Shown: piece after piece, positions 1 through 64,000 of the stretch | Layout: each line of letters starts with the position of its first letter | Numbering within the stretch: position 1 is the first letter of the stretch | NCBI GenBank assembly: GCA_965207115.1 | Contig: CBDBLR010000003.1 | Location: 122,674-186,673, forward strand | Direction: 5' to 3' | Length of the DNA stretch: 64,000 bases | From: Dehalococcoidia bacterium | GTDB lineage: Bacteria; Chloroflexota; Dehalococcoidia; UBA6926 | Translations under genes and position numbers: made by a program | Notes under the pieces: generated by a model | Told to the model about the DNA's origin: nothing | Database searches by the model: none | What the model saw: only the letters and a program-made list of their open reading frames with translations

Positions 1-1383
1 GAGGAGATCAGGCTCGACGGCAACCAGCTTGAATGCATATCCAGCGTCCTGAGCGACGGGGCAGGCTACGCCGGCGAGATTCCGGTATGCATTCCCGAAG
101 ACCACCCCGGCGACACCGAAGCCTTGATCGCCCAGTACAACGCCTGGAGGCAGCCGGACCACCTCGACAACTGGCTGAGCCGAGAGCCCCTCGGCACGTG
201 GGAAGGCGTTTCCGTGGACGCCACTAGCCGCGTCGCAGCCTTGAACCTGACAGGCAGAGAGTTGACCGGGGAGATTTCTCCGGAGTTGGGCAGCCTTGCC
301 AGCCTGCAAGTTCTGGATTTGTCCGACAACGCCTTGACCGGGGAGATACCGGCGGAGTTGGGCAGCCTTGCCAGCCTGCAAGTTCTGGACCTGTCCGACA
401 ACGCCTTGGCCGGGGAGATTCCCTCGCAGTTGGGCGGCCTTGGAAGCCTGCAATCGCTGAACCTCAACTATAACGGGCTGACCGGGGAGATACCGCCGGC
501 ACTGGGCCATCTGCTGACCACCGGCGTGAGGTCCCAAATCGGCGGAGCAAACATCTGGATAGGAGTGAAGTTCGCCTCCGTCAGCGCCGGGAAAAGTCAC
601 ACCTGCGGGGTGAAGACCGACGGCGCCGTCGCCTGCTGGGGCGATGACGGAGATGGCGAGGCCACGCCGCCGGAGGGGCAGTTCGCCTCGGTCAGCGCCG
701 GGGGTATCCGATATTCCCGATACGAGGAAGGACACACCTGCGGGGTGAGGACCGACGGCTCCGTCGCCTGCTGGGGCGATGACGACGAAGGTCAGGCCAC
801 GCCGCCGGAGGGGCAGTTCGCCTCCGTCAGCGCCGGGGGGAGATACACCTGCGGGGTGAGGACCGACGGCTCCGTCGCCTGCTGGGGCGAAGACTATAGG
901 GGCAGTACCACCACCCCACCGGAGGGGCAGTTCGCCTCGGTCAGCGCCGGGTCGAGCTACACCTGCGGGGTGAGGACCGACGGCGCGGTCGCCTGCTGGG
1001 GCAATGTCAGATATGGCCAGGCCACGCCGCCGGAGGGGCAGTTCGCCTCGGTCAGCGCCCGGGATACCCACACCTGCGGGGTGAGGACCGACGGCTCCGT
1101 GGCCTGCTGGGGCTATGACGGACAGGGCGAGTCCACGCCGCCGGAGGGGCAGTTCGCCTCGGTCAGCGCCGGGGGCTCGCACACCTGCGGGGTGAGGACC
1201 GACGGCTCCGTGGCCTGCTGGGGCCGTGACTTCGAGGGCCAGGCCACGCCGCCGGAAGGGCAGTTCGCCTCCGTCAGCGCCGGGGATTACCACACCTGCG
1301 GGGTGAAGACCGACGGCTCCGTGGCCTGCTGGGGCGGTGACGATGAGGGCCAGGCCACGCCGTGGTCGGGAGAGGAGTCATAG
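1..1383 (+). CDS. LRR + RCC1-repeat protein (5'-partial; frame open from base 1)
   Basis: Frame 1 is open from position 1. It has 24-aa plant-type LRRs (LxxLxxLDLSxNxLxGEIPxELG), then seven ~37-aa RCC1-like repeats (FASVSAGxxHTCGVRTDGSVACWG). Confidence 0.9.
   Translation, partial: EEIRLDGNQLECISSVLSDGAGYAGEIPVCIPEDHPGDTEALIAQYNAWRQPDHLDNWLSREPLGTWEGVSVDATSRVAALNLTGRELTGEISPELGSLASLQVLDLSDNALTGEIPAELGSLASLQVLDLSDNALAGEIPSQLGGLGSLQSLNLNYNGLTGEIPPALGHLLTTGVRSQIGGANIWIGVKFASVSAGKSHTCGVKTDGAVACWGDDGDGEATPPEGQFASVSAGGIRYSRYEEGHTCGVRTDGSVACWGDDDEGQATPPEGQFASVSAGGRYTCGVRTDGSVACWGEDYRGSTTTPPEGQFASVSAGSSYTCGVRTDGAVACWGNVRYGQATPPEGQFASVSARDTHTCGVRTDGSVACWGYDGQGESTPPEGQFASVSAGGSHTCGVRTDGSVACWGRDFEGQATPPEGQFASVSAGDYHTCGVKTDGSVACWGGDDEGQATPWSGEES
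262..405 (+). repeat. 72-bp tandem repeat encoding LRR units
   Basis: 262-333 and 334-405 are near-identical. Confidence 0.85.
571..1362 (+). repeat. Seven ~111-bp coding tandem repeats (RCC1 blades)
   Basis: Recurring ttcgcctcSgtcagcgcc and acacctgcggggtgaRgaccgacggc blocks separated by variable segments. Confidence 0.9.
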
Positions 1384-1894
1384 CCGAGAGTGCAAAACCC
1401 CGTCCCAATCTCTGGGGGAGGGGACGCGCGAGCGCAGCGATAGCCGGCCCGCCGTCAGCCCGACGCCCGGCCCACCCGACGGCCCCGGTGAGCACGGCGG
1501 CTAGGCGCCCCTGATCCGGGAGCCCCGGACGAGGACACGGCGCCGGCTACCGGAGATTCTTCGGCGGAGGCCCAAGGGGGGCGTAGGACACGCTGCTGGT
1601 GTAGGTGGAGGACGCGGAGAGCGCGGCGACCACGTTCCCCGACACCGCCGCGGCGGCGGGAACGCAACGCGTGTACCGGGCGAACGCGGTCAATGAGGCG
1701 GGCGCGGGGTGAGGTCGGGCAAAGAAAAAGCCCGCGCACATGAACCAAGCGTCAGCCCTCCTGGTCACTCGGTCTGGCAGGAGGCTAGGCTCTCGCGCAT
1801 CGCACACTCCCGCGTTGTCCGTGGGGATGCGGAGGGGCCAGACATCGCACTTGGAGGGGAGATTGCAGCCCCGCCCTGCGGCAGGATCTGCGCA

Positions 1895-2128
1895 ATGCCG
1901 AGACAGCGCGTCAATCACAAAATAAGCGCCTACGACTTCCCGCAGCGGTTGGAGTGGTTCAAGCACGCGTCCGGCCTGTCGTGGGTAGAGATTGCCCGTA
2001 GTCTCGGCGTCGATCCCGTCACCGTAAGGCGCTGGCGGCAGCGAGGAGTGCGGCCCAACTACCGGCATCTCAAGGCGCTTCAGGACCTGGCGGACTCGCT
2101 GGGCCTCGGCCACCTGTTCAGAGACTGA
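1895..2128 (+). CDS. XRE-family helix-turn-helix regulator
   Basis: DFPQRLEWFKHASGLSWVEIARSLGVDPVTVRRW; similar to 31548-31874. ATG at 1895 chosen as start. Confidence 0.8.
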   Translation: MPRQRVNHKISAYDFPQRLEWFKHASGLSWVEIARSLGVDPVTVRRWRQRGVRPNYRHLKALQDLADSLGLGHLFRD

Positions 2129-2257
2129 GGCAGCCCGCGACGGCATCGGCCTACTGACTAACTCCTGTGGCGCATCCACGTCAGTTAGCCCCATATGCAC
2201 TGCCCGGATACGGGCTTGACCTGCTGAAACACAAAAAGAGCAGCATACATAGCCGTG

Positions 2258-2294
2258 CAGGGGGAGGACACCGCATCGTGGTGTCCTCCCCCTG
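2258..2294. terminator. 15-bp perfect hairpin between convergent genes
   Basis: cagggggaggacacc / ggtgtcctccccctg at the end of the long minus-strand operon. Confidence 0.65.
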
Positions 2295-2332
2295 TGTGTT
2301 GCTGCCCAGCAATTCCCGTCCGACCGACTCCT

Positions 2333-2827
2333 CTAGAACAGCCTCAGCGTCTCCGGCTGCTGCTCCGCCTCTCCTTCGGCGGCCTCGGCCTGCGCCGTCC
2401 CCTGTCCACGCCGGTTCCGGCGTCTGGCCGGGGGAGCGGGTCTCGCGTGCGCCGGGTACTTCGGTTCCTCCTCCCACTTGGCTCTCGCCCGTTCCACCAC
2501 CGCCAGGGTCTCCTGCGCCAGCCCTGACAGGCCCATGTCGTCGAACGTCTCGATGTGCGGGTCGGACGACGGCTGTTGCACCCCGATGGTGGCCCTGCCT
2601 CCCTTGATGGACACGACGACCTTCAGGTCCTCGGACGAGCCGGTCTCGTCTCCAACGGCCTGCTCATCGGCGTCGTCAGCACCCTGCGGTTCCTGTGCGG
2701 TCTCCTCGTTGGCGTCCTGCTCCTCGGCAACAGCGGCTTCATTGTCGTCCGCCGCTTCGCCGAAGAGACTCTCGTCTGCGCTCGGGGCATCCGAGCGGGT
2801 TGCGTCCGTTCCAACTTCGTTATGCAT
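2333..2827 (-). CDS. Acidic hypothetical protein (possible PRTRC protein E analogue)
   Basis: RBS aaggagag before ATG; last gene of the operon; acidic low-complexity N-terminus with a small folded core. Confidence 0.7.
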   Translation of the reverse strand: MHNEVGTDATRSDAPSADESLFGEAADDNEAAVAEEQDANEETAQEPQGADDADEQAVGDETGSSEDLKVVVSIKGGRATIGVQQPSSDPHIETFDDMGLSGLAQETLAVVERARAKWEEEPKYPAHARPAPPARRRNRRGQGTAQAEAAEGEAEQQPETLRLF

Positions 2828-2863
2828 GGTCTCTCCTTCCCTTGATTCTTCTCTGGCCCTTGC

Positions 2864-3256
2864 TCAGGCCGCGAGCCTCGACTGCCTCCTGATCTCACCG
2901 AGGGTCTGCGGCTCCCAGTAGAGGTCGCGCTCCACGGCGGGGACGCCGCCGAACACGGTCGCCTCGGCCATCTCCGAGAGATCGAAGTACCCCAGTTCCG
3001 TCTCGAACCCCTCGACGAGGCCGAAGCAGAGGCCGGTCTCCGCATCCCATTCCGTGATGTACCAGGTCCAGTTGGCATAGGGGCTGAACAGCTTCACCCT
3101 CGCGACGACGGCGTCGGGGTCGTCCGCGCCGTCGTTGGCGTACAGGGGCGGGATGGTGTCTGCGAGCTCCTTCGTCATGAGCTTGTGCCTGCGGAGCCCG
3201 CTGTGATTGTCTTGCCACATGGTCGTGGCCGTTGTGGTTCCGTTTGCGTCAGTCAT
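2864..3256 (-). CDS. DUF2958 family protein
   Basis: KLFSPYANWTWYITEWD...FGLVEGFETELGYFDLSE...ERDLYW motif; RBS aaggag. Confidence 0.8.
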   Translation of the reverse strand: MTDANGTTTATTMWQDNHSGLRRHKLMTKELADTIPPLYANDGADDPDAVVARVKLFSPYANWTWYITEWDAETGLCFGLVEGFETELGYFDLSEMAEATVFGGVPAVERDLYWEPQTLGEIRRQSRLAA

Positions 3257-3304
3257 TGGTTTCTCCTTCTTTATTCGTTCTCTCGATGTGTTCGCTTGCG
3301 CCGA

Positions 3305-4105
3305 TCACTCGACGTAGGTCCCCACCGTCCGCTCCACCGCTTCCGGCGTGACGTAGGTGGGTGTGACCGTCCCCAGGTCCATGTCCAGGTAGAGGGCCAT
3401 GAAGGGGCAGGTGCCCGCCACCATGCGGCGCACCACCTGGAGCACCAGCGAGGCCATCATCTGGTTGATGGTGGGGTCCTGGTCGGTGAGGTCGAGGGCC
3501 GCCGCACAGTCCACGTCGGGCGGCCTGGTCGACACGGCGGTCAGCAGGTCGGGCCGCTGGAGCGTGGGCGCGGGGGCCAGGTAGCAGGTCTCGCCCGAGA
3601 AGGGTGGCTCGTCCCAGCTCACGTTGCCGGAGACGTTGCCGACGAGGACCTGTCCCCAGTTGGTGTCGTTGCCCGCGTCCATGAGCCACCGTCGCGGGTC
3701 GCCCGGCAGGGTCTCCGCCATCGCCTTCCGTGCGAGGGCATTGTCGGCGCAGCCGATGATGAGGCTCTCCCGGTAGGCGGGCAGGCCGGGATAGCCGTGC
3801 TGGTGGGGCTGGTCGTCATACTCCTTGAATGGGTACACCGAATAACCCACTGGCCTCCCGTAGGCTTTGGCCAGCCGGTCGGCCAGCGCTTCGCTCTTGA
3901 AGCGGCCCAAGTCTCCTGCGTAGAAGTTCTGGCGCAGCAGGTTGTGGGGCTCCACCCGGTCGTGGTCGACCAGGACGATGTTGGCCTGCCGCCCCTGGAA
4001 GAGTCGGCAGAGGCCCTCGGCGACGAAGCCGCCGGTCCCGCCGCAGCCGACCACCGTGATCCAGGGGTCGTCCAGCAGGAAGGCGTTGTCCAGGAAGTAT
4101 GGCAT
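3305..4105 (-). CDS. PRTRC ThiF-family E1-like activating enzyme
   Basis: VVGCGGTGG nucleotide-binding loop, DHDRVEPHNLLRQ, GCADN, DAGN and a candidate catalytic Cys in DVDCAAAL. Confidence 0.9.
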   Translation of the reverse strand: MPYFLDNAFLLDDPWITVVGCGGTGGFVAEGLCRLFQGRQANIVLVDHDRVEPHNLLRQNFYAGDLGRFKSEALADRLAKAYGRPVGYSVYPFKEYDDQPHQHGYPGLPAYRESLIIGCADNALARKAMAETLPGDPRRWLMDAGNDTNWGQVLVGNVSGNVSWDEPPFSGETCYLAPAPTLQRPDLLTAVSTRPPDVDCAAALDLTDQDPTINQMMASLVLQVVRRMVAGTCPFMALYLDMDLGTVTPTYVTPEAVERTVGTYVE

Positions 4106-4108
4106 CGC

Positions 4109-4765
4109 TCACTCACCCCCTTCTATTGGATTGGTTGTGTCCGGTTCCTCGCCCACCAGCCGGAGGCCGGGGTTCGGGCCGTCGAAGACCTGCGACCACG
4201 ACGCCGGGGCGAAGTGGCCGTAGACGCCGACCCGGATGCTCAGCTCGGGCCGGTCGGTGTCGAGGCGTCCAGCGACGCCGTATACCCGGAAGCCCTGCTC
4301 GTCGCCGTCGTCGGTGGCCGAGAAGAAGGCGCGGGAGCGTCCGTGGGAGTGGAACTCGGCCACCACCCCTGCGGGCGGCCGGTACTTGAGCCGCGTCGCC
4401 GTCCCTTCCTGCTCGGGAACCACCAGCCGGTAGGAGCGCCCGTCCCACCGCACGGCGAAGAACCGCTCGGTGTCCGGGTCGTCCTCGAACCAGCGCAGCC
4501 CGATCTCGAAGAGCCTTGCCGGTATGGTGCCGTGGGCAAGCTCCACCTTCTCTGCGACGGGAGCGAGCCCCCGCACCTCGCAGGACGCGACGAGCACCCG
4601 CGCCGTCAGGTGGGCGCTCTCGGACTGGACGTAGAGGCCGCCCCCTCCGAGCACGTAGTCGTAGCCGACGCCATGCGCTCCGGTCAGCCCCTCTTTGCGA
4701 TTGACGAGGTAGCCGACGGGCGTCGGGCGGTCGGTAGCGGCAGGCCCGCTGCTAGCGGTAGCCAT
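4109..4765 (-). CDS. PRTRC protein A, JAB/MPN metalloprotease
   Basis: EFHSHGRSRAFFSATDDGDE (HxH...S..D JAMM motif); start reassigned to ATG at 4765. Confidence 0.85.
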   Translation of the reverse strand: MATASSGPAATDRPTPVGYLVNRKEGLTGAHGVGYDYVLGGGGLYVQSESAHLTARVLVASCEVRGLAPVAEKVELAHGTIPARLFEIGLRWFEDDPDTERFFAVRWDGRSYRLVVPEQEGTATRLKYRPPAGVVAEFHSHGRSRAFFSATDDGDEQGFRVYGVAGRLDTDRPELSIRVGVYGHFAPASWSQVFDGPNPGLRLVGEEPDTTNPIEGGE

Positions 4766-5462
4766 AGCCCCGTCTCCCCTGGGATGCCTCGATGACCTGG
4801 GCCACCGTGCACTGGGGAACAAGGTCCTCAACCGGGTATTCAGTCTGTCCATCCAACTCCTCCCACAGTTCGATCAGGTTTTCGGGGTGCTTCTTCGACC
4901 GCTCCCGGCTGTCCCCTGTAAGGGAAAAGAAGGACTGGAAGAAGGACTCCGGTATCCGTCCCACATCCGCGGGGAAGCGGTGGCTTCCGGGGCAGACCCG
5001 CCCGTCCCTGAAGACGTTGAAGGCCGGGGCCCGGAAGAGCTGCTGCTCTGCGTTGGTCGGTCGCTCCAGGGCCGCGTAGGCCCAGGGGGCGCGGCCCGGC
5101 GAGCAGACGAAGACCAGTCCCGGCATGGGAAGCCGGAGCCGTGCGGGGGGCTTGAACGCCTCCCGTTGCAGGGCCACGGGCCAGACCTGGGGCGGCCTCC
5201 AGAGGGCCACCACCTGCCCGGTCTCGCCCTGATTCCACCAGAGAGCGTCCTGGGGCAGCAGCCCCGAGGAGAACCCCAGGTGTTGGGTGAATACGTTGGC
5301 GATCTCGTCCGCCGAGACGGTCCGCACCCAGTCGGTGTCGCCCTGGAAGCCCCGCAGCAGGAGCGTCTCGTCGTAGACCTCAAGCTGGAGTTGGAGCTTG
5401 TCCCTGGGCATCTCATCAGGGCCCGGCAGGGACCATTGAGTCGTGTCGGGTTCATTGCTCAT
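4752..5462 (-). CDS. PRTRC protein B, prokaryotic E2-like conjugating enzyme
   Basis: LPMPGLVF...LFRAPAFNVFRDGRVCPG with a candidate catalytic Cys; start ATG at 5462 after aaggagg. Confidence 0.85.
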   Translation of the reverse strand: MSNEPDTTQWSLPGPDEMPRDKLQLQLEVYDETLLLRGFQGDTDWVRTVSADEIANVFTQHLGFSSGLLPQDALWWNQGETGQVVALWRPPQVWPVALQREAFKPPARLRLPMPGLVFVCSPGRAPWAYAALERPTNAEQQLFRAPAFNVFRDGRVCPGSHRFPADVGRIPESFFQSFFSLTGDSRERSKKHPENLIELWEELDGQTEYPVEDLVPQCTVAQVIEASQGRRGYGYR

Positions 5463-6291
5463 GGTCGTTGTCCTCCTTGTCTCCTTCGCAAATCCGCGCG
5501 AGGGTGAAATCCAGCATCTCGGCGAACCGGCCGGGGAGGTCCTCCTCCAGCCAGTCGGCCAGCTTGCACACCGAGTCCATGAGGGCATTGGCCTTTCGCC
5601 ACTCTTCCGTGCCCTCGGCGATGATCTCGTCCTCCCAGGGGTCGGCGAAGCCGTCGAACGACCCATCGTCATAGCAGTTGTCGAGGAAGAAATTGCCGGT
5701 CTCGGCGAGGACCCAGGAGGCGGCCTTCGCCGCCCCCTCGAACCGGGTGTCCTTCACCGCCTCGGTGAGGGCCTCGACGGGTATGCCCCCTTGGGGCACT
5801 CGTTGCAGGGTCTCCTGCGGGATGTGCTCTGCGGCCGACTCCAGCCACGCCACCCGCAGCCCGTCGGGGCCGTCGTAGTAGGCGTCGGGCGGCCTTACCA
5901 GCAGGGCCATCGCCGAGAGACCCTCGCGGTAGCCGTTCCACATCTCGTGGAGGCCGTCGTAGCCGAAGCCCATCAGGTCGAAGGGGATGCCCCTGCGCAG
6001 CCATGACCAGGGCGGTTCATCCCCGTCTTCGAGGAAGAACTCGAAGTAGGGCTGGTACAGGGGGAAGTGCCGCTCCCCGAAGAGATTGGCGAAGCGCTCC
6101 ACCCTCGTGCGCACGTCGGGGGCCGAAAGCGCCGCCTCCCCCTCGTTGGGAAAGAGGCGGCGCACCAGCTCCGTGAACCATGCGTAGTCGTCGGCGTAGC
6201 CGATCACGGTCACCAGCTCCCGCAGCGACGGCGGACGCCGCAGGAGTTTTTCAGCCAGACCGCTCAGGAGCGCCGGGGCCGCAGCCGCCAC
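5452..6291 (-). CDS. Hypothetical helical protein in the PRTRC cassette (protein F position)
   Basis: Overlaps both neighbours in the operon and has protein-like composition; family assignment is positional only. Confidence 0.7.
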   Translation of the reverse strand: MAAAAPALLSGLAEKLLRRPPSLRELVTVIGYADDYAWFTELVRRLFPNEGEAALSAPDVRTRVERFANLFGERHFPLYQPYFEFFLEDGDEPPWSWLRRGIPFDLMGFGYDGLHEMWNGYREGLSAMALLVRPPDAYYDGPDGLRVAWLESAAEHIPQETLQRVPQGGIPVEALTEAVKDTRFEGAAKAASWVLAETGNFFLDNCYDDGSFDGFADPWEDEIIAEGTEEWRKANALMDSVCKLADWLEEDLPGRFAEMLDFTLARICEGDKEDNDHEQ

Positions 6292-6494
6292 CGCAGCGCC
6301 TCCTTCAGCCGCCCCGTGGCCGAGGCGTAGTCCTGGGCCTGGGCGCAGGCCATTTCGATGTCCTTCTGCCGTGCGGCCGCGGCGTCCAGGTCGAGGGAGC
6401 CGTCGGGCCGTGTGAGCTCCGCCGTGAGCTCGATGATGCGCAGGGCCGTTGGTGGGGTGACCGCCAGCAGCCCTGCAAAGGTGCGGGTGTCCAT
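6264..6494 (-). CDS. Small hypothetical protein
   Basis: Strong RBS taaggagg; lies directly after the Ubl gene. Confidence 0.7.
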   Translation of the reverse strand: MDTRTFAGLLAVTPPTALRIIELTAELTRPDGSLDLDAAAARQKDIEMACAQAQDYASATGRLKEALRWRLRPRRS

Positions 6495-6506
6495 CGGATG
6501 CCCTCC

Positions 6507-6704
6507 TTACCAGGTGAAGGTCCCCTTGGTGCCCACCCGCCGCTGGAACTCGTAGACGGTGTCCTCGCCGCGCTTGGTCTCTTTCACCGAGGCGTTGGCG
6601 ATCTCCCCGTAGAAATCGCTCAGGGTGCTCTTCACCTGGTCGACGGTCATCTCGGAATCGGGGTCCGGGAACTCTCTGTCGTCATACACGAACACTCTTG
6701 CCAT
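6507..6704 (-). CDS. PRTRC protein C, ubiquitin-like protein
   Basis: RVFVY...FPDPD...Y.EIANA...YEFQRRVGTKG signature, followed by TFTW; RBS aaaggag. Confidence 0.88.
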   Translation of the reverse strand: MARVFVYDDREFPDPDSEMTVDQVKSTLSDFYGEIANASVKETKRGEDTVYEFQRRVGTKGTFTW

Positions 6705-6779
6705 GGCTGATCTCCTTTGTGTGAGTTGGTTGTTTTGCTGCGTTGCCGTCTGCGGCGACCGCTCCGTTGCTGCTGCGGT

Positions 6780-9119
6780 CTAGCGTCCCGCGCCGACCGG
6801 CTCCTTCTCTCGCTCCTGCTCCATCGCCCACTCGAACATCGAGAGGCTTGCGGGCTGGGGCTTCCCGTTGCGCCGCTTGGGCTTGACCGGCTCCTCGGCC
6901 ATGAACTCCGCCCAGGAGAACAGCGACTGCTGCGGCTCCGGGTCCTCGTCGTGGTGGCCGTTGGCCCCATTGCCGTTGGGGTGACTGTTGGCCGGGACGA
7001 GCTCGACCGTCGGCCCAAACAGGTCGTCGTGGTGGCCGTTGCCGTTCCCGTTGACCGGGACCGTCTCAGGCTCGATCTCGACGACCTTCCAGCCGTTGTC
7101 CACCAGCAGCTCCTCGGCCTCGCTCACGGCGTTCCGCGCCTGGGCGAAGACCTCCTCCATCGTCTCGGCCTCGTCCTCCTCCTCGCCGCTGACGATCTTG
7201 CGGGCCAGGGCCATCATCATGTCGTCGCCGTCGTCTCCGTAGGCGGCGAGGCCGTCCTCCGGCAACTCCCCCTCGACGGCCAGGGAGCTCTGCATCTTCT
7301 TCGCCACCAGCTTCAGGGCGTCGGCCTGGAGCGTGTTCCGGTAGCTCATGAACACCACCTTCACCGGGCGGGTCTGCCCGATGCGCCACGACCGCCGCGA
7401 CGCCTGCCGGACCACGTAGACGCTATAGTCCGTTTCGTCCCAGACGATTGTTGGGAAGTCGATGAGGTCGAGGCCCGTCTGCACCAATCGCGGGTGGCAG
7501 ATGAGGACGTCGATGCCCTGCTTCACCTTGTCCGCCACCCACTTCTCCCTGCGGTTCGGGGCCACGGCGTCGGCCTTCATCACCGCCACCCGGAAGCCGT
7601 GCCGGGTGAGAATGTCGTCCATCCGCCCGGTGATGTCCGGCGTTCCCGTATGGGTGACGTAGACTAGAACCCTCCGTCCCTCCATACGCTCAGCGGCCAC
7701 CAGGTCGATGAGCGCCTTCTCCTTCGGGTAGAGCTTCTCCTCGGACAGGGGCGGCACCTGCACGATCACGTCGCCGCTGCGGGGGTCGAAGACCGTCTCC
7801 CCCTTGGTGCAGCCGTCGGGGTAGGCCAACAACGTTTGCAGGTAGGTCGCCAGCAGCCGCTTGGAGCCGCTCTTGAGTGCCGCCGCCAGCTCCTTCTTCA
7901 GCTCCTCGAACACGGTGTTGTAGGCCGTGCGCTGGGAGTACCCGGTCGCGTCCTCCTCCGAGTCCATCGAGGACACGAGGATCTTCTCCTCGTAATCCGG
8001 CAGGCCGGAGGCAACGTCCGCCAGTCTCAGGAAGACGGTGTTGCCGATGATGTGGAACAGGGCGCTGGGCACCAGGCCCGGCCTCTCCCTGGTGACCTTG
8101 CGGTAGCTGCGGCGTCGGCTGTTGCGCCCGTCCTCCACCGCGTCGTCGTCGGGCTTGCCGACGGTGACTTCCTCGAAGCCGTACCGCTGTATCCAGCGGT
8201 GCTCGTCGGAGCGTCCGAACTCCGTCCTGATCTCCGGGCTGAACCGGTAGAGGAGATGGAAGATGGTCGAGGAGTACCCTCCCAAAAGGGTCCCGGTCAG
8301 GCTGAGGGACTTGCCGCACACGTCGGCGAGGATGCCCGCGGCGATGCCCTGTGCGGAGCCTCGCCCCTTAAATTCATGCACCTCGTCCCCGATGAGCAGG
8401 TCGAAGAAGCCCCGCATCCGGTGCTTTATGTAGTCGGCCAACGGGTAGCGGGCCGGGCCGGACCTGTCGGCCTGCCAGAGGGGGGCGTCGCAAGTGGCGC
8501 AGGTGTGCTTGCGGCGGTTCAGGTCGGCGTCCGTGAGGGGCACGCCGTCCTTGTCCACGATCTGCGCGGTGCAGTCGGGGCAGCAGGGGACCCGGAAGGG
8601 CTCCCCCGTCTCCTCTTCCCTGATGAGCCTGCCCCTGGACGTGGCCCACCGCTCGATGTAGGCGGGCATCCAGCGGTAGGACAGCTTTGCCTTCTCCCGG
8701 CTCATCACCGCGAAGAGGGGACCGGAGCCGACGGAGAGGCGCAGCCGCTCCAGGTCGGTGATGGACTCGACGATGGCGGCGCGGACGCCGGGCACCGTCT
8801 GCTCGATCTCCCGCTTCCACTTGGGAACCAGGTGGGGCGGGCAGATGATGAGAATCCTCTCTAAGCCCGCCATGTATGCCGCCGCCGCGCCGATGAAGGT
8901 CTTTCCCGTACCCATCTCCCCAACGACGGTGGTGCCCCGGTGGGCCTTCAGCGAGAGGGCCGCGCCCCTGATGGCGTCGGCCTGCGCTCCCAGGGGCTTG
9001 CGGAGCAGCCTGGGCAGCGTCCCGCCGTTCTCCGAGGGCCGGTAGAGGGGCGGGTAGGACTCGACCACCCTCCTGGCCATCGCGTCCTTGAACGTGTCTA
9101 TGAAACCTCCGAGGTTCAT
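6780..9119 (-). CDS. SF2/SNF2-like helicase with Zn ribbon
   Basis: GEMGTGKT, DEVH, TGT, TGLDL and QASRRSWRIGQ motifs; CPDC...CATC. Confidence 0.9.
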   Translation of the reverse strand: MNLGGFIDTFKDAMARRVVESYPPLYRPSENGGTLPRLLRKPLGAQADAIRGAALSLKAHRGTTVVGEMGTGKTFIGAAAAYMAGLERILIICPPHLVPKWKREIEQTVPGVRAAIVESITDLERLRLSVGSGPLFAVMSREKAKLSYRWMPAYIERWATSRGRLIREEETGEPFRVPCCPDCTAQIVDKDGVPLTDADLNRRKHTCATCDAPLWQADRSGPARYPLADYIKHRMRGFFDLLIGDEVHEFKGRGSAQGIAAGILADVCGKSLSLTGTLLGGYSSTIFHLLYRFSPEIRTEFGRSDEHRWIQRYGFEEVTVGKPDDDAVEDGRNSRRRSYRKVTRERPGLVPSALFHIIGNTVFLRLADVASGLPDYEEKILVSSMDSEEDATGYSQRTAYNTVFEELKKELAAALKSGSKRLLATYLQTLLAYPDGCTKGETVFDPRSGDVIVQVPPLSEEKLYPKEKALIDLVAAERMEGRRVLVYVTHTGTPDITGRMDDILTRHGFRVAVMKADAVAPNRREKWVADKVKQGIDVLICHPRLVQTGLDLIDFPTIVWDETDYSVYVVRQASRRSWRIGQTRPVKVVFMSYRNTLQADALKLVAKKMQSSLAVEGELPEDGLAAYGDDGDDMMMALARKIVSGEEEDEAETMEEVFAQARNAVSEAEELLVDNGWKVVEIEPETVPVNGNGNGHHDDLFGPTVELVPANSHPNGNGANGHHDEDPEPQQSLFSWAEFMAEEPVKPKRRNGKPQPASLSMFEWAMEQEREKEPVGAGR

Positions 9120-9300
9120 GTGAGTCGTCCTCCTTATCCGTGGTGGGCCGGAGGACGACGCCGGGACCCGGGACGCACCACGCCCCCACGAGGGGACGTC
9201 AGTGTGTCCCGGGTCCCTGGTAACGTCCCCAGGCGGTTGCTTGAACGTGCGAGACCCGCGCAGCCGGCGGGCCTCGTGAGTGCTGCTCGGTGCGGGCCGT

Positions 9301-9510
9301 CTAGGCGGCTTTCAGTGCCTCCCTGCGGGCGGCTTGTTCGGCCTTTGCATCCTCGTAACAGCGTCCCGTCAGGTGGTATGCCTTCACCGGCGAGGAGACG
9401 GCCCTTCCGTAGTCGTTGATGTCCACCGAGGCGGTCTGCATAACCGGCTCGCCGGGAGCGATGGGCTTCCCGCACCGGCAGCAGTTCTCCATTGTCATGG
9501 TCGTCTGCAT
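9301..9510 (-). CDS. Small Zn-finger-like protein
   Basis: CCRCGKPI...HLTGRC; RBS aaggag upstream. Confidence 0.6.
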   Translation of the reverse strand: MQTTMTMENCCRCGKPIAPGEPVMQTASVDINDYGRAVSSPVKAYHLTGRCYEDAKAEQAARREALKAA

Positions 9511-9627
9511 CGTCCTGTCTCTCCTTTCCCTGGTAAGAGGGTTGTCGGGAATCGTTCCGATAGAGCGAGGCCCCGCAGGTCGAATGAAACCAACGGGGCC
9601 TTGTGGGTGCGGCTCCGGGTGAGCCGT

Positions 9628-10677
9628 CTATGCCGCGATGTCCTCGATTCGTCCGTCGTCCAGGTCTAGGGCGACGACGGTCGTGTTGAGCTTCTCGCGG
9701 TGGACCTCCTTCTCCGGGGCGTCCTCGACCATCACCATCTCCTTGCTGGTGCGGCCCTTGACCAGGATGCGTCTGCCTTCGCCTTCGAGCACGAGATTGT
9801 CGAGGAAGCCCGCCGCCACCAGCATCGCCATGTGCCCCCGTCTGAGGGGCATGAGCGGCCGGGTGCGGCTGTCGTTCGCGGGCCACAGCGAGTCGGTGAT
9901 CTCGGTGCTGGCCCACAGCCCCGACCGCCGCGCCTCGGCAGCCGCCGCGGCCGGATCGACGGTGCGGGTGGTGAACAGCACGTCCCCGCTCGGCGTCGTG
10001 GCCGGTGTGTACTCCGGGTAGGAGTAGGAGTTGCGCCGGGAGCGCAGGGGCTCCGGCTCACCCACCGCCCACTCCAGAACCATGCTCTCGGCGGCCGCGT
10101 CGGGGACGGGGTCCGTCTTCCGGTAGCCCATCAGGACCACCTGGTCGAAGACCTCCCGCTCCGGGTCGGGGAAGGCCCAGCACCGCAGCCGCCCGTAGTG
10201 GGTGGACAGGTAGCGGGCCGAGACCGCGAGACGCTGCCTGGGAACGATGAAGACCAGCAGGCCGCTCTCGGCCAGGTAGCGGGTGGTGTGGGTCAGGAAG
10301 GCGTGCTCAGTCCGCTTGTCCTCCGAGTCGTAGTCGTACGGTGGGTTGAGGAGCAGCAGGCCGAAGGCCCCGTTCGCTATCGATGTGGCGAACAGGTCCG
10401 AGGACAGGGTGCGGTGGAGCCGCTCCTCGGCCTCCTCCGCCCGGTCCCGGTGCAACTCCACGCCGTAGGTCTCGATGGACATCGAGTTGGGCCGGTCGAG
10501 GTTCTCGGCCAGCCTCTGGAGCGCGTCACCGCCCCCGCAGCAGGGGTCGAGGACGCGGATGGTCTCCCGCTCCCGGTGGTAGTAGCCGGAGGGGGTGTGA
10601 ATCAGTTCGGCGATCAGGTCCACCACCCGCTCCGGAGTCGGGTAATAGCCGCCTTTCGCCTGTGCAGCCAGTCTCAT
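9628..10677 (-). CDS. Orphan amino-DNA methyltransferase (DUF6094-like)
   Basis: GYYPTP, VLDPCCGGG SAM motif and NPPY catalytic motif. Confidence 0.88.
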   Translation of the reverse strand: MRLAAQAKGGYYPTPERVVDLIAELIHTPSGYYHRERETIRVLDPCCGGGDALQRLAENLDRPNSMSIETYGVELHRDRAEEAEERLHRTLSSDLFATSIANGAFGLLLLNPPYDYDSEDKRTEHAFLTHTTRYLAESGLLVFIVPRQRLAVSARYLSTHYGRLRCWAFPDPEREVFDQVVLMGYRKTDPVPDAAAESMVLEWAVGEPEPLRSRRNSYSYPEYTPATTPSGDVLFTTRTVDPAAAAAEARRSGLWASTEITDSLWPANDSRTRPLMPLRRGHMAMLVAAGFLDNLVLEGEGRRILVKGRTSKEMVMVEDAPEKEVHREKLNTTVVALDLDDGRIEDIAA

Positions 10678-10710
10678 GTCGGTTCTCCTTTCTCTGGGTC
10701 TCGTGCCGCG

Positions 10711-11118
10711 TCATGCGGCGATTGGGATGTCCTTGGGGCGGTGGTCGAGCCCGACCACCTCGCCGACGGCCAGGTTCCGCTGGTAACAGAGGACCTGGTG
10801 AGTGCCGATGCTCTCGGCGCAGGCCGTGCAGAAGGCGGTGATCAGCTCGGCGCGGCTGGCGACGGTCATCCGGCGCACCAGCACCGAGCCTCCCTCCGGC
10901 AGGTTGTGCCGGTAGAGCATGAGTTGGGGGTCGCGCCGCTCGGCCTCTGTCGCGGGACGGAAGAAGTGGGGCTGGCCCGAACTCATCAGGTGCTCGGTGT
11001 TGTCGTGCGGGCAGAAGCGGCAGGTCTTCCCATCGGAAGAGAACCGCCGCCAGGCGTCGTAGTTGCGCTGCCCCCGCCGCTTGCTGTGGCGCTTCGCCTT
11101 CTTCAGCGTCCTATCCAT
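10711..11118 (-). CDS. Hypothetical Cys/His-rich protein
   Basis: CRFCPH...H...CTAC...C; ATG at 11118 overlaps the end of the upstream gene. Confidence 0.65.
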   Translation of the reverse strand: MDRTLKKAKRHSKRRGQRNYDAWRRFSSDGKTCRFCPHDNTEHLMSSGQPHFFRPATEAERRDPQLMLYRHNLPEGGSVLVRRMTVASRAELITAFCTACAESIGTHQVLCYQRNLAVGEVVGLDHRPKDIPIAA

Positions 11119-11761
11119 CGGACACCTCCCTGGGCAGGGTGAGCTTGCCCGACGCAACGGCGTAGGACAGGTCGTCCCGCAACCTCTTGGCGTTGGGGGA
11201 GCACCGGTAGCCGGAGACGCCGACGCTCTGGAGAGGGGTGACCTCCCCCTCCTCGATGCCCCGCTCCCAGAGCCATCCGGCCCAGGAGTCGTGGAGCGGC
11301 AGCGGGCTGCGCTTGTCGAGGAAGCGGTGATGGAGCGCCGGAGCCTCCTCCGGCGACTGCGCCAGGAGAAGGAAGCTGTCCTTCTCGTAGCCGTACTCGG
11401 CGGTCTTCGTATACACGAGGGCGTGCCACCCGCCGGTGGCGGGCAGACGGGCGATCTTGGTCGTCCAGGTGCCGATAGTCTCGTAGGGAATCACGCACCG
11501 TTGGTAGCCGCCCTGCAGCGCCATGCCGTCCGCGCCGCGTATCAGGTGGGCGACGTCCGGGGGCTGCTTCAGCAGCGACGCCCAGATCGCCTTGAGCGCC
11601 GTCTGGGAGCCGACCATCGAGACGAACCAGAGGCCCTCGGTGCGGTCGTCGCGGGCGAAGGCGTCGGCGGTGGCGCTGAAGCCACCGGCGCTTATCGTGA
11701 ACAGAGCCTGCCCCGTACTCGATACGGGGGCTTCGGGGTCTATGACGTTGGTCTGGAGCAT
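11111..11761 (-). CDS. Conserved ICE hypothetical protein upstream of the methylase
   Basis: RBS aaaggag and ATG at 11761; WFVSMVGSQTA and SPLPLHDSW motifs resemble proteins that precede ICE methylase-helicase pairs. Confidence 0.75.
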   Translation of the reverse strand: MLQTNVIDPEAPVSSTGQALFTISAGGFSATADAFARDDRTEGLWFVSMVGSQTALKAIWASLLKQPPDVAHLIRGADGMALQGGYQRCVIPYETIGTWTTKIARLPATGGWHALVYTKTAEYGYEKDSFLLLAQSPEEAPALHHRFLDKRSPLPLHDSWAGWLWERGIEEGEVTPLQSVGVSGYRCSPNAKRLRDDLSYAVASGKLTLPREVSDG

Positions 11762-11859
11762 GATGGATCTCCTTTCGCTTTGTGGGTTGGAACCGGTGCA
11801 CGGGGGGCGATGCCCCCGCGTGAGACGCCCGACGGCGCAGGCCGTCGGGACGTGGCGGG

Positions 11860-12408
11860 TCAGCCCATCAGGCCCCGCTCCTTGAGGCTGACGAAGCGGT
11901 CTCCGCCGATGACGATGTGATCGAGCAGATCGATGCCCAGCAGCTTGGCGGCTTGGGACAGCTCCCTGGTGCAGGCCGCGTCCTCCGGGCTGGGCGTGGG
12001 GTCGCCTGAGGGGTGGTTGTGGCAAACGATGATGTGGGGGACGACCTCGACAACGGCGGGCCGCAGCACCTCGGCGGGCCGCACCATCGACGAGTTCACG
12101 TTGCCCTGGTAGACGACCCGCTGGCCGACCACGACGTTCTTGGTGTTGAGCAGCAGCACCCGCAGCTGCTCCTGGGCCAGGCCGGACATCTCCGGCGCGA
12201 GCAACCTGTGAACATCTTCGGGGGTCGTGACCGAGGGCGGGGCGTCCGACCGTTCCGGCTGGACCTCCACGCCGTAGCGCAGCGCGATCTCTCCCAGGAG
12301 GTCCAGGTTGTTGCGCAGGGCGTCCAGCAGCGCCTGCCCCTCTGACTGGAAGAGGGAGAGCTGGGAGCCTGTCGATCGGGTGTCGGCGCGTATCGCTGTG
12401 GCGGACAT
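11860..12408 (-). CDS. radC: RadC-family JAB protein
   Basis: QEQLRVLLLNTKN, HNHPSGDPTPSPED, LLDHIVIG. Confidence 0.92.
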   Translation of the reverse strand: MSATAIRADTRSTGSQLSLFQSEGQALLDALRNNLDLLGEIALRYGVEVQPERSDAPPSVTTPEDVHRLLAPEMSGLAQEQLRVLLLNTKNVVVGQRVVYQGNVNSSMVRPAEVLRPAVVEVVPHIIVCHNHPSGDPTPSPEDAACTRELSQAAKLLGIDLLDHIVIGGDRFVSLKERGLMG

Positions 12409-12526
12409 GAGGGCCTCCTTGCCTATCGGTTAGAATAGAAGCGGGGCCGCCTCCTGTAGATTGGGAGCGACCCCGTGGTGGTGCGCCCGGTGGGAGGCCG
12501 GGCGTCGCTTTTCGGTTGTGCAGCGG

Positions 12527-12892
12527 CTAGAAGGGGGAGGCGTCCTCCGCCTGCCCGGCGTGCCCGTTGCCGTTGCCGTCGAGGAACACGACCTCGGAGG
12601 CGTGGACCTCGGTGCGGTGGCGGCGCTGGCCGTCGTCGGTCTCCCAGGTGTTCTGGACGAGGCGGCCCGCGACGTAGATGCGCTGCCCCTTGCCGACGTA
12701 GTTGTTGACGGCCTCGGCGAGCCCGGCCCAGCACGTCAGGTCGTGCCAGTCCGTCTCGGTCTCCCCGTTGGAGCGGGGCCGGTCGGTGGCCAGCCGCAGC
12801 TTGGTGACGGCGGTGCCGTTCGGGGTGTAGGTCATCTCGGGGTCGGTCCCGACCCTGCCCAGCAGCTCTACCTTGTTGATCGTCCGTGACAT
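12527..12892 (-). CDS. ssb: Single-stranded DNA-binding protein
   Basis: NKVELLGRVGTDPE, TDWH, KGQRIYVAGRL and an acidic EDASPF tail; ATG at 12892 after aaggagg. Confidence 0.95.
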   Translation of the reverse strand: MSRTINKVELLGRVGTDPEMTYTPNGTAVTKLRLATDRPRSNGETETDWHDLTCWAGLAEAVNNYVGKGQRIYVAGRLVQNTWETDDGQRRHRTEVHASEVVFLDGNGNGHAGQAEDASPF

Positions 12893-13010
12893 TGTTCTGT
12901 CCTCCTTATGGATGGTGTGGCGCGGTCTTCCCGCGCCCGTCTGAAATGAGAGCGGGGCCGCTCCCATAGATGGGATGACGACCCCGTCCTGCGCCCCTGT
13001 GAGGGAGCGG

Positions 13011-14108
13011 CTAGCTGACCCGGACGTACTCCGACTCGCTCTCGGTGACGATCTCCGCCCTGGTCTCGGGGTCGAGCGCCTCGTTGAGCTTCCGGTGGTT
13101 CACGGAGTACCGTGTCGTCTGCACGAGGCTGACCGTCTTTCCTCCGACGGTCGCCTTCGCGTCCCCCTGGCGGCGCATCCACGCCTTCAGGGTGTCCAGC
13201 GCGGTGCGTTTGGCCTTCTCAGGTTCCCTGATGGACTCCTGGGCCTCTGCGTAGGCCGTCACCGCGTCCCTTGCCTCCTCGTCCGTCACCTCCTGTTCCT
13301 CGATTGCAGGCTGTTCGCCGGCCTCCGCCGACCCCGGCAGGCAGACGGCCAGGAAGGGGCAGGAACGGCACTGCCAGGAGTCGGCAGTGAAGTCTCTGTC
13401 GGGCAGCGCGTCGGGGTCGGCCCCGTGCTCGACGTAGTGGGCGGTCAGCCCACTCAGCCACTCGCAGGCGTCCTGCAGGGCCGTCTCCAGCCGTTCGGCG
13501 GGTATCCGCTCCCAGTCCCAGGTGCGGTTGCCTGTGTCCATCGTTGCGATGACGGCGGCCCGCATCTCCCCGAACTCGCCTAGGGTGTAGAGGGCGGCCT
13601 GGGCCACCGCCGCCGGGTGGCTGCGCTCGGCCCCAAGGGTCTGCCAACGCTTGAAGGCGTCCGGCCCCCGCGTCTTGATCTCGACGACCATCGGGTCGCC
13701 GAAGGCGGGAGTCTCCGGTTCGTCCTCGAAGAGGAACACCTGCGGCGTGGCCGCCTCGTCTTCCGATAGCGGGAGCCGCACCGTGCCGTCGGGGTGTCCC
13801 GTGACCAGCAGGTTGGGGCCGACCCTCGCCGCCACCTGCTTCGGGTCCTGGGAGTCGGCGGGATCGACCTTCCAGCCCGCCCGTTCCATCGCCCGCACCA
13901 CCACCGGCTCCAGTGCGTTGCCCGCCTCCATCGCCGTCAGCGACTCCTCGCTGGGGGGATTCGTGGGCCGGTAGTTGGTCGCGGCGTACCAGAGGGCGCG
14001 GCGGCAGCCCAGGGCCGACGATGCCCGCACCACCAGTTCGCCGTCCTCGTTTATCTGCGCAGCGGGGCGGGAGAAGACCTCCGCCCTGTCCGTGGTCTCT
14101 GTCGTCAT
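13011..14108 (-). CDS. Cas4-like PD-(D/E)xK exonuclease with predicted Fe-S cluster
   Basis: ASSALGCRR, GHPDG, EIKT, QxxxY and CRSCPFLAVC; alternative start at 14144. Confidence 0.85.
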   Translation of the reverse strand: MTTETTDRAEVFSRPAAQINEDGELVVRASSALGCRRALWYAATNYRPTNPPSEESLTAMEAGNALEPVVVRAMERAGWKVDPADSQDPKQVAARVGPNLLVTGHPDGTVRLPLSEDEAATPQVFLFEDEPETPAFGDPMVVEIKTRGPDAFKRWQTLGAERSHPAAVAQAALYTLGEFGEMRAAVIATMDTGNRTWDWERIPAERLETALQDACEWLSGLTAHYVEHGADPDALPDRDFTADSWQCRSCPFLAVCLPGSAEAGEQPAIEEQEVTDEEARDAVTAYAEAQESIREPEKAKRTALDTLKAWMRRQGDAKATVGGKTVSLVQTTRYSVNHRKLNEALDPETRAEIVTESESEYVRVS

Positions 14109-14140
14109 GGTTCTCTTTCCTTTCCCCTGTAGATGAATGG

Positions 14141-14536
14141 TCATGCGGCGGCCTGCACTCGCTCCGCCTCCCGCTGCCTCTCTGGCTTCAGGTGGGCCTT
14201 GAGGATGTGGGCGATGCCGTCGCCGAGGCTATGGACGGGCACGCTCCTGCCGTCGCCCATCTGGTTCCAGAACGGCTGCATCTCCTGGATGCCCTGCATC
14301 TGGCCGATGACCTCCTCCAGCGGGGTTCCCCTGCGCAGGTGCAGGGAGATGAGGCGGCAGGCAAGCTCGGTGACTCCGTGCTGGAAGCTCCCCCCTTTGC
14401 CGAGAAATCCGAAGACCTCGAATGGCTCGCCCTCCTCGTCCACGGAGACGGTCACGAACAGGTTTCCGAACTCGGTTTGCAGCTTCGTGGTGGTGCTAGG
14501 CAGGCTGCGGGGCCTGGGCCGCGTCGTCGCGGTCAT
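14141..14536 (-). CDS. Stand-alone TSCPD-like domain (class II RNR C-terminal homologue)
   Basis: RPRSL...GNLFVTV...PFEVF..LGKGG...RLISLHLR.G...SLGDGIA; ATGA overlap with the upstream gene. Confidence 0.75.
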   Translation of the reverse strand: MTATTRPRPRSLPSTTTKLQTEFGNLFVTVSVDEEGEPFEVFGFLGKGGSFQHGVTELACRLISLHLRRGTPLEEVIGQMQGIQEMQPFWNQMGDGRSVPVHSLGDGIAHILKAHLKPERQREAERVQAAA

Positions 14537-15012
14537 GGCCTTCCTCCAATCCCCCGGCAGAGCGGGAGCGCGCCCTCGCAGGAGACGGCCTCCCACCGCC
14601 CGGTGTCGGCGAACGCCTCGGCCTCCTCCGTGGTGTCGAACCGTCCGATGGGGTCCGCCGCGCAGCCGCCCAGGTGGGCGACGACGTGGTAGTGAGGCGC
14701 ACAGTCGCGGAGGAATGGGAGAGCCGGAGCGGAGCGGTCGAAGTAGCCCGCCACCTTCAGGGCCATCTCCCGGTCACGGGCGTCGCCGACTCCCAGGAGC
14801 GTCCTGACGATGGGCTCCTCGCAGTCTTCCTCGGCGAAGGTTGGGGTGAACATGGCGTCCCGCAAAGCGGCGGGCAGCTCGTTCCACCGCTCGCGGCTGA
14901 GCTTCAGCCCGCCGTGGTTCGGCGTCGTGACTCGCCAGACGCCCTCGGCCAGCTCCTCGATGTCCTGTGTCCAGCCCCAGGGTGTGCTTACCAGGGTCTC
15001 AGTCGTTGTCAT
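14533..15012 (-). CDS. Hypothetical protein (DUF7007-like)
   Basis: TPWG...GVWRVTTPNHGGLKLS...EEDCE motif; RBS aaggagg. Confidence 0.65.
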   Translation of the reverse strand: MTTTETLVSTPWGWTQDIEELAEGVWRVTTPNHGGLKLSRERWNELPAALRDAMFTPTFAEEDCEEPIVRTLLGVGDARDREMALKVAGYFDRSAPALPFLRDCAPHYHVVAHLGGCAADPIGRFDTTEEAEAFADTGRWEAVSCEGALPLCRGIGGRP

Positions 15013-15108
15013 GGCTCATAGCCTCCTTGTCCTGTAATGAAGGAGCGGGGCAGCCCCCCGAATGGAGACGGCCTCGCTCTCGATTCCGAACCCGATGGAC
15101 CGGCAGGC

Positions 15109-15999
15109 TTAGGCCGCCTTCGCCTGCTGCATCTGCCGGAGCTTGTTGGCGGCGGCCTCCACCAGCGGCCCGAGCTCGGCGGCGTCCAGGTCGTCGATGT
15201 CCTTGCTCGTCCGGTCCTTCACGGCTGTCCGCACCAGGGCCTCGTTGAGGCCCTGTTCGGCGGCGATCTCGATGAGCCGCTTCCGCAGCTTCACGACCTG
15301 GGCCTCATTGCGGTCGTTGGCCTGATTCCGGGCGGAGTTGCCGTTGGATTGGGCCTGGCCGGACTTGCCGTTTGCCTGAGCCTGGGACTTGCCTCCGGCG
15401 TTGGCCTTGGCGGGGACGCGCTCCGGCTGGGCCGAGCCGTTGGCCGGGGACTGATCGCCGTAGAAGCCGTTGCCGAACTGGCAGCCGAAGCTGCGGAAGG
15501 CACGCTTCATGCCGTCCGTGACCGACCCCTTGATGGCCGTGTCGTGCCCGTCGAAGGTGTCCTCCGTCACCGGGTGGACGCCGACGTCGGTGCGGGGCAG
15601 CGCGCCCGCCACCGTGACCCGGACGGGTGCGCTGTAGCCCCGTTCCACCTTCACTTCACCGGTCTGGGGGTTGACCGTCTCGATCCGGCGCAAAGTAACG
15701 TCGCCGACCAGTTCGTAGCCCCAGCCGCCGTAGCCGAAAATCCTGTTGGCCTGGTCGATAACGGCGTGGCCTTCGAGGTAGTCGAAGGTCCTGCCGCCGC
15801 GCCCCTTGCGCTGGGAGACCAGATCGGGGTCGATGGGCTGTCCGAGCGCCTGGCTGACGGCGGGCGAGAGCCCATCCCACAGCAATTCGTGTCCGTCGAT
15901 AATGGCGGGGTCGTTGTGCGCCCCGTTGCCGTTGCGCGAGGCGACCGCGGCGCCGTTGTGGGCGCCGTTTCCGTTGTTGTGTCCGTTCCTGTTCACCAT
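15109..15999 (-). CDS. Rad52/Rad22 (Sak-like) single-strand annealing protein
   Basis: YLEGHAVIDQANRIFGYGGW and KGSVTDGMKRAFRSFG.QFGN motifs. Confidence 0.92.
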   Translation of the reverse strand: MVNRNGHNNGNGAHNGAAVASRNGNGAHNDPAIIDGHELLWDGLSPAVSQALGQPIDPDLVSQRKGRGGRTFDYLEGHAVIDQANRIFGYGGWGYELVGDVTLRRIETVNPQTGEVKVERGYSAPVRVTVAGALPRTDVGVHPVTEDTFDGHDTAIKGSVTDGMKRAFRSFGCQFGNGFYGDQSPANGSAQPERVPAKANAGGKSQAQANGKSGQAQSNGNSARNQANDRNEAQVVKLRKRLIEIAAEQGLNEALVRTAVKDRTSKDIDDLDAAELGPLVEAAANKLRQMQQAKAA

Positions 16000-16198
16000 G
16001 TCTGCCTCCTTCTCTCTGTGTGGTGTGTTCCTGTAGCGATTGGTTGTTGCGGGTCCTTCTACGGGAACCCGTGCGCGGGCGAAGCCTGTCGCGCATTGGG
16101 CATAGGCCCTCCTCAGTGGTCAGAGTGGGGATGGGTGAAGCGGGAGCGAGCCCCGCAAGCAAGCGAGCTGGGGAAGCCCGGTAGATGGGAAAAAGCCG

Positions 16199-17245
16199 CT
16201 AGCGGGCGGAGCGGGCCGCCACAGCAAGCAGGCGGAGGAAGGCGGCGCGTCCGTCTGGCCGGGCAGCCAGCTCGGCCACGTCGCCGATGCCTTCGGGGAG
16301 GGCGATGGCGGCGGCCCTGCGTCCGAGCAGGGTCAGAAGCCCGTCCGTCGCCTCGCGCCCCGCGTCGTCGTTGTCGAATGCGAGGAAGACGCGGGGGCAG
16401 CCCCGGAGGGCCGAGGCGACCCGCTCCATGCCCTGGGCGCCGAGGGCGGCGACGGATGGGAAACCCCATCCGGTAAGGAGGAGCCAGTCGAAGACGCCCT
16501 CCGTGACGACGACCCACGGGGGAGCGGGGCCGAGCCTGCCGAGTCCGAGCACCGGCTTGGGGCCGGGAAGGGCCTGGAACCGGGGCATTGCGTTCTGGTC
16601 CAGGGCCCGGCCCTTGAGCCAGCGGACGAGGCCGCCGGAGGCGTCGGGGACAACGACCATGCCGGCGAATCGCTCCGCTCCCCGCTCCATGAACAGCCCG
16701 GAGTCTCGGATGCGCTTCTCGGAGAAGCCGAGGGACTCGAGAGCCTGCCGCAGCCCGGCTCCCGGCGCGTAGCCGAGGCCGAGGCGGGCTGCGGCGACCG
16801 GGCCGACGCCCCGCGAGTCCAGGTACTCCCGCGCTTCTATCGAACGCCGGAGCATTCCGGCGTAGAAGCGCGCCGCCGCCGTCAGCAGGGTGGGGTCCCG
16901 GGGAGGCAGCGCGGCGGACGCAGGACGCCGCGTTCGGGCTGGACGAAGGGTGGCCCTGGGCGCAAGCCCTGGGCTGCCGTCCAGCCGCGCGATGGCCTCG
17001 GGCAGCGACAGGTCCTCAGACCGCTGGATGAAGTCCAGCACGTCTCCGCCCAGACCGCACCCGAAGCAGTAGAACCGCTCCGAATCGGCGTACACCGTGA
17101 AGCTGCCCTCGACCTCGTCGTGGAAGGGACAGACGCCCTGGCGGACCCTGCCCCGACCCCTGAGACGGACCCCCGACGCCTCGACCGTGTCGCCCAAGGG
17201 GTGACGGGCCTTCAGCGCGGCGATGTCCACGTTGGCCGTGACCAT
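16199..17245 (-). CDS. DnaG-type primase (CHC2 Zn finger + Toprim)
   Basis: CPFH...CFGC, VTEGVFD, FDNDDAG; start ATG at 17245 or GTG at 17248. Confidence 0.9.
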   Translation of the reverse strand: MVTANVDIAALKARHPLGDTVEASGVRLRGRGRVRQGVCPFHDEVEGSFTVYADSERFYCFGCGLGGDVLDFIQRSEDLSLPEAIARLDGSPGLAPRATLRPARTRRPASAALPPRDPTLLTAAARFYAGMLRRSIEAREYLDSRGVGPVAAARLGLGYAPGAGLRQALESLGFSEKRIRDSGLFMERGAERFAGMVVVPDASGGLVRWLKGRALDQNAMPRFQALPGPKPVLGLGRLGPAPPWVVVTEGVFDWLLLTGWGFPSVAALGAQGMERVASALRGCPRVFLAFDNDDAGREATDGLLTLLGRRAAAIALPEGIGDVAELAARPDGRAAFLRLLAVAARSAR

Positions 17246-17721
17246 CACGCACCTCCGGCCAGCGGCCTGAGCCCCCGGAGGCTGCGCCCGGAGACGACCT
17301 TGCCCGGCCTCCAGCGCATCCCCATGACCGCCGCGACCTCCAGCGTTCCGCCGTCGCCGTGGGGCACCAGCGCAGCGGCCCGTCCGGTGCCCTGGCTGTA
17401 GACCAGGGCGCCGCGGCCGCCGAACCGCCGCTTGACCAGCTGCTTCCACTCGGAGAATGCCCACCGGGCCTCCCTCGGCGTCGCCTTCTCCGAATCCACA
17501 CTTCCCAGCACCGCCAGTGCGGTGTCGATGTCCCCCGCCTGCCTGAGGCGCCGGGCCTCGTGGATCGAGCGCACAGCGCTCGGCTCCGTCTGCGTCTCCC
17601 GCTCATCCCCGAACCCCATCGCAGCGAAGAGCTGGTCGACCAACTCTTCGAGGCTGCGCCGGGGCCGCGCCGTCTCCGTGTTCATCGTCCGATTGCCTGC
17701 TACCAGTGTCGCCGTCGTCAT
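17245..17721 (-). CDS. Hypothetical protein
   Basis: RBS taaggaggt; stop overlaps the primase start. Confidence 0.7.
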   Translation of the reverse strand: MTTATLVAGNRTMNTETARPRRSLEELVDQLFAAMGFGDERETQTEPSAVRSIHEARRLRQAGDIDTALAVLGSVDSEKATPREARWAFSEWKQLVKRRFGGRGALVYSQGTGRAAALVPHGDGGTLEVAAVMGMRWRPGKVVSGRSLRGLRPLAGGA

Positions 17722-17851
17722 TACGCACCTCCTTAGTGCCTATGCTTGTGTTGCCGTCGATCCGCGCCCGCCTGCGGGCAAAGAAGAAGGGGCCGCCTCC
17801 GAAGAGACGACCCCTTGTGTGTTTGGATGGGTTGTGTGAGGGCCTAAGCCG

Positions 17852-18322
17852 TCAGCGTCGCGGTCTCCCTACCGGACGCCGGGGCATGAACCGCCTGAGC
17901 AGCAGCGCCCCGACGCCCAGCCCGAACAGGTTCAGGAAGAAGAGCTCGCCATCTCCGGTGATGAGCGGCGCCGCAATGACAAGGGCCACCGCCCCGGCCA
18001 CGACGAACCGCCTCTGCTTCCACCAGGACCGCTTCTCAGAGGCCTTGACCGGGACGTCCGTCACCTGTGTGTACGCCGTCCAGATGGGCAGCCCGATGAG
18101 GACCTCGAGCTCGGTTATCACCACGCCATTGCCGCAGCCGCCGGTGTGACACCGCACTTCGATGCCGTTGCCGTCCGGTCGCTGCCGAAACGCCAGCCCG
18201 TCCGACTTGCCGCCGTGACAGACCGCCGTCGTCGTCCAGAACCAGCCCCGCTCGAAACTCACCCGGTGCGGAAGCAGGTTTGCGATCCGCTTCGCACTCG
18301 GTCCCACGTACTGTTCCGTCAT
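17852..18322 (-). CDS. Primase-type Zn-finger protein with two C-terminal TM helices
   Basis: AVCH...RCHTGGC followed by two hydrophobic segments; RBS aaggagg. Confidence 0.7.
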   Translation of the reverse strand: MTEQYVGPSAKRIANLLPHRVSFERGWFWTTTAVCHGGKSDGLAFRQRPDGNGIEVRCHTGGCGNGVVITELEVLIGLPIWTAYTQVTDVPVKASEKRSWWKQRRFVVAGAVALVIAAPLITGDGELFFLNLFGLGVGALLLRRFMPRRPVGRPRR

Positions 18323-18366
18323 GTACAGCCTCCTTCCTTACTGTGTGTCCGTTCCGATGTCTCCAT
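18319..18366 (-). CDS. 15-aa leader peptide (METSERTHSKEGGCT)
   Basis: AAGGAGG RBS upstream; its TGA overlaps the ATG of 17852-18322. Confidence 0.45.
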   Translation of the reverse strand: METSERTHSKEGGCT

Positions 18367-18996
18367 GCGTTACCTCCTTGCTAAAAGCTCGTGCCGTTGC
18401 CGTTGAACCCGTGCCTCCGTTCCGAAGACGCACTCCGCCCACGGTCGAATGCCGGACGCGGGAGCTGGAGTGGGGTGAAAGAAGACGCAGCTCAGCCCAG
18501 GGTCTCTTCGCAGGGAAGCGACTCGGAGAAGCCGCAAGACGTGAAGCGGCCAGCCTGCTTCTCACTTGCAGACCGGCGCGTGTCGAAGCTGCGGGCTAGC
18601 TAGTCATAGCCATGCCGCAGACATGTCGAACCGGCCGAAGCGCAGGACGCACTTCGACCAGCTTGACGAGGACGAGACGCAGAGGGCGCTCCATCCTCAG
18701 AGTCCAGCGGATGAAGCGATCAACTCCAACGCGCCGGACCGATGCCCGACGGGAGGAGGACTCACGTCAAACTCCAGCCGCCGGACGTGGACCGAGGACG
18801 AAGGACCTACGTCAAACTTCGTCGTTTCGGCCCGTGCTGCTTGCGGAGAGCTACGTCGAATCCGCAGCGGCAGCAATTCCCTCGTGGGCGACCTTTCGGA
18901 GAGCGAATCATCCGTCAGGTCGGACCCGGGCAACAGGGATCGCGCCCCCAGGTTTCTATGGTCTGAAACCTTGGTTGAAAGCCAAACAGTGCAGAC

Positions 18997-19080
18997 ATTA
19001 TTACCGCAGCAAAGACCCGGTGTGAAGGCTTTCGGACAGTCCACGCCAACATCGTTCACAACACTTCACGGAAGTTCACA
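18997..19080 (-). promoter_or_regulatory. Candidate promoter of the 16-kb operon with upstream direct repeats
   Basis: Minus strand TTCACA (19026-19021), 18-nt spacer, AATAAT (19002-18997); TTCAC(A/G) boxes at 19055, 19065 and 19075 (10-bp period). Confidence 0.5.
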
Positions 19081-19108
19081 GGGAAGACGGAGCGGCAAAC
19101 CCGCCGGG

Positions 19109-19942
19109 CTATTTCCACCAGCGTCGGAGGGACAGCTTGTGCAGAAGCTCACGCTTTCTCAGCGCCCTCCGCGTGTCGGAGAGCGCTGTCCTTCGCCAGT
19201 TGACCTGCCCGTTCCGGTCGAATCCACGCAGCGGAAACGTCGCCGGGGGAAGCGTCAGCCCGTGGTCCTCCAGGAGCGTCAACTCAAGCGTCAGGAACCG
19301 TACCTCGGTGCGCAGCCAGGACAGGCTCTTTCCCTCGTCGGGATGGACGCCCTTCAGCTCCCGCCACTGGACGATCAACGGCCAGACCTCTCCGAACACA
19401 TCCTCGTCGTCCTCGGCGGGCTCCAACGTCACGAGGTCCGGGAACTCCCGCCTGAGCGACGCCCCCTTCTTCGGTGGCGTTCCGGCGCCGTTCGCCCTCG
19501 CCTCGCCCCCGGCGTTCCCCGCCGTCCCGCGCTCCGCCAGCGTCTTCTCCAGCTTGCGAAGCCCCTGGGCCACCTCCTCACGCACGGCTCGGATTGCATC
19601 CTCCCATGCCCTTCGACCAACCCGACACTCCTTGCCCTGCTCCTCGACGACGCCCTCCAGTTCTTCCAGACGGTCCGCCAGCTGGTCGTTGCGGTCCCGC
19701 TGCTCGGCGGCGGCTGAGCCCACCCCCGACTGGAGCGCCTTCTGCAGCTGGTTGCGGATGCGCCGCGTCAGCACACCCTCGTCGAGGCTGGCGTCCAGGG
19801 TCCTGCGGTCCACCCCCAGGATCTCGGCCGTCTTCTTCCGCCCGTTGTCCCGCTCCAGCTCCTGCAACAGCGACATCAGCCGCAGGTGGTGCATGTCCCG
19901 CACGCTCCTGCCCTTCTCGATGACGCCCTTTTCCGGTTCCAT
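19109..19942 (-). CDS. HTH + coiled-coil protein, paralog of 40152-41006
   Basis: KKTAEILGVDRRTL HTH; shared C-terminal domain VTLE...FG...W...GLTLPP...W; RBS aggaggagg. Confidence 0.8.
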   Translation of the reverse strand: MEPEKGVIEKGRSVRDMHHLRLMSLLQELERDNGRKKTAEILGVDRRTLDASLDEGVLTRRIRNQLQKALQSGVGSAAAEQRDRNDQLADRLEELEGVVEEQGKECRVGRRAWEDAIRAVREEVAQGLRKLEKTLAERGTAGNAGGEARANGAGTPPKKGASLRREFPDLVTLEPAEDDEDVFGEVWPLIVQWRELKGVHPDEGKSLSWLRTEVRFLTLELTLLEDHGLTLPPATFPLRGFDRNGQVNWRRTALSDTRRALRKRELLHKLSLRRWWK

Positions 19943-20387
19943 GAAGTCCTCCTCCTTTCACCGGCCCTGGTCCCAGGTTTCGGCCACGCACAAGGCCCGA
20001 CTTTTAACGGGCTGCGACATGTGGACCACCTGTAGGGGGAAATGCGGGATTCCAGCCCGTTTCCGCCCTTGCTTCATGCGGCCCACCCGCCCCCGTTTTG
20101 CGGAGCGAGACCGACCTGGGGACTTAAGTCGAAGTGTTCACAACTTCTGGGCCATTTCGGCCCCATTTGTTCCTGTTTCAGCTTTGCCGTGACCTCGCAG
20201 ACGACTTCGCAACAAACTTCGTTTCCTTGTACAGCCCCCATACTGCACGGGAGAGTGTCTTCTGCCAAGAACCTCAAAAGGGGCGACATTCTTGTCGTCC
20301 CTTTTGGGCAGTTTTCACCGTCATTTCGTTTGTTCAAACTCTGTTGCGAACGTTGCGAATCGTTGATTTGCGGCAATAGGCAGGGAG

Positions 20388-21002
20388 GTGAACGAGTTGG
20401 CGCTGAAATCGAAACTTCGGTCTTTCAGGCGGCTGATTCCCCTGGCATCCGCGCTGCTATTGGCGGCGCTATTGGCGATCCCCGCGAGCAACGTCGCCCT
20501 GGCCCAGAATCCGCCCGGCAACGAGATAACCCTCGTCAACGCGGACCGGGATTTCGTGGAGCGCAAGGGCGGCGGCGAGTTCGTCGCGCGTCCCGTCTTC
20601 GACCGGAAGATCGTGGTGCTCCACTACGCCGTCCGCGACGCCGACACCGGCGACTGGATAAGCGCCGTCTACCGGGTCAGTGGCGGCGAGAAGAAGAGAA
20701 GCGACGGTTGGGAGTACAGCTTCGAGTACCCGGCTCTCGACGAGCAGCCCGACCTCGACCCCGACCGGGCCTACCTGCTGGTGTTGCTGGCGGAGGCCGA
20801 GAACGGCAAACGGGGCGACTTCTACGCCGTCGTTCCCTTCCACGAGCCGGGACGCATCTGGGACAAGATTCTTAGCGCCCTCAACCCTGCGCGCTGGGCG
20901 AGGGCCTTCGCCGGCTGGGTGATCGAGGGCGTCCACGGCACGCTCTGCGGAGTGGTTGAAAGAGCCAGCGGCGAGGACGCCGACATCTGCGGAGGCGGGT
21001 AG
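20388..21002 (+). CDS. Exported protein, first gene of the conjugation operon
   Basis: RBS gggag with GTG start; signal peptide ending VALA-Q. Confidence 0.75.
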   Translation: MNELALKSKLRSFRRLIPLASALLLAALLAIPASNVALAQNPPGNEITLVNADRDFVERKGGGEFVARPVFDRKIVVLHYAVRDADTGDWISAVYRVSGGEKKRSDGWEYSFEYPALDEQPDLDPDRAYLLVLLAEAENGKRGDFYAVVPFHEPGRIWDKILSALNPARWARAFAGWVIEGVHGTLCGVVERASGEDADICGGG

Positions 21003-21005
21003 CCG

Positions 21006-21983
21006 ATGAGCGACATCCTCACCGGCACCCCGCCTGACCTCACCTACGCCCACGACCTGGTGCGTCAGGCTTGGATGGTCGTCTGGGCCATCACCTCCGG
21101 CGCCCTGGTGGTCATCCTCGGCTGGATGGGTTTGACCTTCATCATGTCCGAGCACCTGGGCAGCCGTCAGGCCGGGTGGCGGGAGATGGTGCCCCGCCTG
21201 GTGCTTGGCCTCGTCGCCGCCGCGTCGTCCCTCTGGTGGTGCGCCCTAGTCCTGGACGTCGCCGACGCCGTGTCGGGGTTCATTGCGGTCTCCTTGAACG
21301 TGACCGCCGGGGACCTGCTCCGCTCGACGCTCCGCACCCTCTTGACCGCCGTCAACGCCGGGAGCGTGGGCATGGCCCTGCTGCTGGCCCTTCTCTACCT
21401 CGTCTACGGCTTCTTCGTGCTCTACGTCATCGTGCAGATGGTCTTGAGGCTGGCCCTCATCGACATCCTCCTTGCCCTGGCGCCCATCGCGCTGGGGCTG
21501 TGGATTCTGCCGCACACGGCGGGATGGGGGCGGCACTGGCTGCGGCTGTTCATGACCACGGTGTTCCAGCAGGCCATCCAGCTCATCGCATTGGCCCTGG
21601 GGTTCGGGTTCCTAAATGAAGTGGCAGCCATCGCCGCCTTCGAGCCGGTGCAGGACCTGATCTGGAAGCTGCTGATGTCGCTGGCCTTCGTCTACATGGC
21701 GACGAGGGTGCCGTCGCTGCTGGGCAACGCCGGGACCTTCGATAGCTGGCTCTCGATGCTCTATTTCGGCATGAACCTCCCCGCGTCCTTCATGCGATCC
21801 GCCCGGACCATCGGGCTGGTGGCGGGCGGCGCGGCGGGAGGGCCGGGAGGCGCAGCGGTGGGAGCGATGGCCGCCAGCGCGGGGCTGTCGGCGGCGGGCA
21901 GCATCAGCTCGGCGGCTTCGATGGCGACCCCATCGGCGGGAGGAGACCCCGGCGGCGGAGCGCCCAGGAGCAGCGGCGAGTAG
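21006..21983 (+). CDS. VirB6/TrbL-like polytopic membrane protein
   Basis: Multiple TM helices, TPP and LAPIA...ILP.T..W...W motifs, Gly/Ala-rich tail. Confidence 0.8.
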   Translation: MSDILTGTPPDLTYAHDLVRQAWMVVWAITSGALVVILGWMGLTFIMSEHLGSRQAGWREMVPRLVLGLVAAASSLWWCALVLDVADAVSGFIAVSLNVTAGDLLRSTLRTLLTAVNAGSVGMALLLALLYLVYGFFVLYVIVQMVLRLALIDILLALAPIALGLWILPHTAGWGRHWLRLFMTTVFQQAIQLIALALGFGFLNEVAAIAAFEPVQDLIWKLLMSLAFVYMATRVPSLLGNAGTFDSWLSMLYFGMNLPASFMRSARTIGLVAGGAAGGPGGAAVGAMAASAGLSAAGSISSAASMATPSAGGDPGGGAPRSSGE

Positions 21984-22087
21984 CCGCAACAACACGACGG
22001 AGGCGCGGCGATGTGCAGCTAGGTGAGCCAACGAAACACCACCGATAGAGACGGGCGGAATGCCCGGAATCAGAGAGGAGACAACGA

Positions 22088-22375
22088 ATGGAACAACTGA
22101 CACAGACCATCTCGAACCTGGTGGGCATCCTGCTGGGCGTCGTGGGAGCCATAGGCGTGGGCTTCTTCATTTACGGGGCCTACCTGTACCTGACGGCCTC
22201 GGGAGCGCCCCACCAGATGGAGCGCGGCAAGAGCGCAATGATGACCGCCCTGGCGGGCGTCGTCCTGGCCCTGGTGGCCTACGGCGTCGTGGAGCTGGTG
22301 ATGAACGCGGTCGTGGACCCGGCAGTGGACGTCGAGCTTCCCACCCCGGCAACTCCCACCCCCGACGGCAGCTAG
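22088..22375 (+). CDS. VirB2/TrbC-like pilin
   Basis: Two hydrophobic helices around YLTASG...ERGK; RBS gaggag. Confidence 0.85.
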   Translation: MEQLTQTISNLVGILLGVVGAIGVGFFIYGAYLYLTASGAPHQMERGKSAMMTALAGVVLALVAYGVVELVMNAVVDPAVDVELPTPATPTPDGS

Positions 22376-22401
22376 GCGGACGTAAGGAAGGAGAACGATA
22401 G

Positions 22402-24138
22402 ATGAGAGAACACGAAGTGCCGACTCACGTCCAGGCCGAGGACCGGGTGCTTTTGGGATTCACCTTCCCGCAGATCGTGGCCATCACCGCGGTATGCGCC
22501 CTGTCCTACGGGGCCTACCGCTATGCCCCCGTCGGCCCGTCCGAGGTCCGCATGGCGATTGCCGTCGTCTTCGGGCTGGTGGGCATCGCCATGGTCGTGG
22601 GGAAGATAGGCGGTCGGCGGCTGCCCCTGGTGGCAGCCGACCTGCTCAAGTACCGGCTGGGGGCGCGGGTCTACGCAGGCCCTGTTTCCCAGCTGGTGCG
22701 GGCCGAGGCGCCGGCTCCGCCGCAGCCCACCAACAGGAGCGGTCCAGGCCCATTTCGGCTGATGGCGAAGAGGTCGAAGCGCGTCCTCCGCAGGCTGAGG
22801 AGCAGGAGGAAGCGCAGGGGGAAGTCCAAGGACCGGCGCGGCGAGCGGAGGCCCTTCCGGCCTCACGGCTGGTTCGGCAAGCGCCGCCCCAAGGCCGACC
22901 CGAACCGGGGCGGTCCCGGCCACAAGGCCGAGACGCTGGAGAGCAGGCGAAAGCCCCGCACGGGATGGGCGCCGGTCGTGGCCCTTGTCCTGGTGGCGAT
23001 GGCCGCGACCGTCCCCCAGGCCGTCCTCGCCCAGAGCCCGGACGATGAGCGCTGGCGGGAAGAGATCGACTTCGAGGTCACGGAGCCGGTGGAGGGACGG
23101 CGGATATTCGTCGAGGCGCTCACCGTCTCCGGCGACCGCGCCGCCGTCACCCTGCGGGCCGCCACCGACGTCGACATCCGCGTCCGGGCCTTTGGGGGGA
23201 GCGAGGGCCGCTCCCTCCGCTTCTGGGGCTCGGCAGCAGTGGCCGAGGGAGAGCGCATCGACTACTCCCTCCCCCTGCACGGACCCGTCCCGTCCTTCAC
23301 CGTGTCGTGGGAGGACACGCTGGGGCAGGCCGGGGCGCTGACGGTTGAGAACGAGCAGATCCCGTACCCGCTCCCCGAGATCGAGGGCTATCTCTGCGAC
23401 CTGAGAGTTGCTTCCCTGGGCTGGACGCCCGGAACGGTGAGTGGCGTGGTCGAGTCCGCGTGCGTGACGGGCATCGAGCACCCGGTGGAGCTTCAGACCG
23501 TCGCCGGGCACGAGAGCGTCATCGAGACGACGGTGATGGACGCCGGGGTGACGGCCATCACAGGGACGATCACCGCAACCATCGGAGGGTCCCAGGCTGC
23601 CGTTCCCTTCGTCCCCGACGGCGAGACCAGTTTCAGGCTGCCCGTGTCCACGGGAGAGGCGATGCACGCCGTGAGCGTGGACGTGAGCCTGGAGGCGAGC
23701 CTGAACATCCCCATTCCCCCGCTGACCGTGCTCACCCACCACCCGGAGCGGACGGAGCAGGTCAAAAGGACCGTGCAACTCCATCGCCCGGGGGACAGCG
23801 ACTCCGACACCCAGACGGCGACGGCCGCCTGCGAGGACGGCACAACGGAGACCGTCACCGCGACGGCCTACGCCCACGTACCCAGCGCCACCATCACCAG
23901 GGAGGTGACGGTGGACGTCCTGCACCCCGAGCACGTCAAGGCCGAGACGGTGGAGCGCGAGCCCGTCTCCCGCACGCGGGAGGAGTCCCTGTCACTGGCA
24001 TCCGCCATTGGCTCCGACGACCCCTACGCCGTCCTGGTCCTGCCCGAGCCTGAACCCAAAGACCCGCCCGCAGAGCAGGAACCGGCGGACGGGCTGCGCG
24101 GCTGGTTCGACGCCCTGGGATGGGAGTGGCCCTGGTGA
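22402..24138 (+). CDS. PrgI (VirB3-like) domain fused to a large extracellular domain
   Basis: HEVPTHVQAEDRVLLGFTFPQ plus two TM helices, then a basic linker, a second signal-like segment and a beta-rich domain. Confidence 0.75.
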   Translation: MREHEVPTHVQAEDRVLLGFTFPQIVAITAVCALSYGAYRYAPVGPSEVRMAIAVVFGLVGIAMVVGKIGGRRLPLVAADLLKYRLGARVYAGPVSQLVRAEAPAPPQPTNRSGPGPFRLMAKRSKRVLRRLRSRRKRRGKSKDRRGERRPFRPHGWFGKRRPKADPNRGGPGHKAETLESRRKPRTGWAPVVALVLVAMAATVPQAVLAQSPDDERWREEIDFEVTEPVEGRRIFVEALTVSGDRAAVTLRAATDVDIRVRAFGGSEGRSLRFWGSAAVAEGERIDYSLPLHGPVPSFTVSWEDTLGQAGALTVENEQIPYPLPEIEGYLCDLRVASLGWTPGTVSGVVESACVTGIEHPVELQTVAGHESVIETTVMDAGVTAITGTITATIGGSQAAVPFVPDGETSFRLPVSTGEAMHAVSVDVSLEASLNIPIPPLTVLTHHPERTEQVKRTVQLHRPGDSDSDTQTATAACEDGTTETVTATAYAHVPSATITREVTVDVLHPEHVKAETVEREPVSRTREESLSLASAIGSDDPYAVLVLPEPEPKDPPAEQEPADGLRGWFDALGWEWPW

Positions 24139-24452
24139 GGCGCCTCCTCTCGGCAACCCTCCTGGCCGGGGCTGCGCTGGCCACCACCGGCGCGGCCCCG
24201 CCGGAAGAACAGGCAATGCTCGACGCCTTCGACCGCGTGCTCACGGCGATGGCCTACGCGGGCTCCGGCCTCTGCGTCTTCGCCATCGTCTGGGCCGGGT
24301 TCGTCCTGATGGCCGAGGGCAGCGAGGAGCGCGGCGGGGGACGCGCCAAGTCCGCCGTCTTCCTGGCGGTGGTCGGCCTGGTGCTGGTCCTGTCGGCCAA
24401 GGGCGTGGCCGCCCTCCTGCGGAGTGGACTTGTTCCCATCCCTACACCCTAG
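24135..24452 (+). CDS. Second VirB2-like pilin
   Basis: GTGA overlap with the previous stop; IVWAGFVLM...RAK...AVVGLVLVL pilin pattern. Confidence 0.7.
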   Translation: MRRLLSATLLAGAALATTGAAPPEEQAMLDAFDRVLTAMAYAGSGLCVFAIVWAGFVLMAEGSEERGGGRAKSAVFLAVVGLVLVLSAKGVAALLRSGLVPIPTP

Positions 24453-24471
24453 AGATAAGGAATCTACCGAG

Positions 24472-26724
24472 TTGAAGAAGCTGCTTGAACGAATCACAAA
24501 ACGAGGAACGGAGCCCCCGCCGGAGGCGAACGCCGTCCCACAGGAGGCCCCGGCAGGAACGGTCGAGCCGACCCCTCCCAAGCTCCCGCCCGAGCTGCCC
24601 CTGTTCTTCATGCTCTCGCACCTCGAAGAGGACGGCCCGGTCCGTCTGGACGGGGTGAAGCTGGGCGTCTGCGAGGTGATGGGCCTTGAGCTGGACGAGC
24701 CGAAGCTGGGGGCCTTCGCCGGGGCGCTCAACGCCCTCGACTTCCCGGCCCAGCTGCTCATCCGGCAGCACCCGCCGCGCCTCGGAGGGATGCGCGAGAA
24801 GCTGAAGGAGACCCAGCCCGCCGACCTGCCCCCGCAGACGAGGGCGGCGGCCGAGTCCCTCCGGCGTCTCCTGACCGACCTTGAGGCGAGGGACGGCATC
24901 CTCGACCGGCGCTTCTACGCCGTCTGCGAGCACGCACGCATCGACGACCTGCGCGGCCTGCTGGCAAGGGCCAGGCTCTCCGTCCACCCCCTGAGAGGCC
25001 GCCAGCTTCGGATGTTTCTTGTGTCGGCGGCCCTGGGCGGCTCGCCCACCGACTTCGACGACGACGCAACCGTCGAGGTGGAGATCAACCGCCGCGACGT
25101 GCGCATCGGAGACCGCCTGGTCCGCTCCCTTCACCTGGGCAAGTGGCCCCGGTCGCTGGCCCCCGGCTTCCTCCAGGGGCTCATGGCGGCGGGCGCGCCG
25201 ATGGACCTGTCCGTCCACGTCGGGCCGATACCGGCTGAGCAGGCGGCCAGGACGCTGGAGTGGCAGAAGGTGCGCTTCGAGTCGGCCCAGTCCCTCTCCT
25301 TCAAGCGGGGCCGCACCATGTCCCCCGAGGCGGAGATCGCCCTGGAGGACATCACCCGGCTCAGGGACGAGGTGCAGCGGGGCAGGGAGAGGCTCTTTCA
25401 CTCCTCCCTGTCCGTGACCCTTCACGCGAAGGACGAGGCGTCGCTGAGGGAGATGACTCAGCGGGCCAAGGCCCACTTCGGCGCGACGTTGGGCAAGCTG
25501 GACAACCTGGCCTTCCGCCAGCGCGAGGGGCTGCTATCGACCCTGCCCCTGGCCCTGAACGCCGTGGCCGAGTGGCGCAGCCTGGACACGTCCAGCATCG
25601 CCCGTCTCTTTCCCTTCTCGCCGCCGGACCTGGACACCCGCTCCGGCACCCTCTACGGCATCGACATGCGGGCCTGCTCGCCGGTGGTCTACGACCCCTG
25701 GGACGGGACGCACCTCAACGCCAACACCGCCGTCCTCGCAAGGTCGGGCAGCGGCAAGTCATTTGCAACGAAGCTCGGAGTGCTCAGGGGACTGACGAGA
25801 GGCATCACCGCCTACGTCATCGACCCCGAGGGCGAGTACGCGGACATGGCCCGCGCCGCCGGAGGCCGGGTGCTCTCCCCCGGCGTGCCGGGCGAGGGCA
25901 TGAACCCCTTCGTCATCGAGCGGGGCGACTCCGAGGAGATGCTCCAGCGCATCGGCAGCCTCCGGCGCTTGATCGAAGTCATGGTCGGGGAGAGCCTCGG
26001 CGCGGAGCGCAGGGCCTCCCTCGATCACGCCCTGGCCGGCTACTACGCCCAGCCCCGCGAGCGCACCGGCTTCCGCGATTTCTACAAGTATCTGCAAGAG
26101 AGCGAGGCGGGAGCCCCCGACCTCGCAAGGCTGCTGAGGCCCTTCGCCACCGGCAGCCTCCGCAATCTGTTGTCCGACGAGGGCGACGACCTGCTGGGGA
26201 GCGAAGCTCTCGTAACGGTCTTCGACCTGCACCTGCTGGAGCCCGAGCTCCGGCCCGCCGCAGCGATGGTCTGCACCGAGACGGTGTGGGCCGCCGCCGC
26301 CCAGGACCCCAAGCCCCGCCTGCTGGTGGTGGACGAGGTGTGGTCGATCATGCAGCACCCCGAAGGCGCGGCCTTCATGGTCAGCATGGCGAAGCGGGCG
26401 AGGAAACACCGGTTGGGGTTGCAGTTCATCACCCAGGACGTCCAGGACCTCCTCTCCGAGGACTCTTCACGAACGATCACCGGCCATTCGGGAAGGGCGC
26501 TCCTCCAGAACGCCGCCTTCAAGCTCCTCCTCCAGCAGGACGCGGCGGCCATAAGCACCGTCGGCGACGCTTTCGACCTGCCGGAAGACCTCCAGAGATG
26601 GCTGCTGTCCTGCCCTCGCGGTGACGGGCTGCTGCTGGCGAGGGGACAGCGCTTCCCTGTGCGCATCGAGGCCACGCCGGAGGAGACCGAGGTCATCGAG
26701 TGGCGGCCGGAAGCACACCGATAG
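24472..26724 (+). CDS. virB4: VirB4-like conjugative ATPase
   Basis: ARSGSGKS, VIDPEGEY, LVVDEVW, RARKHRLGLQFITQ; TTG at 24472 after aagga is the likely start. Confidence 0.9.
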   Translation: MKKLLERITKRGTEPPPEANAVPQEAPAGTVEPTPPKLPPELPLFFMLSHLEEDGPVRLDGVKLGVCEVMGLELDEPKLGAFAGALNALDFPAQLLIRQHPPRLGGMREKLKETQPADLPPQTRAAAESLRRLLTDLEARDGILDRRFYAVCEHARIDDLRGLLARARLSVHPLRGRQLRMFLVSAALGGSPTDFDDDATVEVEINRRDVRIGDRLVRSLHLGKWPRSLAPGFLQGLMAAGAPMDLSVHVGPIPAEQAARTLEWQKVRFESAQSLSFKRGRTMSPEAEIALEDITRLRDEVQRGRERLFHSSLSVTLHAKDEASLREMTQRAKAHFGATLGKLDNLAFRQREGLLSTLPLALNAVAEWRSLDTSSIARLFPFSPPDLDTRSGTLYGIDMRACSPVVYDPWDGTHLNANTAVLARSGSGKSFATKLGVLRGLTRGITAYVIDPEGEYADMARAAGGRVLSPGVPGEGMNPFVIERGDSEEMLQRIGSLRRLIEVMVGESLGAERRASLDHALAGYYAQPRERTGFRDFYKYLQESEAGAPDLARLLRPFATGSLRNLLSDEGDDLLGSEALVTVFDLHLLEPELRPAAAMVCTETVWAAAAQDPKPRLLVVDEVWSIMQHPEGAAFMVSMAKRARKHRLGLQFITQDVQDLLSEDSSRTITGHSGRALLQNAAFKLLLQQDAAAISTVGDAFDLPEDLQRWLLSCPRGDGLLLARGQRFPVRIEATPEETEVIEWRPEAHR

Positions 26725-26801
26725 GAAGGGCGAGGACGCAAAACAGGCAAGAAAGCAACCACGGACACATAGAGGGAACGCCAATAGAGAGGAGTGGAGC
26801 A

Positions 26802-29345
26802 TTGAAGCTGAACCCCAGAGAAATCCTGTTTGGAAACGACACCGAGAAGAAGCCCGTCCTGCTGACGGTGACGCCGCCCCGAGCGGGGGAGCGCACCCTG
26901 CTGGGCGTGGAGAACATGCTCGGCTCCATCGCGGTCCCGGAGCCCTTCTCACTGGAGCTGGCCGCCGACATGGACGGCGTGACGTTGATGGCCCGCTGCC
27001 TCGACGACCAGGTGGTGCGCGGCCAGCTCTCCGCCCACTACCCCCAGGCCCGCATCCGGAAGCTGGACCCGGAGGAAGACCCGCTCAGGCTCGAAGAGGG
27101 CGAGCAGGCGTGGAGCATGACCCTGCGAGCCGACGGCCCGGAGTACGTGCCCCTGAGGACCTTCAGGGACGACGACCTGCTCGACCCCGGCTCAGACCCC
27201 CTCATCGCCCTGATGGGCGCCCTCTCCAACATCAACAAGGGTGAGCGCATCGTGGCGCGGCTGCTGCTGCGCTCCCTGGGCCCCGACTGGTCGCAGGGAC
27301 ATCTCGAAAAGGCTCACAAGCGGCCCGGCATGGAGCCGCGGGAGCCCGCCTATACCTTCCAGACCAAGCCCCTGCAGATGGACGGCGTGACGATGGCCGT
27401 GCTGGGCATCGGCGCGTTGGCCTCCCTCCAGGGATACCTGTGGGTGCAGGACGGCGAGATATGGAAGGCCGTCCTGCTGGGGATGGGAACGGCTCTAGGG
27501 CTGACCGCGGGCGGCTGGGCGTGGTGGCGCTGGAAGAAGTCCAGGAACCGGGTCGAAGACCCCTTGCTCATCAAGGAGAAGGTATCACGGATCGCGTTCG
27601 ACGCAGAGCTCCAGGTCACGGCCATCCTGCCCGCCGGGACGAGGCCCCAGCGGGCCAGCGAACTCCTCGGCCCCATCGCCGCCGCCTACCGCCACTTCGA
27701 CAACCCCGCAGGGGCGCGCTTTAAGGTCGGCAAGGTCCGGACAACCGAGCCCGACCCGGAGATGCTGCACCCCGCAGGCCCCGGCCTGTTCGGTGGGCGC
27801 AGCGTCCTGGGAGTCCGCGAGATCGCCTGCCTGTGGCACCCGCCCGGAGCGGGCGACGAGACGCCCCTGGTGGAACGGTCCGGCGCGAGGTCGCTCCTGC
27901 CATTCGCCAAGGGCGTCAGGGGCGGCGCGCTGGTGGGGGACACCACGGCCGGCAAGCCCCGGCCCATCCGATTCCCCGACGACCTGCTCCGGCGGCACCA
28001 CCTCTACGTGGCCCGCACCCGCATGGGCAAGTCCACCCTCATGCACCATCTCGTCACTCACAAGATGCGGGAGAAGTCCGAGGGCAGGGACCCGGACGCC
28101 ATCGTCGTCATAGACCCCCATGCCGACCTGGTGGCGGGCATCCTTGAACACGTCCCCGAAGCACTGGTAGACCGGGTGCGGCTCATCGACCTGGCCGACC
28201 AGCGGAGGGCGCCGGGCATCAACCTGCTCGACACCCGCATCTTCGCCGACCGGGACCGCACCGCCGACTCGGTGGTGCGCGTCGCCAGGGGCCTGTGGGA
28301 GCAGTGGGGGCCGAGGATGCAGTCCATCCTCGAACAGACGGTCAAGACCCTCCACGAGGCCAACGAGCACCCCGAGACGGACGAGGGCAGCCAGCACACC
28401 ATCCTTGACGGGTTGAAGCTCCTCTCCGACAAGAAGTTCCGGGACGGCGTGTTGAAGAGGATCGAGGACCCCTATCTCCTTGAATGGTGGGCCAGGGACT
28501 TCGGACGCTGGCACCAGCAGTACCGCGCCGAGGCCCTCGCCCCCGTGCAGACCCGCCTCTCCTACTACGCCTCATCCAGGCGGGCAAGGGCCATCCTCGG
28601 CCAGCGCCGCTCCACCATCGACCTGCGGGAGACCATCCTCGACGGCGGCATCCTCCTGGTGTCCACCGCCCAAGGCACGGTGGGCAGGGACGTGGCCGCC
28701 CTGGTGGGAGCGTCCCTGCTCAACCTGGTCGATTCGGTGATACGAGAGCAGGAGAGCGTCTCGCTCAGCCAGCGGCGCGGCGCGCTGGTCGTCGTGGACG
28801 AGATGCAGTCCATGCCGGGCGTGGACTACGAGTCGATGCTCTCGGAATTGGGCAAGTTCGGGGCGTCCTTCATCCTCGCCACCCAGAGCCTCGCCAAGCT
28901 CGACGACCTCTCCCGCACCATGCGGGACACCATCCTCGCCAACGTGGGCTGCCTCGCCGTCTTCCAGGTGGCGGGCAACGACGCCCGGACGCTGGTGTGG
29001 GAGCTGGGCAAGGAGCGGGTCACCGAGGACGACATCACGTCGCTCCCCGTCCACCACTGCTACGTCCGCGCCACAGTGGGCAAGGAGCGGATGCCCGCCT
29101 TCTCGATGATGGTCAGAAAGCCGGAGGACGGAGACCCCGCCGTCGCCGCGCATATCCGCAGCGCGGCCTCCTCCTACACCCTGACGGCCCAGGACCTGGA
29201 GGACGCCAGGTCCGCCGCCCAGAGGAAGGTCCGGGACTTCAAGGACCGCACAGCCGACCTGGAGCAGGACGGCAGCGAGAAGGACGGGCAGGCCACGGCC
29301 TCAAAGAACGCGAATACGACGGATGAAGGGGAGGCCGAGCTATGA
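26802..29345 (+). CDS. VirD4/TraG-like type IV coupling protein
   Basis: Two TM helices, ARTRMGKS, VIDPHADL, VVDEMQ, ELGKFG...ATQ; TTG start inferred. Confidence 0.85.
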   Translation: MKLNPREILFGNDTEKKPVLLTVTPPRAGERTLLGVENMLGSIAVPEPFSLELAADMDGVTLMARCLDDQVVRGQLSAHYPQARIRKLDPEEDPLRLEEGEQAWSMTLRADGPEYVPLRTFRDDDLLDPGSDPLIALMGALSNINKGERIVARLLLRSLGPDWSQGHLEKAHKRPGMEPREPAYTFQTKPLQMDGVTMAVLGIGALASLQGYLWVQDGEIWKAVLLGMGTALGLTAGGWAWWRWKKSRNRVEDPLLIKEKVSRIAFDAELQVTAILPAGTRPQRASELLGPIAAAYRHFDNPAGARFKVGKVRTTEPDPEMLHPAGPGLFGGRSVLGVREIACLWHPPGAGDETPLVERSGARSLLPFAKGVRGGALVGDTTAGKPRPIRFPDDLLRRHHLYVARTRMGKSTLMHHLVTHKMREKSEGRDPDAIVVIDPHADLVAGILEHVPEALVDRVRLIDLADQRRAPGINLLDTRIFADRDRTADSVVRVARGLWEQWGPRMQSILEQTVKTLHEANEHPETDEGSQHTILDGLKLLSDKKFRDGVLKRIEDPYLLEWWARDFGRWHQQYRAEALAPVQTRLSYYASSRRARAILGQRRSTIDLRETILDGGILLVSTAQGTVGRDVAALVGASLLNLVDSVIREQESVSLSQRRGALVVVDEMQSMPGVDYESMLSELGKFGASFILATQSLAKLDDLSRTMRDTILANVGCLAVFQVAGNDARTLVWELGKERVTEDDITSLPVHHCYVRATVGKERMPAFSMMVRKPEDGDPAVAAHIRSAASSYTLTAQDLEDARSAAQRKVRDFKDRTADLEQDGSEKDGQATASKNANTTDEGEAEL

Positions 29346-30997
29346 GACCCGAAGGATGTGAGGCCCAGACCCTCCGAGCCCTGGCGTCTATGCCCTTCCT
29401 CGACCGGGCGGAGTTGGTGGCCGTCACCGGTTGGTCGAAGGCCGCGGTCCACGAGGCCGTCGACCGGCTGGACTCCGGCGGCTTCTGCGCCGCCGTACCC
29501 CACGCCACCGCTCTCTTTCCCTCATCGACCCAGAGGTTCCACCTCACCGCCGCGGGGCTGGAGCGGCTCGCCGAACAGGAAGATACGTCCCTGGACGAGC
29601 TCGTCCGCGACCGCCCCGTCTCCGCCGAGTGGCGGCGCAACCTGATGGGGCGGCTCGACTCCCTCGCCGCTATCTACCGGCTGGCGGTCGCCGTCTCCGG
29701 CGTCGCATACCCCATACGGTTCCGGTGGTACAGGGCCTCGACCCTGGACGCCGCCGTCGAGCTTCCCTCCGGCGGCGCCGTCGGCATCGTCAGGCAGGGG
29801 CTCACCGCCGACAGGACCGGCTTCTCCAACCGGATGTGGAGGCTGCGCCAGGGGCCGCTCCCCGGAGCGGTCCTCGTGCTGATGGCCGACCACGTGCGGC
29901 TCAGGCATGTCCGCAGGACGCTGGTCGGCGCCTCCGTTCCCTTCTATCTCGCCCTCGAGCGCGAGGCGGTCGAGGCGTCGTCGGACGACCCGGTGTGGAG
30001 TCCGCCCGCGGTCAACGCTTCCGTCGAGCTCCGCTCCGTCCTCGACCGGATAGAGAAGGGAAGCCTCTTTCCCGAGGAGGACGAGCCCCGGATGGCCTCG
30101 GTCCCGGCCGACCTCTCCGTCGAGGGTCCGGGGTGGAGGGTCTCCGACTATCTGCTGCCCGCCACCCTCAAGCCCGCCGAGAAACGCGCCCTCGACCTGA
30201 TTTCCGACTGGCCCTGGATCACGCTGACGGACCTGGCGGGACTGATGGCCGTCTCGGTCCCCAGAGCCTCCCAGCTGGTGACCCCCCTCGAAGGGTTCCG
30301 CCTCGTCACCCGGCCCATCGCCGGGAGCGGGCGCATGGCCCTCACCGACCGGGCACTGGCGCTCCTGGCCCGCAGGGACCGAACGTCCGTGGCCATCGCG
30401 AAGAAGCGGTGGAGCGCCGCTCCCCTGTTCCCCGGCACCCCATACGTCTGGGACAACGTGAGGGGCGCAAGGAGCCGCCAGCTGCTCAGGAACGTCGAGC
30501 ACACCGCGGCCGTCCACTCCTTTCTCGCCGCCATGACCGTGCAGGCGGGCCTCCTGGATTGGGAGGTCGTCCAGGTCGACCCGCCCCGCAGGGCCTCGCG
30601 ACACTTCAAGCACGGCGACGGGATGCGCTCGGTCAACCCCGACGCCTTCGGCGTCCTAAGAAAGGGCGAGACCACGTGGCCCTTCCTGCTGGAGTGGGAG
30701 CGGAGGGCCGTGCGGCCCTCGACCATGTCGGAACGCCTCGCCCCCTATCTGCGCTACTTCTCCTCTCACCGGCCCACCGACGATCACGGCGCCCGGCCCT
30801 CCGTCCTCATCGTCTTCGACGACGAGATCGCACACACCCACTTCCTGCGCCGGGCGCGGGACGAGATGCAGGCCAGGGGCGTGACCGTGCCCCTGTGGGT
30901 GTCGCACAGGGGCGCCATCGAGCGGATGGGGCCGCTGGGACGCGCATGGCGCGACCCCGGCGACTGGCAATCGCCCCAGGCCATGCCGCCGCAATGA
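29342..30997 (+). CDS. Replication-relaxation family putative relaxase (tandem domains)
   Basis: wHTH, H..AV, PDAFG...LEWER, LAPYLRY, P.VLIV; ATGA overlap with the coupling protein gene. Confidence 0.75.
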   Translation: MRPEGCEAQTLRALASMPFLDRAELVAVTGWSKAAVHEAVDRLDSGGFCAAVPHATALFPSSTQRFHLTAAGLERLAEQEDTSLDELVRDRPVSAEWRRNLMGRLDSLAAIYRLAVAVSGVAYPIRFRWYRASTLDAAVELPSGGAVGIVRQGLTADRTGFSNRMWRLRQGPLPGAVLVLMADHVRLRHVRRTLVGASVPFYLALEREAVEASSDDPVWSPPAVNASVELRSVLDRIEKGSLFPEEDEPRMASVPADLSVEGPGWRVSDYLLPATLKPAEKRALDLISDWPWITLTDLAGLMAVSVPRASQLVTPLEGFRLVTRPIAGSGRMALTDRALALLARRDRTSVAIAKKRWSAAPLFPGTPYVWDNVRGARSRQLLRNVEHTAAVHSFLAAMTVQAGLLDWEVVQVDPPRRASRHFKHGDGMRSVNPDAFGVLRKGETTWPFLLEWERRAVRPSTMSERLAPYLRYFSSHRPTDDHGARPSVLIVFDDEIAHTHFLRRARDEMQARGVTVPLWVSHRGAIERMGPLGRAWRDPGDWQSPQAMPPQ

Positions 30998-31065
30998 CCG
31001 ACTACTGACATCGGGGAAGCGGCGCGACGGTTCGCGCTCCCTTCCCCGAGGGGAGATGGATTGCC

Positions 31066-31350
31066 ATGCGTTCGCAGGAATATCACAACAAGAAGAAAGG
31101 CCCCCGGAGGCGTGGAGGACGGACCGTTGTCCGGCTCAATACGGCGGCCCTCTGGGAGCGGCTCACCTTGCTGAATCGCTCCCAGAACTGGCTCGCCAGG
31201 GAGGCCGGGGTCAGCCCCGGCTACATCTCGATGCTGGTCAACGGGGAGCGCACACCCTCCGGTCGCATTCGCCGCCGGATGCTCAAGGCCCTGGGTTTCG
31301 ACGGATTCGACCAACTCTTCACGATGGAGGTTAGAGATGACAGTCCATAA
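31066..31350 (+). CDS. XRE-family HTH regulator
   Basis: SQNWLAREAGVSPGYISMLVNGERTPS. Confidence 0.85.
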   Translation: MRSQEYHNKKKGPRRRGGRTVVRLNTAALWERLTLLNRSQNWLAREAGVSPGYISMLVNGERTPSGRIRRRMLKALGFDGFDQLFTMEVRDDSP

Positions 31351-31709
31351 CGATTCGTCCCGTTTCGACGGGGCCGTGGAACAGTTCAACGAGGAGCAGG
31401 ACCTGGCCTTGCAGGCTGCGGTGCTGGCGGAGGACTTCCCCAAGCGCCTCGAACGCCTGAAGGAGGTCAGCGGCCTCACTTGGGCCGCCTTCGCAAGGTC
31501 CCTGGGTTTCGACGACTTCGACCAACTCTTGACTACGGAGGACAGCGATGACAACCCATAACGATTCGTCCCGTTTCGACGGGGCCGTGGAACAGTTCAA
31601 CGAGGAGCAGGACCTGGCCTTGCAGGCTGCGGTGCTGGCGGAGGACTTCCCCAAGCGCCTCGAACGCCTGAAGGAGGTCAGCGGCCTCACCTGGGCCGCC
31701 TTCGCAAGG
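31290..31709 (+). repeat. 211-bp tandem duplication
   Basis: Units start at about 31290 and 31501; the last ~150 nt are near-identical and the first ~55 nt are diverged. Confidence 0.92.
31337..31561 (+). pseudogene. Chimeric truncated XRE created by the duplication
   Basis: N-terminus of the 31548 protein joined in frame to a tail like that of the 31066 protein; lacks the recognition helix. Confidence 0.6.
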
Positions 31710-31874
31710 GCCATCGGCGTGGACCCCAAGCTGGTTCACCGCTGGCGCAACGGCGTCGAGCCCCGAGGCTGGGCCATGCACGCCCTATTCCGCTTTGCGC
31801 AACGGATGCCCGGAGGCATGGCGATCCTCGTGACGGAGAGCTTCCAGATGAGCTTCTTCAACGAGGACAGCTAG
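31548..31874 (+). CDS. XRE-family HTH regulator
   Basis: DFPKRLERLKEVSGLTWAAFARAIGVDPKLVHRWRNG. Confidence 0.85.
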   Translation: MTTHNDSSRFDGAVEQFNEEQDLALQAAVLAEDFPKRLERLKEVSGLTWAAFARAIGVDPKLVHRWRNGVEPRGWAMHALFRFAQRMPGGMAILVTESFQMSFFNEDS

Positions 31875-32035
31875 ACGAGCGGCCCCGCCGGGCGAAGGCG
31901 CAACGGCGGCACGGCGGGGCATGAGACGGCTGGATGCCGCCGGAGTCCGCCCGTTCCGTCGGCTCCGGCGGCCCAGCCGCACAACCCGCAACGAGAGGCC
32001 AGCGGCCCACCAGACGCCGCTGTGACTACAGGAAA

Positions 32036-32260
32036 ATGAGAGACGCCGAGAGAGACAACGGACGAAAGAGGCCCGGAGAGCAGGAGCTTGAAGACGCCCT
32101 GGAGCGCTCCATGCCGTCCTACACCCCTGAACATCGTAGGGCCGTCCTGAAGGGGCTGCGCATCCTGGCCCGCGTCGCTATCCGCTCCTACATGGAGGAG
32201 CACGCGGCCGCATCGCACCGGCCCGAAGCCACCGAGGACGGCGGCGAGGGGGTGGGCTGA
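32036..32260 (+). CDS. Small protein, candidate recombination directionality factor; paralog of 48600-48791
   Basis: YTPEHRRAVLKGLRILARVAIRSYM versus YSAEQRETVRRGLGILARMIARAHL. Confidence 0.65.
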   Translation: MRDAERDNGRKRPGEQELEDALERSMPSYTPEHRRAVLKGLRILARVAIRSYMEEHAAASHRPEATEDGGEGVG

Positions 32261-32338
32261 TGGGGTGCGCGGGGGAGCGGCAGACGCTCCAATGGGATGC
32301 GGAATGGTGAGATGTGGGGGAGGAAGGAGCGCAGCGGC

Positions 32339-32695
32339 CTAGTAGAGGATCATGCTTGTGGGAACCAGCCGCTGAGCCTCCGGGTCCACCGCCAGGGCCA
32401 GACCCTCCAGGGTGTACGCCCCCAGCAGCGGAGGGGCCTCGTCCTCTCCGAAGACCACGATCGTGACCACGCTCTCGCCGTCTATTGTGGCCCACGCCTG
32501 TCCGTAGTTCATGTCCACCCGCCGACCATCCGCCAGCAGGAACCCGCGCTTGCCCGTGGCTTCGATCCCCAGCTCACGCAGCAGGCTGCCGGGCAGCGTG
32601 GTGAACGACGCGCCGGTGTCCACCGTCGCCTCTATGTCCCGCTCCTGCTGCCCATCCATGCTGGCTATGCGCAGCGTCCACTTGAATGTTCCCAT
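32339..32695 (-). CDS. Clan AA (retropepsin-like) aspartic protease
   Basis: VDTGAS catalytic motif, LADG and LLG...LE. Confidence 0.88.
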   Translation of the reverse strand: MGTFKWTLRIASMDGQQERDIEATVDTGASFTTLPGSLLRELGIEATGKRGFLLADGRRVDMNYGQAWATIDGESVVTIVVFGEDEAPPLLGAYTLEGLALAVDPEAQRLVPTSMILY

Positions 32696-32770
32696 AGGGA
32701 AACCTCTATATCGCAGTTTCTACCACCCCATTCTACCCGATTTGGACGGCCTCTTACAGGTGCCCGGGCA

Positions 32771-32822
32771 TTGACAGGGGCCACCGGGTCGTTCATGATA
32801 CTGTTATGACATGGTATGACAT
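32771..32822 (+). promoter_or_regulatory. Sigma70-like promoter and repeat operator for the RHH-LSR operon
   Basis: TTGACA-17-CATGAT, followed by TATGACAT twice with a 10-bp period. Confidence 0.6.
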
Positions 32823-32842
32823 CTAGGAGCAAAAAAGAGAGA

Positions 32843-33070
32843 ATGACCACTCCCAGGAAGTCCAAGGTCATCACCTTCTCCCTGCCCCCGCAAATGGAAG
32901 AGCAGGTCAGGCAGCTGATGCAGGAGGAGGGCCGAACCATGAGCGAGCTGATCCGTGAGGCTCTACGCCTGTACATGGACGAGCGGGAGTGGCTGCGGCG
33001 GCAGCGCCGCCAACGGGCCGAGGCCCGCCGGAGCGAACAGCAGGAAGCAGATGGAGGAACAGATGAGTGA
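32843..33070 (+). CDS. CopG/ribbon-helix-helix regulator
   Basis: VITFSLPPQM...RTMSELIREALRLY; overlaps the LSR start. Confidence 0.85.
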   Translation: MTTPRKSKVITFSLPPQMEEQVRQLMQEEGRTMSELIREALRLYMDEREWLRRQRRQRAEARRSEQQEADGGTDE

Positions 33071-34703
33071 ACGAAACGACCTTACGCCGGCAGCCCTCTA
33101 CGCCAGGGTGTCCAGCGACCGCCAGGACGTGGACCTGTCCGTGTCCGCCCAGCTGAGGGCGCTCAGGGACTACGCCGACAAGAACGACTACGAGGTCGTC
33201 CGGGAGTACGTAGACGAGGCGGAGAGCGGGCGCGTGATGAACCGCCCGGAGTTCCAGAAGATGCTGGACGAGGCCAAGAAGACCGAGGCCCCTTTTGAGG
33301 AGATTTTGGTCTGGAAGTTCTCAAGATTCACCCGCAAGCGAGAGCACGCCGTCGTCCTGAAGTCTATGCTCAGGCGCAAGGGCCTCCGCGTCGTCTCCAT
33401 CACCGAGCAGGCCGAGGACAACCCCACGGGCAGGCTCCTCGAAGGCATCATCGAGACCGTGGACGAGTTCTACAGCGAGAATTTGGCGATGGAAGTCCTG
33501 CGGGGTATGAGGGAGGCCGCCTCCAGGGGCTTCTGGGTTGCTCCCATGGCCCCATACGGCTACAGGAAGGTCAAGGTGCAGGACGGCCCTAAGGAGAGGC
33601 CCGCCCTGGAGCCGGACCCCGAAACGAACGACATCGTCAAGCGCATCTTCGACCTGGCAGAGTCCCGCAAGGGGATGATGAAGATCGTCCGCATCCTCAA
33701 CGACGAAGGCATCGCCAGCCCCAGGGGTAAGCTCTGGAACAAGCCCACCGTCCACAACATGCTCAGAAACGAAGCGTACCTGGGCACCCTCGTCTGGGGC
33801 AACAACGCCAAGGACGGGGCCGAGCCGGTGCGGGTTGAAGAGGCGTTCCCCGCCACCGTCACCAAGGACCAGTTCGACCGGGTGAACAGGATACTGCGCT
33901 CCCGCGCGCCCAGGAACACCCACCCCCGCAGGGTCGGAAGCACCTTCCTGCTGAGCGGCCTGGTCAAGTGCTACCGGTGCAAGAGGGCGCTCTCGGGCCG
34001 CTACTCCAGCAGGGGCACGTTCCCCTACTACGTCTGCCACTCCTTCGTGAAGCGCGCGCCCGGGTCCTGCGACTCGCCCAGGGTGGACGCACGGCAGTTC
34101 GAGGAGCTGGTCGTCGGACTGATTCGCTCCAACATCCTGACCGAGGGCAACATTCGGAGCTTGGTCAACGTCGTGGACGAGCAGATGGACGACGTGGCCG
34201 ACGACGAGCGCAAGCGGCTGGAGACCATCGAGTCGGAGCTCGCCGACGTGCGGGGCAGGCTGGGACGGCTCTACGACCTCGTGGAGACGACGACCGAGTT
34301 CAACATGGCCGACTTCGCCCACCGCATCCGGGACCACAAGGAGCGTCAGGAGCGCCTTGAGTCCGCCGCTGAGGGAGCGAGGGCAATCCTGGCTCAGCGC
34401 AGGGCGGTCCTCGATGACGTCAAGACCATCACGGCCTATGCCAAGGACATGAGCAGGTTCCTGAAGACGAGCGAGTTGACCGAGCGCAGGGCCTTCATCG
34501 AGACCTTCGTCAAAGAGATCGAGCTCTTGCCTGACAATGCCGTCGTCCGCTACAGCGTGCCGATGCCCGACGACAGCTTGATTCCAGGAAAAAAAGTCCA
34601 GGAGATACCGCTGAACGGCTCGGTGGTATCTTCCGTAAACGGTAGCCCACCAGACTTGATAAAATCAAGAACCTTCACAATTTGCTTCAGATTGGAGATA
34701 TAG
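33063..34703 (+). CDS. Large serine recombinase 1
   Basis: YARVSS catalytic Ser, SRFTR, recombinase domain, LSGLVKC..C Zn ribbon and coiled coil; ATG at 33063 after ggagg. Confidence 0.95.
   Translation: MSERNDLTPAALYARVSSDRQDVDLSVSAQLRALRDYADKNDYEVVREYVDEAESGRVMNRPEFQKMLDEAKKTEAPFEEILVWKFSRFTRKREHAVVLKSMLRRKGLRVVSITEQAEDNPTGRLLEGIIETVDEFYSENLAMEVLRGMREAASRGFWVAPMAPYGYRKVKVQDGPKERPALEPDPETNDIVKRIFDLAESRKGMMKIVRILNDEGIASPRGKLWNKPTVHNMLRNEAYLGTLVWGNNAKDGAEPVRVEEAFPATVTKDQFDRVNRILRSRAPRNTHPRRVGSTFLLSGLVKCYRCKRALSGRYSSRGTFPYYVCHSFVKRAPGSCDSPRVDARQFEELVVGLIRSNILTEGNIRSLVNVVDEQMDDVADDERKRLETIESELADVRGRLGRLYDLVETTTEFNMADFAHRIRDHKERQERLESAAEGARAILAQRRAVLDDVKTITAYAKDMSRFLKTSELTERRAFIETFVKEIELLPDNAVVRYSVPMPDDSLIPGKKVQEIPLNGSVVSSVNGSPPDLIKSRTFTICFRLEI
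34622..34673 (+). other. Hybrid att junction between element 1 and element 2
   Basis: Core gcccacca (34645-34652); 34650-34673 is a 20/24 inverted repeat of 51463-51486. Confidence 0.8.
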
Positions 34704-34979
34704 GAAAGAAGTCTGGAGTTAGCAGTTGGTGGTGCTGATGCATTGCCTTTCGATATTGGGTGGCCCGAGCACCGGACAAACACATGTGGCGTGGATAGTC
34801 AATGATCGAACCGATGTAGAACTGTGTTTGTTTTGGCAAGTACGCCCGTCTCTTCCGGAATCACCACCAGGAATGTGCCCACTGGTGCGGCGAGGCCGCG
34901 GAATCCGCTAAGGAGATGTACGTGACGCAGCCCTTTATGGCTCCGCCCTTGACAAGGGACTAATCGAGCCCCTTGCGCC

Positions 34980-35822
34980 TCATGTCCCAACAACCGAATT
35001 GGCTTTGCATTGGGTCCACGTAACGGTTAGCTCCGTCAATTGCTCAATAGAGCAACCAGCAACCACTCTACTTTGTCCGAATATGAAAGTGTTGATTGCT
35101 CGAATGCTTTCGTCATCCGCTACGACTAGCTTCTCCGCTCCCTCTGGAATAGGTGGAATAGGAGTTACGACAACATCGTGTGCCAGTGGAAACCAGACCT
35201 CTACGCTTGGATCACTGAGATGGGAGCGACCAGGATGGGACAGTTTAACCACGGGATTGCTCCCGATAACAAAGCTGGCATCCGAATTCTTTGCCACTGC
35301 AATCCCCAACCCCTTTCCCATCAGAATTGGAAGTACTCTAATCCCCGGATCGAGGACGCTATTCACTCGTGCGTTCCCCATGATCCTCTTGACATCTGCA
35401 AGGTCACCGAATTCCCTAACGAGTTGAGGAATCCACTCTTGTGGGACAGCTTCTGAATCGATTCGATCGGACACATCCGGAACGCGCTTCCACTGTATGT
35501 AGGAGTACAGTGACCAAATCATCTTCTCGGTCCTCGTTAAGTCGGGTGTCCTCTGCATCCGAGCACTACTAACAATTTTGCGGATGATGGGGCTGACCAT
35601 TCCTTCAAGGTCGCCAAGTGATGCCTCCACAGCATTGTCTTTGTTACCGGATCTATCTTGTTGCGAATACAGGTAACGGCGAACGAAGAGCTTCTTTGGC
35701 GTTGACCGTCGAATACCATTACCCGGATGTTCCTTGTCGAAGAAGTACAGCCGCCCCTCGTTGTCCGTGAACATCTGGGACAACATCATAGGGATGAAGT
35801 GATGACGCTTTGGGTTATTCAT
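34980..35822 (-). CDS. DUF4238 family protein
   Basis: N-terminal HHFIP...F, LY...VE..L..LE, FVIGSNPV and WFPL; lower GC. Confidence 0.8.
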   Translation of the reverse strand: MNNPKRHHFIPMMLSQMFTDNEGRLYFFDKEHPGNGIRRSTPKKLFVRRYLYSQQDRSGNKDNAVEASLGDLEGMVSPIIRKIVSSARMQRTPDLTRTEKMIWSLYSYIQWKRVPDVSDRIDSEAVPQEWIPQLVREFGDLADVKRIMGNARVNSVLDPGIRVLPILMGKGLGIAVAKNSDASFVIGSNPVVKLSHPGRSHLSDPSVEVWFPLAHDVVVTPIPPIPEGAEKLVVADDESIRAINTFIFGQSRVVAGCSIEQLTELTVTWTQCKANSVVGT

Positions 35823-35832
35823 CTACTTACAA

Positions 35833-38800
35833 CTAGCGAAACTCTGACCTGATAGCAATCGCCTGATACTTCGTTGAAGTATTTGATGGGTCGGATACTA
35901 CTAACAGTATATCGGCGATGCGTCGGGCCACCTCCGCGAAGTACTGCACTTCCTCCAGCTTCATTGCACGTCCCAGGATGCCCCGCTCCCGGTATGATAG
36001 CCACTTCTTTAGGACTTGGTAGCCGCCGAGCTTGTAACCCCAGACGGCGACTGGCACGTTTCGCCAAAAGGCAAAGTCGTTCAGGTAGATGTCCAGAGTG
36101 GTCTCGCCCAGAGACTGAGTGGTCTCGCCCAGAGCATCACGTTCGCCCTCGGTGTAGCGGCGTTCGATGATACGGCCCTGGCCTGGCATGACTGCCGTGC
36201 CCTGCCCAAAGTGTCCCCAGCTGGCCGTCACCGAGAAGTCATCCCCAGTCATGTTTCTACCGTCCACAGTTGTGGGAACCGCAATTGCGCCCATCTCTGG
36301 TCTCAATTCGCCTGAGGTAACGCCAAGCACCGGAGTGTCGGAGTCCAACAAGGCGGCAATCTCACGTCCTTGAGCCGCCGATGCCATCAATTCTTCCGCA
36401 GCTTGTAAGGAATCGTCATCCGGCCAGCCCGGTAACGGAATGCGAGGCCATTCCATCCTGAGCGCTCCTGCATTGGACTCCCGATACGCTGAATCGTGCA
36501 GCACGGCAAGGACGTGGTGGAACAGGTCCTCCACACCCAGGCCCAGACGATCCAGGTAGTGCTGCGCGTCCGCCGACAGATTGGGACGACGCTGCATTTC
36601 ATCTGCTTCGATCCCCAGTCCATGGTCGAGCAAATAGGCTGGGAACATCGCTGCTCCGCGTTCAATAAGGTGCAGCGAGGACAGGTGTCGCGTAAAGTAG
36701 GTTTGTGGTTCATTCGCGTCCTTTCGTAAGTGTTGAGCTGAGGACAGCCATAGGTTTGACGAGAATGCATGCGGCATATATCCAGGTACTGGTCGCCCGA
36801 GTAGGCCGGGCTCATCTGTCCAAAACAACCATCGGCTATCAAAGGGTCGATAGGCGTATCGCACGAAGGCAGCATTGATTTGATCCTCGCGGTCAAGTAA
36901 TGCCTCCCTAACCGTCCGAGCATCTCGAATTACAAATCCGGATGAACTCAACATAGCAGCCGGATAGCGTCGGTGAATTTCTTCATGACCGATGTGCGGA
37001 TTAAAGTAGTCTTGCATGCGAGCTTGAAGTCGATCTAGGTCAATATCGATTAGAAATGGATCCCGCTTTGTCTGAACTCCTGAGAAAAGCACCGGGAACA
37101 ACTGAGGCAGTGACGGCCACCTATGCCAATCTTCGCTAGCAGCCATTGGCTTGAAGGGCAATCCAAGTCGAGGGTTGGGGGTCATTCGTGAGTAGGCTGA
37201 ATCAATGGCAGGAGAGTCGAGGTCCCCCAACAACGCATGGCGTCTCTCATCTGCTCTGGCTTCGTGGAAGTCGCGGTACAAGACTCGCTTGTCCGCCGAT
37301 GAATTATTGGCATCGGACTTGGACAACATTGTGATCGCGGTGCCTACCTTAATCCCCGGCGATTGACCTGGAAGCGCAAAGACCGTCTCACTGGTCCTTC
37401 CGTCAGGAGCGTATTCGGAGATGATGCGGTCGCCGTGCAGATTGTCTATGCGAATTACGTCGAAAGCTTCCAAATAGCGTTCCCTCATGCCGGTGAAGGA
37501 GAGCCCGTCCAGCCACGAGTAGTTGGAGATGAAGCAGACCACGCCCTGGCCCGTCTTCTCGGCGATGCGCCGCTCCGCCATTCGAAAGAAGCGCACGTAC
37601 AGGTCGTTCAACCCCTGGCCCTCAGGCTTCCGAACCCGCTTGGTCGTCCGATAGGCGGTAGAAAGTTCCCGCTCTTCGTCCACAGCCATGCCCGCAAAGC
37701 CGTTGTAGGGCGGATTGCCGAGGATCACAAGTATCGGCCGGTCCTGCTTCACACGCTCGGCGCGGTCGCGCTCCTCCTCAAGCTCCGGGAACGGCAGTTG
37801 CTTCGGTCCACTTGGCTCCCACCCGGTGAGTGCGTTGGTCAAGAAAATACCCGCTCTCTCTGCCCCATCGTCAGACAGCGGTGCGTCCAGCGCTTGCATT
37901 GTCAGCCCGACCTGTAGATGAGCGACGACGAAGGGAGCGGGCATGATCTCGAATCCGAAGACTCGCTCAGTCGCCGCCTTTTTCACTTGTGCGCCGACCA
38001 AAGCACCCAGGCCCTTGTCCTTCATGTTGGCGGCGATGCGACGCAGCACCTCGGCAAGGTAGGCCCCGGTGCCGCAGCACGGGTCGAGGACGTAGACGTT
38101 CTCTGCGGCCAGACCGTCAACTATGCCAAGGTCGTCCTTCAACGCTCGGTCAACGCGGGCAACCATGTAGCGCACTACCTCGATTGGCGTGTACCAAACC
38201 CCCAACTGCTTGCGCAGCCCGGGGTCGAACGCCTCAAGGAACGGCTCGTAGAAGTACTGGACGGCCTCTCCTTCGTTGAAGCGGGCGAAGAAGGCATCCC
38301 GATCCACCCGGTCCAAGGCCGCCGACGTCCAGTCCAGGACCTCAATCAGCTCCAATGACCGCAGACGCCCGGGGTCCGAAAGCTGTTGGAAGAGCGCCCT
38401 CAACACCGGCGCTCGGAGATGCCAGACGGCTTCATGCCAGTTGAATGGTCCTGTAGGAGAAGGCGTCTGCCGTGCCCAGAGCACCCAGGCGGAGAAGACG
38501 CCGTAGAACAGGGTTTGCACCAATGAGGAGCGGAAGAATGCCGTGCCGCGCTCGCCTTCGAAGCGGACTCCCAGTGCCTCCTCCAAGGCCGACCTCACCG
38601 CGCCGAGCGAGGGGGCGTTGCCTGCTGTCTCCACCCGCGCCAGCCCATCTCTCGCATAGGACGCCAGGAGCCAGGCCAAGTCCCTCGGCTCCACGAGCCT
38701 GGCCCGGTGGGTTAGCGCCCTGCACAGGTATTCTCCAAGACCGGCTCCGACCGCATTCCCAAAGGCGCGGGGTCTCTCAAGTCGTGATTCGAACTCATCC

Positions 38801-39249
38801 AGCGTGTCCGCCAGCCGGAATGTCTCCAGCTTCACGGGGTTGCCCGTCGCGTCCTCACCGAGCAGCACGAAGTCGCGGGTGTTGGTGACAAGCACCACGC
38901 GGTAGCGATCCCAGTAACGACTCACCTGGTCACTGGCAGCGGTCAGCCAGGCATCGTCGCCGGCAGGCTTCACTTCGACCACGCCGTACTCAGGCAACTG
39001 GCCGTCGCGAGGCTTCCCCCGCTGCACCTGTTTCGCTGCATAGAGACCGAAGTCGGGATGCCCTGCCCCCTGCTGAGCAAGCTCGCCCACGCAGAACACC
39101 TTGGGTTTGAGCGTGCCGCCGATGGCGTTCAGCAGGTTGGCGAGCGGAGGGTAGTAGGAGCGCTCGCCCGTCGCGCCACCGGACGCCCGGATGCGTCGAA
39201 GGTCGTCAAGATACGCCTCGACCGCAGATTTCAGTTTGGCTTCTGTCAT
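35833..39249 (-). CDS. Single-chain restriction-modification enzyme (Type IIG with Type ISP-like specificity domain, no helicase)
   Basis: PD...EVK nuclease, GVWYTP, LDPCCGTG, GNPPY and C-terminal YKLGGYQVLKKWLSYR. Confidence 0.88.
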   Translation of the reverse strand: MTEAKLKSAVEAYLDDLRRIRASGGATGERSYYPPLANLLNAIGGTLKPKVFCVGELAQQGAGHPDFGLYAAKQVQRGKPRDGQLPEYGVVEVKPAGDDAWLTAASDQVSRYWDRYRVVLVTNTRDFVLLGEDATGNPVKLETFRLADTLDEFESRLERPRAFGNAVGAGLGEYLCRALTHRARLVEPRDLAWLLASYARDGLARVETAGNAPSLGAVRSALEEALGVRFEGERGTAFFRSSLVQTLFYGVFSAWVLWARQTPSPTGPFNWHEAVWHLRAPVLRALFQQLSDPGRLRSLELIEVLDWTSAALDRVDRDAFFARFNEGEAVQYFYEPFLEAFDPGLRKQLGVWYTPIEVVRYMVARVDRALKDDLGIVDGLAAENVYVLDPCCGTGAYLAEVLRRIAANMKDKGLGALVGAQVKKAATERVFGFEIMPAPFVVAHLQVGLTMQALDAPLSDDGAERAGIFLTNALTGWEPSGPKQLPFPELEEERDRAERVKQDRPILVILGNPPYNGFAGMAVDEERELSTAYRTTKRVRKPEGQGLNDLYVRFFRMAERRIAEKTGQGVVCFISNYSWLDGLSFTGMRERYLEAFDVIRIDNLHGDRIISEYAPDGRTSETVFALPGQSPGIKVGTAITMLSKSDANNSSADKRVLYRDFHEARADERRHALLGDLDSPAIDSAYSRMTPNPRLGLPFKPMAASEDWHRWPSLPQLFPVLFSGVQTKRDPFLIDIDLDRLQARMQDYFNPHIGHEEIHRRYPAAMLSSSGFVIRDARTVREALLDREDQINAAFVRYAYRPFDSRWLFWTDEPGLLGRPVPGYMPHAFSSNLWLSSAQHLRKDANEPQTYFTRHLSSLHLIERGAAMFPAYLLDHGLGIEADEMQRRPNLSADAQHYLDRLGLGVEDLFHHVLAVLHDSAYRESNAGALRMEWPRIPLPGWPDDDSLQAAEELMASAAQGREIAALLDSDTPVLGVTSGELRPEMGAIAVPTTVDGRNMTGDDFSVTASWGHFGQGTAVMPGQGRIIERRYTEGERDALGETTQSLGETTLDIYLNDFAFWRNVPVAVWGYKLGGYQVLKKWLSYRERGILGRAMKLEEVQYFAEVARRIADILLVVSDPSNTSTKYQAIAIRSEFR

Positions 39250-39274
39250 AGCTCAGTAGCCTCGTTGCTTCTCG

Positions 39275-39781
39275 CTATTGGAGAAGCCGCTCCGGTTCCA
39301 CCAGCAACTCGGATACGCGTCTCCCCAGGGCACTGGCGATGGCGTCGAGGGTCCTGAACCGGGGGGACTGTTCCCCCTTCTCCACCCGCACCAAAGTCAC
39401 CCGCCCTATTTCCGCTGCACGGGCGAGGGCCTCCTGCGTCATTCCGGCGGACTCCCTGAAGTCCCGGATGCGTGCGCCCAGAGTCTGCCTGCTCTGCATG
39501 GCTATCGCCTCGATTGCCGGTCGATAGGCTGCGTCACAGTAGTGACGGGCGAAGTCCCAAGGAATCTCCACCTGCTCTCCGCCAGCAGTCTCCACCACCA
39601 TCTCGTAAGGGTTCGGCAATTCGAGGCTGGACACGGCCCCGCGTTCCTTGAGCTCAGGGACGTCGGCGTAGGGCATAAGGCCCTTGGAGCCGTCGGCAAA
39701 GCTGAGCTCGATGCCGTCCTCCAACAGGCTGGCGGCCGTCATCATCCGGTTGGCGTTCCTGACCAAAACTGCTTCCATCAT
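39275..39781 (-). CDS. Antitoxin-like protein: DUF2442-like N-terminus + XRE HTH
   Basis: IELSFADG N-domain and MTQEALARAAEIGRVTLVRVEKG HTH; follows the DUF4160 gene. Confidence 0.75.
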   Translation of the reverse strand: MMEAVLVRNANRMMTAASLLEDGIELSFADGSKGLMPYADVPELKERGAVSSLELPNPYEMVVETAGGEQVEIPWDFARHYCDAAYRPAIEAIAMQSRQTLGARIRDFRESAGMTQEALARAAEIGRVTLVRVEKGEQSPRFRTLDAIASALGRRVSELLVEPERLLQ

Positions 39782-39784
39782 CGC

Positions 39785-40021
39785 CTATCCTCCATGAATG
39801 GCGTCCCACGTTCTTCTGATCTCCGCGGCGTATCTGGCATAGGCCCTCATGATGTTCCTGAAGTTCCCAGGGGGAGGCGTGTCCATGAAGGCGCCCCCGT
39901 TGATCTCTATGCGGCACACGTCTTCGTTGCCGACCCAGACGTGGACGTGGGGCGGCTCGAAGCTGTTCTCCCTGGTGTTGACGACAAAGCGGAACTGGCC
40001 ATCTATCGCCACGGTCGGCAT
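39785..40021 (-). CDS. DUF4160 family putative toxin
   Basis: MPTV...FEPPHVHV...W..IHG. Confidence 0.8.
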   Translation of the reverse strand: MPTVAIDGQFRFVVNTRENSFEPPHVHVWVGNEDVCRIEINGGAFMDTPPPGNFRNIMRAYARYAAEIRRTWDAIHGG

Positions 40022-40151
40022 GGGCAATCCTTCCGCTCATCAATGCCTTGTCGGGAGTCTCCGATGCACCTGAATAGTATCACAGAACGACACATAGGAG
40101 CAATCCATGTGGGTTGGCTGGGCTGCGTCGGAGGGTCCTAATATTCATCGA

Positions 40152-41006
40152 CTAGCTCCACCGCAAACCCAGGGTGAGCACTCGCCTCAACCAGCTCAGT
40201 CGCCTTGCCTTTGCCAATGCGGCAACCAACGCCTCCTTACGCCACCGCAGGTGGTCTTCCCTGCGTGATGCGTCCAGAGGTTCCGTCTCCGGCGGCAGCG
40301 TCAGGCCGAAGTCGCCGAGCATGGCGATCTCCAACTCCCACCGGCGCACAGCAGCCCATGCCCGGTCAACCCGGCTGCCTGAAACTTCACCCCCGGTCCG
40401 GATTGTCCGCCACTCGGCCACCAAAGCCGCCGCTGAACCGAAGGCGTGCTCCTCGTCGGGCTGTTCCTCCAACGTGACCACGCCGGCATCGGGAAGCCCG
40501 TGTTCCCGTCGTGGAGGCCGCCACTGTTGAGGTCCGTCATTGTCATCAGCTACGGCATTGGCCTCCCCATGTTCCGGCTCCTCGTCCTCCGACCTCTCAA
40601 CGTTGCCCTCCAAATCTGCCAGTCGTTTCGCCTGGGCTTCGATAGTCTCCACGAGGATGCCATGCGCTTCCTCCAACGCCGCCACCCGTTCCTCCAGTGC
40701 TGCCACCTTCTCCGCTATGTCACCGGCGTCATCGTCCTGCTCATCACCGCCGTCACCGCCCGCGTCCCGGTACTCCTCCAACGCCTTCCGCATCCGCCGG
40801 GATACGCGCCGAGACTCATGACAGGCCACCATCGTGCGGTAGTTCACCCCCAGGGCCTCGGCGGCAGCCACCTTGCCCCGCTGCTCGACCAGGGTATCCA
40901 GCAGGTCCAATAGGGGGTCGTCCGATAGGGGGATGTTCACGTCGTCGCCGGAACCCTTCGACCCGTCCGTGACAGTCTCTTCATTGCCAGGCAACAGCCC
41001 CTCCAT
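40152..41006 (-). CDS. HTH + coiled-coil protein, paralog of 19109-19942
   Basis: VAAAEALGVNYRTM HTH; VTLE...FG...GLTLPPET.PL domain. Confidence 0.8.
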   Translation of the reverse strand: MEGLLPGNEETVTDGSKGSGDDVNIPLSDDPLLDLLDTLVEQRGKVAAAEALGVNYRTMVACHESRRVSRRMRKALEEYRDAGGDGGDEQDDDAGDIAEKVAALEERVAALEEAHGILVETIEAQAKRLADLEGNVERSEDEEPEHGEANAVADDNDGPQQWRPPRREHGLPDAGVVTLEEQPDEEHAFGSAAALVAEWRTIRTGGEVSGSRVDRAWAAVRRWELEIAMLGDFGLTLPPETEPLDASRREDHLRWRKEALVAALAKARRLSWLRRVLTLGLRWS

Positions 41007-41374
41007 GCCTCAAAAAGTACAATCCCTACAATACAATCAGTACAATGTAGTTGCGATGGAGCGTCAACTGGTCATTGGCCAGATTGCTTACCCCAACCCC
41101 CTGCGCCAACCTGAATCCCGTTGGAAACCACCCTGATTGTATTCTACAATGTACTCCACTTCTCCTTACAGCCCGCACAGGGCGATTACCTTCCCTGAGC
41201 GATTGTAGTCCGACACGTCGGGCTCTCTGGCCCGCCCCCTGACCTCCGGGCTGCCTCGGTGCGTCGGGGTGTCTCTCGCCGGTCATCGCGGACTTGCCTT
41301 TCCCGGGGCGAATATCTGATAATAGCGCATGTGTTCTTTTCGCTGTGACTCTAGACAATAGGAGAGTATGCCTC

Positions 41375-43996
41375 ATGAAAACCAACCCCATCGCGAGACT
41401 ATTCAAGGGCGGGGAGAAGCCCGCCACCAAGCTGATGGCTGTCACCCCGCCCCGCTCCGGGGAGCGCACCATGCTGGGCGTGGAGAACCTGGTCAGCTCC
41501 ATCGCCGTCCCCGAACCCTTCTCGTTGGAGATCGTCGGAGACGCCGACGGCGTCACCCTGCTGGCCCGCTGTCGGGAGGGCTCCTTCGTCCGCCAGCAGG
41601 TGGGCGTCTTCTATCCCCAGGCCAGGGTGAACGAGGTCTCTCCGGAGGACGACCCGCTGCGGCTGACCGAGGGCGAACAGGCGTGGTCGATGGACCTGCG
41701 GCTCAGGGGGCCGGAGTACCTGCCCCTGCGCCCCTATCGGGACGACGACCTGCTCGACCCCGGCTCCGACCCGCTGATCTCCGTCATCGGCTCCCTGTCC
41801 GACCTGGAGGAGGGGGAACGGCTGGTGGCCCGGCTGCGCTTGTTGTCACTGGGTTCGGACTGGTCCATCGCCCACCAGGAGAAGGCCAACCCCAAGCCTG
41901 CCTACGACCCCACCACGTCCCCATCCTCCACCCAGCCACGGATCGACCGCACCAACGCAGCGACGATGACCATCTTGGCGTTGATGGTGCCGCCGGCGCT
42001 CATGGCTTACCTCTGGATACAGAGGGGTGAGACGTGGAAGGCGGTGCTGCTGGGTATTGGCGTGGCGTCCCTGGCTGCCGTGGCGGGCTGGGCCTGGTGG
42101 CGCTTCAAGAAGTGGCGTTCCGGGGGCAAGTACCAGGACCCGCTGATGATCAAGGACAAGGTGTCCCAGCCTGCCTACGAGGCCCAGCTGGAGGTGACCG
42201 CCGTGCTGTCGGAGCACGGCACCGAGAACAGGGCCAGGGAGCTCCTGCGGAACGTGGCCGCGGCCTACAGCCACTACAACAACCCCGCCGGAGCCAGCTT
42301 CCGGGCGACCAAGGTGCGCCCGGCGGTTCCCGACAGGGAGCCGTCGCCTCCCCGCAGGAGCCTGTTGGCGGGCAGGAATGTGCTGGGGGTGCGGGAGCTG
42401 GCGTCCCTGTGGCATCCCCTGGGGGCCGGAGACCAACTGCCCATGGTGGCCCGCACCGGGGCGAAGGCGCTGTTCCCCTCGTCCAGGAACGGCTCCGGCG
42501 GAGCCTACGTGGGAGACACGGTGGTGGGCAGGCCGAGGAAGGTGCACTTCCCCGCCGACGCGATGGGACGGCACCACCTCTACGTGGCCCGCACCCGCAT
42601 GGGCAAGTCCACGCTGATGCACCACCTGGTGGTCCACAAGATGCGGGAGAAGGCGGCGGGCCGCAACGAAAACGCCATCGTGGTCGTCGATCCCCACGAC
42701 GACCTGGTGAACTCCCTGCTGAAGCACGTGCCCGAGGAGATCGTGGACCGGGTGTACCTCATCGACCTGAAGAACGAGGAGCGTTCGCCGGGCATCAACC
42801 TGCTGGACGCCCGCATATTCCCCGACCGGGACCGCACGACCGACTCGGTGGTGCGCATCTCCAAGGGGTTGTGGGACCAGTGGGGACCCCGGATGCAGTC
42901 CATCCTGGAGCACACGGTCAAGAGCCTGCACGAGTACAACACCCACCCGGACACGAGGGAGGACGAGCAGTGCACCATCCTGGACGGGCTGCGTATGCTG
43001 TCCGACCTGAAGTACCGCAAGCGTGTGCTGAGGAGGGTGTCCGACCCCTACGTCCTGGGCTGGTGGGCCAGGGACTTCCGCAACTGGAGCCGCACCCTGA
43101 AGGCGGACGCCATCGCGCCGGTGCAGACCCGCCTGGCCTACTACGCGACGTCGAAGAAGGCCAGGGCCATATTGGGGCAGCGCCGCTCGACGCTTGACCT
43201 GCGTCAGGTGATCGCCGAGGGCGGGGTGCTGCTGGCGGCCACCTCCCAGTCCGATGCGGGGCAGGACGTGTCGGCCCTGGTGGGAGGGTCGCTGCTCAAC
43301 TTGACGGACGCGGTGATCCGGGAGCAGGGACGGCTCTCGCCGGAGGAGAGACGGGGGGCGCTGGTGGTGGTGGACGAGATGCAGGCGATGCCCGGCGTGG
43401 ACTACGAGTCGATGCTCTCCGAGCTGGGCAAGTTCGGGGCCAGCTTCATCCTGGCCACCCAGAGCCTGGCGAGGCTGAAGGATCTGTCCGAGACCATGCA
43501 GGACACGCTCCTTGCCAACGTGGGGTGTCTTGCGGTGTTCCAGGTGGCGGCGTCCGACGCCCGGCAGTTGATAGGCGAGTTGGACCGGGAGCGGTTGGAC
43601 GAGGAGGACCTGGTGTCGCTGCCCACGCACCACTGCTACGTGCGGGCCACGGTGGACGGGCTGAGGCAGCCGACCTACTCCCTGGGAGTGCGTGAGCCCG
43701 AGGCAGGGAGTCCCGCCGCCGAGGAGCGGGTTCGGGCGCGGGCCGAAGCCTACACCACCACGGCGGAGGTCATCGCCTCCCAGGACCCCGAGGTGGATCG
43801 GATGGCGCGGGAGTATCGGGAGGAGCTGGAGCGGGAGGAAGAGGAGCAAAAGCACGAGGGCGGAACCCCGCCTCCTCCCCCCGCCGGCAATGAGACGGCA
43901 AGCCAGTCCAAGCCAAAGAAGAAGAAACCGCGCACACGGCGCGGGGCCGGCAACCATCAGGACAGTCCCGGCGGCGGCCCGGCGCAGGATGAATGA
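41375..43996 (+). CDS. VirD4/TraG-like coupling protein 2
   Basis: Collinear paralog of 26802-29345 with the same ARTRMGKS and VDEMQ motifs. Confidence 0.85.
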   Translation: MKTNPIARLFKGGEKPATKLMAVTPPRSGERTMLGVENLVSSIAVPEPFSLEIVGDADGVTLLARCREGSFVRQQVGVFYPQARVNEVSPEDDPLRLTEGEQAWSMDLRLRGPEYLPLRPYRDDDLLDPGSDPLISVIGSLSDLEEGERLVARLRLLSLGSDWSIAHQEKANPKPAYDPTTSPSSTQPRIDRTNAATMTILALMVPPALMAYLWIQRGETWKAVLLGIGVASLAAVAGWAWWRFKKWRSGGKYQDPLMIKDKVSQPAYEAQLEVTAVLSEHGTENRARELLRNVAAAYSHYNNPAGASFRATKVRPAVPDREPSPPRRSLLAGRNVLGVRELASLWHPLGAGDQLPMVARTGAKALFPSSRNGSGGAYVGDTVVGRPRKVHFPADAMGRHHLYVARTRMGKSTLMHHLVVHKMREKAAGRNENAIVVVDPHDDLVNSLLKHVPEEIVDRVYLIDLKNEERSPGINLLDARIFPDRDRTTDSVVRISKGLWDQWGPRMQSILEHTVKSLHEYNTHPDTREDEQCTILDGLRMLSDLKYRKRVLRRVSDPYVLGWWARDFRNWSRTLKADAIAPVQTRLAYYATSKKARAILGQRRSTLDLRQVIAEGGVLLAATSQSDAGQDVSALVGGSLLNLTDAVIREQGRLSPEERRGALVVVDEMQAMPGVDYESMLSELGKFGASFILATQSLARLKDLSETMQDTLLANVGCLAVFQVAASDARQLIGELDRERLDEEDLVSLPTHHCYVRATVDGLRQPTYSLGVREPEAGSPAAEERVRARAEAYTTTAEVIASQDPEVDRMAREYREELEREEEEQKHEGGTPPPPPAGNETASQSKPKKKKPRTRRGAGNHQDSPGGGPAQDE

Positions 43997-45657
43997 GGGC
44001 GAAGGAACGGGAGGGTTTGGCCCTGCGCACGTTGGCGGCCATGCCCTTCCTCGACTACCTGGAGTTGGCAGCCGTCTCCGGCATGGCGGAGAGCACGGCC
44101 CGCCACGTCCTGGGCCGCTTGCAGCGGAAGGGGTTGGCGGACTTGATCCGCCACGCCTCTCCCCTAACGACGACCACCAGGCGTTGGGTCGCCACCGCTG
44201 ATGGACTGCGGTTTCTGGCTGTTGAGAGCGGAACCGGCATCGACCGCCTGCTGCGGACGCATCCGGTCTCGGCCCACTGGCAACGCATCCTGCTGGCCCG
44301 GCTGGACGCGGTGGCCGTCGTCTACCGGCTGGCCTCGGCGGTGGCGGATGCGGTTGGCCCTCCCCGCTTCCGGTGGTACCGCGCCGCCCCGCTGGACGCC
44401 GCCATGCTGCTCCCCGACGACAGGACCGTCGGCGTGATCCGGCAGGGTCCCACCGCCGACCGGACATCCTTCTCCGACCGGGTACGACGCCTTATGGACC
44501 CGGAGCAGTCACGGCCCCGCGCCCTGCTTGCCCTCATGCCCGACGAGGCGAGGCTGCGGCAGGCACGGCGGCTGTTGGCTCGCTATCCCGGCCCGGTGTA
44601 CCTGGCTCTTGAACGGGACGCGGCACGCCTGTTGACTGACGACAAGGTATGGCACGGAACGTCCACTCCTGCGCAGTTGTCCCTTGAGGACATCTTCGCT
44701 CGCCTACGGCCGGGCGGCACGCTGCCGTGGGAACCGCCAACTTCGAGACTGTCCCTGCCCGATGACGCCGACCTGAATGGGATTGAAGATGATGATGACG
44801 TCGCCAACCACCTTCTCCCCGCCCTCCTCAAGCCCGCCGAGAAGCGGGTGCTGGACTGCCTCGCCGACTGGCCCCTGATCGACGCCGCAGACCTGGGCGG
44901 CATCCTGGGGCTATCGCCTTCAGGGGTCTCCAAGTTGACCTCCCGGCTTGAGAAGCTCGGTCTTCTCTCCAAGACGGCGCTTGACGGTCGTCGCCGATTG
45001 GCGCTCAGGGATGGTGGGCTATCCCTTCTGGCCCGCAGGGACCGGGTCTCAGTGGGGGCTGCCGTGCGCCGCTGGAGCGTCGAGACGATGGACGGACAAT
45101 CTCCGTCGTCCTGGCGAGACCTACCGGGGGCACGGGCGCGTCCCCTTGCCCGGACCATCGACCACACCCAGGCGGTGCACCGGTTCATGGCGGCGCTGGT
45201 GCAGCAGGCGAAGGGAACCAAGAGCTACCGCGTCGCGCAGGTTTCGCCGCCCCATCACGCCGCCCGATACTTCCGGTACGGAGGCAGCCTACGCTCCATC
45301 CACCCCGACGGCTTCGGCGTGGCGCAGATCGGCAGCCGGACTATCCCCTTCTTCCTGGAGTACGAGCGCAGGGCGGTGAATCCTTCCACCATGGCCGCCC
45401 GGCTTGCCCCCTACCTGCGCTACTACTCCTCCAACCGGCCCCTGGAAGACCACGGGGAACGCCCGTTGGTGCTCATCGTCTTTGAAGACTCGTTGGCTGA
45501 AGCGAATTTTCTGACTGTTGCCCGACGTGAGATGGAGCGCACCAGGGTCAAGCTGCCCCTGTGGGTCTCCCATAGGGAAGCGATAGAGAGAGTCGGGCCG
45601 CTGGGTAGGGTTTGGCGCAGCCCAGACGTGCTGGAGCCGGAAAGCATCTTCGGCTGA
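43993..45657 (+). CDS. Replication-relaxation family putative relaxase 2
   Basis: Paralog of 29342-30997; PDGFG...LEYER; ATGA overlap. Confidence 0.75.
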   Translation: MRAKEREGLALRTLAAMPFLDYLELAAVSGMAESTARHVLGRLQRKGLADLIRHASPLTTTTRRWVATADGLRFLAVESGTGIDRLLRTHPVSAHWQRILLARLDAVAVVYRLASAVADAVGPPRFRWYRAAPLDAAMLLPDDRTVGVIRQGPTADRTSFSDRVRRLMDPEQSRPRALLALMPDEARLRQARRLLARYPGPVYLALERDAARLLTDDKVWHGTSTPAQLSLEDIFARLRPGGTLPWEPPTSRLSLPDDADLNGIEDDDDVANHLLPALLKPAEKRVLDCLADWPLIDAADLGGILGLSPSGVSKLTSRLEKLGLLSKTALDGRRRLALRDGGLSLLARRDRVSVGAAVRRWSVETMDGQSPSSWRDLPGARARPLARTIDHTQAVHRFMAALVQQAKGTKSYRVAQVSPPHHAARYFRYGGSLRSIHPDGFGVAQIGSRTIPFFLEYERRAVNPSTMAARLAPYLRYYSSNRPLEDHGERPLVLIVFEDSLAEANFLTVARREMERTRVKLPLWVSHREAIERVGPLGRVWRSPDVLEPESIFG

Positions 45658-46014
45658 CTTGCCAATGGATGCAGGGACTGATAGCTTGTGGCGACCGGCC
45701 TTGTGGTGCTGCAATGAGCGACTGCGGCTGAGTCGCATTGGTCTCGGATGAGACAAAGCAGAGCACACCCACCGCGAGAACGCGCACGGATGGTCTTAAA
45801 GATGATCAATCCCGCGAGCAAATGCTCAGAGAGGACTGATTACACTATTAGAAGTAGGCAGTCTGCAACACGTCATTTTGAGATAAACATACATTTCTTG
45901 CTTCCTCCCAAAACATTAGGGCAGAGACAGTTGCCTTTAGTGAGGTATGCAGCATGTCCTTAGGACATGCTATTATGATCGCACCGAGGCATCAGTGAGC
46001 GAGTTGAATCAAAT

Positions 46015-47295
46015 ATGCATGACCTAGATATTGTAGGGGACTTTTGGCTAGCACCTAAACCCGACCACAAGGTGGCAGGACGCCTTACGTTCAACACCTT
46101 GGACGGACTGGACCTCAACCTCATCGGTTCGCTTGACAACCCCAACGGATTTAGAGCACACCAGACTGGACCTATCGGCTCCCACAACGAGTCGGTGCGC
46201 ATTCTAGGTCAGACGAATAGAGGACCCATTACGCTGGGGGAGTGCCGGCTCAAGTCCGGGACGTACCACATGTTTGGCTCCTCTCATGTCCCACAAGAGA
46301 CATATCGTGCTAATTGGATTTGTCTCGGTACACATTTCAGCGAAGATCAGCCGCTTGTCTTCAGTGGCTTCAACATAAACATTCAACATCTGGAACACTG
46401 GTTAGGACTATCAGCACTCAGTATTGAGGTCGATTATCAAGAGACTTCGAAAGAGATTGAACAGATACGGATAGTTAATACTCCTTTAGATAATCCAGAG
46501 GTCGAATCGACGCTTGGAAGACTAGAACTGCTCTTTGAATCAGTACTTGCGGGTGACCATATTGCAGAGAGTACGATTAAACAGAACTGCTCAGTTCAAC
46601 TTAGCTTCACTGAGGACAAAAGTCTTGAAGACACTCTCAAATTATGCACTTCATTGCAAAGCCTGGTGACTATTGGAGTTGATACACCTGTATCTATCAA
46701 CCGTATCTCCTTGATCCGTACCGATGTAGAGCGAACTATAGATTTTGTAGCTCGGTTGATTAGTCCAGTTAACCAGCACACTAGTAAGCCTCCTGATCGA
46801 TATGACATGCTGTTTACCTATGAAGATATGGGTGGATTGGAAGCTGTCGCGAGATGGATTGGCGTGGCTGGGAAATATCAACTGGTGATTGCAGCGCTCC
46901 TGAGTCCCAAGTACAGGCCGCCCTTCTACACAGAACACCGTTTCTTTGATGCCTTTACAGCTGCCGAAACCTTCTGGCATATACGAAAGTCGGACAAACA
47001 CATCAATAGGCATAAGTTCAAGCAATTGGGCCTTATGGCGGGCGACGAGTTCAAGACCTTGGTGGGTGATGTCGGCCAATGGACCGAACGCATATGGGAT
47101 GCACGGAGAGATAGCGTGGTGCATCGCGGGTTAGATGAGGACAGACACTTTCCTATACACTTGTTTGCTGAATCTCTCTATTTTATGGTGATGTTGTGTC
47201 TACTAAAGGAGTCAGTCGTATCCAATGATGCATTGAGCAGAATTCAACAACACGAGAGGTTTCAAAGACTGGCTCGGGAACTGGAGAGATCATAG
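46015..47295 (+). CDS. ApeA-like HEPN-domain protein (putative antiphage RNase)
   Basis: G.FWL...VAGRLTF N-domain and C-terminal RDSVVH (Rx4H); low GC. Confidence 0.75.
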   Translation: MHDLDIVGDFWLAPKPDHKVAGRLTFNTLDGLDLNLIGSLDNPNGFRAHQTGPIGSHNESVRILGQTNRGPITLGECRLKSGTYHMFGSSHVPQETYRANWICLGTHFSEDQPLVFSGFNINIQHLEHWLGLSALSIEVDYQETSKEIEQIRIVNTPLDNPEVESTLGRLELLFESVLAGDHIAESTIKQNCSVQLSFTEDKSLEDTLKLCTSLQSLVTIGVDTPVSINRISLIRTDVERTIDFVARLISPVNQHTSKPPDRYDMLFTYEDMGGLEAVARWIGVAGKYQLVIAALLSPKYRPPFYTEHRFFDAFTAAETFWHIRKSDKHINRHKFKQLGLMAGDEFKTLVGDVGQWTERIWDARRDSVVHRGLDEDRHFPIHLFAESLYFMVMLCLLKESVVSNDALSRIQQHERFQRLARELERS

Positions 47296-47867
47296 TGGAT
47301 AATTGTTTGCTTGTTACGCTGGACGGTATCAGAATCGATGTAGCCGGTGTGCCGACAAAGAGTTTTGTCGAGAAACTGGATGGACCACTAAACGGAATCG
47401 TCTTTGCATTGGCATCTATCGTTAGAGATATCAGTGATGGTCACATGAATCAAGAGTTCAATTGGACGCACAATCCCGAGGGATTGCGACTTCGTCCGAG
47501 TGGTACCGGTCGTTTATTTGCTCGGTGGAGTTTTGAGCCATCTCCCAGCCTTCAAGCCATACCCAGATCCCATGTGAATTTGGCAATTGACAGACTATTG
47601 AAATTGGGGGAGGGAAGGGATTCTGCTTGGTCCGAATCTGTTTTGGAATACCTCTACGAAGTGTCAGGCTCGCTTCCTGACGGCGTTTTTCTGTTTTTGG
47701 GAGATTCTAAAAATCCTAAGAGGTTCACGGTCCTAGACCCCGATGACGGTTTGGAGTTACAGGAGGAGTTTTCCGCCAAACTACAAGCATCCGTGGAAGC
47801 GGTGGCTGGTGGCCAAACAACCCATGCCGTCGAGGAGGTCGCCCAAAGACAACGTCTTTCTTGGTGA
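47295..47867 (+). CDS. Hypothetical protein with antitoxin-like C-terminus
   Basis: DPDDGLELQEEF...EEVAQR..LSW tail; TGATG coupling to the RelE-like gene. Confidence 0.55.
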   Translation: MDNCLLVTLDGIRIDVAGVPTKSFVEKLDGPLNGIVFALASIVRDISDGHMNQEFNWTHNPEGLRLRPSGTGRLFARWSFEPSPSLQAIPRSHVNLAIDRLLKLGEGRDSAWSESVLEYLYEVSGSLPDGVFLFLGDSKNPKRFTVLDPDDGLELQEEFSAKLQASVEAVAGGQTTHAVEEVAQRQRLSW

Positions 47868-48133
47868 TGTACAAGGTTGAGTTTACGGATAGTGCGGAAG
47901 ATGATCTCTCTCGCCTGGACAGGACTATAGCACAGCGAGTGCTGGATAAGGTCAATTGGTTGGCTACCAATATGGAGTCGGTAAGCCACAAACCTCTGAC
48001 AGGTCATCCCGAGAGGGTTTTTAGGCTACGGATTGGTGACTATCGAGCAATATACAGCTATCATCGTGTGGATCGCAGAATAGTTATTCATTTCGTTAGA
48101 CATCGCAGCGACATTTACCGACGAACTAAGTGA
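47867..48133 (+). CDS. relE: RelE/ParE family toxin
   Basis: YKVEFT..A..DL..LD, KPLTG, FRLRIGDYRAIY, HRSDIYR. Confidence 0.9.
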   Translation: MYKVEFTDSAEDDLSRLDRTIAQRVLDKVNWLATNMESVSHKPLTGHPERVFRLRIGDYRAIYSYHRVDRRIVIHFVRHRSDIYRRTK

Positions 48134-48599
48134 TTCTGCGTCTTTTCGATTAGCACGATCCTATTGCCGACGCTCCGAAAACGTCACTGTTTTGAGGACC
48201 GTCACGTCAACAGTGCTATCCTTGCGCGCACCGCCATTCTTTTGACATTGGTCTGCCCAATGTTTCAACTCTGAGCCCACTTCGTCAATTCGTAGAAACG
48301 CCACTCCCAGCTACGGCGCTTCCAAGTCCAGGTCGGAACGTACCCGCAAGTCGAAGTGCTCACTGTTTTCATCCTGTAGAGGAGTGATCCGCCCCATTTC
48401 AGCTACGAAACCGCCCGAATTGCATTTTTGTGCAACTCACTTCATTTCTCTGTACACCCGAACGGCATCGCCAATGAGGGTATTTGACCCAGGTCTTATA
48501 GGGGCGCTCACGTGAGCGCCCTCGCGGGTAGTTATGCCCAGCGCCTCGACCGCTCAAACTGGAAGACACACACCTACGTCCAGACGCGGGATAAACGGG

Positions 48600-48791
48600 A
48601 TGAAAAGGGCCAACGGAAGGAAGCCATCGACGGACCAACGGGCGACGGCGTACTCCGCCGAGCAGCGGGAGACGGTGCGGCGCGGGCTGGGCATCCTCGC
48701 CCGGATGATCGCCCGCGCCCACCTTCGGCATCAGGCGTCCCGGCCCGGGGACGCACTCAAGCCGACAGCTGAAGACGAGGGCGGAGACTGA
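48600..48791 (+). CDS. Small protein, candidate recombination directionality factor
   Basis: Paralog of 32036-32260 in the same position upstream of an LSR. Confidence 0.65.
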   Translation: MKRANGRKPSTDQRATAYSAEQRETVRRGLGILARMIARAHLRHQASRPGDALKPTAEDEGGD

Positions 48792-49170
48792 CCTACCCGC
48801 ATTGTGGACTTCGACCCTTGAGGCCACCGAGTCCAGTAACCACCTCCGGCATTTTGTCCACTTCCCTAGCGGCGGGTGTCCATTCCCGTCTGACTCGCTC
48901 ACCGGCGTTTTGTCTACTCCCGTGGCTGAACCTGTCCGGTAGGGGTGGAAGGAGCACCGGAGTCAAATCGCTTACTCCTATGCGACAGGATGCCTCGCTT
49001 ACCCTGATTTCAGCTACGACACTGCCCAATGCCATCTTGTCTGCCTTGTCACGATTGCTGTACACGGGTAGAACACCGCCAGCGCCTCCTCGAATCACTC
49101 GCCTTCCAAGGAGGGACTGTGTGCGAGCCCTAGTTTGGCCGTAGCCGTCGCCAGGATGCCGGATTGCCTC

Positions 49171-49199
49171 TTGCATAGATTCCGTATCTGGAATATGAT
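49171..49199 (+). promoter_or_regulatory. higBA promoter with palindromic operator; probably leaderless
   Basis: TTGCAT-17-TATGAT, attcc-N6-ggaat in the spacer, and ATG 7 nt downstream with no RBS. Confidence 0.65.
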
Positions 49200-49205
49200 A
49201 CACCC

Positions 49206-49568
49206 ATGCTTTGGGAAGTCGAGTACACGGACGAATTCGGGGAGTGGTGGCAGGGACTCTCGGAGGGGCAGCAGGACGCAGTGGCCACCAGAGTCGAGTT
49301 GCTGATGGAGCACGGCCCCAACTTGCCGTACCCCTACTCCACGGACGTCAGAAGCTCGCGGCACGGCGTCCTGCGCGAGCTTCGAGCGCAGAGTGGCGGG
49401 AGGCCCATCCGGGTCTTCTACGCCTTCGACCCCAGGCGAACGTCAATCCTGCTCATCGGAGGCGACAAGACGGGCAACGACCGGTTCTACGAGGAGTACG
49501 TGCCGGTGGCCGACGTCCTCTATGACGAGCATCTGGAAGAGCTGAGAAAGGAGGGGCTGATCGAATGA
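49206..49568 (+). CDS. higB: HigB-like (RelE superfamily) toxin
   Basis: GPNLPYP...ELR.Q..GRPIRVFYAFDPRR..ILLIGGDK; toxin gene precedes the antitoxin. Confidence 0.88.
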   Translation: MLWEVEYTDEFGEWWQGLSEGQQDAVATRVELLMEHGPNLPYPYSTDVRSSRHGVLRELRAQSGGRPIRVFYAFDPRRTSILLIGGDKTGNDRFYEEYVPVADVLYDEHLEELRKEGLIE

Positions 49569-49909
49569 GTGGACGACATCCGTTCAGCAAGCTGACCAGG
49601 GACTTCACTCCGGAGCGCCGCCGACGCATCGACGAGATGAAGCGGGAGCTGCTCGCCGAGATGCCGCTGCACGAGCTTCGTCGGGCACGGGAGTTGACCC
49701 AGCGGGACATGGCGAAGCTGCTGAAGGTGAATCAGCCCGCCGTCTCCAAGATGGAGCAGCGGGCGGACGTGTACGTTTCCAGCCTGCGGTCCTACATCGA
49801 GGCCGTGGGCGGGAAGCTGAAGATAGTGGCCGAGTTTCCCGAAGGGGAGATCGCCATCACCAACTTCTCCGACGTTGGAGACGAGGGACTCACACCAACC
49901 GAGAGTTAG
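49565..49909 (+). CDS. higA: HigA-like XRE antitoxin
   Basis: LTQRDMAKLLKVNQPAVSKMEQRAD...LRSYIEAVGGKL. Confidence 0.88.
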   Translation: MSGRHPFSKLTRDFTPERRRRIDEMKRELLAEMPLHELRRARELTQRDMAKLLKVNQPAVSKMEQRADVYVSSLRSYIEAVGGKLKIVAEFPEGEIAITNFSDVGDEGLTPTES

Positions 49910-49924
49910 ACAGAGGAGGACAGC

Positions 49925-51538
49925 ATGAAGAAGGACCTACAGCCCCTCACGCCGGCTGCCCTCTACGCTCGGGTGTCCAGCGACCGGCAGGACGTGGACC
50001 TGTCCGTGGCCGCCCAGCTTCGGGCGCTCAAGGAATACGCGAAGGCCAACGGCTACTCCGTAGCCCGCGAGTACGTGGACGAGGCCGAGAGCGGTAGAGT
50101 GGCCGACCGGCCCCAGTTCCGGGAGATGATCGAGGAGGGCTCCAAGCCGAAGGCTCCCTTTGACGTCATTCTCGTCTGGAAGTTTTCGAGATTCACCCGC
50201 AAGCGGGAGCACGCCGTGGCTTTCAAATCCCAACTGCGGCGCAAGGGCATCCGGGTGGTGTCCATCACCGAGCAGGCCGAGGACAACGCCACCGGCAGGC
50301 TGCTTGAAGGAATCATTGAGAGCGTGGACGAATATTACAGCGAAAATCTTGCCCAAGAAGTCGTCCGGGGGATGAGGGAGGCGGCTTCGAGGGGCTTCTT
50401 CCTCGGCTCCAAGGCCCCCTTCGGCTACAGGAAGGTCAAGGTCAGCGACGGGGCGAAGGAGCGCCCCACCCTGGAGGTTGACCCGGCCACAGCTCCTTTA
50501 GTGAAGGAGATATTCGAGAAATCGCTCCAGGGCTACGGCCTAAAGGAGATATGCAAGGAGCTGAACGAGAGGGGCGTCACCAACCGGGGCAAGCGCTGGT
50601 ACAAGGGAGGACTCCACTACGTGCTGCGGAACGAAGCGTACACCGGCACAGCCGTGTGGGGTCTCAAGGGCAAGGGAGAGAAGGCCCAGGACCCGGTAAG
50701 GGTGGAGGGAGCGTGGCCGGCCCTGATATCGAGGGAGTTGTTCGAGGACGTACAGCAGGCGATGCGGGAGCGCGCCCCCAAGGTGCAGAGGCCCGCGAGA
50801 GTGGGAAGCCCCTATCTCCTGAGCGGTCTGCTCAAGTGCGGGGTCTGTGGCAGGCCCTATCGCGCCCAGGGAGCCAAGAGCGGCCAGTTCGCCTACTACA
50901 TCTGCGGGACCCTGTTCACCGAAGGCGCGGGGACGTGCAGCGCCCGCTACCTGAACGCCCCCAGGGTTGAAGACTTCATCGTCGCGAAAATCAGGGAGCG
51001 TATCCTGACCGAGGAGACCATCGTGGAGTTGGTGCAGCTGGTGGCCGAGGAGATAGACGCGATGGCGGAAGAGTTGTCGGGAAGGCTGGAGGTTGTCGAG
51101 GCGGAGCTTGAGGACGTGAAGAGGCGTCTTGGGAAGCTCTACGAGGCCATCGAGACCAGCGACCTGACGTTGGAGGTCCTGTCGCCCCGCATCATGTCCC
51201 TGCGGCATCGTGAGGAGCAACTGGAGGCTGCGCGGGAGGACGCCGAGCGCCAGCTTGAGCATCGCAGGGTTGCCCTTCCCGACGCAGAGGAGATAGTGGA
51301 GTACGTTGCGGACTTCCGAAACTTCCTGAAGGAGGGGACGATCCCCGAGCGCAAGGCGCTCATCCGCAACTTCGTGGAGGCCATTGAGGTCAATGGAGAT
51401 GAGGCCGTTCTGACGTACACGGTACCCATGCCGAGGGACGGGGTGAGGCGGGAATCGGCCTCGGTTCTTGATTTCGTCCAGTCCGGCCCGCCACACTCGC
51501 GATGTATGTGGCCCACGACAACGAGGCAGGCGTGCTGA
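49925..51538 (+). CDS. Large serine recombinase 2
   Basis: YARVSSDRQD and Zn ribbon CGVC...C...C; paralog of LSR1; RBS gaggagg. Confidence 0.95.
   Translation: MKKDLQPLTPAALYARVSSDRQDVDLSVAAQLRALKEYAKANGYSVAREYVDEAESGRVADRPQFREMIEEGSKPKAPFDVILVWKFSRFTRKREHAVAFKSQLRRKGIRVVSITEQAEDNATGRLLEGIIESVDEYYSENLAQEVVRGMREAASRGFFLGSKAPFGYRKVKVSDGAKERPTLEVDPATAPLVKEIFEKSLQGYGLKEICKELNERGVTNRGKRWYKGGLHYVLRNEAYTGTAVWGLKGKGEKAQDPVRVEGAWPALISRELFEDVQQAMRERAPKVQRPARVGSPYLLSGLLKCGVCGRPYRAQGAKSGQFAYYICGTLFTEGAGTCSARYLNAPRVEDFIVAKIRERILTEETIVELVQLVAEEIDAMAEELSGRLEVVEAELEDVKRRLGKLYEAIETSDLTLEVLSPRIMSLRHREEQLEAAREDAERQLEHRRVALPDAEEIVEYVADFRNFLKEGTIPERKALIRNFVEAIEVNGDEAVLTYTVPMPRDGVRRESASVLDFVQSGPPHSRCMWPTTTRQAC
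51463..51493 (+). other. Right att junction of element 2
   Basis: Arm ggttcttgatttcgtccagtccgg plus core gcccgcca. Confidence 0.8.
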
Positions 51539-52995
51539 AACACAGTGCAGGTTGGCTGAGCGTCAGTGTTGCGCTCCTGGTCATAGGTTTGGTGGGGTGC
51601 TCGGCTGAGCCGACTCCTTCGACATTGTCCACTCATACGCCCATTCCTACCGAAGCGCCGATGCCTACGGTTACACCCACGCCTACCGCCACTTCTATAC
51701 CAATCGCGACGCCCACGGCGATCGCCACTCCTATACCAACCGCGACACTCACGCCCGTGCCCACGGCTATGCCTCTCCCGCCCCGTGTAGTTGCCTTGGA
51801 GGAGTTACAGAACCTTATAGGTTCCTATCCAGAGAACCAACTTAGCCAGGATACTGATCATGTCTATGTGCAAGAGCGAACAATAACCCTCCCCTTAGCC
51901 GGTGAAATGACCCTGCTGGTTATCCGCGAGACACCCGGGGCATCCTCCGCGATAGACACCATTGAAGCAAGCGTCCGTCAAACTGAAGACTTCATGAATG
52001 TCGCATTCCCGTTCGAGATATTCCCAGTCTTTATCTCGGACAATACAAGTTCATATTTCGCCCGCATATACGAGCGACGTCCACGCGCCGGATTCATTAC
52101 AATCTCGGGAGCAGACGAGCATCAGTTGTTCGTTATTGCACACGAGGTTGCTCACACTTACTGGCACACCCCACTCAGGGAGTGGCGGAAATCCCCCGCT
52201 ATAAATGGTGTTCGGTTGGGACCATTCGAGTGGATTTTTGAAGGGGCTGCAACATTCATGCAAAATCTTGCGGAAAACAGGTTACATGAATCCAATCTTG
52301 ATCCTAACCGCGCTGGCTGCGGTTATTTTCAAACTATAGAAGAGCTGGACCAGATAGTGTTTTCTGACCTCGATGAGGACTTTAGAGATAAAGTGTTTGG
52401 GTGCAACTACGGCATGGGAATGGACATGTTCAATGCCTTGTACCACCGGTTGGGGGACGAAGAGTTTCGAAGAGGCTTCGGAAATCTCTATCTTAAGATA
52501 AGCAATCTGGAGCACGAAGATCAGTGCACCGGCGTTGAGACGGGCATATGTTACGTCCGAAAAGCATTTGTTGAAGAGGCTTCTCCCGGGTTTGCCGAAT
52601 CCGCCGGTGAGGTGATTAATCAGTGGTACGAAGAAGATGGTTTACGGCCTCCCGGGTGGAGGGCAATCCGCGGTGTCGTGCTCAGGGCCGATGGCACATC
52701 CGGGCTTTCAGAAGGTGTCTGGATAGGCATCACGGCCTACGAGGTCGGTGCGTCGAATGAGACAGCGAGAAGCGACCGCTTCATTTGGGCCGATCAAGAA
52801 GGCTTTGACTTCAAAGTGTATGTGCCCGATGGGACGTACTCTCTTTCTGTTCTTAGTTCGACCGCAGGTAGAGAGATGATTTATGGATGGTACGACGGCG
52901 AAGGTGTCACGCTTGATCGTAATAAGGCGATCGAAATTGCAGTGGACGGCACAGACGTGGATGGCGTAGAGCTCAGGCTGCAAGACCTGCCTTGA
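51502..52995 (+). CDS. Lipoprotein with Pro/Thr linker and gluzincin-like metallopeptidase motif
   Basis: LVGC lipobox, PT-rich stretch, HEVAH...WIFEG; the true start may be GTG at 51532. Confidence 0.75.
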   Translation: MYVAHDNEAGVLKHSAGWLSVSVALLVIGLVGCSAEPTPSTLSTHTPIPTEAPMPTVTPTPTATSIPIATPTAIATPIPTATLTPVPTAMPLPPRVVALEELQNLIGSYPENQLSQDTDHVYVQERTITLPLAGEMTLLVIRETPGASSAIDTIEASVRQTEDFMNVAFPFEIFPVFISDNTSSYFARIYERRPRAGFITISGADEHQLFVIAHEVAHTYWHTPLREWRKSPAINGVRLGPFEWIFEGAATFMQNLAENRLHESNLDPNRAGCGYFQTIEELDQIVFSDLDEDFRDKVFGCNYGMGMDMFNALYHRLGDEEFRRGFGNLYLKISNLEHEDQCTGVETGICYVRKAFVEEASPGFAESAGEVINQWYEEDGLRPPGWRAIRGVVLRADGTSGLSEGVWIGITAYEVGASNETARSDRFIWADQEGFDFKVYVPDGTYSLSVLSSTAGREMIYGWYDGEGVTLDRNKAIEIAVDGTDVDGVELRLQDLP

Positions 52996-53028
52996 GGGTC
53001 GCGCCACTACTCCGGCTCCCGGCCAGGG

Positions 53029-54903
53029 CTATTGGGGTTTGAACCTATTTACTATTGGGAGGCGGCGGTCTTTTCCGAAGGCGCGTTCGGTTATTTTGAC
53101 GCCGGGGGCGGCCTGGCGGCGTTTGTATTCACTTATGTCTACTAGCGTTGTAACGCGGGCAACGACGTCTCTATCAAAGCCGAGTTTCTCGATCATGTCC
53201 TTTGGGGAGACATCGCGCTCCACGTAGGCCTCGAGTACGGGATCGAGCACGTCATAGGGGGGCAGGGAGTCCTCATCGAGCTGGTTCTCGCGGAGCTCGG
53301 CGGTGGGTGGGCGGTCGATGATGGCCTGCGGGATGATGTCGTGTCCTGCCTGTTCGTTTCGCCAGTTTGCTAGCTCGTACACAAGAGTCTTGGGGACATC
53401 CTTGATGACAGCAAAGCCGCCCGCCATGTCTCCGTAGAGGGTGGCGTAGCCGGTGGCGTATTCGCTCTTATTGCCCGTTGCGAGGACGATGCGGCCGAAC
53501 TTGTTTGAGATAGCCATGAGAATGTTGCCTCGGGCGCGGGCCTGCAGGTTTTCCTCGGCGACGCCTTCCTGCGTGCCCTCGAATAGAGAGGCCAGGCCGA
53601 CGCGGTAGGCGTTTGTCATATCTTCAATGGCGATGATCTCAAAGCTGATGCCGAATTTCTCACAGAGTGCACGGGCGTCCGTGACGCTCTGGTCTGCGGT
53701 GTAGCGGGAGGGCATGGAGAGACACAGGACGTTCTCCGGGCCAAGGGCATCGGCGGCGACGGCGGCGGTGAGGGCGGAATCGATGCCTCCGGAGAGGCCG
53801 ATGACGACCTGTGAGAAGCCGCTCTTTCGAACATAATCTTGCGTTCCCTTGACAAGAGCGTTATAGACCTCTTCGACGGGTCCCATGGGGGTGGTCATAG
53901 GGTCATCGTGCCGGGTCGCAGATAGGGAAATGCGGTTCGACCCCTGCTCTACATGCCTTGTGATGGGAATCACAGTGTAGTCTGCAAAATGTGCGTTTTG
54001 AGGGTCATCCGGGTCTACTACAGCGGTTTGGGACACAGTATCGGCTTCATGCAGTGGCAGGTCGGCGAGGACAAAATCGTCATCGAACTGTCGGCCTGTT
54101 GCGATGGTCTTGCCGCGCGGGTCGAAGATCATGCTCGCGCCATCGAATACCAGCTCGTCCTGGCCGCCGATCATGTTGACGTAGCAGAGGAAGATGCCGT
54201 TGTCAGCGGCGCGCTGGCTGAGCATGGCCTCACGGACGGCACGCTTGCCGCGGTAGTAGGGAGAGCCGTTGATGTTGATGATGACCTGAGCGCCGGCGGC
54301 TTTCTGGACGTTGGTGGGGCCGTGCTCGAACCAGATGTCTTCGCAGACGTTGACGCCGATGCGGGCGCCACCGATCTCATAGACGGGGGAGAGGTTGCCG
54401 GCGGTAAAGTAGCGCTCTTCATCGAAGACGCTGTAGTTGGGGAGGAAGATCTTGCGGTAGATGTCGATGAGCTTGCCGTCGTGGATGACCGTGGCGGCGT
54501 TATAGAGGGCGGCAGGAGAGGGTACTTGTGGCCGCCCGGCGGGCGGCATCCCCTCACCCTCGCCCTCCCCCACAAGCGGGGAGGGGATCTGGGCGCGTTC
54601 CGGGATGCCGACGACGACGGTGATGTTTGTGGAGGCTTTGACGATCTGCTTGAGGGCGTCGTCCGCGGCGTCGAGGAAGGAGTCCTTGTAGAGGAGGTCC
54701 TCGGGCGGGTAGCCGGTGACGCAGAGTTCCGGGAAGGCGACAAGGTCGGCCTGCGCTTCACGAGCGCGTTTGATGTGGTCGATGATGAGGCGGGTATTGC
54801 CCTGGATGTCGCCAACCGTGGGGTTCACCTGGGCGAGGGCGACGCGGAAGGTGGGCGTGGTTGCGCCCTCTTTGCTACCCTGTCTTTCTGTTTCGTGGGT
54901 CAT
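53029..54903 (-). CDS. nadE: Glutamine-dependent NAD+ synthetase
   Basis: Nitrilase domain (FPEL, K, CED) plus GLSGGIDS, ENLQARARG and TGNKSE. Confidence 0.95.
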   Translation of the reverse strand: MTHETERQGSKEGATTPTFRVALAQVNPTVGDIQGNTRLIIDHIKRAREAQADLVAFPELCVTGYPPEDLLYKDSFLDAADDALKQIVKASTNITVVVGIPERAQIPSPLVGEGEGEGMPPAGRPQVPSPAALYNAATVIHDGKLIDIYRKIFLPNYSVFDEERYFTAGNLSPVYEIGGARIGVNVCEDIWFEHGPTNVQKAAGAQVIININGSPYYRGKRAVREAMLSQRAADNGIFLCYVNMIGGQDELVFDGASMIFDPRGKTIATGRQFDDDFVLADLPLHEADTVSQTAVVDPDDPQNAHFADYTVIPITRHVEQGSNRISLSATRHDDPMTTPMGPVEEVYNALVKGTQDYVRKSGFSQVVIGLSGGIDSALTAAVAADALGPENVLCLSMPSRYTADQSVTDARALCEKFGISFEIIAIEDMTNAYRVGLASLFEGTQEGVAEENLQARARGNILMAISNKFGRIVLATGNKSEYATGYATLYGDMAGGFAVIKDVPKTLVYELANWRNEQAGHDIIPQAIIDRPPTAELRENQLDEDSLPPYDVLDPVLEAYVERDVSPKDMIEKLGFDRDVVARVTTLVDISEYKRRQAAPGVKITERAFGKDRRLPIVNRFKPQ

Positions 54904-55035
54904 GGGACAAGTATAGGGGCGGTAGGCAGTGCCTACAGCCAAGGTTCGCGATCAGGGTCTTTGGATTCTTCGGCTGCGCTCGGAATGACGCGAGGGCACC
55001 CCCTCCCTAGCCCTCCCCCATCAAGGGGGAGGGGA
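54551..55035. repeat. REP-like palindrome, two copies (54551-54587 inside nadE; 55001-55035 intergenic)
   Basis: ccctcaccctcgccctcccccacaagcggggagggga versus ccctccctagccctcccccatcaagggggagggga. Confidence 0.75.
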
Positions 55036-55144
55036 TTTTCCAGGTTCGCGATCTGAGTTGATTGGCCTTTTGTGGCGGCTCTGCGCGTTCCGGCGTCTGG
55101 TTGGGCAATGAGGCTCTAGATTCCTCGGCTGCGCTCGGAATGAC
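54964..55144 (+). repeat. Second REP-like family, two copies (54964-54989, 55119-55144)
   Basis: gattcYtcggctgcgctcggaatgac repeated; partial third copy near 55155. Confidence 0.8.
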
Positions 55145-55213
55145 ACATGGGGGCATTCGGAATGACAGGTGGAGGAATTATTGGGTTGGGCGCTGGTATT
55201 GCATACTTAATGT

Positions 55214-55987
55214 ATGGGTAGTATCGGCAAGGTCTGGCTGCTTCTCATTCTTCTTGTTGTCCCGGCGGTCATGGTTGGGGGGTGCTTTGCGCCGCGCGAG
55301 GGGACGTTGGAGCCGGTAGCCTCTGCGACGGTGACGGCACAGCCGACAGTGATTCCGTCGTCGGCAAGCGCAACACCGGAGGAGGATTCGTCGTCGGCAA
55401 GTCCAACACCGGACGAAGTTTTGCAGACGGTAACGCCTATTCCGCACGTTTCAGTTGTTCCGGACCCTGAAGGCTGGTGGACAGTGGCAGGATCGACCTG
55501 GAACGACACGTATGAGGTGACGCTGGAGATCTTCGGTTCGTCACGGATCACGTCGGAATCTACGTTGCGCGTTCGGACACGGCTGCGGAACGTGTCTGAT
55601 GATGAAAGCACGTATATCAGGTGGAGCCAATACGACCCGGCGGTCTCCACGTGGATTGTGTTGCCAAGCGGCGAGCCGCCCGCCGACCCCAATGTGAGGC
55701 AGGCTGTGCGCCTTATCCAGTTGTGGGCGGAGGACGATCCCACGCCATCCCTCAGTTCTTTCCCGGAGGTCCAGGTGGCCACGCTGGACGCGGGCGACGT
55801 TGTCGAGCGGGAGGCTCTGTGGGATCTGACTGTTCGCGGGGATTCTCCGGTTGGGCGCGCGCCCGCACCGGATGGGGTTTACAAGATTCGGGCTGATTTC
55901 TATCCGCGGGGCGGAGGGGAGCTTCCGGGGCTGCCGGATATTCTGTTGGAGTTTCCCATCACGTTGGAGCGAGGTATCGAGGGATAG
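55214..55987 (+). CDS. Hypothetical lipoprotein
   Basis: Hydrophobic N-terminus ending VGGC, S/T/P linker and beta-rich domain. Confidence 0.7.
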   Translation: MGSIGKVWLLLILLVVPAVMVGGCFAPREGTLEPVASATVTAQPTVIPSSASATPEEDSSSASPTPDEVLQTVTPIPHVSVVPDPEGWWTVAGSTWNDTYEVTLEIFGSSRITSESTLRVRTRLRNVSDDESTYIRWSQYDPAVSTWIVLPSGEPPADPNVRQAVRLIQLWAEDDPTPSLSSFPEVQVATLDAGDVVEREALWDLTVRGDSPVGRAPAPDGVYKIRADFYPRGGGELPGLPDILLEFPITLERGIEG

Positions 55988-55990
55988 CGG

Positions 55991-57412
55991 TTAGTCGAGG
56001 AGTTTGGCGGGGTTCATGATGCCCGCGGGGTCGAGGGCGTTCTTGATGGAGCGGATGAGATGGACGCCGCCCTCGCCGAGTTCCCTGGGCATGAGGTGCT
56101 TGAGTCGGGCGCCGACGCCGTGACAATACTCGATGGTGCCGCCCAGGTCGATGGCCTGGTTGATCATCGCGTCTGAGGCATCCCGGATGCGTTGCCAGCC
56201 GTCGGGATTGCCGGTCGGGTCGATGGCGATGATGGAGAACATCTCAGGCTCGCCCCAGATGGCGCATTCGACAACGGTCAGGCCAGCCTCCTCGAATGTC
56301 TTGATGGCGGCGAAACGCAGATCCAGCACTCTTGAGATTGGGACGGCGGTGTGGATGTAGCTGCCCGCGCGCCCGCCCCGATCTCGCCACGGGTGACGTT
56401 CGCCTGAGGCGCGCGCTTCCTTGTAGCGGAGGCCGGATGCGTGGCGATTTTCCCAGAATGATTGGGCAACCTCAGGGTCCAGCGTTCGCGCACCGTAGGC
56501 GGAGACGATTTCCCAGACAGTCTGTTCCTGGAAATCAAGCTCAGCGGTGCCGCCCTCAAGACTGAGGTGGAGCTGGGAGCGGCCGGGGCCGTCGGCAGTA
56601 ATGGTCTGGCCGCCGGACTCGGACTCGTCTTCCTGCGCGAAATCGACCATCGCCGGGGTCAGGCCCTCGGTGAAGAGCCGCTCTATGGCGAAGAAACCCT
56701 GCTGAAAGCTATCGAACTCAAGGGCGTAGTGACGGCGCTCTTCGAGTTCCGGGTAGATGCGGATTGTCGCTTCGGTAATGACGCCAAATATGCCCTCGGT
56801 GCCGATGAAGAGATTTGTCATGTCCAGACCGGCGGCGACAAGGGGGCGCAGATTGCGCGTGCGAACGATTTCGCCGGTCGGGAGGACGACCTCAAGGCCG
56901 ACGACCTGCCTGCCCATTGGGCCGAACTTTGCGGCGAGATAGCCAACGCCGTTGGTTGAAATTGCGCCGCCGACGGTCGCGACGGGTCGGCTCCACGGAT
57001 CATGACCGACAAAGTGGTTGGCGTGCTGGACGATCTCTTCAAGGTCGCCGAGGACAACGCCCGGTTGAACGGTGGCTGTGCCGTCCTGGAGGCTGACGTC
57101 GATTATCTTGTCCATCGATGCCATATCCAGAACGATGGCGGGTTTGATGCTGGACGCGCCGCCCATGACGCCGGTGCCGCCGCCGTAGGGAATCACCGGG
57201 ACGCCGGCCTTTGTTGCGGCCTTGAGGATCTCAGCTATGTGAGCGGTGGATTGGGGACGGACGACGGCGAGGGGTTTGGCTTGCTCGACGCCCTCTTCAG
57301 GGCGCGCCGGGATGGCGTCTTCGGCGTAGTCGGCGAGGACGGCGTCGTCGGTCAGGACGTTGTCCCGACTTACGATCTGGTTGATTTCTAAGAGGAAGTC
57401 GTTGGTGGTCAT
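55991..57412 (-). CDS. FAD-linked oxidase (GlcD/VAO family)
   Basis: PYGGGTG, TVGGAISTN, GTEGIFGVITE, HGVG, DPAGIMNPAK. Confidence 0.9.
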   Translation of the reverse strand: MTTNDFLLEINQIVSRDNVLTDDAVLADYAEDAIPARPEEGVEQAKPLAVVRPQSTAHIAEILKAATKAGVPVIPYGGGTGVMGGASSIKPAIVLDMASMDKIIDVSLQDGTATVQPGVVLGDLEEIVQHANHFVGHDPWSRPVATVGGAISTNGVGYLAAKFGPMGRQVVGLEVVLPTGEIVRTRNLRPLVAAGLDMTNLFIGTEGIFGVITEATIRIYPELEERRHYALEFDSFQQGFFAIERLFTEGLTPAMVDFAQEDESESGGQTITADGPGRSQLHLSLEGGTAELDFQEQTVWEIVSAYGARTLDPEVAQSFWENRHASGLRYKEARASGERHPWRDRGGRAGSYIHTAVPISRVLDLRFAAIKTFEEAGLTVVECAIWGEPEMFSIIAIDPTGNPDGWQRIRDASDAMINQAIDLGGTIEYCHGVGARLKHLMPRELGEGGVHLIRSIKNALDPAGIMNPAKLLD

Positions 57413-57441
57413 GGTCTTGTCCTATTTGATGGTACATGGAT

Positions 57442-57915
57442 TTATTGGTTGCTGAGGATGACGAGGCTGACGCCGGCGACGACAAGGAATGCGCCGATGA
57501 AGACGCGGATGGTGATTCGTTCGACCTGACGGAGAAAGATGGCGGCGAGGACGAGGGTGACGAGCGGGTTGACGGTGAAGATGGGTGAGACGAGGACGAC
57601 AGGGGCGTAGGAGAGGGAGAAGAAGCTGAGGAACGCGCCGGTGGACGCGAGGATGCCGGCGAGGACGATCCATAGGAGGGCCATGCGCGGGGCGCGGATG
57701 TCTTTGCGGATGCTGCGCGCGCTGGCCACGCCGAGGATGAGCATTCCAATGAAGAGGGTGACGGTGGAGCCAACCTGGGGCGGGGTCTCGTCGGCGGTGA
57801 GAAGGCTGCGGGTGACGACCTGGCTTCCGGCGTAGCCGAGGACGGAGAGGAGGGCGGCGATGGTGCCGATGATGAGGGGGCCGCGAAGACGGGATGTGGG
57901 TGTGGTAGTGGTCAT
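57442..57915 (-). CDS. Single-domain EamA/DMT transporter subunit
   Basis: Five TM helices; VSPI...FL...ERIT. Confidence 0.85.
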   Translation of the reverse strand: MTTTTPTSRLRGPLIIGTIAALLSVLGYAGSQVVTRSLLTADETPPQVGSTVTLFIGMLILGVASARSIRKDIRAPRMALLWIVLAGILASTGAFLSFFSLSYAPVVLVSPIFTVNPLVTLVLAAIFLRQVERITIRVFIGAFLVVAGVSLVILSNQ

Positions 57916-58358
57916 GATTCCTGGGTGGGGCCGGTGACGATGAGGGCGACGCCGCTGACGACGGCGAGGATGCCTATCGCCAGCTGGATGGTGACTCGCT
58001 CATCGAGGAACATCACGGCGAGGATGGAGGCGAATATCGGCATCGCTCCACCCATGGCGGTGGCGCGGCCGACGCCCATCTTGCTGACGGCGGTGTAGTA
58101 GAAGAATCGCCCGCCCATGAAGGAGAGGAGGGCGACGAGGGCAAAGCCTCCGAGCAACCTCAGGTTGAGTTCCAGGAAGGCCGACGGGTCCATGATGACC
58201 GCGATGATGGCGACGAAGATGAATCCGGCCGCGATGGAGATGAAGGTGGCGGAGGAGGGGCTGACGCGGTGGATGCCGAGTCGGATGAGGATCGCGCCAA
58301 CGGCCCAGCACATGGACGCGGAGAAGGCGAGGATGATGCCGAGTGTGGTTTCTGTCAT
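57912..58358 (-). CDS. Single-domain EamA/DMT transporter subunit
   Basis: Five TM helices; PIFASILAVMFLDERVT; ATGA overlap with its partner. Confidence 0.85.
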   Translation of the reverse strand: MTETTLGIILAFSASMCWAVGAILIRLGIHRVSPSSATFISIAAGFIFVAIIAVIMDPSAFLELNLRLLGGFALVALLSFMGGRFFYYTAVSKMGVGRATAMGGAMPIFASILAVMFLDERVTIQLAIGILAVVSGVALIVTGPTQES

Positions 58359-58379
58359 ACGAGGCGCGCCGGGAGGCGG

Positions 58380-59168
58380 TTAGGCGGTGACCGTCATACC
58401 GGCGTGTTGGAGCATGGAGGCAAAGATGGGACGGCCATCGACTCCGCCAAGTTCCGGCTCGCAGCAGCGCTCCGGGTGGGGCATCATGCCGAGCACGTTG
58501 CGGTTCTCGTTGACGATTCCGGCGATGTTGGCGAGCGCGCCATTAGGGTTCGCCTCGGGAGTGATTTCGCCTTCGGGCGTGGAGTAGCGGAAGATGATGC
58601 GGTTCTCGCGCTCCAATTGGGCGATTGTGTCAGGGTCGGCGAAATAGTTGCCGTCGCCGTGCGAGATGGGGACCTCCAGAACATCGCCGACCTTAGAGAG
58701 AGACGTGAAGCGGCTGTCCGTGGTCTCGACGCGGAGGTTCGTCCATTGGCATCGGTACTGGAGATGGGCGTTGCGGAGAAGGGCGCCGGGGAGGAGCTGG
58801 GCTTCACAGAGGACCTGGAAGCCGTTGCAGATTCCTATTACGGTCTTGCCCTCGTCAGCCATGCGGCGGATGCCGTCCATGACGGGGGAGAAGCGGGCGA
58901 TTGCGCCGGGTCGGAGGTGGTCGCCGTGGGCAAAGCCGCCGGGGAGGATGGCGAGATCGTAGTCGGAGAGGTTGCTTTCGGTGTGCCAGACGTAGTCGGC
59001 CTGGGCGTTGAAGACGTTGGTGAGGACGTGGTGGCAGTCGGCGTCGCTCCAGGTGCCGGGGAAGACGACGACGGCCGCTTTTTTCTCGGTTCGCGATTCA
59101 GACTGATGAGCGACCGCGGTCCGGTTACCGCGTTCCGGCATTAGTGCTTGTTGGGCTGGGGTGGTCAT
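58380..59168 (-). CDS. purQ: FGAM synthase glutaminase subunit
   Basis: VFPG, LPGGF, GICNGFQ, MMPHPER. Confidence 0.95.
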   Translation of the reverse strand: MTTPAQQALMPERGNRTAVAHQSESRTEKKAAVVVFPGTWSDADCHHVLTNVFNAQADYVWHTESNLSDYDLAILPGGFAHGDHLRPGAIARFSPVMDGIRRMADEGKTVIGICNGFQVLCEAQLLPGALLRNAHLQYRCQWTNLRVETTDSRFTSLSKVGDVLEVPISHGDGNYFADPDTIAQLERENRIIFRYSTPEGEITPEANPNGALANIAGIVNENRNVLGMMPHPERCCEPELGGVDGRPIFASMLQHAGMTVTA

Positions 59169-59620
59169 TGGGAGAGGAGTTGTTGGACGACGTCTGAGAC
59201 GTCTTTGCCGTCGGCGCGGCCTTTCATGACGGGCATAAGCGCGCCCATGACGCGGCCGCGGTCGGTCATGCTGCGCGCGCCGATGTCGTCGATAATCTTG
59301 CGGGCCTCTGCTTCGATTTCGTCGCGGGAGAGGCGCTCCGGCAGGTAGGACATGACGACGGTGAGTTCGGCCTCCTGGTCTTCGAGACCGTCTTCGCGTC
59401 CGGCCTTGCGGAACTCGTCGATGGATTCCTTGCGCTGACGGGCCTCACGGGCGAGAACGTCGGCTGCTTCGGTGTCGTCGAGGGCGGTGTTGGGGCCTTT
59501 GGCGATGGCGGCGTTCTGGAGGGCGCTGCGCATCATGCGGATGGCGGAGAGGCGCGGGCGATCACGGTCGCGCATGGCCTGTTTCATGTCGTCTTCGAGT
59601 TGTTCGACGATGGTTGGCAT
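59165..59620 (-). CDS. GatB/YqeY domain protein
   Basis: DMKQAMR, RKESIDEF, YLP..LS, GRADGK. Confidence 0.9.
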   Translation of the reverse strand: MPTIVEQLEDDMKQAMRDRDRPRLSAIRMMRSALQNAAIAKGPNTALDDTEAADVLAREARQRKESIDEFRKAGREDGLEDQEAELTVVMSYLPERLSRDEIEAEARKIIDDIGARSMTDRGRVMGALMPVMKGRADGKDVSDVVQQLLSQ

Positions 59621-59642
59621 GAGGGAATTATGGCATACGGGG

Positions 59643-60320
59643 TTAGGAGGGGGGCTCGGCGAGTTTGAGGATGTTTTCTATGACTTGTTGGGGGGTTAGG
59701 GAGTCTGTGATGAGGACGTGGGCGTCGTCGGCGGGCTTGAGGGGGGAATCTGTCCTTTCTGAGTCGCGTTGATCCCGCTCCTGAAGGTCGGAGAGGACGC
59801 GGTCATAGTCGCTGTCATCACCCCGTTCAAGGGTCTCAGTGTGACGCCGTTGCGCCCGGGCTTCAGCGGATGCGTCAAGGTAGATTTTCACGGGCGCGTC
59901 CCACAGAACCACGGTGCCGATGTCGCGTCCAACCATGACTACGCGGCCGTCCGCTTGCTCCGCCATTTTTCTCTGCATTGACACCAAGACACGCCGAACG
60001 TCGGATAGGACGGCGACGCGGGATGCGGCGGCGGCGACATCAGGGGATCCGATTACGTCGCTCACGTCCTCACCGTTGATTGTTATGCGCGAGTCGTCGA
60101 TGGCGATTTCCGATTGCTGCGCCAGGCGGGAGACGGCTTCGTTGCGCCATTCTTCAAGATTGGCCCGCAAGGCGAGCAGGCCGACGGCGCGGTAGAACAG
60201 GCCGGTATCGATAAACGTCCAGCCCAGTGTTTGGGCGACGCCCCGCCCCACGGTAGTCTTGCCGGACGCGACCGGCCCATCGAGGGCGATGGGGCCCCTA
60301 TGAGTCATGCGACTTTCCAT
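59643..60320 (-). CDS. cmk: Cytidylate kinase
   Basis: IALDGPVASGKTT, DTGLFYR, GRDIGTVV, RDQRD. Confidence 0.95.
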   Translation of the reverse strand: MESRMTHRGPIALDGPVASGKTTVGRGVAQTLGWTFIDTGLFYRAVGLLALRANLEEWRNEAVSRLAQQSEIAIDDSRITINGEDVSDVIGSPDVAAAASRVAVLSDVRRVLVSMQRKMAEQADGRVVMVGRDIGTVVLWDAPVKIYLDASAEARAQRRHTETLERGDDSDYDRVLSDLQERDQRDSERTDSPLKPADDAHVLITDSLTPQQVIENILKLAEPPS

Positions 60321-60391
60321 TGCGGCCCCGACTATAGATAGAATGCGTGTAGGCGTCCGTCGACTCTCGCCGTGAGATACTAAACGTAGTT

Positions 60392-60871
60392 ATGAACTGG
60401 CTCGATATAGTCATCATCGCCATTGTGGCAGTGCCGGTTGCGTTTGGGTTCCGCATCGGGTTGATTCACATCGCGTCCAGCCTGGTCGCCATAGCGGCGG
60501 GCACATTACTTGCAACCCTCTTCTGGCGGCAGGCCGCAGATATTGTCGGTGTAATCATCCCGGATGACAATCTGGCCGCGCTGATTGGCTACCTGCTTAT
60601 TCTGGTTGGCCTGCTCGCGGCAGGTTGGGCCGCGGCGGTATTCGCCAAGGGCGTGCTCAACGTACTGATGATGGGCTGGCTGGACAAGGTGGGAGGCATT
60701 GCCTTCGGCGCTTTGTTGGGCTGTGTCATCGTCGCCGCGGTGTTCTGGTCACTGGAGTCATTCAGTGGAGAAACCGTGCAGGAGGCGTTGGACAAGTCCC
60801 TGCTGCGGCCCTATTTTGCGTTCCTCGTTCCCATTCTCCGTTCAATTTCCGGGGAAATTGACCTGTCATAG
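60392..60871 (+). CDS. cvpA: CvpA family membrane protein
   Basis: MNWLD...GF..G and LDKVGG..FG. Confidence 0.85.
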   Translation: MNWLDIVIIAIVAVPVAFGFRIGLIHIASSLVAIAAGTLLATLFWRQAADIVGVIIPDDNLAALIGYLLILVGLLAAGWAAAVFAKGVLNVLMMGWLDKVGGIAFGALLGCVIVAAVFWSLESFSGETVQEALDKSLLRPYFAFLVPILRSISGEIDLS

Positions 60872-60915
60872 TCCCTTGCAGCATAGATAATGGATGCAGG
60901 ACTGGTAGGGCTACA

Positions 60916-61527
60916 ATGCGGGATATGGACAACCGAACGGTCGAGGACACCGCCCGGCAGGGCGTGGTGAAGATCCTCAATTCCTCGGTCCTTGTGCTCA
61001 ACGGCAACTTTGAGCCGCTGAACGTCACACGCGTTCGTCGCGCGCTCCTCCTGCTGATTCGCGGCAAGGCGGAGATGATTGAGAATGGGCGCGGTCACCT
61101 GCAGGCCGAACGGGACCGAGTGGAGGTGCCGTCCGTGATCCGTCTGTCCAGCTACGTGCGGCGTCCAATTCAGCCGCAACGTTTGACGCGGCGCGACGTG
61201 TTTCTGCGGGACGGGAATATGTGCCAGTACTGCGGCAAGCCGTCACGGGAGTTGACGCTTGATCACGTTCTGCCGCGACATCGCGGCGGGCAGAACACGT
61301 GGGACAACGTGGTGGCCGCATGCGTGCGCTGCAACCATCGCAAGGCGGGACGGACGCCGCGCGAGGCCGGTATGCACCTCCTGACCGAACCCGCCCCTCC
61401 GCGCCCCAATCCGTACCACACCTTCTACCGATTCCTGGGTTCGAATGAGAGCTGGAGGAAGTTCATCCCGGAGCCACGCAGGGGAACATCACACGGATTG
61501 AACAGCCACGAAGGCTCAGCATCATGA
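60916..61527 (+). CDS. HNH endonuclease
   Basis: VLVLN..FEPL, CQYCG, TLDHVLP, C..CN.RK. Confidence 0.9.
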   Translation: MRDMDNRTVEDTARQGVVKILNSSVLVLNGNFEPLNVTRVRRALLLLIRGKAEMIENGRGHLQAERDRVEVPSVIRLSSYVRRPIQPQRLTRRDVFLRDGNMCQYCGKPSRELTLDHVLPRHRGGQNTWDNVVAACVRCNHRKAGRTPREAGMHLLTEPAPPRPNPYHTFYRFLGSNESWRKFIPEPRRGTSHGLNSHEGSAS

Positions 61528-61561
61528 CGTGGCAGCCGCAAGGGGCTGCCGTAACTGAACA

Positions 61562-62788
61562 ATGACAACCAACGGACACGATCAGGGACTGGCGCCCGAC
61601 CAACGCCTTTCCCGCACGAACCAGAATCTCTGGAATGCGTTCATCGGCCATGCCCGGGCCAAAAGGCTGTACAACGCGTACGCCTCCAAGGCCGTTCTGG
61701 ACGGCTACCCTGAAGTGGCGGAGGCTTTCCTTCAGGCGGCGCAGGCCCCCGACGCGTTTCCCGTCAACATCATTTCCGCGGTGGATGAACTGCGCTCCAC
61801 ACGGGAGAATCTCCAATCCGTTGTGGACAGCCACACGTATGACGTGGAAACGCTGTATCCCCGCATGTTGGCGGAGGCGGAGTCTGAGGGTCGCACCGAT
61901 GCCGCAAGCCGCATCAGGCAGGCGTTGGAACGCGATGAGCGCGATCTGGCCATCTTTCGTGAGGCGCTTGCAGTCGCTGGTTGGCAGAGCGGCACTGTCC
62001 CGGTTGACGAACGCCCGACTCAATCCCAGCAGTTCGTCGATGACGAGATGGCCCGCGCTACCCGGGACATTGACTCGGCGCGAGAGCGAATCACCGCGCT
62101 AGGCCGCATTCGGGAAGTCATCTTTGGGATGCAGGACGGCCTGATCAGCACCGCCGTCCTTGTTTCGTCCGTGTACGCCGCCACTCAAGACAGCTTTGTG
62201 ACGGTCATCGCCGGGCTCGCCGGTGGCCTGGGCGGCGTTGTCTCGATGGCGACGGGCAGTTATTTGGGCTCTCAGGCTGAACGTGAAGTGAAGATGGCCG
62301 AGATCGGCAGCGCATCAAATGACTTACACGAATCCCGTTCAGAAGTTGTCGCGCGCCTTGTCGTCCTACTGCGCAGTGAGGGTTTGTCCGAAGAGGCTGC
62401 GGTTCTCGTCGCGGAGACGCTCGCGCAGAGTGAGGGCGCGCTCCTGAATACCGTTATTGAGAAGGAATTGGGACTGTCCGCGGACAACGATACCGTTCCA
62501 TGGAAAGACGCCCTTGCGATGGGGACGTCCTTCTTTGTGGGCGCGGCGGTGCCAATCATCCCTTACATCATCGCCGCCTTCAACATGATGCCCGGCGCGA
62601 TGGCCGTCTGGACATCAATCGTTGGTACGGCCATCGGACTGTTCGTGATGGGCGCCGGCAAGACGCGCTTCACCTTGCGAAACCCGCTGATCTCCGGGCT
62701 GGAGATGCTGGCAATCGGCGTCGTTTCGGCCGTTCTCGGCTACGCGCTTGGCGCGTTGATCACCTTCTTCTTTGACGTACAGGTGTGA
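61562..62788 (+). CDS. Rubrerythrin-like domain fused to a VIT1/CCC1 transporter
   Basis: N-terminal four-helix rubrerythrin pattern; IREVIFGMQDG, SMATGSYLG, GAAVPIIPY. Confidence 0.85.
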   Translation: MTTNGHDQGLAPDQRLSRTNQNLWNAFIGHARAKRLYNAYASKAVLDGYPEVAEAFLQAAQAPDAFPVNIISAVDELRSTRENLQSVVDSHTYDVETLYPRMLAEAESEGRTDAASRIRQALERDERDLAIFREALAVAGWQSGTVPVDERPTQSQQFVDDEMARATRDIDSARERITALGRIREVIFGMQDGLISTAVLVSSVYAATQDSFVTVIAGLAGGLGGVVSMATGSYLGSQAEREVKMAEIGSASNDLHESRSEVVARLVVLLRSEGLSEEAAVLVAETLAQSEGALLNTVIEKELGLSADNDTVPWKDALAMGTSFFVGAAVPIIPYIIAAFNMMPGAMAVWTSIVGTAIGLFVMGAGKTRFTLRNPLISGLEMLAIGVVSAVLGYALGALITFFFDVQV

Positions 62789-62896
62789 GGTAGTTTGCGC
62801 GACGTTGCGCTATCCCCTTGGACGATGGCTATAATGACTGCACAGCTACAGGTATACTAACTGTCTGACATTTGCATTCGAAGGAGCTAGACAGGC

Positions 62897-63151
62897 ATGG
62901 CCTACATAATCGCGGAGCCCTGCATCGACTTGAAAGACGCCTCATGCGTCGATGTTTGCCCCGTGGACTGTATCCACACAGAGGACGACGACAACATGTA
63001 CTACATCGAACCTGATGAGTGCATTGATTGCGCGGCCTGTGAGCCTGTCTGCCCGGTGACCGCCATCTTCGAAGAGAGCGAACTCCCCGAGGAGTGGCAC
63101 CATTTCATCGCCCTCAATCGAGAGTGGCCGGGCTGGGAAAGCCGCCGCTAG
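62897..63151 (+). CDS. fdxA: 7Fe-type ferredoxin
   Basis: C..(7)CVDVCPVDCI and CIDCAACEPVCP. Confidence 0.9.
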   Translation: MAYIIAEPCIDLKDASCVDVCPVDCIHTEDDDNMYYIEPDECIDCAACEPVCPVTAIFEESELPEEWHHFIALNREWPGWESRR

Positions 63152-63208
63152 AGTTCACGGCACGATTTTCGCCCCGCTGAAAGGCGGGTGTACCTAGCGG
63201 ACGCCGGT

Positions 63209-63991
63209 TCATTGCGGCGCTGACAGCAGCAAGAAATACTCGTGGTTGCCCTTTGGCCCCGTAATCGGCGACTCGCGAACTCCCAGAACCCGGAGTCCGT
63301 TTTCTATCGCCCATAGAGCCACGTTGCCGATTGCGTTTGCCCGCGCTGCCGGTGATCTGACGACACCGCCCCGGCCGACTTCTTCCCGTCCGGCTTCAAA
63401 CTGCGGCTTGACCAGGGCCAGGATGAAACCGCCAGGGGCGAGGGTTTCAATGATGGTGGGCAGGACGAGGGTCAGCGAGATAAAGGACACGTCCGCCACC
63501 GCAAGCCTGATTGGCTCTTCGATTTCGAGCCGATGGCGGGCGTTGTGGCGCTCCATGACGACCACACGCGAGTCATTCCGCAGGCTCCACGCCAGCTGTC
63601 CGTAGCCGACGTCCACGGCATAGACGCGCTCCGCGCCGCGCTGAAGAAGGCAATCGGTGAATCCGCCGGTGGATGCTCCGACATCGAGGCAGACGAGGCC
63701 ACCGGGGTCCAGGCCGAATTCATCGAGCGCACCGGCGAGTTTGACGCCGCCACGGCTCACATAGGTTGGACCCTCCGCGAGGAGGATTTCGGCGTCGGCG
63801 GCGGCGAGGGAGGCGGGTCTGAGGACGACAGAGCCGTTTACCGTCACATGGCCATCGGCGATCATCGCGCGGGCGGTGTCGCGTCCCGAGGCGATTCCGC
63901 GCTCGACGAGCAGGCCATCGAGCCGAACTCGTCTGCGTGATGCCGCAGTCGATTGAGCTTTGGTACGTGGTTGTCGCTTTTGGCGGGTCAT
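63209..63991 (-). CDS. tlyA: TlyA family rRNA methyltransferase
   Basis: S4 domain, YVSRGGVKL, DVGASTGGFTD, KPQFE, GPKGN.E. Confidence 0.95.
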   Translation of the reverse strand: MTRQKRQPRTKAQSTAASRRRVRLDGLLVERGIASGRDTARAMIADGHVTVNGSVVLRPASLAAADAEILLAEGPTYVSRGGVKLAGALDEFGLDPGGLVCLDVGASTGGFTDCLLQRGAERVYAVDVGYGQLAWSLRNDSRVVVMERHNARHRLEIEEPIRLAVADVSFISLTLVLPTIIETLAPGGFILALVKPQFEAGREEVGRGGVVRSPAARANAIGNVALWAIENGLRVLGVRESPITGPKGNHEYFLLLSAPQ

Positions 63992-64000
63992 TTCGCACCT

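Follow-up and report, generated by a model that had tools for sequence, protein, structure and literature searches.

A PRTRC-like ubiquitin-type conjugation cassette predicted in the establishment operon of a conjugative element from an uncultured Dehalococcoidia bacterium

The cassette and its element

We analyzed a 64,000-nucleotide stretch of DNA, referred to here as the window, from a Dehalococcoidia bacterium (GCA_965207115.1, CBDBLR010000003.1:122674-186673). Eight ORFs on the minus strand, all in one orientation, span positions 2333 to 6704, the range given in the original prediction (Table 1). When computed from the ORF coordinates, the junctions measure +12, -28, -14, -101, +3, +48, and +36 nt, 5' to 3' along the operon, with a minus sign denoting an overlap of neighboring ORFs; the largest overlap is that of the JAB gene with the end of the E2 gene. 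The original prediction of eight co-oriented, mostly coupled genes is confirmed.

Table 1. Genes and other features at the locus, with positions in the window and bit scores compared to family cut-offs
Feature	Position	Strand	Length, content, or family match
Ubiquitin-like protein (Ubl) precursor	6507..6704	-	65 aa; Pfam Prok_Ub, 53 bits (cut-off, 25)
76-aa helical protein	6264..6494	-	No family match in profile searches (including Pfam and NCBIfam)
279-aa all-alpha protein	5452..6291	-	No family match
E2-like protein	4752..5465	-	236-237 aa; Prok-E2_D, 61.7 bits (cut-off, 25)
JAB/JAMM metallopeptidase	4109..4852	-	247 aa; Prok-JAB, 24.5 bits (cut-off, 25); exact HxH-x7-S-xx-D
ThiF-type E1	3305..4105	-	266 aa; ThiF, 45.5 bits (cut-off, 28.1)
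DUF2958 protein	2864..3256	-	130 aa; PF11171, 40.4 bits (cut-off, 21)
Acidic protein	2333..2827	-	164 aa; no family match in profile searches
Upstream co-directional block	6780..17464	-	Primase, Rad52-like, DUF7007, TSCPD, 377-aa ORF, SSB, RadC, 304-aa ORF, DUF6094 methyltransferase, SNF2 helicase
Perfect 15-bp inverted repeat, 7-nt loop	2258..2294	.	Just beyond the stop codon of the last gene

The predicted ICE setting is confirmed by genes at 21 to 34.7 kb for TrbL/VirB6, a T4SS pilin, VirB4/TraC, a coupling protein, a Replic_Relax relaxase, and a large serine recombinase. We found no terminator-like sites in the minus-strand interval 17786 to 2333, and the hairpin that follows the last gene likely marks the end of the operon. 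The same genome also contains sister ICEs whose VirB4 protein is 88% identical and from which the whole module is absent, so transfer as such can do without it. The exchange in the sister ICE covers the establishment block in full and is not limited to the cassette; restriction-like genes for a PLD-SNF2 helicase and an Eco57I-type methylase lie on the equivalent side of its T4SS genes.

A second, colinear copy of the cassette is present in the same genome, with 83.5% DNA identity and dN/dS values of 0.14 to 0.52 across all eight genes. The gene order is also kept in 75 to 80 of the 80 related loci that we compared, 79 of which are labeled Chloroflexota. Because of these dN/dS values and this conserved order, we consider the cassette to be more than a chance assembly of genes. 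It is best explained as a complete, selectively maintained cassette that forms part of the long operon for DNA processing or establishment of a conjugative element circulating in Dehalococcoidia/SAR202.

A conserved six-gene core and its proteins

In six loci from other Chloroflexota lineages, we found the Ubl, 76-aa, 279-aa, E2, JAB, and E1 genes at 26 to 62% protein identity, showing that the six genes of this core travel together among Chloroflexota elements. In five of these six distant loci, the sixth (L103) being a short contig, the core is still linked to the 304-aa ORF, the DUF6094 methyltransferase, and the SNF2 helicase. It has no ParB.

Family matches and motifs support the prediction that this is a Ubl/E2/JAB/E1 cassette on an ICE with its catalytic residues intact. 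The Cys motif predicted for the E2-like protein (NVFRDGRVC) is present, and the catalytic Cys158 and His162 are invariant in all 18 aligned sequences, and the Cys lines up with the one in three annotated PRTRC_B proteins; the open frame of this gene extends upstream of the called start to position 5672. The JAB protein scores 0.5 bit under the Pfam cut-off for Prok-JAB. Its HxH-x7-S-xx-D motif, found in 76 of the 80 loci, matches that of Burkholderia PRTRC_A, with which its N-terminal region of ~150 aa also aligns. The E1 motifs GxGGxG and DxD..N..RQ are each found in 76 of 76 loci; 72 of these 76 also have the E1 Cys whose counterpart in the alignment is a Cys in three canonical PRTRC ThiF proteins.

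The Ubl has a beta-grasp core that ends in an invariant GTKG (the last residue being Gly61), followed by a 4-aa tail. A G[TA]KG motif occurs in the Ubl of 77 of 77 related loci, with tails of 4 to 10 aa that vary in both length and sequence, and the dN/dS value for this gene between the two copies in the genome is 0.14. The neighboring 76-aa protein was found in 77 of the 80 loci. In five of the six distant loci (L102, L104, L105, L106, and L107), a single ORF of 129 to 135 aa encodes both the Ubl and the 76-aa protein, and these fused ORFs align colinearly with the separate proteins. The AF2 model of a fused relative contains a beta-grasp domain, a linker with pLDDT below 50 exactly at residues 57 to 62, and a separate helical domain. 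When this model was used in a Foldseek search, the top rows were ubiquitin, NEDD8, and a bacterial Ubl, at E values of only 0.14 and above. Since the two proteins form one ORF in five of six distant relatives, the 76-aa protein is the detached C-terminal domain of an ancestral Ubl precursor.

Where the genes are split, the Ubl stop codon is TAG in 42 loci, TAA in 33, and TGA in 2, and the 76-aa gene lies in frame 0, 1, or 2 relative to the Ubl gene in 31, 33, and 13 loci, respectively. In the window, the 12-nt spacer between the two genes contains GGAGG. From these stop codons, frames, and spacer, we conclude that the split genes are translated independently. In eukaryotes, ubiquitin is fused to ribosomal proteins, and a cut after its C-terminal Gly frees the second protein in equal amounts. 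The fused Ubl resembles these precursors in that the tag is the N-terminal part of a fusion that would need a cut after its C-terminal Gly, likewise freeing the partner in equal amounts. It differs in that the partner is a 73-aa helical domain and in that the fusion has been split into two genes in the lineage of the window.

The 279-aa protein was found in all 80 loci and has a dN/dS value of 0.24 between the two copies in this genome. Its family contains 506 representatives (50% identity clustering) at E ≤ 0.001, and 0 of 57 diverse members had a meaningful Pfam or NCBIfam match. The AF2 model of the protein (pLDDT 91.5, pTM 0.85) has helices throughout, and no fold match for this model was found among solved structures (best Foldseek E value, 0.4; best VIA Z score, 4.5). 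Most positions that are nearly invariant in it hold Pro, Phe, Gly, or Trp, with His115 in addition, rather than charged residues. Within the cassette, it is the likeliest candidate for a specificity or adaptor subunit.

Relation to PRTRC and operon type 6d

The original prediction assigned the cassette to the PRTRC type. The relationship holds, since PRTRC models are the best NCBIfam matches and occur in the same order, but membership in the strict sense does not, since the matches fall below cut-off for PRTRC_C (TIGR03738; 45.5 bits, E = 6e-12, cut-off 45.95, with the last profile position at Gly61), PRTRC_B (TIGR03737; 68.7 bits, cut-off 131.45), PRTRC_A (TIGR03735; 55.8 bits, cut-off 101.8), and PRTRC_ThiF (TIGR03736; 92 bits, cut-off 144.75). 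The PRTRC HMM search proposed at the outset returned four subthreshold matches and did not find D, E, F, or ParB; a scan of 15 unassigned ICE proteins at E ≤ 10 gave no match to D, E, or F. Profile comparisons with hhalign gave probabilities below 1% both for the 279-aa family against PRTRC_F and for the acidic protein family against PRTRC_E.

The two ORFs that were first treated as unknowns are not novelties of this locus. In addition to the fusion of the 76-aa protein to Ubl in sister elements, the canonical, annotated PRTRC cassettes of Burkholderia gladioli bgla_4p and Ralstonia insidiosa pRI-1 have counterparts in both places, a 72- to 75-aa ORF and a protein of roughly 300 aa, in the order PRTRC_C, small ORF, roughly 300-aa protein, PRTRC_B, PRTRC_A, and PRTRC_ThiF. 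The position of the 279-aa protein matches that of PRTRC_F, and we detected no similarity between it and its positional counterparts in PRTRC cassettes. It also matches that of the novel alpha-helical protein of operon type 6d, which was described, with this extra protein, by Iyer, Burroughs, and Aravind in 2006 (PMC1779556). As in that operon type, the cassette encodes a small beta-grasp protein with a conserved C-terminal Gly, here followed by a short tail; an alpha-helical protein between Ubl and E2, described as rapidly diverging in type 6d (the 279-aa protein, by position and AF2 model); and an E2-like protein that has a conserved Cys followed by a conserved His, for which His162 is a candidate. 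The JAB protein of type 6d has an N-terminal JAB-N domain with conserved Arg and Trp (PMC1779556).

The cassette therefore resembles PRTRC systems (TIGR03734-03742) in its four enzyme and tag families, their order, a Ubl core ending in G-x-K-G, and a conjugative carrier. It differs from them in that all four models score below cut-off, that ParB and recognizable D, E, and F proteins are missing, that the helical protein forms a separate family without a Pfam or NCBIfam model, that linkage to the SNF2 helicase and DUF6094 methyltransferase takes the place of ParB, and that its host phylum is Chloroflexota, with a monoderm-type T4SS. Like Bil (BilABCD) and type II CBASS Cap2/Cap3, which perform real protein conjugation, it combines a Ubl (or Ubl-like C terminus), an E1, an E2, and a JAB protein or deubiquitinase (PMC11601603). 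In contrast to those systems, the E2 belongs to Pfam family D, there are extra helical and 76-aa proteins, and the cassette is located within an operon of ICE replication and recombination genes rather than a defense island. In addition, PADLOC identified no family for Ubl, E2, or JAB, and only residues 10 to 82 of E1, its Rossmann part, matched E1-E2 models. The cassette is a divergent branch of PRTRC/operon type 6d, and we consider it very probable that it is a genuine conjugation system of this kind. An intact predicted Ubl-tagging kit of the kind foreseen in 2006 is carried by a mobile element of an uncultured Dehalococcoidia bacterium.

Proposed mechanism and role

We infer each biochemical step (conjugate, thioester, and cleavage) from homology. 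The Ubl would be made as a precursor, with a 4-aa tail in the window and with the whole 76-aa domain still attached in sister elements. The JAB peptidase would cut after the invariant GTKG to expose Gly61, which the ThiF-type E1 would adenylate before probably taking the Ubl onto its own conserved Cys. The Ubl would then be handed to Cys158 of the E2-like protein for transfer to a target lysine, with the 279-aa protein as the likeliest specificity or adaptor subunit. In line with the original prediction, our literature search found no experimental study of PRTRC targets.

The specific functional clues that we found hint only at the sliding clamp. All six distant loci contain a DnaN-like gene with 32 to 35% identity to the host DnaN, directly upstream of Ubl in four and between E1 and the 304-aa ORF in another; the fetched flanks of the 80 Dehalococcoidia-type loci contain none, which makes the link an indirect one for the window. 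The acidic protein, the last in the operon, combines a disordered acidic N terminus with a small conserved domain and a basic stretch and carries [QE]TLRLF at its C terminus, a motif found in 73 of 75 loci; the clamp-binding consensus has Q where this motif has T or A. Predicted docking of residues 125 to 164 of the acidic protein on the host DnaN gave a score of 0.57 (runs of 0.57, 0.58, and 0.54), graded by the tool as "weak support," compared to 0.00 for the best of three controls. Agreement between runs was 49% of contacts or better, with a partner pLDDT of 41 or higher. In the benchmark for this tool, the passing mark was reached by 58 of the 80 solved complexes and by 2 of the 110 mismatched pairs; only 7 of the 80 solved complexes, plus both mismatches, reached it with a score of 0.60 or under. 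By the tool's own account, a score in this band is wrong more often than it is right, except where the guess was already a likely one. Since clamp-peptide complexes are already among the solved structures, the pass may also reflect likeness only. On the basis of the clamp gene beside the cassette in sister elements and the clamp-docking-like C terminus of the last protein, we tentatively propose that the cassette may act at the replisome or sliding clamp during element replication or establishment, and not in ParB-type partition. As a whole, a type 6d conjugation system in an establishment operon, with the mechanism above and a role at the clamp, is the best explanation we can offer, held with slightly less than even confidence.

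The original prediction raised anti-defense as a possible role. In this reading, early expression from incoming ICE DNA would allow the cassette to tag, and so inactivate or mark, host defense proteins. The same co-directional block encodes an SSB and an orphan-type methyltransferase, two of the gene classes reported to be enriched in plasmid leading regions (PMC11541004), and the genes adjoining the canonical Burkholderia cassette encode an N-6 methylase, a Lar restriction-alleviation protein, and a DUF1173 protein. However, the main text of that study never uses the word "ubiquitin," and the clues found here point elsewhere, so we regard this role as unlikely. The PADLOC result, in which the Rossmann part of E1 was the sole match among the cassette proteins, is uninformative either way. 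A role as anti-phage cargo, with the Ubl placed onto phage structural proteins as in Bil and the ICE as mere carrier, would fit the defensive function of the related E1/E2/JAB/Ubl systems Bil and CBASS Cap2/Cap3 (PMC11601603) and the restriction-like genes on the corresponding side of the T4SS in the sister ICE. We judge it improbable given the lack of PADLOC matches for three of the four components and the exchange of the whole establishment block, rather than of just the cassette, in that ICE. Moreover, the core is kept in the same operon, embedded with methyltransferase, SNF2, and replication/recombination genes, at protein identities ranging from 26% to above 90%, which makes it backbone-like and not hotspot-like.

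Partition or maintenance, as suggested by the ParB-related name PRTRC, could be argued from the dedicated ParB-family gene that directly precedes canonical cassettes and from the term "ParB/ThiF partitioning systems" used in one preprint (10.64898/2025.12.11.693706). The element is integrative, though, with a serine recombinase, and the prediction that no ParB lies nearby can be extended to the whole genome (2.10 Mb, 92.9% complete), in which a six-frame search with ParB_N (PF02195) gave 0 matches at E ≤ 0.001, compared to positive results in 10 of 14 control genomes. Five other carrier genomes had no ParB match on the cassette contig, and in the single-contig carrier genome G197, the sole match is ~76 kb from the cassette; a partition role is thus highly improbable. 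Sulfur-carrier chemistry of the ThiS/MoaD type, in place of protein conjugation, would be compatible with the matches of the E1 Rossmann part to ThiF and MoeB models. This reading is hardly credible given an operon free of sulfur-metabolism genes, a Ubl made as a precursor or fusion, and the constant presence of a JAB peptidase and an E2-like protein with an invariant Cys.

The DUF2958 and acidic proteins are neighbors of the cassette only in the Dehalococcoidia-type lineage, outside the six-gene core. DUF2958 is found in 76 of the 80 Dehalococcoidia-type loci and does not adjoin the core in the six distant loci. It is also encoded by a partial element, free of the cassette, at another place in the same genome.

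A divergent, ParB-less cassette of the PRTRC kind

We found that the original description of a PRTRC-type ubiquitin-like (Ubl) conjugation cassette on this ICE was right (see table), and that the cassette is genuine and intact, a ParB-less and divergent branch of a known kind of predicted Ubl conjugation cassette. In the HMM check that had been proposed for it, PRTRC models were the top NCBIfam matches for the Ubl, E2, JAB, and E1 proteins, but all four scores fell under the curated cut-offs. The 76-aa, 279-aa, and acidic proteins had no match in Pfam, NCBIfam, or PADLOC.

This kind of cassette appears as the "fourth operon type" in Iyer, Burroughs and Aravind 2006 (PMC1779556), where the entry in Table 1, row 6d, and the text that goes with it describe a Ubl bearing a C-terminal Gly, a mostly alpha-helical protein, an E2-like and an E1-like protein, and a JAB protein whose N-terminus carries an additional domain, and report the type from beta-proteobacteria, Bacillus, cyanobacteria, and Bacteroides. 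In the annotated PRTRC loci of Burkholderia gladioli bgla_4p and Ralstonia insidiosa pRI-1, the order is ParB, E, C, a small ORF (72 and 75 aa, respectively), F or a 295-aa hypothetical protein, B, A, and ThiF, so the 76-aa and 279-aa ORFs of the window occupy two standard cassette positions. Homology of the 279-aa protein to PRTRC_F or its positional counterparts was rejected as undetectable in sequence, since hhalign of its family alignment against Burkholderia PRTRC_F, a Deinococcus 271-aa, a Pseudomonas 424-aa, and the Ralstonia 295-aa protein gave probabilities of 0.1 to 0.7%. BLASTP likewise found nothing to relate the 76-aa ORF to the Burkholderia 72-aa ORF or the acidic protein to PRTRC_E (alignment probability for the latter pair, 0.3%). 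Of the canonical PRTRC_C proteins, two stop exactly at the Gly and one continues for 3 aa beyond it; Ubls of the window's type carry tails of 4 to 10 aa.

The cassette is under selection. A second full element in the same 2.1-Mb genome carries a colinear copy of 83.5% DNA identity across 4.4 kb, with dN/dS values between the two copies of 0.14 for Ubl, 0.15 for DUF2958, 0.18 for E1, 0.24 for both the 279-aa protein and E2, 0.32 for the acidic protein, 0.51 for JAB, and 0.52, from only 18 changes, for the 76-aa ORF. Of 1542 candidates from database searching, 1122 were E2 relatives at E <= 0.001. Scanning a single genome for each species gave 181 encoding loci, and the best 80 of these were retained. 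These 80 have the window's gene order, and 79 are labeled Dehalococcoidia, SAR202, or Chloroflexota, the other being a short contig labeled Gammaproteobacteria. The 279-aa, E2, and JAB genes are present in all 80, Ubl, 76-aa, and SNF2 in 77 each, E1 and DUF2958 in 76 each, and the acidic protein in 75; contig ends truncate some of the loci. Among the same best 80, G[TA]KG is kept in 77/77 Ubls, the JAMM motif in 76/80 loci, and, in E1, both nucleotide motifs in 76/76 and the Cys in 72/76. The E2 Cys-motif pattern matches 65 of the 80 loci; 4 of the 15 misses lie within an alignment in which C158, the predicted catalytic Cys, and H162 are invariant (18/18 sequences), so the misses reflect a differing residue before the Cys and not its loss. 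A search of 401 Chloroflexota genomes for the 279-aa family found 10 carriers, including the window's genome and the unpublished G227, and five of the other carrier genomes supplied six distant loci with the six-gene core (Ubl through E1) at 26 to 62% protein identity.

The statement that no ParB lies nearby was borne out well beyond the window. A six-frame search for ParB_N (PF02195) gave no match in the whole 2.1-Mb genome (92.9% complete), while the same search was positive in 10 of 14 control genomes; a chromosomal ParB thus also seems to be missing. Five other cassette-carrying genomes do have ParB matches, never on the cassette contig, and in a one-contig genome (G197) the sole match is ~76 kb from the cassette. 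The window's branch demonstrates that the core can do without ParB.

Annotated type 6d (PRTRC) cassettes occur on plasmids and ICEs in many phyla. In a 2024 preprint (PMC11601603), CBASS, Bil, and Bub are given as the three bacterial operon families shown to conjugate, and "PRTRC" has 0 occurrences in its main text. The part of the literature that was covered yielded no experimental study of what type 6d cassettes tag.

Coordinates, family matches, and local observations for the cassette, its surroundings, and comparison loci
Feature	Sequence	Coordinates	Family match	Best NCBIfam match, bits (curated cut-off)	Observation
Cassette	Window, minus strand	2333-6704			Eight closely packed ORFs
Ubl	Window		Prok_Ub, 53 bits	PRTRC_C, 45.5 (45.95)	Clear family match
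E2	Window		Prok-E2_D, 61.7 bits	PRTRC_B, 68.7 (131.45)	Clear family match
JAB protein	Window		Prok-JAB, 0.5 bit below Pfam cut-off	PRTRC_A, 55.8 (101.8)	Exact HxH-x7-S-xx-D motif
E1	Window		ThiF, 45.5 bits	PRTRC ThiF, 92 (144.75)	Clear family match
DUF2958 protein	Window		40.4 bits		Clear family match
Host-like flanking gene	Window	1-1383			LRR and seven RCC1 repeats
304-aa ORF	Window	11111-12025	No known family		Adjoins methyltransferase and SNF2 helicase in Dehalococcoidia-type and distant elements alike
Transfer and integration genes	Window, opposite strand to cassette	20-35 kb			TrbL/VirB6, T4SS pilin, VirB4, coupling protein, Replic_Relax relaxase, large serine recombinase
Stretch between two mobile elements	Window	34980-39249			DUF4238 protein and 1138-aa Type ISP-like restriction-modification enzyme; low GC (0.55-0.57)
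Second, partial element	Window	39275-51538			Coupling protein, Replic_Relax relaxase, ApeA-like protein, another large serine recombinase; T4SS channel genes not seen
Further related ICE copies or fragments (at least four)	Window's genome (G000), contig C3	2017193-2051800; 1890400-1911000; 1694300-1712800; 1-6929			Only one with a Ubl cassette
E2 gene	Distant locus L107	6210-9271			Split by ~2.4-kb insertion
Small ORF after PRTRC_C	B. gladioli locus L087	8524-8742			Ends D-L-P-M-V-F
Small ORF after PRTRC_C	R. insidiosa locus L108	8450-8677			Ends D-L-P-I-L-G

The Ubl precursor and the 279-aa protein

In five of the six distant loci, the Ubl and the 76-aa homologue form one ORF of 129 to 135 aa that aligns colinearly with the split pair; in the sixth, the frame continues for 300 aa. 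An AF2 model of one fused protein (mean pLDDT 79.4, pTM 0.46) has a beta-grasp and a separate helical domain, joined by a linker whose pLDDT drops below 50 exactly at residues 57 to 62, the G-T-K-G site. The top Foldseek rows for this model were ubiquitin, NEDD8, and a bacterial Ubl, all with E values of 0.14 or above. In 77 Dehalococcoidia-type loci, a stop and a spacer of 4 to 14 nt (166 nt in one) separate the two genes, and the 76-aa gene shows no preference of frame relative to the Ubl (31/33/13), so the split is one of gene fission and not read-through. The 76-aa ORF is thus a detached piece of a Ubl precursor, and the variable 4- to 10-aa Ubl tails are the remnant of the linker; this natural fusion and fission pair is what ties the small ORF to the Ubl precursor.

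The 279-aa family comprises 506 representatives at the 50% identity level, and 57 diverse members had no meaningful match in Pfam or NCBIfam. The AF2 model of the window's protein is confident and all helical (pLDDT 91.5, pTM 0.85), and Foldseek found no solved fold like it at E <= 0.001 (best E, 0.4), while the best Z in an exhaustive VIA search, 4.5, was under the noise level for helical proteins. A tblastn search of 72,556 plasmids returned nothing, scanning 9 longer homologues with Pfam for fusions was uninformative, and single helicase-C and IstB chimeras look like artefacts of assembly or gene calling. Profile matches of residues 149 to 202 to PDB entries 1vek (E 0.15) and 2cpw (E 0.89), together with Pfam UBA_7 in 1 of the 57 members (E 0.051), none of them significant, give as a lead only a putative UBA-like three-helix unit at about residues 150 to 200.

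A possible link to the sliding clamp

The best functional clue for the cassette is a suggestive link to the DNA sliding clamp, seen in the window's branch and in sister elements. In 73 of the 75 loci that have it among the best 80 of 181, the acidic protein terminates in [QE]TLRLF, an end resembling the clamp-binding motif Q-L-x-L-F. All six distant loci contain a DnaN-like gene whose product is 32 to 35% identical to the host's single DnaN. It lies directly upstream of Ubl in four; in the other two it sits between E1 and the 304-aa ORF and ~6 kb away, respectively. The 80 Dehalococcoidia-type loci had none within the flanks examined. In the Burkholderia locus, a truncated beta-clamp gene lies 6.5 kb downstream.

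Complex prediction pairing host DnaN with the 40 C-terminal residues of the acidic protein weakly suggests that this tail could dock on the clamp. Of 80 solved complexes, 58 reach the complex-score mark, as do 2 of 110 mismatches. The pair scored 0.57 against 0.00 for the best of three controls, in a range (0.60 or under) where the mark is reached by just 7 of those 80 and by both mismatches. Partner pLDDT did not fall below 41, and agreement between runs covered at least 49% of contacts. Because clamp-peptide complexes have already been solved, the pass may reflect mere likeness.

We consider it rather unlikely, as a complete reading, that the cassette is a bacterial counterpart of PCNA ubiquitination. 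Under that reading, the Ubl would be conjugated to the sliding clamp or to replisome proteins bound to it, and tagging would let an incoming or excised element commandeer or remodel the replisome of the host. Accessory proteins that dock on the clamp, the acidic protein in the window and an element-encoded clamp elsewhere, would bring E2 to its substrate, and the 76-aa domain, once freed from the Ubl precursor, would serve as a stoichiometric cofactor. An anti-defence role, as suggested in the original prediction, is possible. If the link to the clamp is true, mobile elements would manage replication by ubiquitin-like tagging, which would differ from the anti-phage roles of Bil and CBASS.

Several other observations concern clamps and their peptides. 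A second short motif, [DE]xL[FIV]G, which also resembles a clamp-type peptide, is conserved in 61 of 75 loci near the start of the acidic protein (N-terminal 40 residues). The Burkholderia and Ralstonia small ORFs have the C-terminal end D-L-P-[MI]-[VL]-[FG] in common. Six DnaN-like matches on separate contigs of another Chloroflexota genome (G015) may be more element-borne clamps. A 377-aa ORF considered as a hidden clamp found no support.

Element context of the cassette

Upstream of the cassette on the same strand lie genes for a SNF2 helicase, a DUF6094 methyltransferase, RadC, SSB, TSCPD, DUF7007, a Rad52-like protein, and a primase. No terminator-like site was found on the minus strand from 17786 to 2333, and a perfect 15-bp hairpin lies 3' of the last cassette gene. 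Contigs (n = 916) of a metatranscriptome run (X20) that are at least 80% alike cover 29 of 30 bins of positions 1500 to 13000; such contigs cannot show transcription, libraries of this type can contain DNA, and the uncovered first bin (1500 to 1883) is not interpretable as a finding. A search for att repeats between both ICE ends found none.

Two sister ICEs in the same genome have the T4SS in common with the window's element (VirB4 87 to 88% identical) and lack the SSB-to-E1 block, so this module is optional for this type of T4SS. One of them has an HTH regulator, a PLD-SNF2 helicase, and an Eco57I-type methylase in its place. At the start of the contig lies a partial element with DUF2958, SSB, RadC, methyltransferase, and SNF2 genes that ends before the cassette. 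The G+C content of the window's element is 0.66 to 0.70, richer than that of the genome (0.607).

Follow-up and report, generated by a model that had tools for sequence, protein, structure and literature searches.

Organization of the array

The window, the whole 64-kb stretch of DNA that was analysed, holds part of a conjugative element (ICE1) and, directly adjoining it, a putatively mobilizable element (IME_2). An earlier note on this DNA had described a tandem array of an ICE and a satellite, which is correct for these two neighbours and incomplete, as a third element (IME_A, 16 kb) lies to the left of the window, outside that reader's view. The array is therefore an IME-ICE-IME series (IME_A, ICE1, IME_2) of 72 kb. 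It adjoins an orphan tRNA-like half-site and lies within a 74-kb insert between an aminotransferase gene and nadE, which are 18 bp to about 3.8 kb apart in 18 of 18 relatives of the genus (Table 1). The outermost junctions join the orphan tRNA-like half to the P'2 arm (S1) and the P2 arm to the target half (S4), and the inner junctions are hybrids, P2/P'1 at C3:117723 and P1/P'2 at 34646, with no tRNA-like half-site in either. Right of S4, the stretch up to nadE is missing from the same locus in relatives; its 497-aa ORF (51502-52995) matches no Pfam family and gave only partial matches, with 31-50% identity and at other places, against 401 genomes of the class.

Whole ICE1 occupies C3:117727-157318 (39.6 kb), starting 4.9 kb left of the window, the minus strand carrying its accessory and replication genes, the plus strand its transfer module and integrase (LSR1). 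Its predicted gene content is that of an ICE, comprising an integrase, a relaxase, a coupling protein and type IV secretion pore genes between one pair of att sites. A second, inverted ICE copy at C3:2017221-2050981 has 75-90% nucleotide identity to ICE1; its right end gave no match in the arm scan or the core scan and was later traced indirectly.

IME_2 (16.8 kb) carries a coupling protein, a relaxase, defence cargo and a large serine recombinase (LSR2) without pore genes, no VirB4, VirB6 or pilin family being found among the 13 IME_2 ORFs scanned (Pfam). Its own integrase, defined att ends and own relaxase are those of an IME; no oriT or directionality factor was found in it. Gene content and the homology of its coupling protein and relaxase to those of ICE1 suggest that IME_2 would be transferred via the type IV secretion pore of an ICE. 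The slot before the LSR, filled by a toxin-antitoxin pair in IME_2, holds an antitoxin-family gene in IME_A and a ParE-toxin and HTH pair in IME_3, a further copy in this genome.

Table 1. Features of ICE1, IME_2 and their right flank (window coordinates).
Feature	Position	Strand	Basis or remark
ICE1, right 34.6 kb	1..34645	+	Pfam; junctions S2/S3
ICE1 transfer module	21006..30997	+	Pfam
TrbL/VirB6-like	21006-21983	+	Pfam
T4SS pilins	22088-22375 and 24120-24452	+	Pfam
VirB4/TraC-like ATPase	24424-26724	+	Pfam
ICE1 coupling protein	26700-29345	+	Pfam
ICE1 Replic_Relax relaxase	29342-30997	+	Pfam
LSR1, ICE1 integrase	32955..34703	+	Resolvase + Recombinase + Zn_ribbon_recom
P1 arm, right-end half-site of ICE1	34622..34645	+	19/24 complementary to arm at ICE1 left end (C3:117727)
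Core CCCA, junction S3	34646..34649	+	Crossover inferred at CC 34647-34648
P'2 arm (34650-34673) and remainder of 17-codon in-frame tail (PDLIKSRTF...)	34650..34703	+	
IME_2 cargo block	34980..39781	-	Pfam, PADLOC
DUF4238 protein	34980-35822	-	Pfam, PADLOC
Type IIG/ISP restriction-methylase	35833-39249	-	Pfam, PADLOC
HTH regulator	39275-39781	-	Pfam, PADLOC
IME_2 mobilisation module	41294..45657	+	Pfam
Coupling-protein homologue, TrwB-type	41294-43996	+	61% aa identity to that of ICE1
IME_2 Replic_Relax relaxase	43993-45657	+	47% aa identity to that of ICE1
ApeA-like / PDC-S58 candidate defence gene, IME_2 cargo	46015..47295	+	Pfam, PADLOC
Gp49/HigB-like toxin and HTH antitoxin pair, just upstream of LSR2	49206..49909	+	Pfam
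LSR2, IME_2 integrase, 537 aa, YARVSS motif	49925..51538	+	Pfam; frame crosses S4
P2 arm, attP-type half-site	51463..51486	+	
Core CCCG, junction S4	51487..51490	+	Crossover inferred at CC 51488-51489
Array right flank, outside IME_2: B' half and 497-aa ORF	51491..53028	+	
nadE (NAD synthase), first conserved chromosomal gene right of 74-kb insert	53029..54942	-	Pfam

Serine integrases and their tails

LSR1 and LSR2 each match the large serine recombinase domains PF00239, PF07508 and PF13408. LSR2 shares 94-95% identity with its counterparts in IME_A and IME_3, all with intact domains, and 54% with LSR1; the N-terminal YARVSS motif we take to be catalytic. The conserved N-terminus suggests that LSR1 really starts at an ATG near 33051. 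At its other end the LSR1 frame crosses junction S3 and finishes in a tail encoded by the P' side of the IME. In-frame tails of this kind are kept in 6 of 6 IME-type cases, with the stop at the same codon in P'2-type flanks, and in 11 of 12 ICE-type cases. In the circular form LSR2 would end in the 17-codon tail at 34650-34703.

Attachment sites

The inverted repeats claimed for the two ends of IME_2 were recovered in the genome-wide arm scan, 51463-51486 and 34650-34673 being reverse complements with four mismatches (20/24), and both adjoin the shared core CCC(A/G)CCA, as CCCACCA at 34646-34652 and CCCGCCA at 51487-51493. Judged alone, the repeat is at chance level in the window, where exhaustive counting found 217 ordered pairs of positions complementary at 20/24 or better, each repeat entering twice and neighbouring registers separately, equivalent to about 100 inverted repeats of 20/24. 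It was judged non-random because of the position of the arms in the LSR frames, their recurrence in the genome and their conservation in other metagenome-assembled genomes (MAGs). Both arms lie within the last 25 or so codons of the two LSR frames and keep one register relative to the shared core. The P2 arm has three exact copies in the 2.1-Mb genome, and the P'2 arm has two exact copies and one with a single mismatch. In pairs, the copies delimit three elements that each carry an LSR, P2 at one end and P'2 at the other, and the core is common to six junctions in the genome.

The further claim, that the arms make up, as P and P' halves, the attP of a serine integrase with CC at its centre, gains support from the limits of identity and the register of the half-sites. 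On comparison of the junctions, P-side identity extends through ...GGCCC and P'-side identity begins at CCCACCAG; mirror-image B-type half-sites place the crossover centre at the second and third C. P and P' are contiguous at one locus in another MAG (L110). The reassembled site, with 24-nt arms complementary at 20/24 positions around CCC(A/G), is an imperfect inverted repeat of about 50 bp with a 2-bp crossover. GTCCAG occupies -12 to -7 in both the tRNA half-site and P2. The outer motif GGTTC stands at -19 to -15 in the tRNA half-site versus -25 to -21 in P2, 6 bp further from the centre. In serine-integrase attB sites the outer motif of attP is described as lying about 5 bp nearer the centre (Rutherford et al., 2013; PMC3783163), and the 6-bp displacement fits such a shifted zinc-ribbon motif. 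In the mirror-image T-arm-like right half-sites, TCGAAC begins at +13 in 23 of 24, a single register. The G of the S4 core CCCG is taken to come from the target side.

The P arm is conserved, with up to four mismatches, in 79 of 80 related LSR loci from other Dehalococcoidia MAGs, and in 76 of those 79 is followed by CCC, beyond which the sequences diverge. An ICE-type ACGGTA arm comes next after the P2 junction in 6 of 11 cases in the genus and in at least 23 of the 79 loci in other MAGs; stacking is thus common.

Target site

The target is probably the T-arm/acceptor 3' end of a tRNA, which would be tRNA-Ile(GAU) elsewhere and the orphan tRNA-like half-site at this array. The start of IME_3 falls on the final bases of a bona fide tRNA-Ile(GAU) in the same genome. 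A P'2-type arm directly follows tRNA-Ile(GAU) in 4 of 22 genus genomes (G000, G002, G004 and G007), and ICE-type arms are found there in others, among them G017 and, in inverted form, G003. In G016, tRNA-Ile is joined straight to the sequence that here lies beyond the ICE-type junction at C3:1678497, which places the break between CCC and A. The targets are tRNA-Ile, tRNA-Lys or orphan tRNA-like half-sites, with only CCC(A)CCA as shared core. An apparent 282-kb inversion lies between the tRNA-Ile and tRNA-Lys arrays of this genome.

The earlier note had proposed one common target, possibly a tRNA 3' end left of the window. Both element types do use a tRNA end finishing in CCCACCA, at tRNA-Ile(GAU) in relatives, but the outermost left site of this array, 20.9 kb left of the window start, is the orphan half-site with no tRNA gene. 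An upstream arm resembling the reverse complement of 34622-34645 was likewise predicted and is present at C3:117727 (19/24), left of the window; the tRNA expected before it is replaced by the P arm of IME_A. ARAGORN found two tRNAs at 80 related loci, neither at a junction, and Rfam found no tRNA at the mirror-image T-arm-like right flanks in 15 of 24 loci. A second ARAGORN 'tRNA-Ile', at C3:2056010, was read as a false positive (96 nt, with a long extra arm).

Circular forms and empty sites

This stretch occurs in two runs of one sample, as assembled contigs only. Aligned to window positions 33000-52900, the assembled contigs of one sample gave no go-back joint of a circle; their only long joint runs from 34676 to 49080, with a shorter side of 22 letters. 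They break at 34648 and 51463, owing to a 30-nt identity between junctions S3 and S5. Contigs C1 and C2 were considered as excised forms and rejected, having no similarity to C3. The empty sites that had been looked for did not turn up, the unoccupied orphan site being found in no relative or metagenome contig scanned. Neither the right flank nor the orphan half-site gave a match when metagenome contigs were scanned for exact copies, and the orphan site is absent from the intergenic stretch of about 965 bp that the two closest relatives have at this locus.

Origin of the junctions

Taken together, 34646-34649 and 51487-51490 are probably the LSR recombination junctions bounding a mobilizable IME_2, the right-hand member of the 72-kb array. 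The IME-type attP would consist of the P2 arm, the CC crossover and the P'2 arm and would lie within the last 10 or so codons of the LSR gene, which would place the enzyme's conserved 17-codon tail at the opposite end of the element once integrated. Each integration would spare both the tRNA-like half-site and the CCC-A-CCA core, so that each newcomer could integrate again beside them; purely on this half-site logic, the elements would have arrived in the order IME_2, ICE1, IME_A. IME_2 may leave as a circle or within a larger composite and then pass through the ICE type IV secretion pore. Lone excision of IME_2 or ICE1 would require each integrase to act on the other type of half-site. For phage serine integrases, attL and attR are reported not to serve as integration targets (Rutherford et al., 2013; PMC3783163), and the proposed rule of accretion therefore departs from the textbook enzyme.

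That the repeat has no role in recombination, reflecting chance or coding constraint in paralogous recombinase tails, deserves next to no credence: repeats of this quality are plentiful in the window and both arms lie inside reading frames, but paralogous coding sequence would give direct rather than inverted repeats, and the arms coincide exactly with the limits of homology, whether element copies are compared with each other or this genome with its relatives. An unlikely reading takes the 72-kb array as mobile, if at all, only as a single composite in which IME_2 is no longer an independent satellite, S1 and S4 are the sole proper attL/attR pair for the IME-type integrase, and the hybrid junctions at 34646 and C3:117723 are fossils, resolved by no enzyme. 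The B-type (tRNA-like) half-site is indeed present at S1 only, the inner junctions unite P-type halves of two different integrases, and accreted streptococcal ICE/CIME arrays are described as excising and transferring jointly (Guedon et al., 2017; PMC5704250). Against this, hybrid junctions of the same types turn up again in other species beside different neighbours, a pattern that points to joining having happened repeatedly and independently. Near-identical IME arms and integrases are found in three copies with different cargo, as expected of units that move independently.

It is very improbable that ICE1 was instead a latecomer that targets the satellite attachment site and was inserted into P2/P'2 between two head-to-tail IMEs. 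Removing ICE1 on paper restores P2/P'2 exactly, and locus L110 supplies a chromosomal P/P' junction. But the ICE-type arms directly on tRNA-Ile in G017 and, inverted, in G003 mean that the ICE integrase uses the tRNA half-site; P2 and P'2 resemble that half-site little in the B-type register, and two different rules would be required where one suffices.

Added to the preferred reading of IME_2 as a unit bounded by LSR junctions is a joint proposal that is rather doubtful: integrase genes split by their own attP, a tail swap that couples ICE and satellites, and a single half-site that suffices. The conserved 3'-terminal codons, 17 in the IME type and 28 in the ICE type, would then lie at the element's far end, and the native enzyme would therefore be made only from the circle. 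Neighbours in the array would swap tails, LSR_A bearing an ICE tail and LSR1 an IME tail, and this swap could couple ICE and satellite activity on hybrid junctions. One tRNA-T-arm-like half-site may suffice as a landing pad, in which case arrays could grow beside it without limit and att sites at different tRNAs could recombine, of which the apparent 282-kb inversion between the tRNA-Ile and tRNA-Lys arrays would be an example.

Comparison with known systems

The closest published system, compared here by description, is from the same bacterial class: the ssrA islands of Dehalococcoides with their serine recombinase DsiB of about 540 aa (McMurdie et al., 2011; PMC3146451). As described there, the 3' end of the recombinase gene overlaps the att site with the stop codon set by the neighbour, several islands stand in tandem after one small RNA gene, and the islands are proposed to be mobilizable rather than conjugative, with accretion invoked; here too the integrase gene overlaps its own att site. 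The ssrA islands differ in targeting the tmRNA gene with a 20-bp direct repeat, whereas integration here is at a tRNA T-arm/acceptor end or an orphan copy, sharing CCC(A)CCA only, with neither ssrA nor such a repeat. They are also described as having a second small recombinase, DsiA, and a RecF/ParB/Mom module (McMurdie et al., 2011; PMC3146451); among the IME_2 ORFs (Pfam) there is no second Resolvase-domain protein and no such module, nor therefore the six-gene integration module that contains DsiA. Unlike the ssrA islands, the array here includes an apparently full type IV secretion ICE.

Arrays of ICEs with mobilizable elements recall the ICE/IME/CIME accretion of streptococci, where IMEs are described as having their own relaxase, sometimes a coupling protein, and as using an ICE pore (Guedon et al., 2017; PMC5704250). 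The streptococcal tRNA-end arrays documented in that review use tyrosine integrases and long shared cores, and site-specific serine-recombinase IMEs are said there to disrupt dispensable genes, whereas the serine integrases here target a tRNA end and restore it. With phage integrases (LI/A118, Bxb1, phiC31), as described by Rutherford et al. (2013; PMC3783163), the LSRs share the three-domain enzyme, an imperfectly palindromic attP of about 50 bp, a 2-bp crossover and an attB outer motif shifted inward. They differ in that the shift is 6 bp, not 5, the attP lies inside the integrase gene, and one good B-type half-site seems enough while the other half is free to vary. Moreover, they belong to conjugative or mobilizable elements rather than to phages.

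SCCmec composite islands use the CcrAB serine recombinases. Like the present array they are serine-recombinase elements in tandem at the 3' end of one conserved gene, and they differ in their target (rlmH/orfX) and two-recombinase system and are not known to carry conjugation genes. These islands also figure in the discussion of McMurdie et al. (2011; PMC3146451).

Implications

The array represents a recognisable kind of mobile DNA, here in bacteria that have been little studied, and its underlying biology follows known integrase and ICE/IME principles. It offers a serine integrase with both sites readable from sequence, the attP arms and centre being known and attB corresponding to the universal tRNA T-arm/acceptor end, and dozens of natural variants to compare as raw material for integrases as genome-engineering tools. 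To our knowledge, almost nothing is known of conjugation in uncultured Dehalococcoidia. The array also bears on how defence islands travel in these bacteria, apparently as satellites stacked beside conjugative elements. The defence cargo on these islands includes DSR2, type IIG restriction enzymes and, in the copy at tRNA-Ile, type I-E CRISPR-Cas.

Att-site arms and junctions

The inverted repeat between window 51463-51486 (half-site arm P2) and window 34650-34673 (arm P′2) is as an earlier note described it, reverse-complementary at 20/24 positions, with CCC(A/G)CCA adjoining both arms. In an exhaustive count, 217 ordered position pairs in the 64-kb window (60-70% G+C) reach this level, 20/24 inverted repeats not being rare there. 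Because such a match is by itself common in the window, the function of the arms is argued from their position and recurrence. Scanning the assembly (2.1 Mb, three contigs), in which the window occupies C3:122674-186673, gave three exact copies of P2 and two exact copies of P′2 together with one carrying a single mismatch, and setting these in register revealed six junctions with a common core (S1 to S6 in the table). In every case P-side identity extends through ...GGCCC and P′-side identity begins at CCCACCAG, and exchange therefore lies within the three Cs. At S5 the tRNA-Ile(GAU) gene is normal, 77 nt long, with the terminus ...ATGCCCCACCA; the stretch at S1 is similar to its T-loop and acceptor end.

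The reading in the earlier note was largely right, yet incomplete. A tRNA 3′ end had been proposed as a possible target, which holds in the genus, where both arm types occur at tRNA-Ile(GAU), but not at the S1 stretch, where ARAGORN detected no tRNA. An arm resembling the reverse complement of window 34622-34645 (arm P1) had been expected upstream behind a tRNA; it is present at S2 (19/24) but is preceded by P2.

Junctions and elements on contig CBDBLR010000003.1 (C3); ICE, conjugative element; IME, mobilizable element; LSR, large serine recombinase
Feature	Position	Strand	Description
S1	C3:101783		left, tRNA-like stretch; right, P′2
S2	C3:117723		left, P2; right, arm 19/24 complementary to window 34622-34645
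S3	window 34646		left, P1, partner of S2 right arm; right, P′2
S4	window 51487		left, P2; right, unrelated sequence
S5	C3:1994447		left, 3′ end of tRNA-Ile(GAU); right, P′2
S6	C3:2017217		left, P2; right, ICE-type arm
IME_A	C3:101787-117722		left of window
IME_A genes			full-length DSR2 match, methylase, relaxase, HTH_17 protein, UvrD-like helicase, antitoxin, LSR_A
ICE1	C3:117727-157318		right part is window 1-34645
ICE1 genes		-	helicase/methylase, RadC, SSB, Rad52, primase set
ICE1 genes		+	TrbL/VirB6-like, pilin, VirB4-like, coupling protein, Replic_Relax relaxase
LSR1	window 32955-34703	+	ICE1 integrase
IME_2	window ~34647-51489		16.8 kb
IME_2 cargo			DUF4238 protein, 1138-aa type IIG/ISP restriction-methylase, HTH regulator, ApeA-like/PDC-S58 gene
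IME_2 mobility genes			coupling-protein homologue, relaxase, LSR2
IME_2 toxin-antitoxin			Gp49/HTH pair
IME_3	C3:1994451-2017216		22.8 kb, at tRNA-Ile; same bounding arms
IME_3 cas genes			type I-E: cas3, cse1, cse2, cas7, cas5, cas6e, cas1 family matches
IME_3 other genes			type IIG enzyme, relaxase, ParE/HTH pair, LSR_3

Element contents and chromosomal setting

All three IMEs are defence islands and their integrases (LSR2, LSR_A and LSR_3) are 94-95% identical. IME_2 and ICE1 are colinear at 71-77% DNA identity, with protein identities of 61% for the coupling protein, 47% for the relaxase and 54% for the LSR, and no mating-pore gene family was detected among 13 scanned IME_2 ORFs. Between the ICE1 relaxase and LSR1 a 211-bp unit is present in two tandem copies that are 94% identical (window 31289-31710), and ICE cargo at window 124-1383 includes an LRR and RCC1-repeat protein with 111-bp repeats.

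The insert is flanked by a chromosomal class-V aminotransferase gene on the left and nadE (window 53029-54942), the gap between which is 18 bp to 3.7 kb in 18/18 other genus genomes vs 74 kb here. Neither the ~190 bp carrying the orphan half-site, the tRNA-like stretch left of IME_A, nor the 1.5 kb right of S4 with its 497-aa ORF has a counterpart at the locus in these 18 genomes. Exact scans of metagenome contigs with the flank and half-site, and a search of 401 class genomes with the 497-aa ORF, found no unoccupied orphan site. In the two closest relatives a conserved non-coding stretch of ~965 bp lies between the aminotransferase gene and nadE (G004:C1:537098-538061 and G011:C29:36946-37910), occupying the position of the 74-kb insert.

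Target and crossover across relatives

Among 22 genus genomes surveyed downstream of tRNA-Ile(GAU), a P′2-type arm follows the tRNA in four (G000, G004, G002 and G007) with a diverged version in G032, an ICE1-type arm in G017, an inverted ICE-type arm in G003 and other LSR-end types in G005, G033, G018 and G011. In G016 the tRNA-Ile is joined straight to sequence found here beyond the ICE-type arm at C3:1678497, the break point lying between CCC and A. Allowing three mismatches or fewer, the P2 arm occurs at 11 places in 7/22 genus genomes, and an ACGGTA-type ICE arm comes after it in 6/11.

Among a wider set of 80 loci with related LSRs, drawn from named MAGs of Dehalococcoidia, the P arm (≤4 mismatches) was found in 79, with CCC next in 76/79. 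It is followed by an ICE-type arm at 23/79 loci, by a mirror image of the tRNA T-arm half-site at 24/79, by a P′ arm, giving an intact attP-like site, at 1/79, and by other sequence at 31/79, several of which resemble inverted LSR gene ends. From what adjoins the P arm in these 79 loci, stacking against another element is the common state. The mirror-image half-sites lie right of the LSR end, for example at loci L119, L131 and L149; no tRNA gene was detected at these flanks by ARAGORN on all 80 loci or by Rfam on 15/24. The orphan half-site (C3:101759-101786) is of the same kind as these 24 flanks.

Half-site architecture and the integrase gene

With positions counted from the CC centre (the second and third C), GTCCAG lies at -12 to -7 in both the tRNA-Ile half-site and P2, whereas GGTTC lies at -19 to -15 in the former and -25 to -21 in the latter, the P′2 arm having the same outer motif at +21 to +25. 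TCGAAC begins at +13 in 23/24 mirror-image right flanks, which mirrors the tRNA register exactly. For LI integrase, Rutherford et al. (PMC3783163) showed the zinc-ribbon motif of attB to lie 5 bp nearer the centre than that of attP, a shift of 5 bp vs 6 bp in the present half-sites. The window arms would be attP-type halves and the tRNA end an attB-type half, the motif shift being independent support at the level of mechanism; this architecture also supports CC as the crossover centre, as originally proposed.

Translation showed that the LSR reading frames continue over the junctions. On the P′2 side the frame of CCA encodes PDL(I/T/M)K(S/T)RTF..., with the stop as the 18th codon, and this pattern is found in 6/6 P′2-type flanks (three here and those of G004, G002 and G007) despite nucleotide differences. 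In 11/12 cases, translation of the left end of the ICE type gives a tail of 28 residues that finishes in ...GL(A/S)(I/V)PV(A/V/L). Because the tail lies on the P′ side, the native LSR C-terminus would need P joined to P′, as in the circle only, a possibility also raised for DsiB by McMurdie et al. (PMC3146451). The C-termini encoded in the present array are the ICE tail for LSR_A, the IME tail for LSR1 and 15 residues from the target flank for LSR2.

Assembly of the array

The array, in the order IME_A, ICE1, IME_2, could be read as a composite able to move only as a whole, or as ICE1 having entered a P2|P′2 site between two IMEs. The reading preferred here is that it was probably built by repeated entry at the tRNA-like half. 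Neither the tRNA-like half on the left nor the CCC-A-CCA core would be lost in any integration, and if that half is what the enzymes need, a newcomer could enter the attL of a resident. IME_2 would have come first, into the orphan site, followed by ICE1 between the orphan half and IME_2 and then by IME_A between the orphan half and ICE1. This one rule, entry into the attL of a resident, would account for all junctions at the locus, as well as for the second locus (tRNA-Ile, then IME_3, then an inverted ICE) and for the G004 and G007 arrays. SCCmec resembles the stacking proposed for the array.

Entry into attL departs from phage serine integrases, for which attL and attR are reported not to be integration targets (PMC3783163). 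The tandem serine-recombinase islands at ssrA (PMC3146451) resemble the present array. Tandem serine-integrase islands at a small RNA gene and ICE/IME accretion are already known and the array is a variant of these; the mechanism is in line with known principles, and mobility is predicted. Assembled contigs of one sample contained no circle junction, and in IME_2 neither an oriT nor a directionality factor was identified. A limited search of main article texts found no published description of this tRNA-targeting LSR family; the single match for LSR, tRNA, attB and integrative conjugative element concerned enterococcal cassette chromosomes, and the first 10 matches listed for Dehalococcoidia ICEs or type IV secretion contained nothing on Dehalococcoidia. 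The att-site anatomy is unusually complete for one obtained from sequence alone.

Other ICE copies and a possible genome rearrangement

Further ICE1-like copies are present at C3:1695587-1712740, ~1890388-1906785 and 1-6935, the LSR of the first converging on tRNA-Lys(UUU), which also ends ...GGCCCACCA. Compared with genus relatives, tRNA-Ile and tRNA-Lys have exchanged what lies downstream of them (C3:1678497, 1712752, 1994453 and 14517): tRNA-Lys is followed by an ICE and then by sequence that in G016 adjoins tRNA-Ile, and the tRNA-Ile array, continued over the contig end and start, reaches sequence adjoining tRNA-Lys in G011 and G016. This swap reflects either a ~282-kb inversion whose ends are att junctions of serine integrases or a mis-join of the assembly via ICE copies. 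Giant genes with ~705-bp repeats (C3:2061832-2074184) belong to the second array and terminate the contig. Contig C1 (23.7 kb), which has no similarity to C3, contains one 24-nt stretch three times, about 9.1-9.2 kb apart; this spacing suggests that a small circular replicon has been read through.
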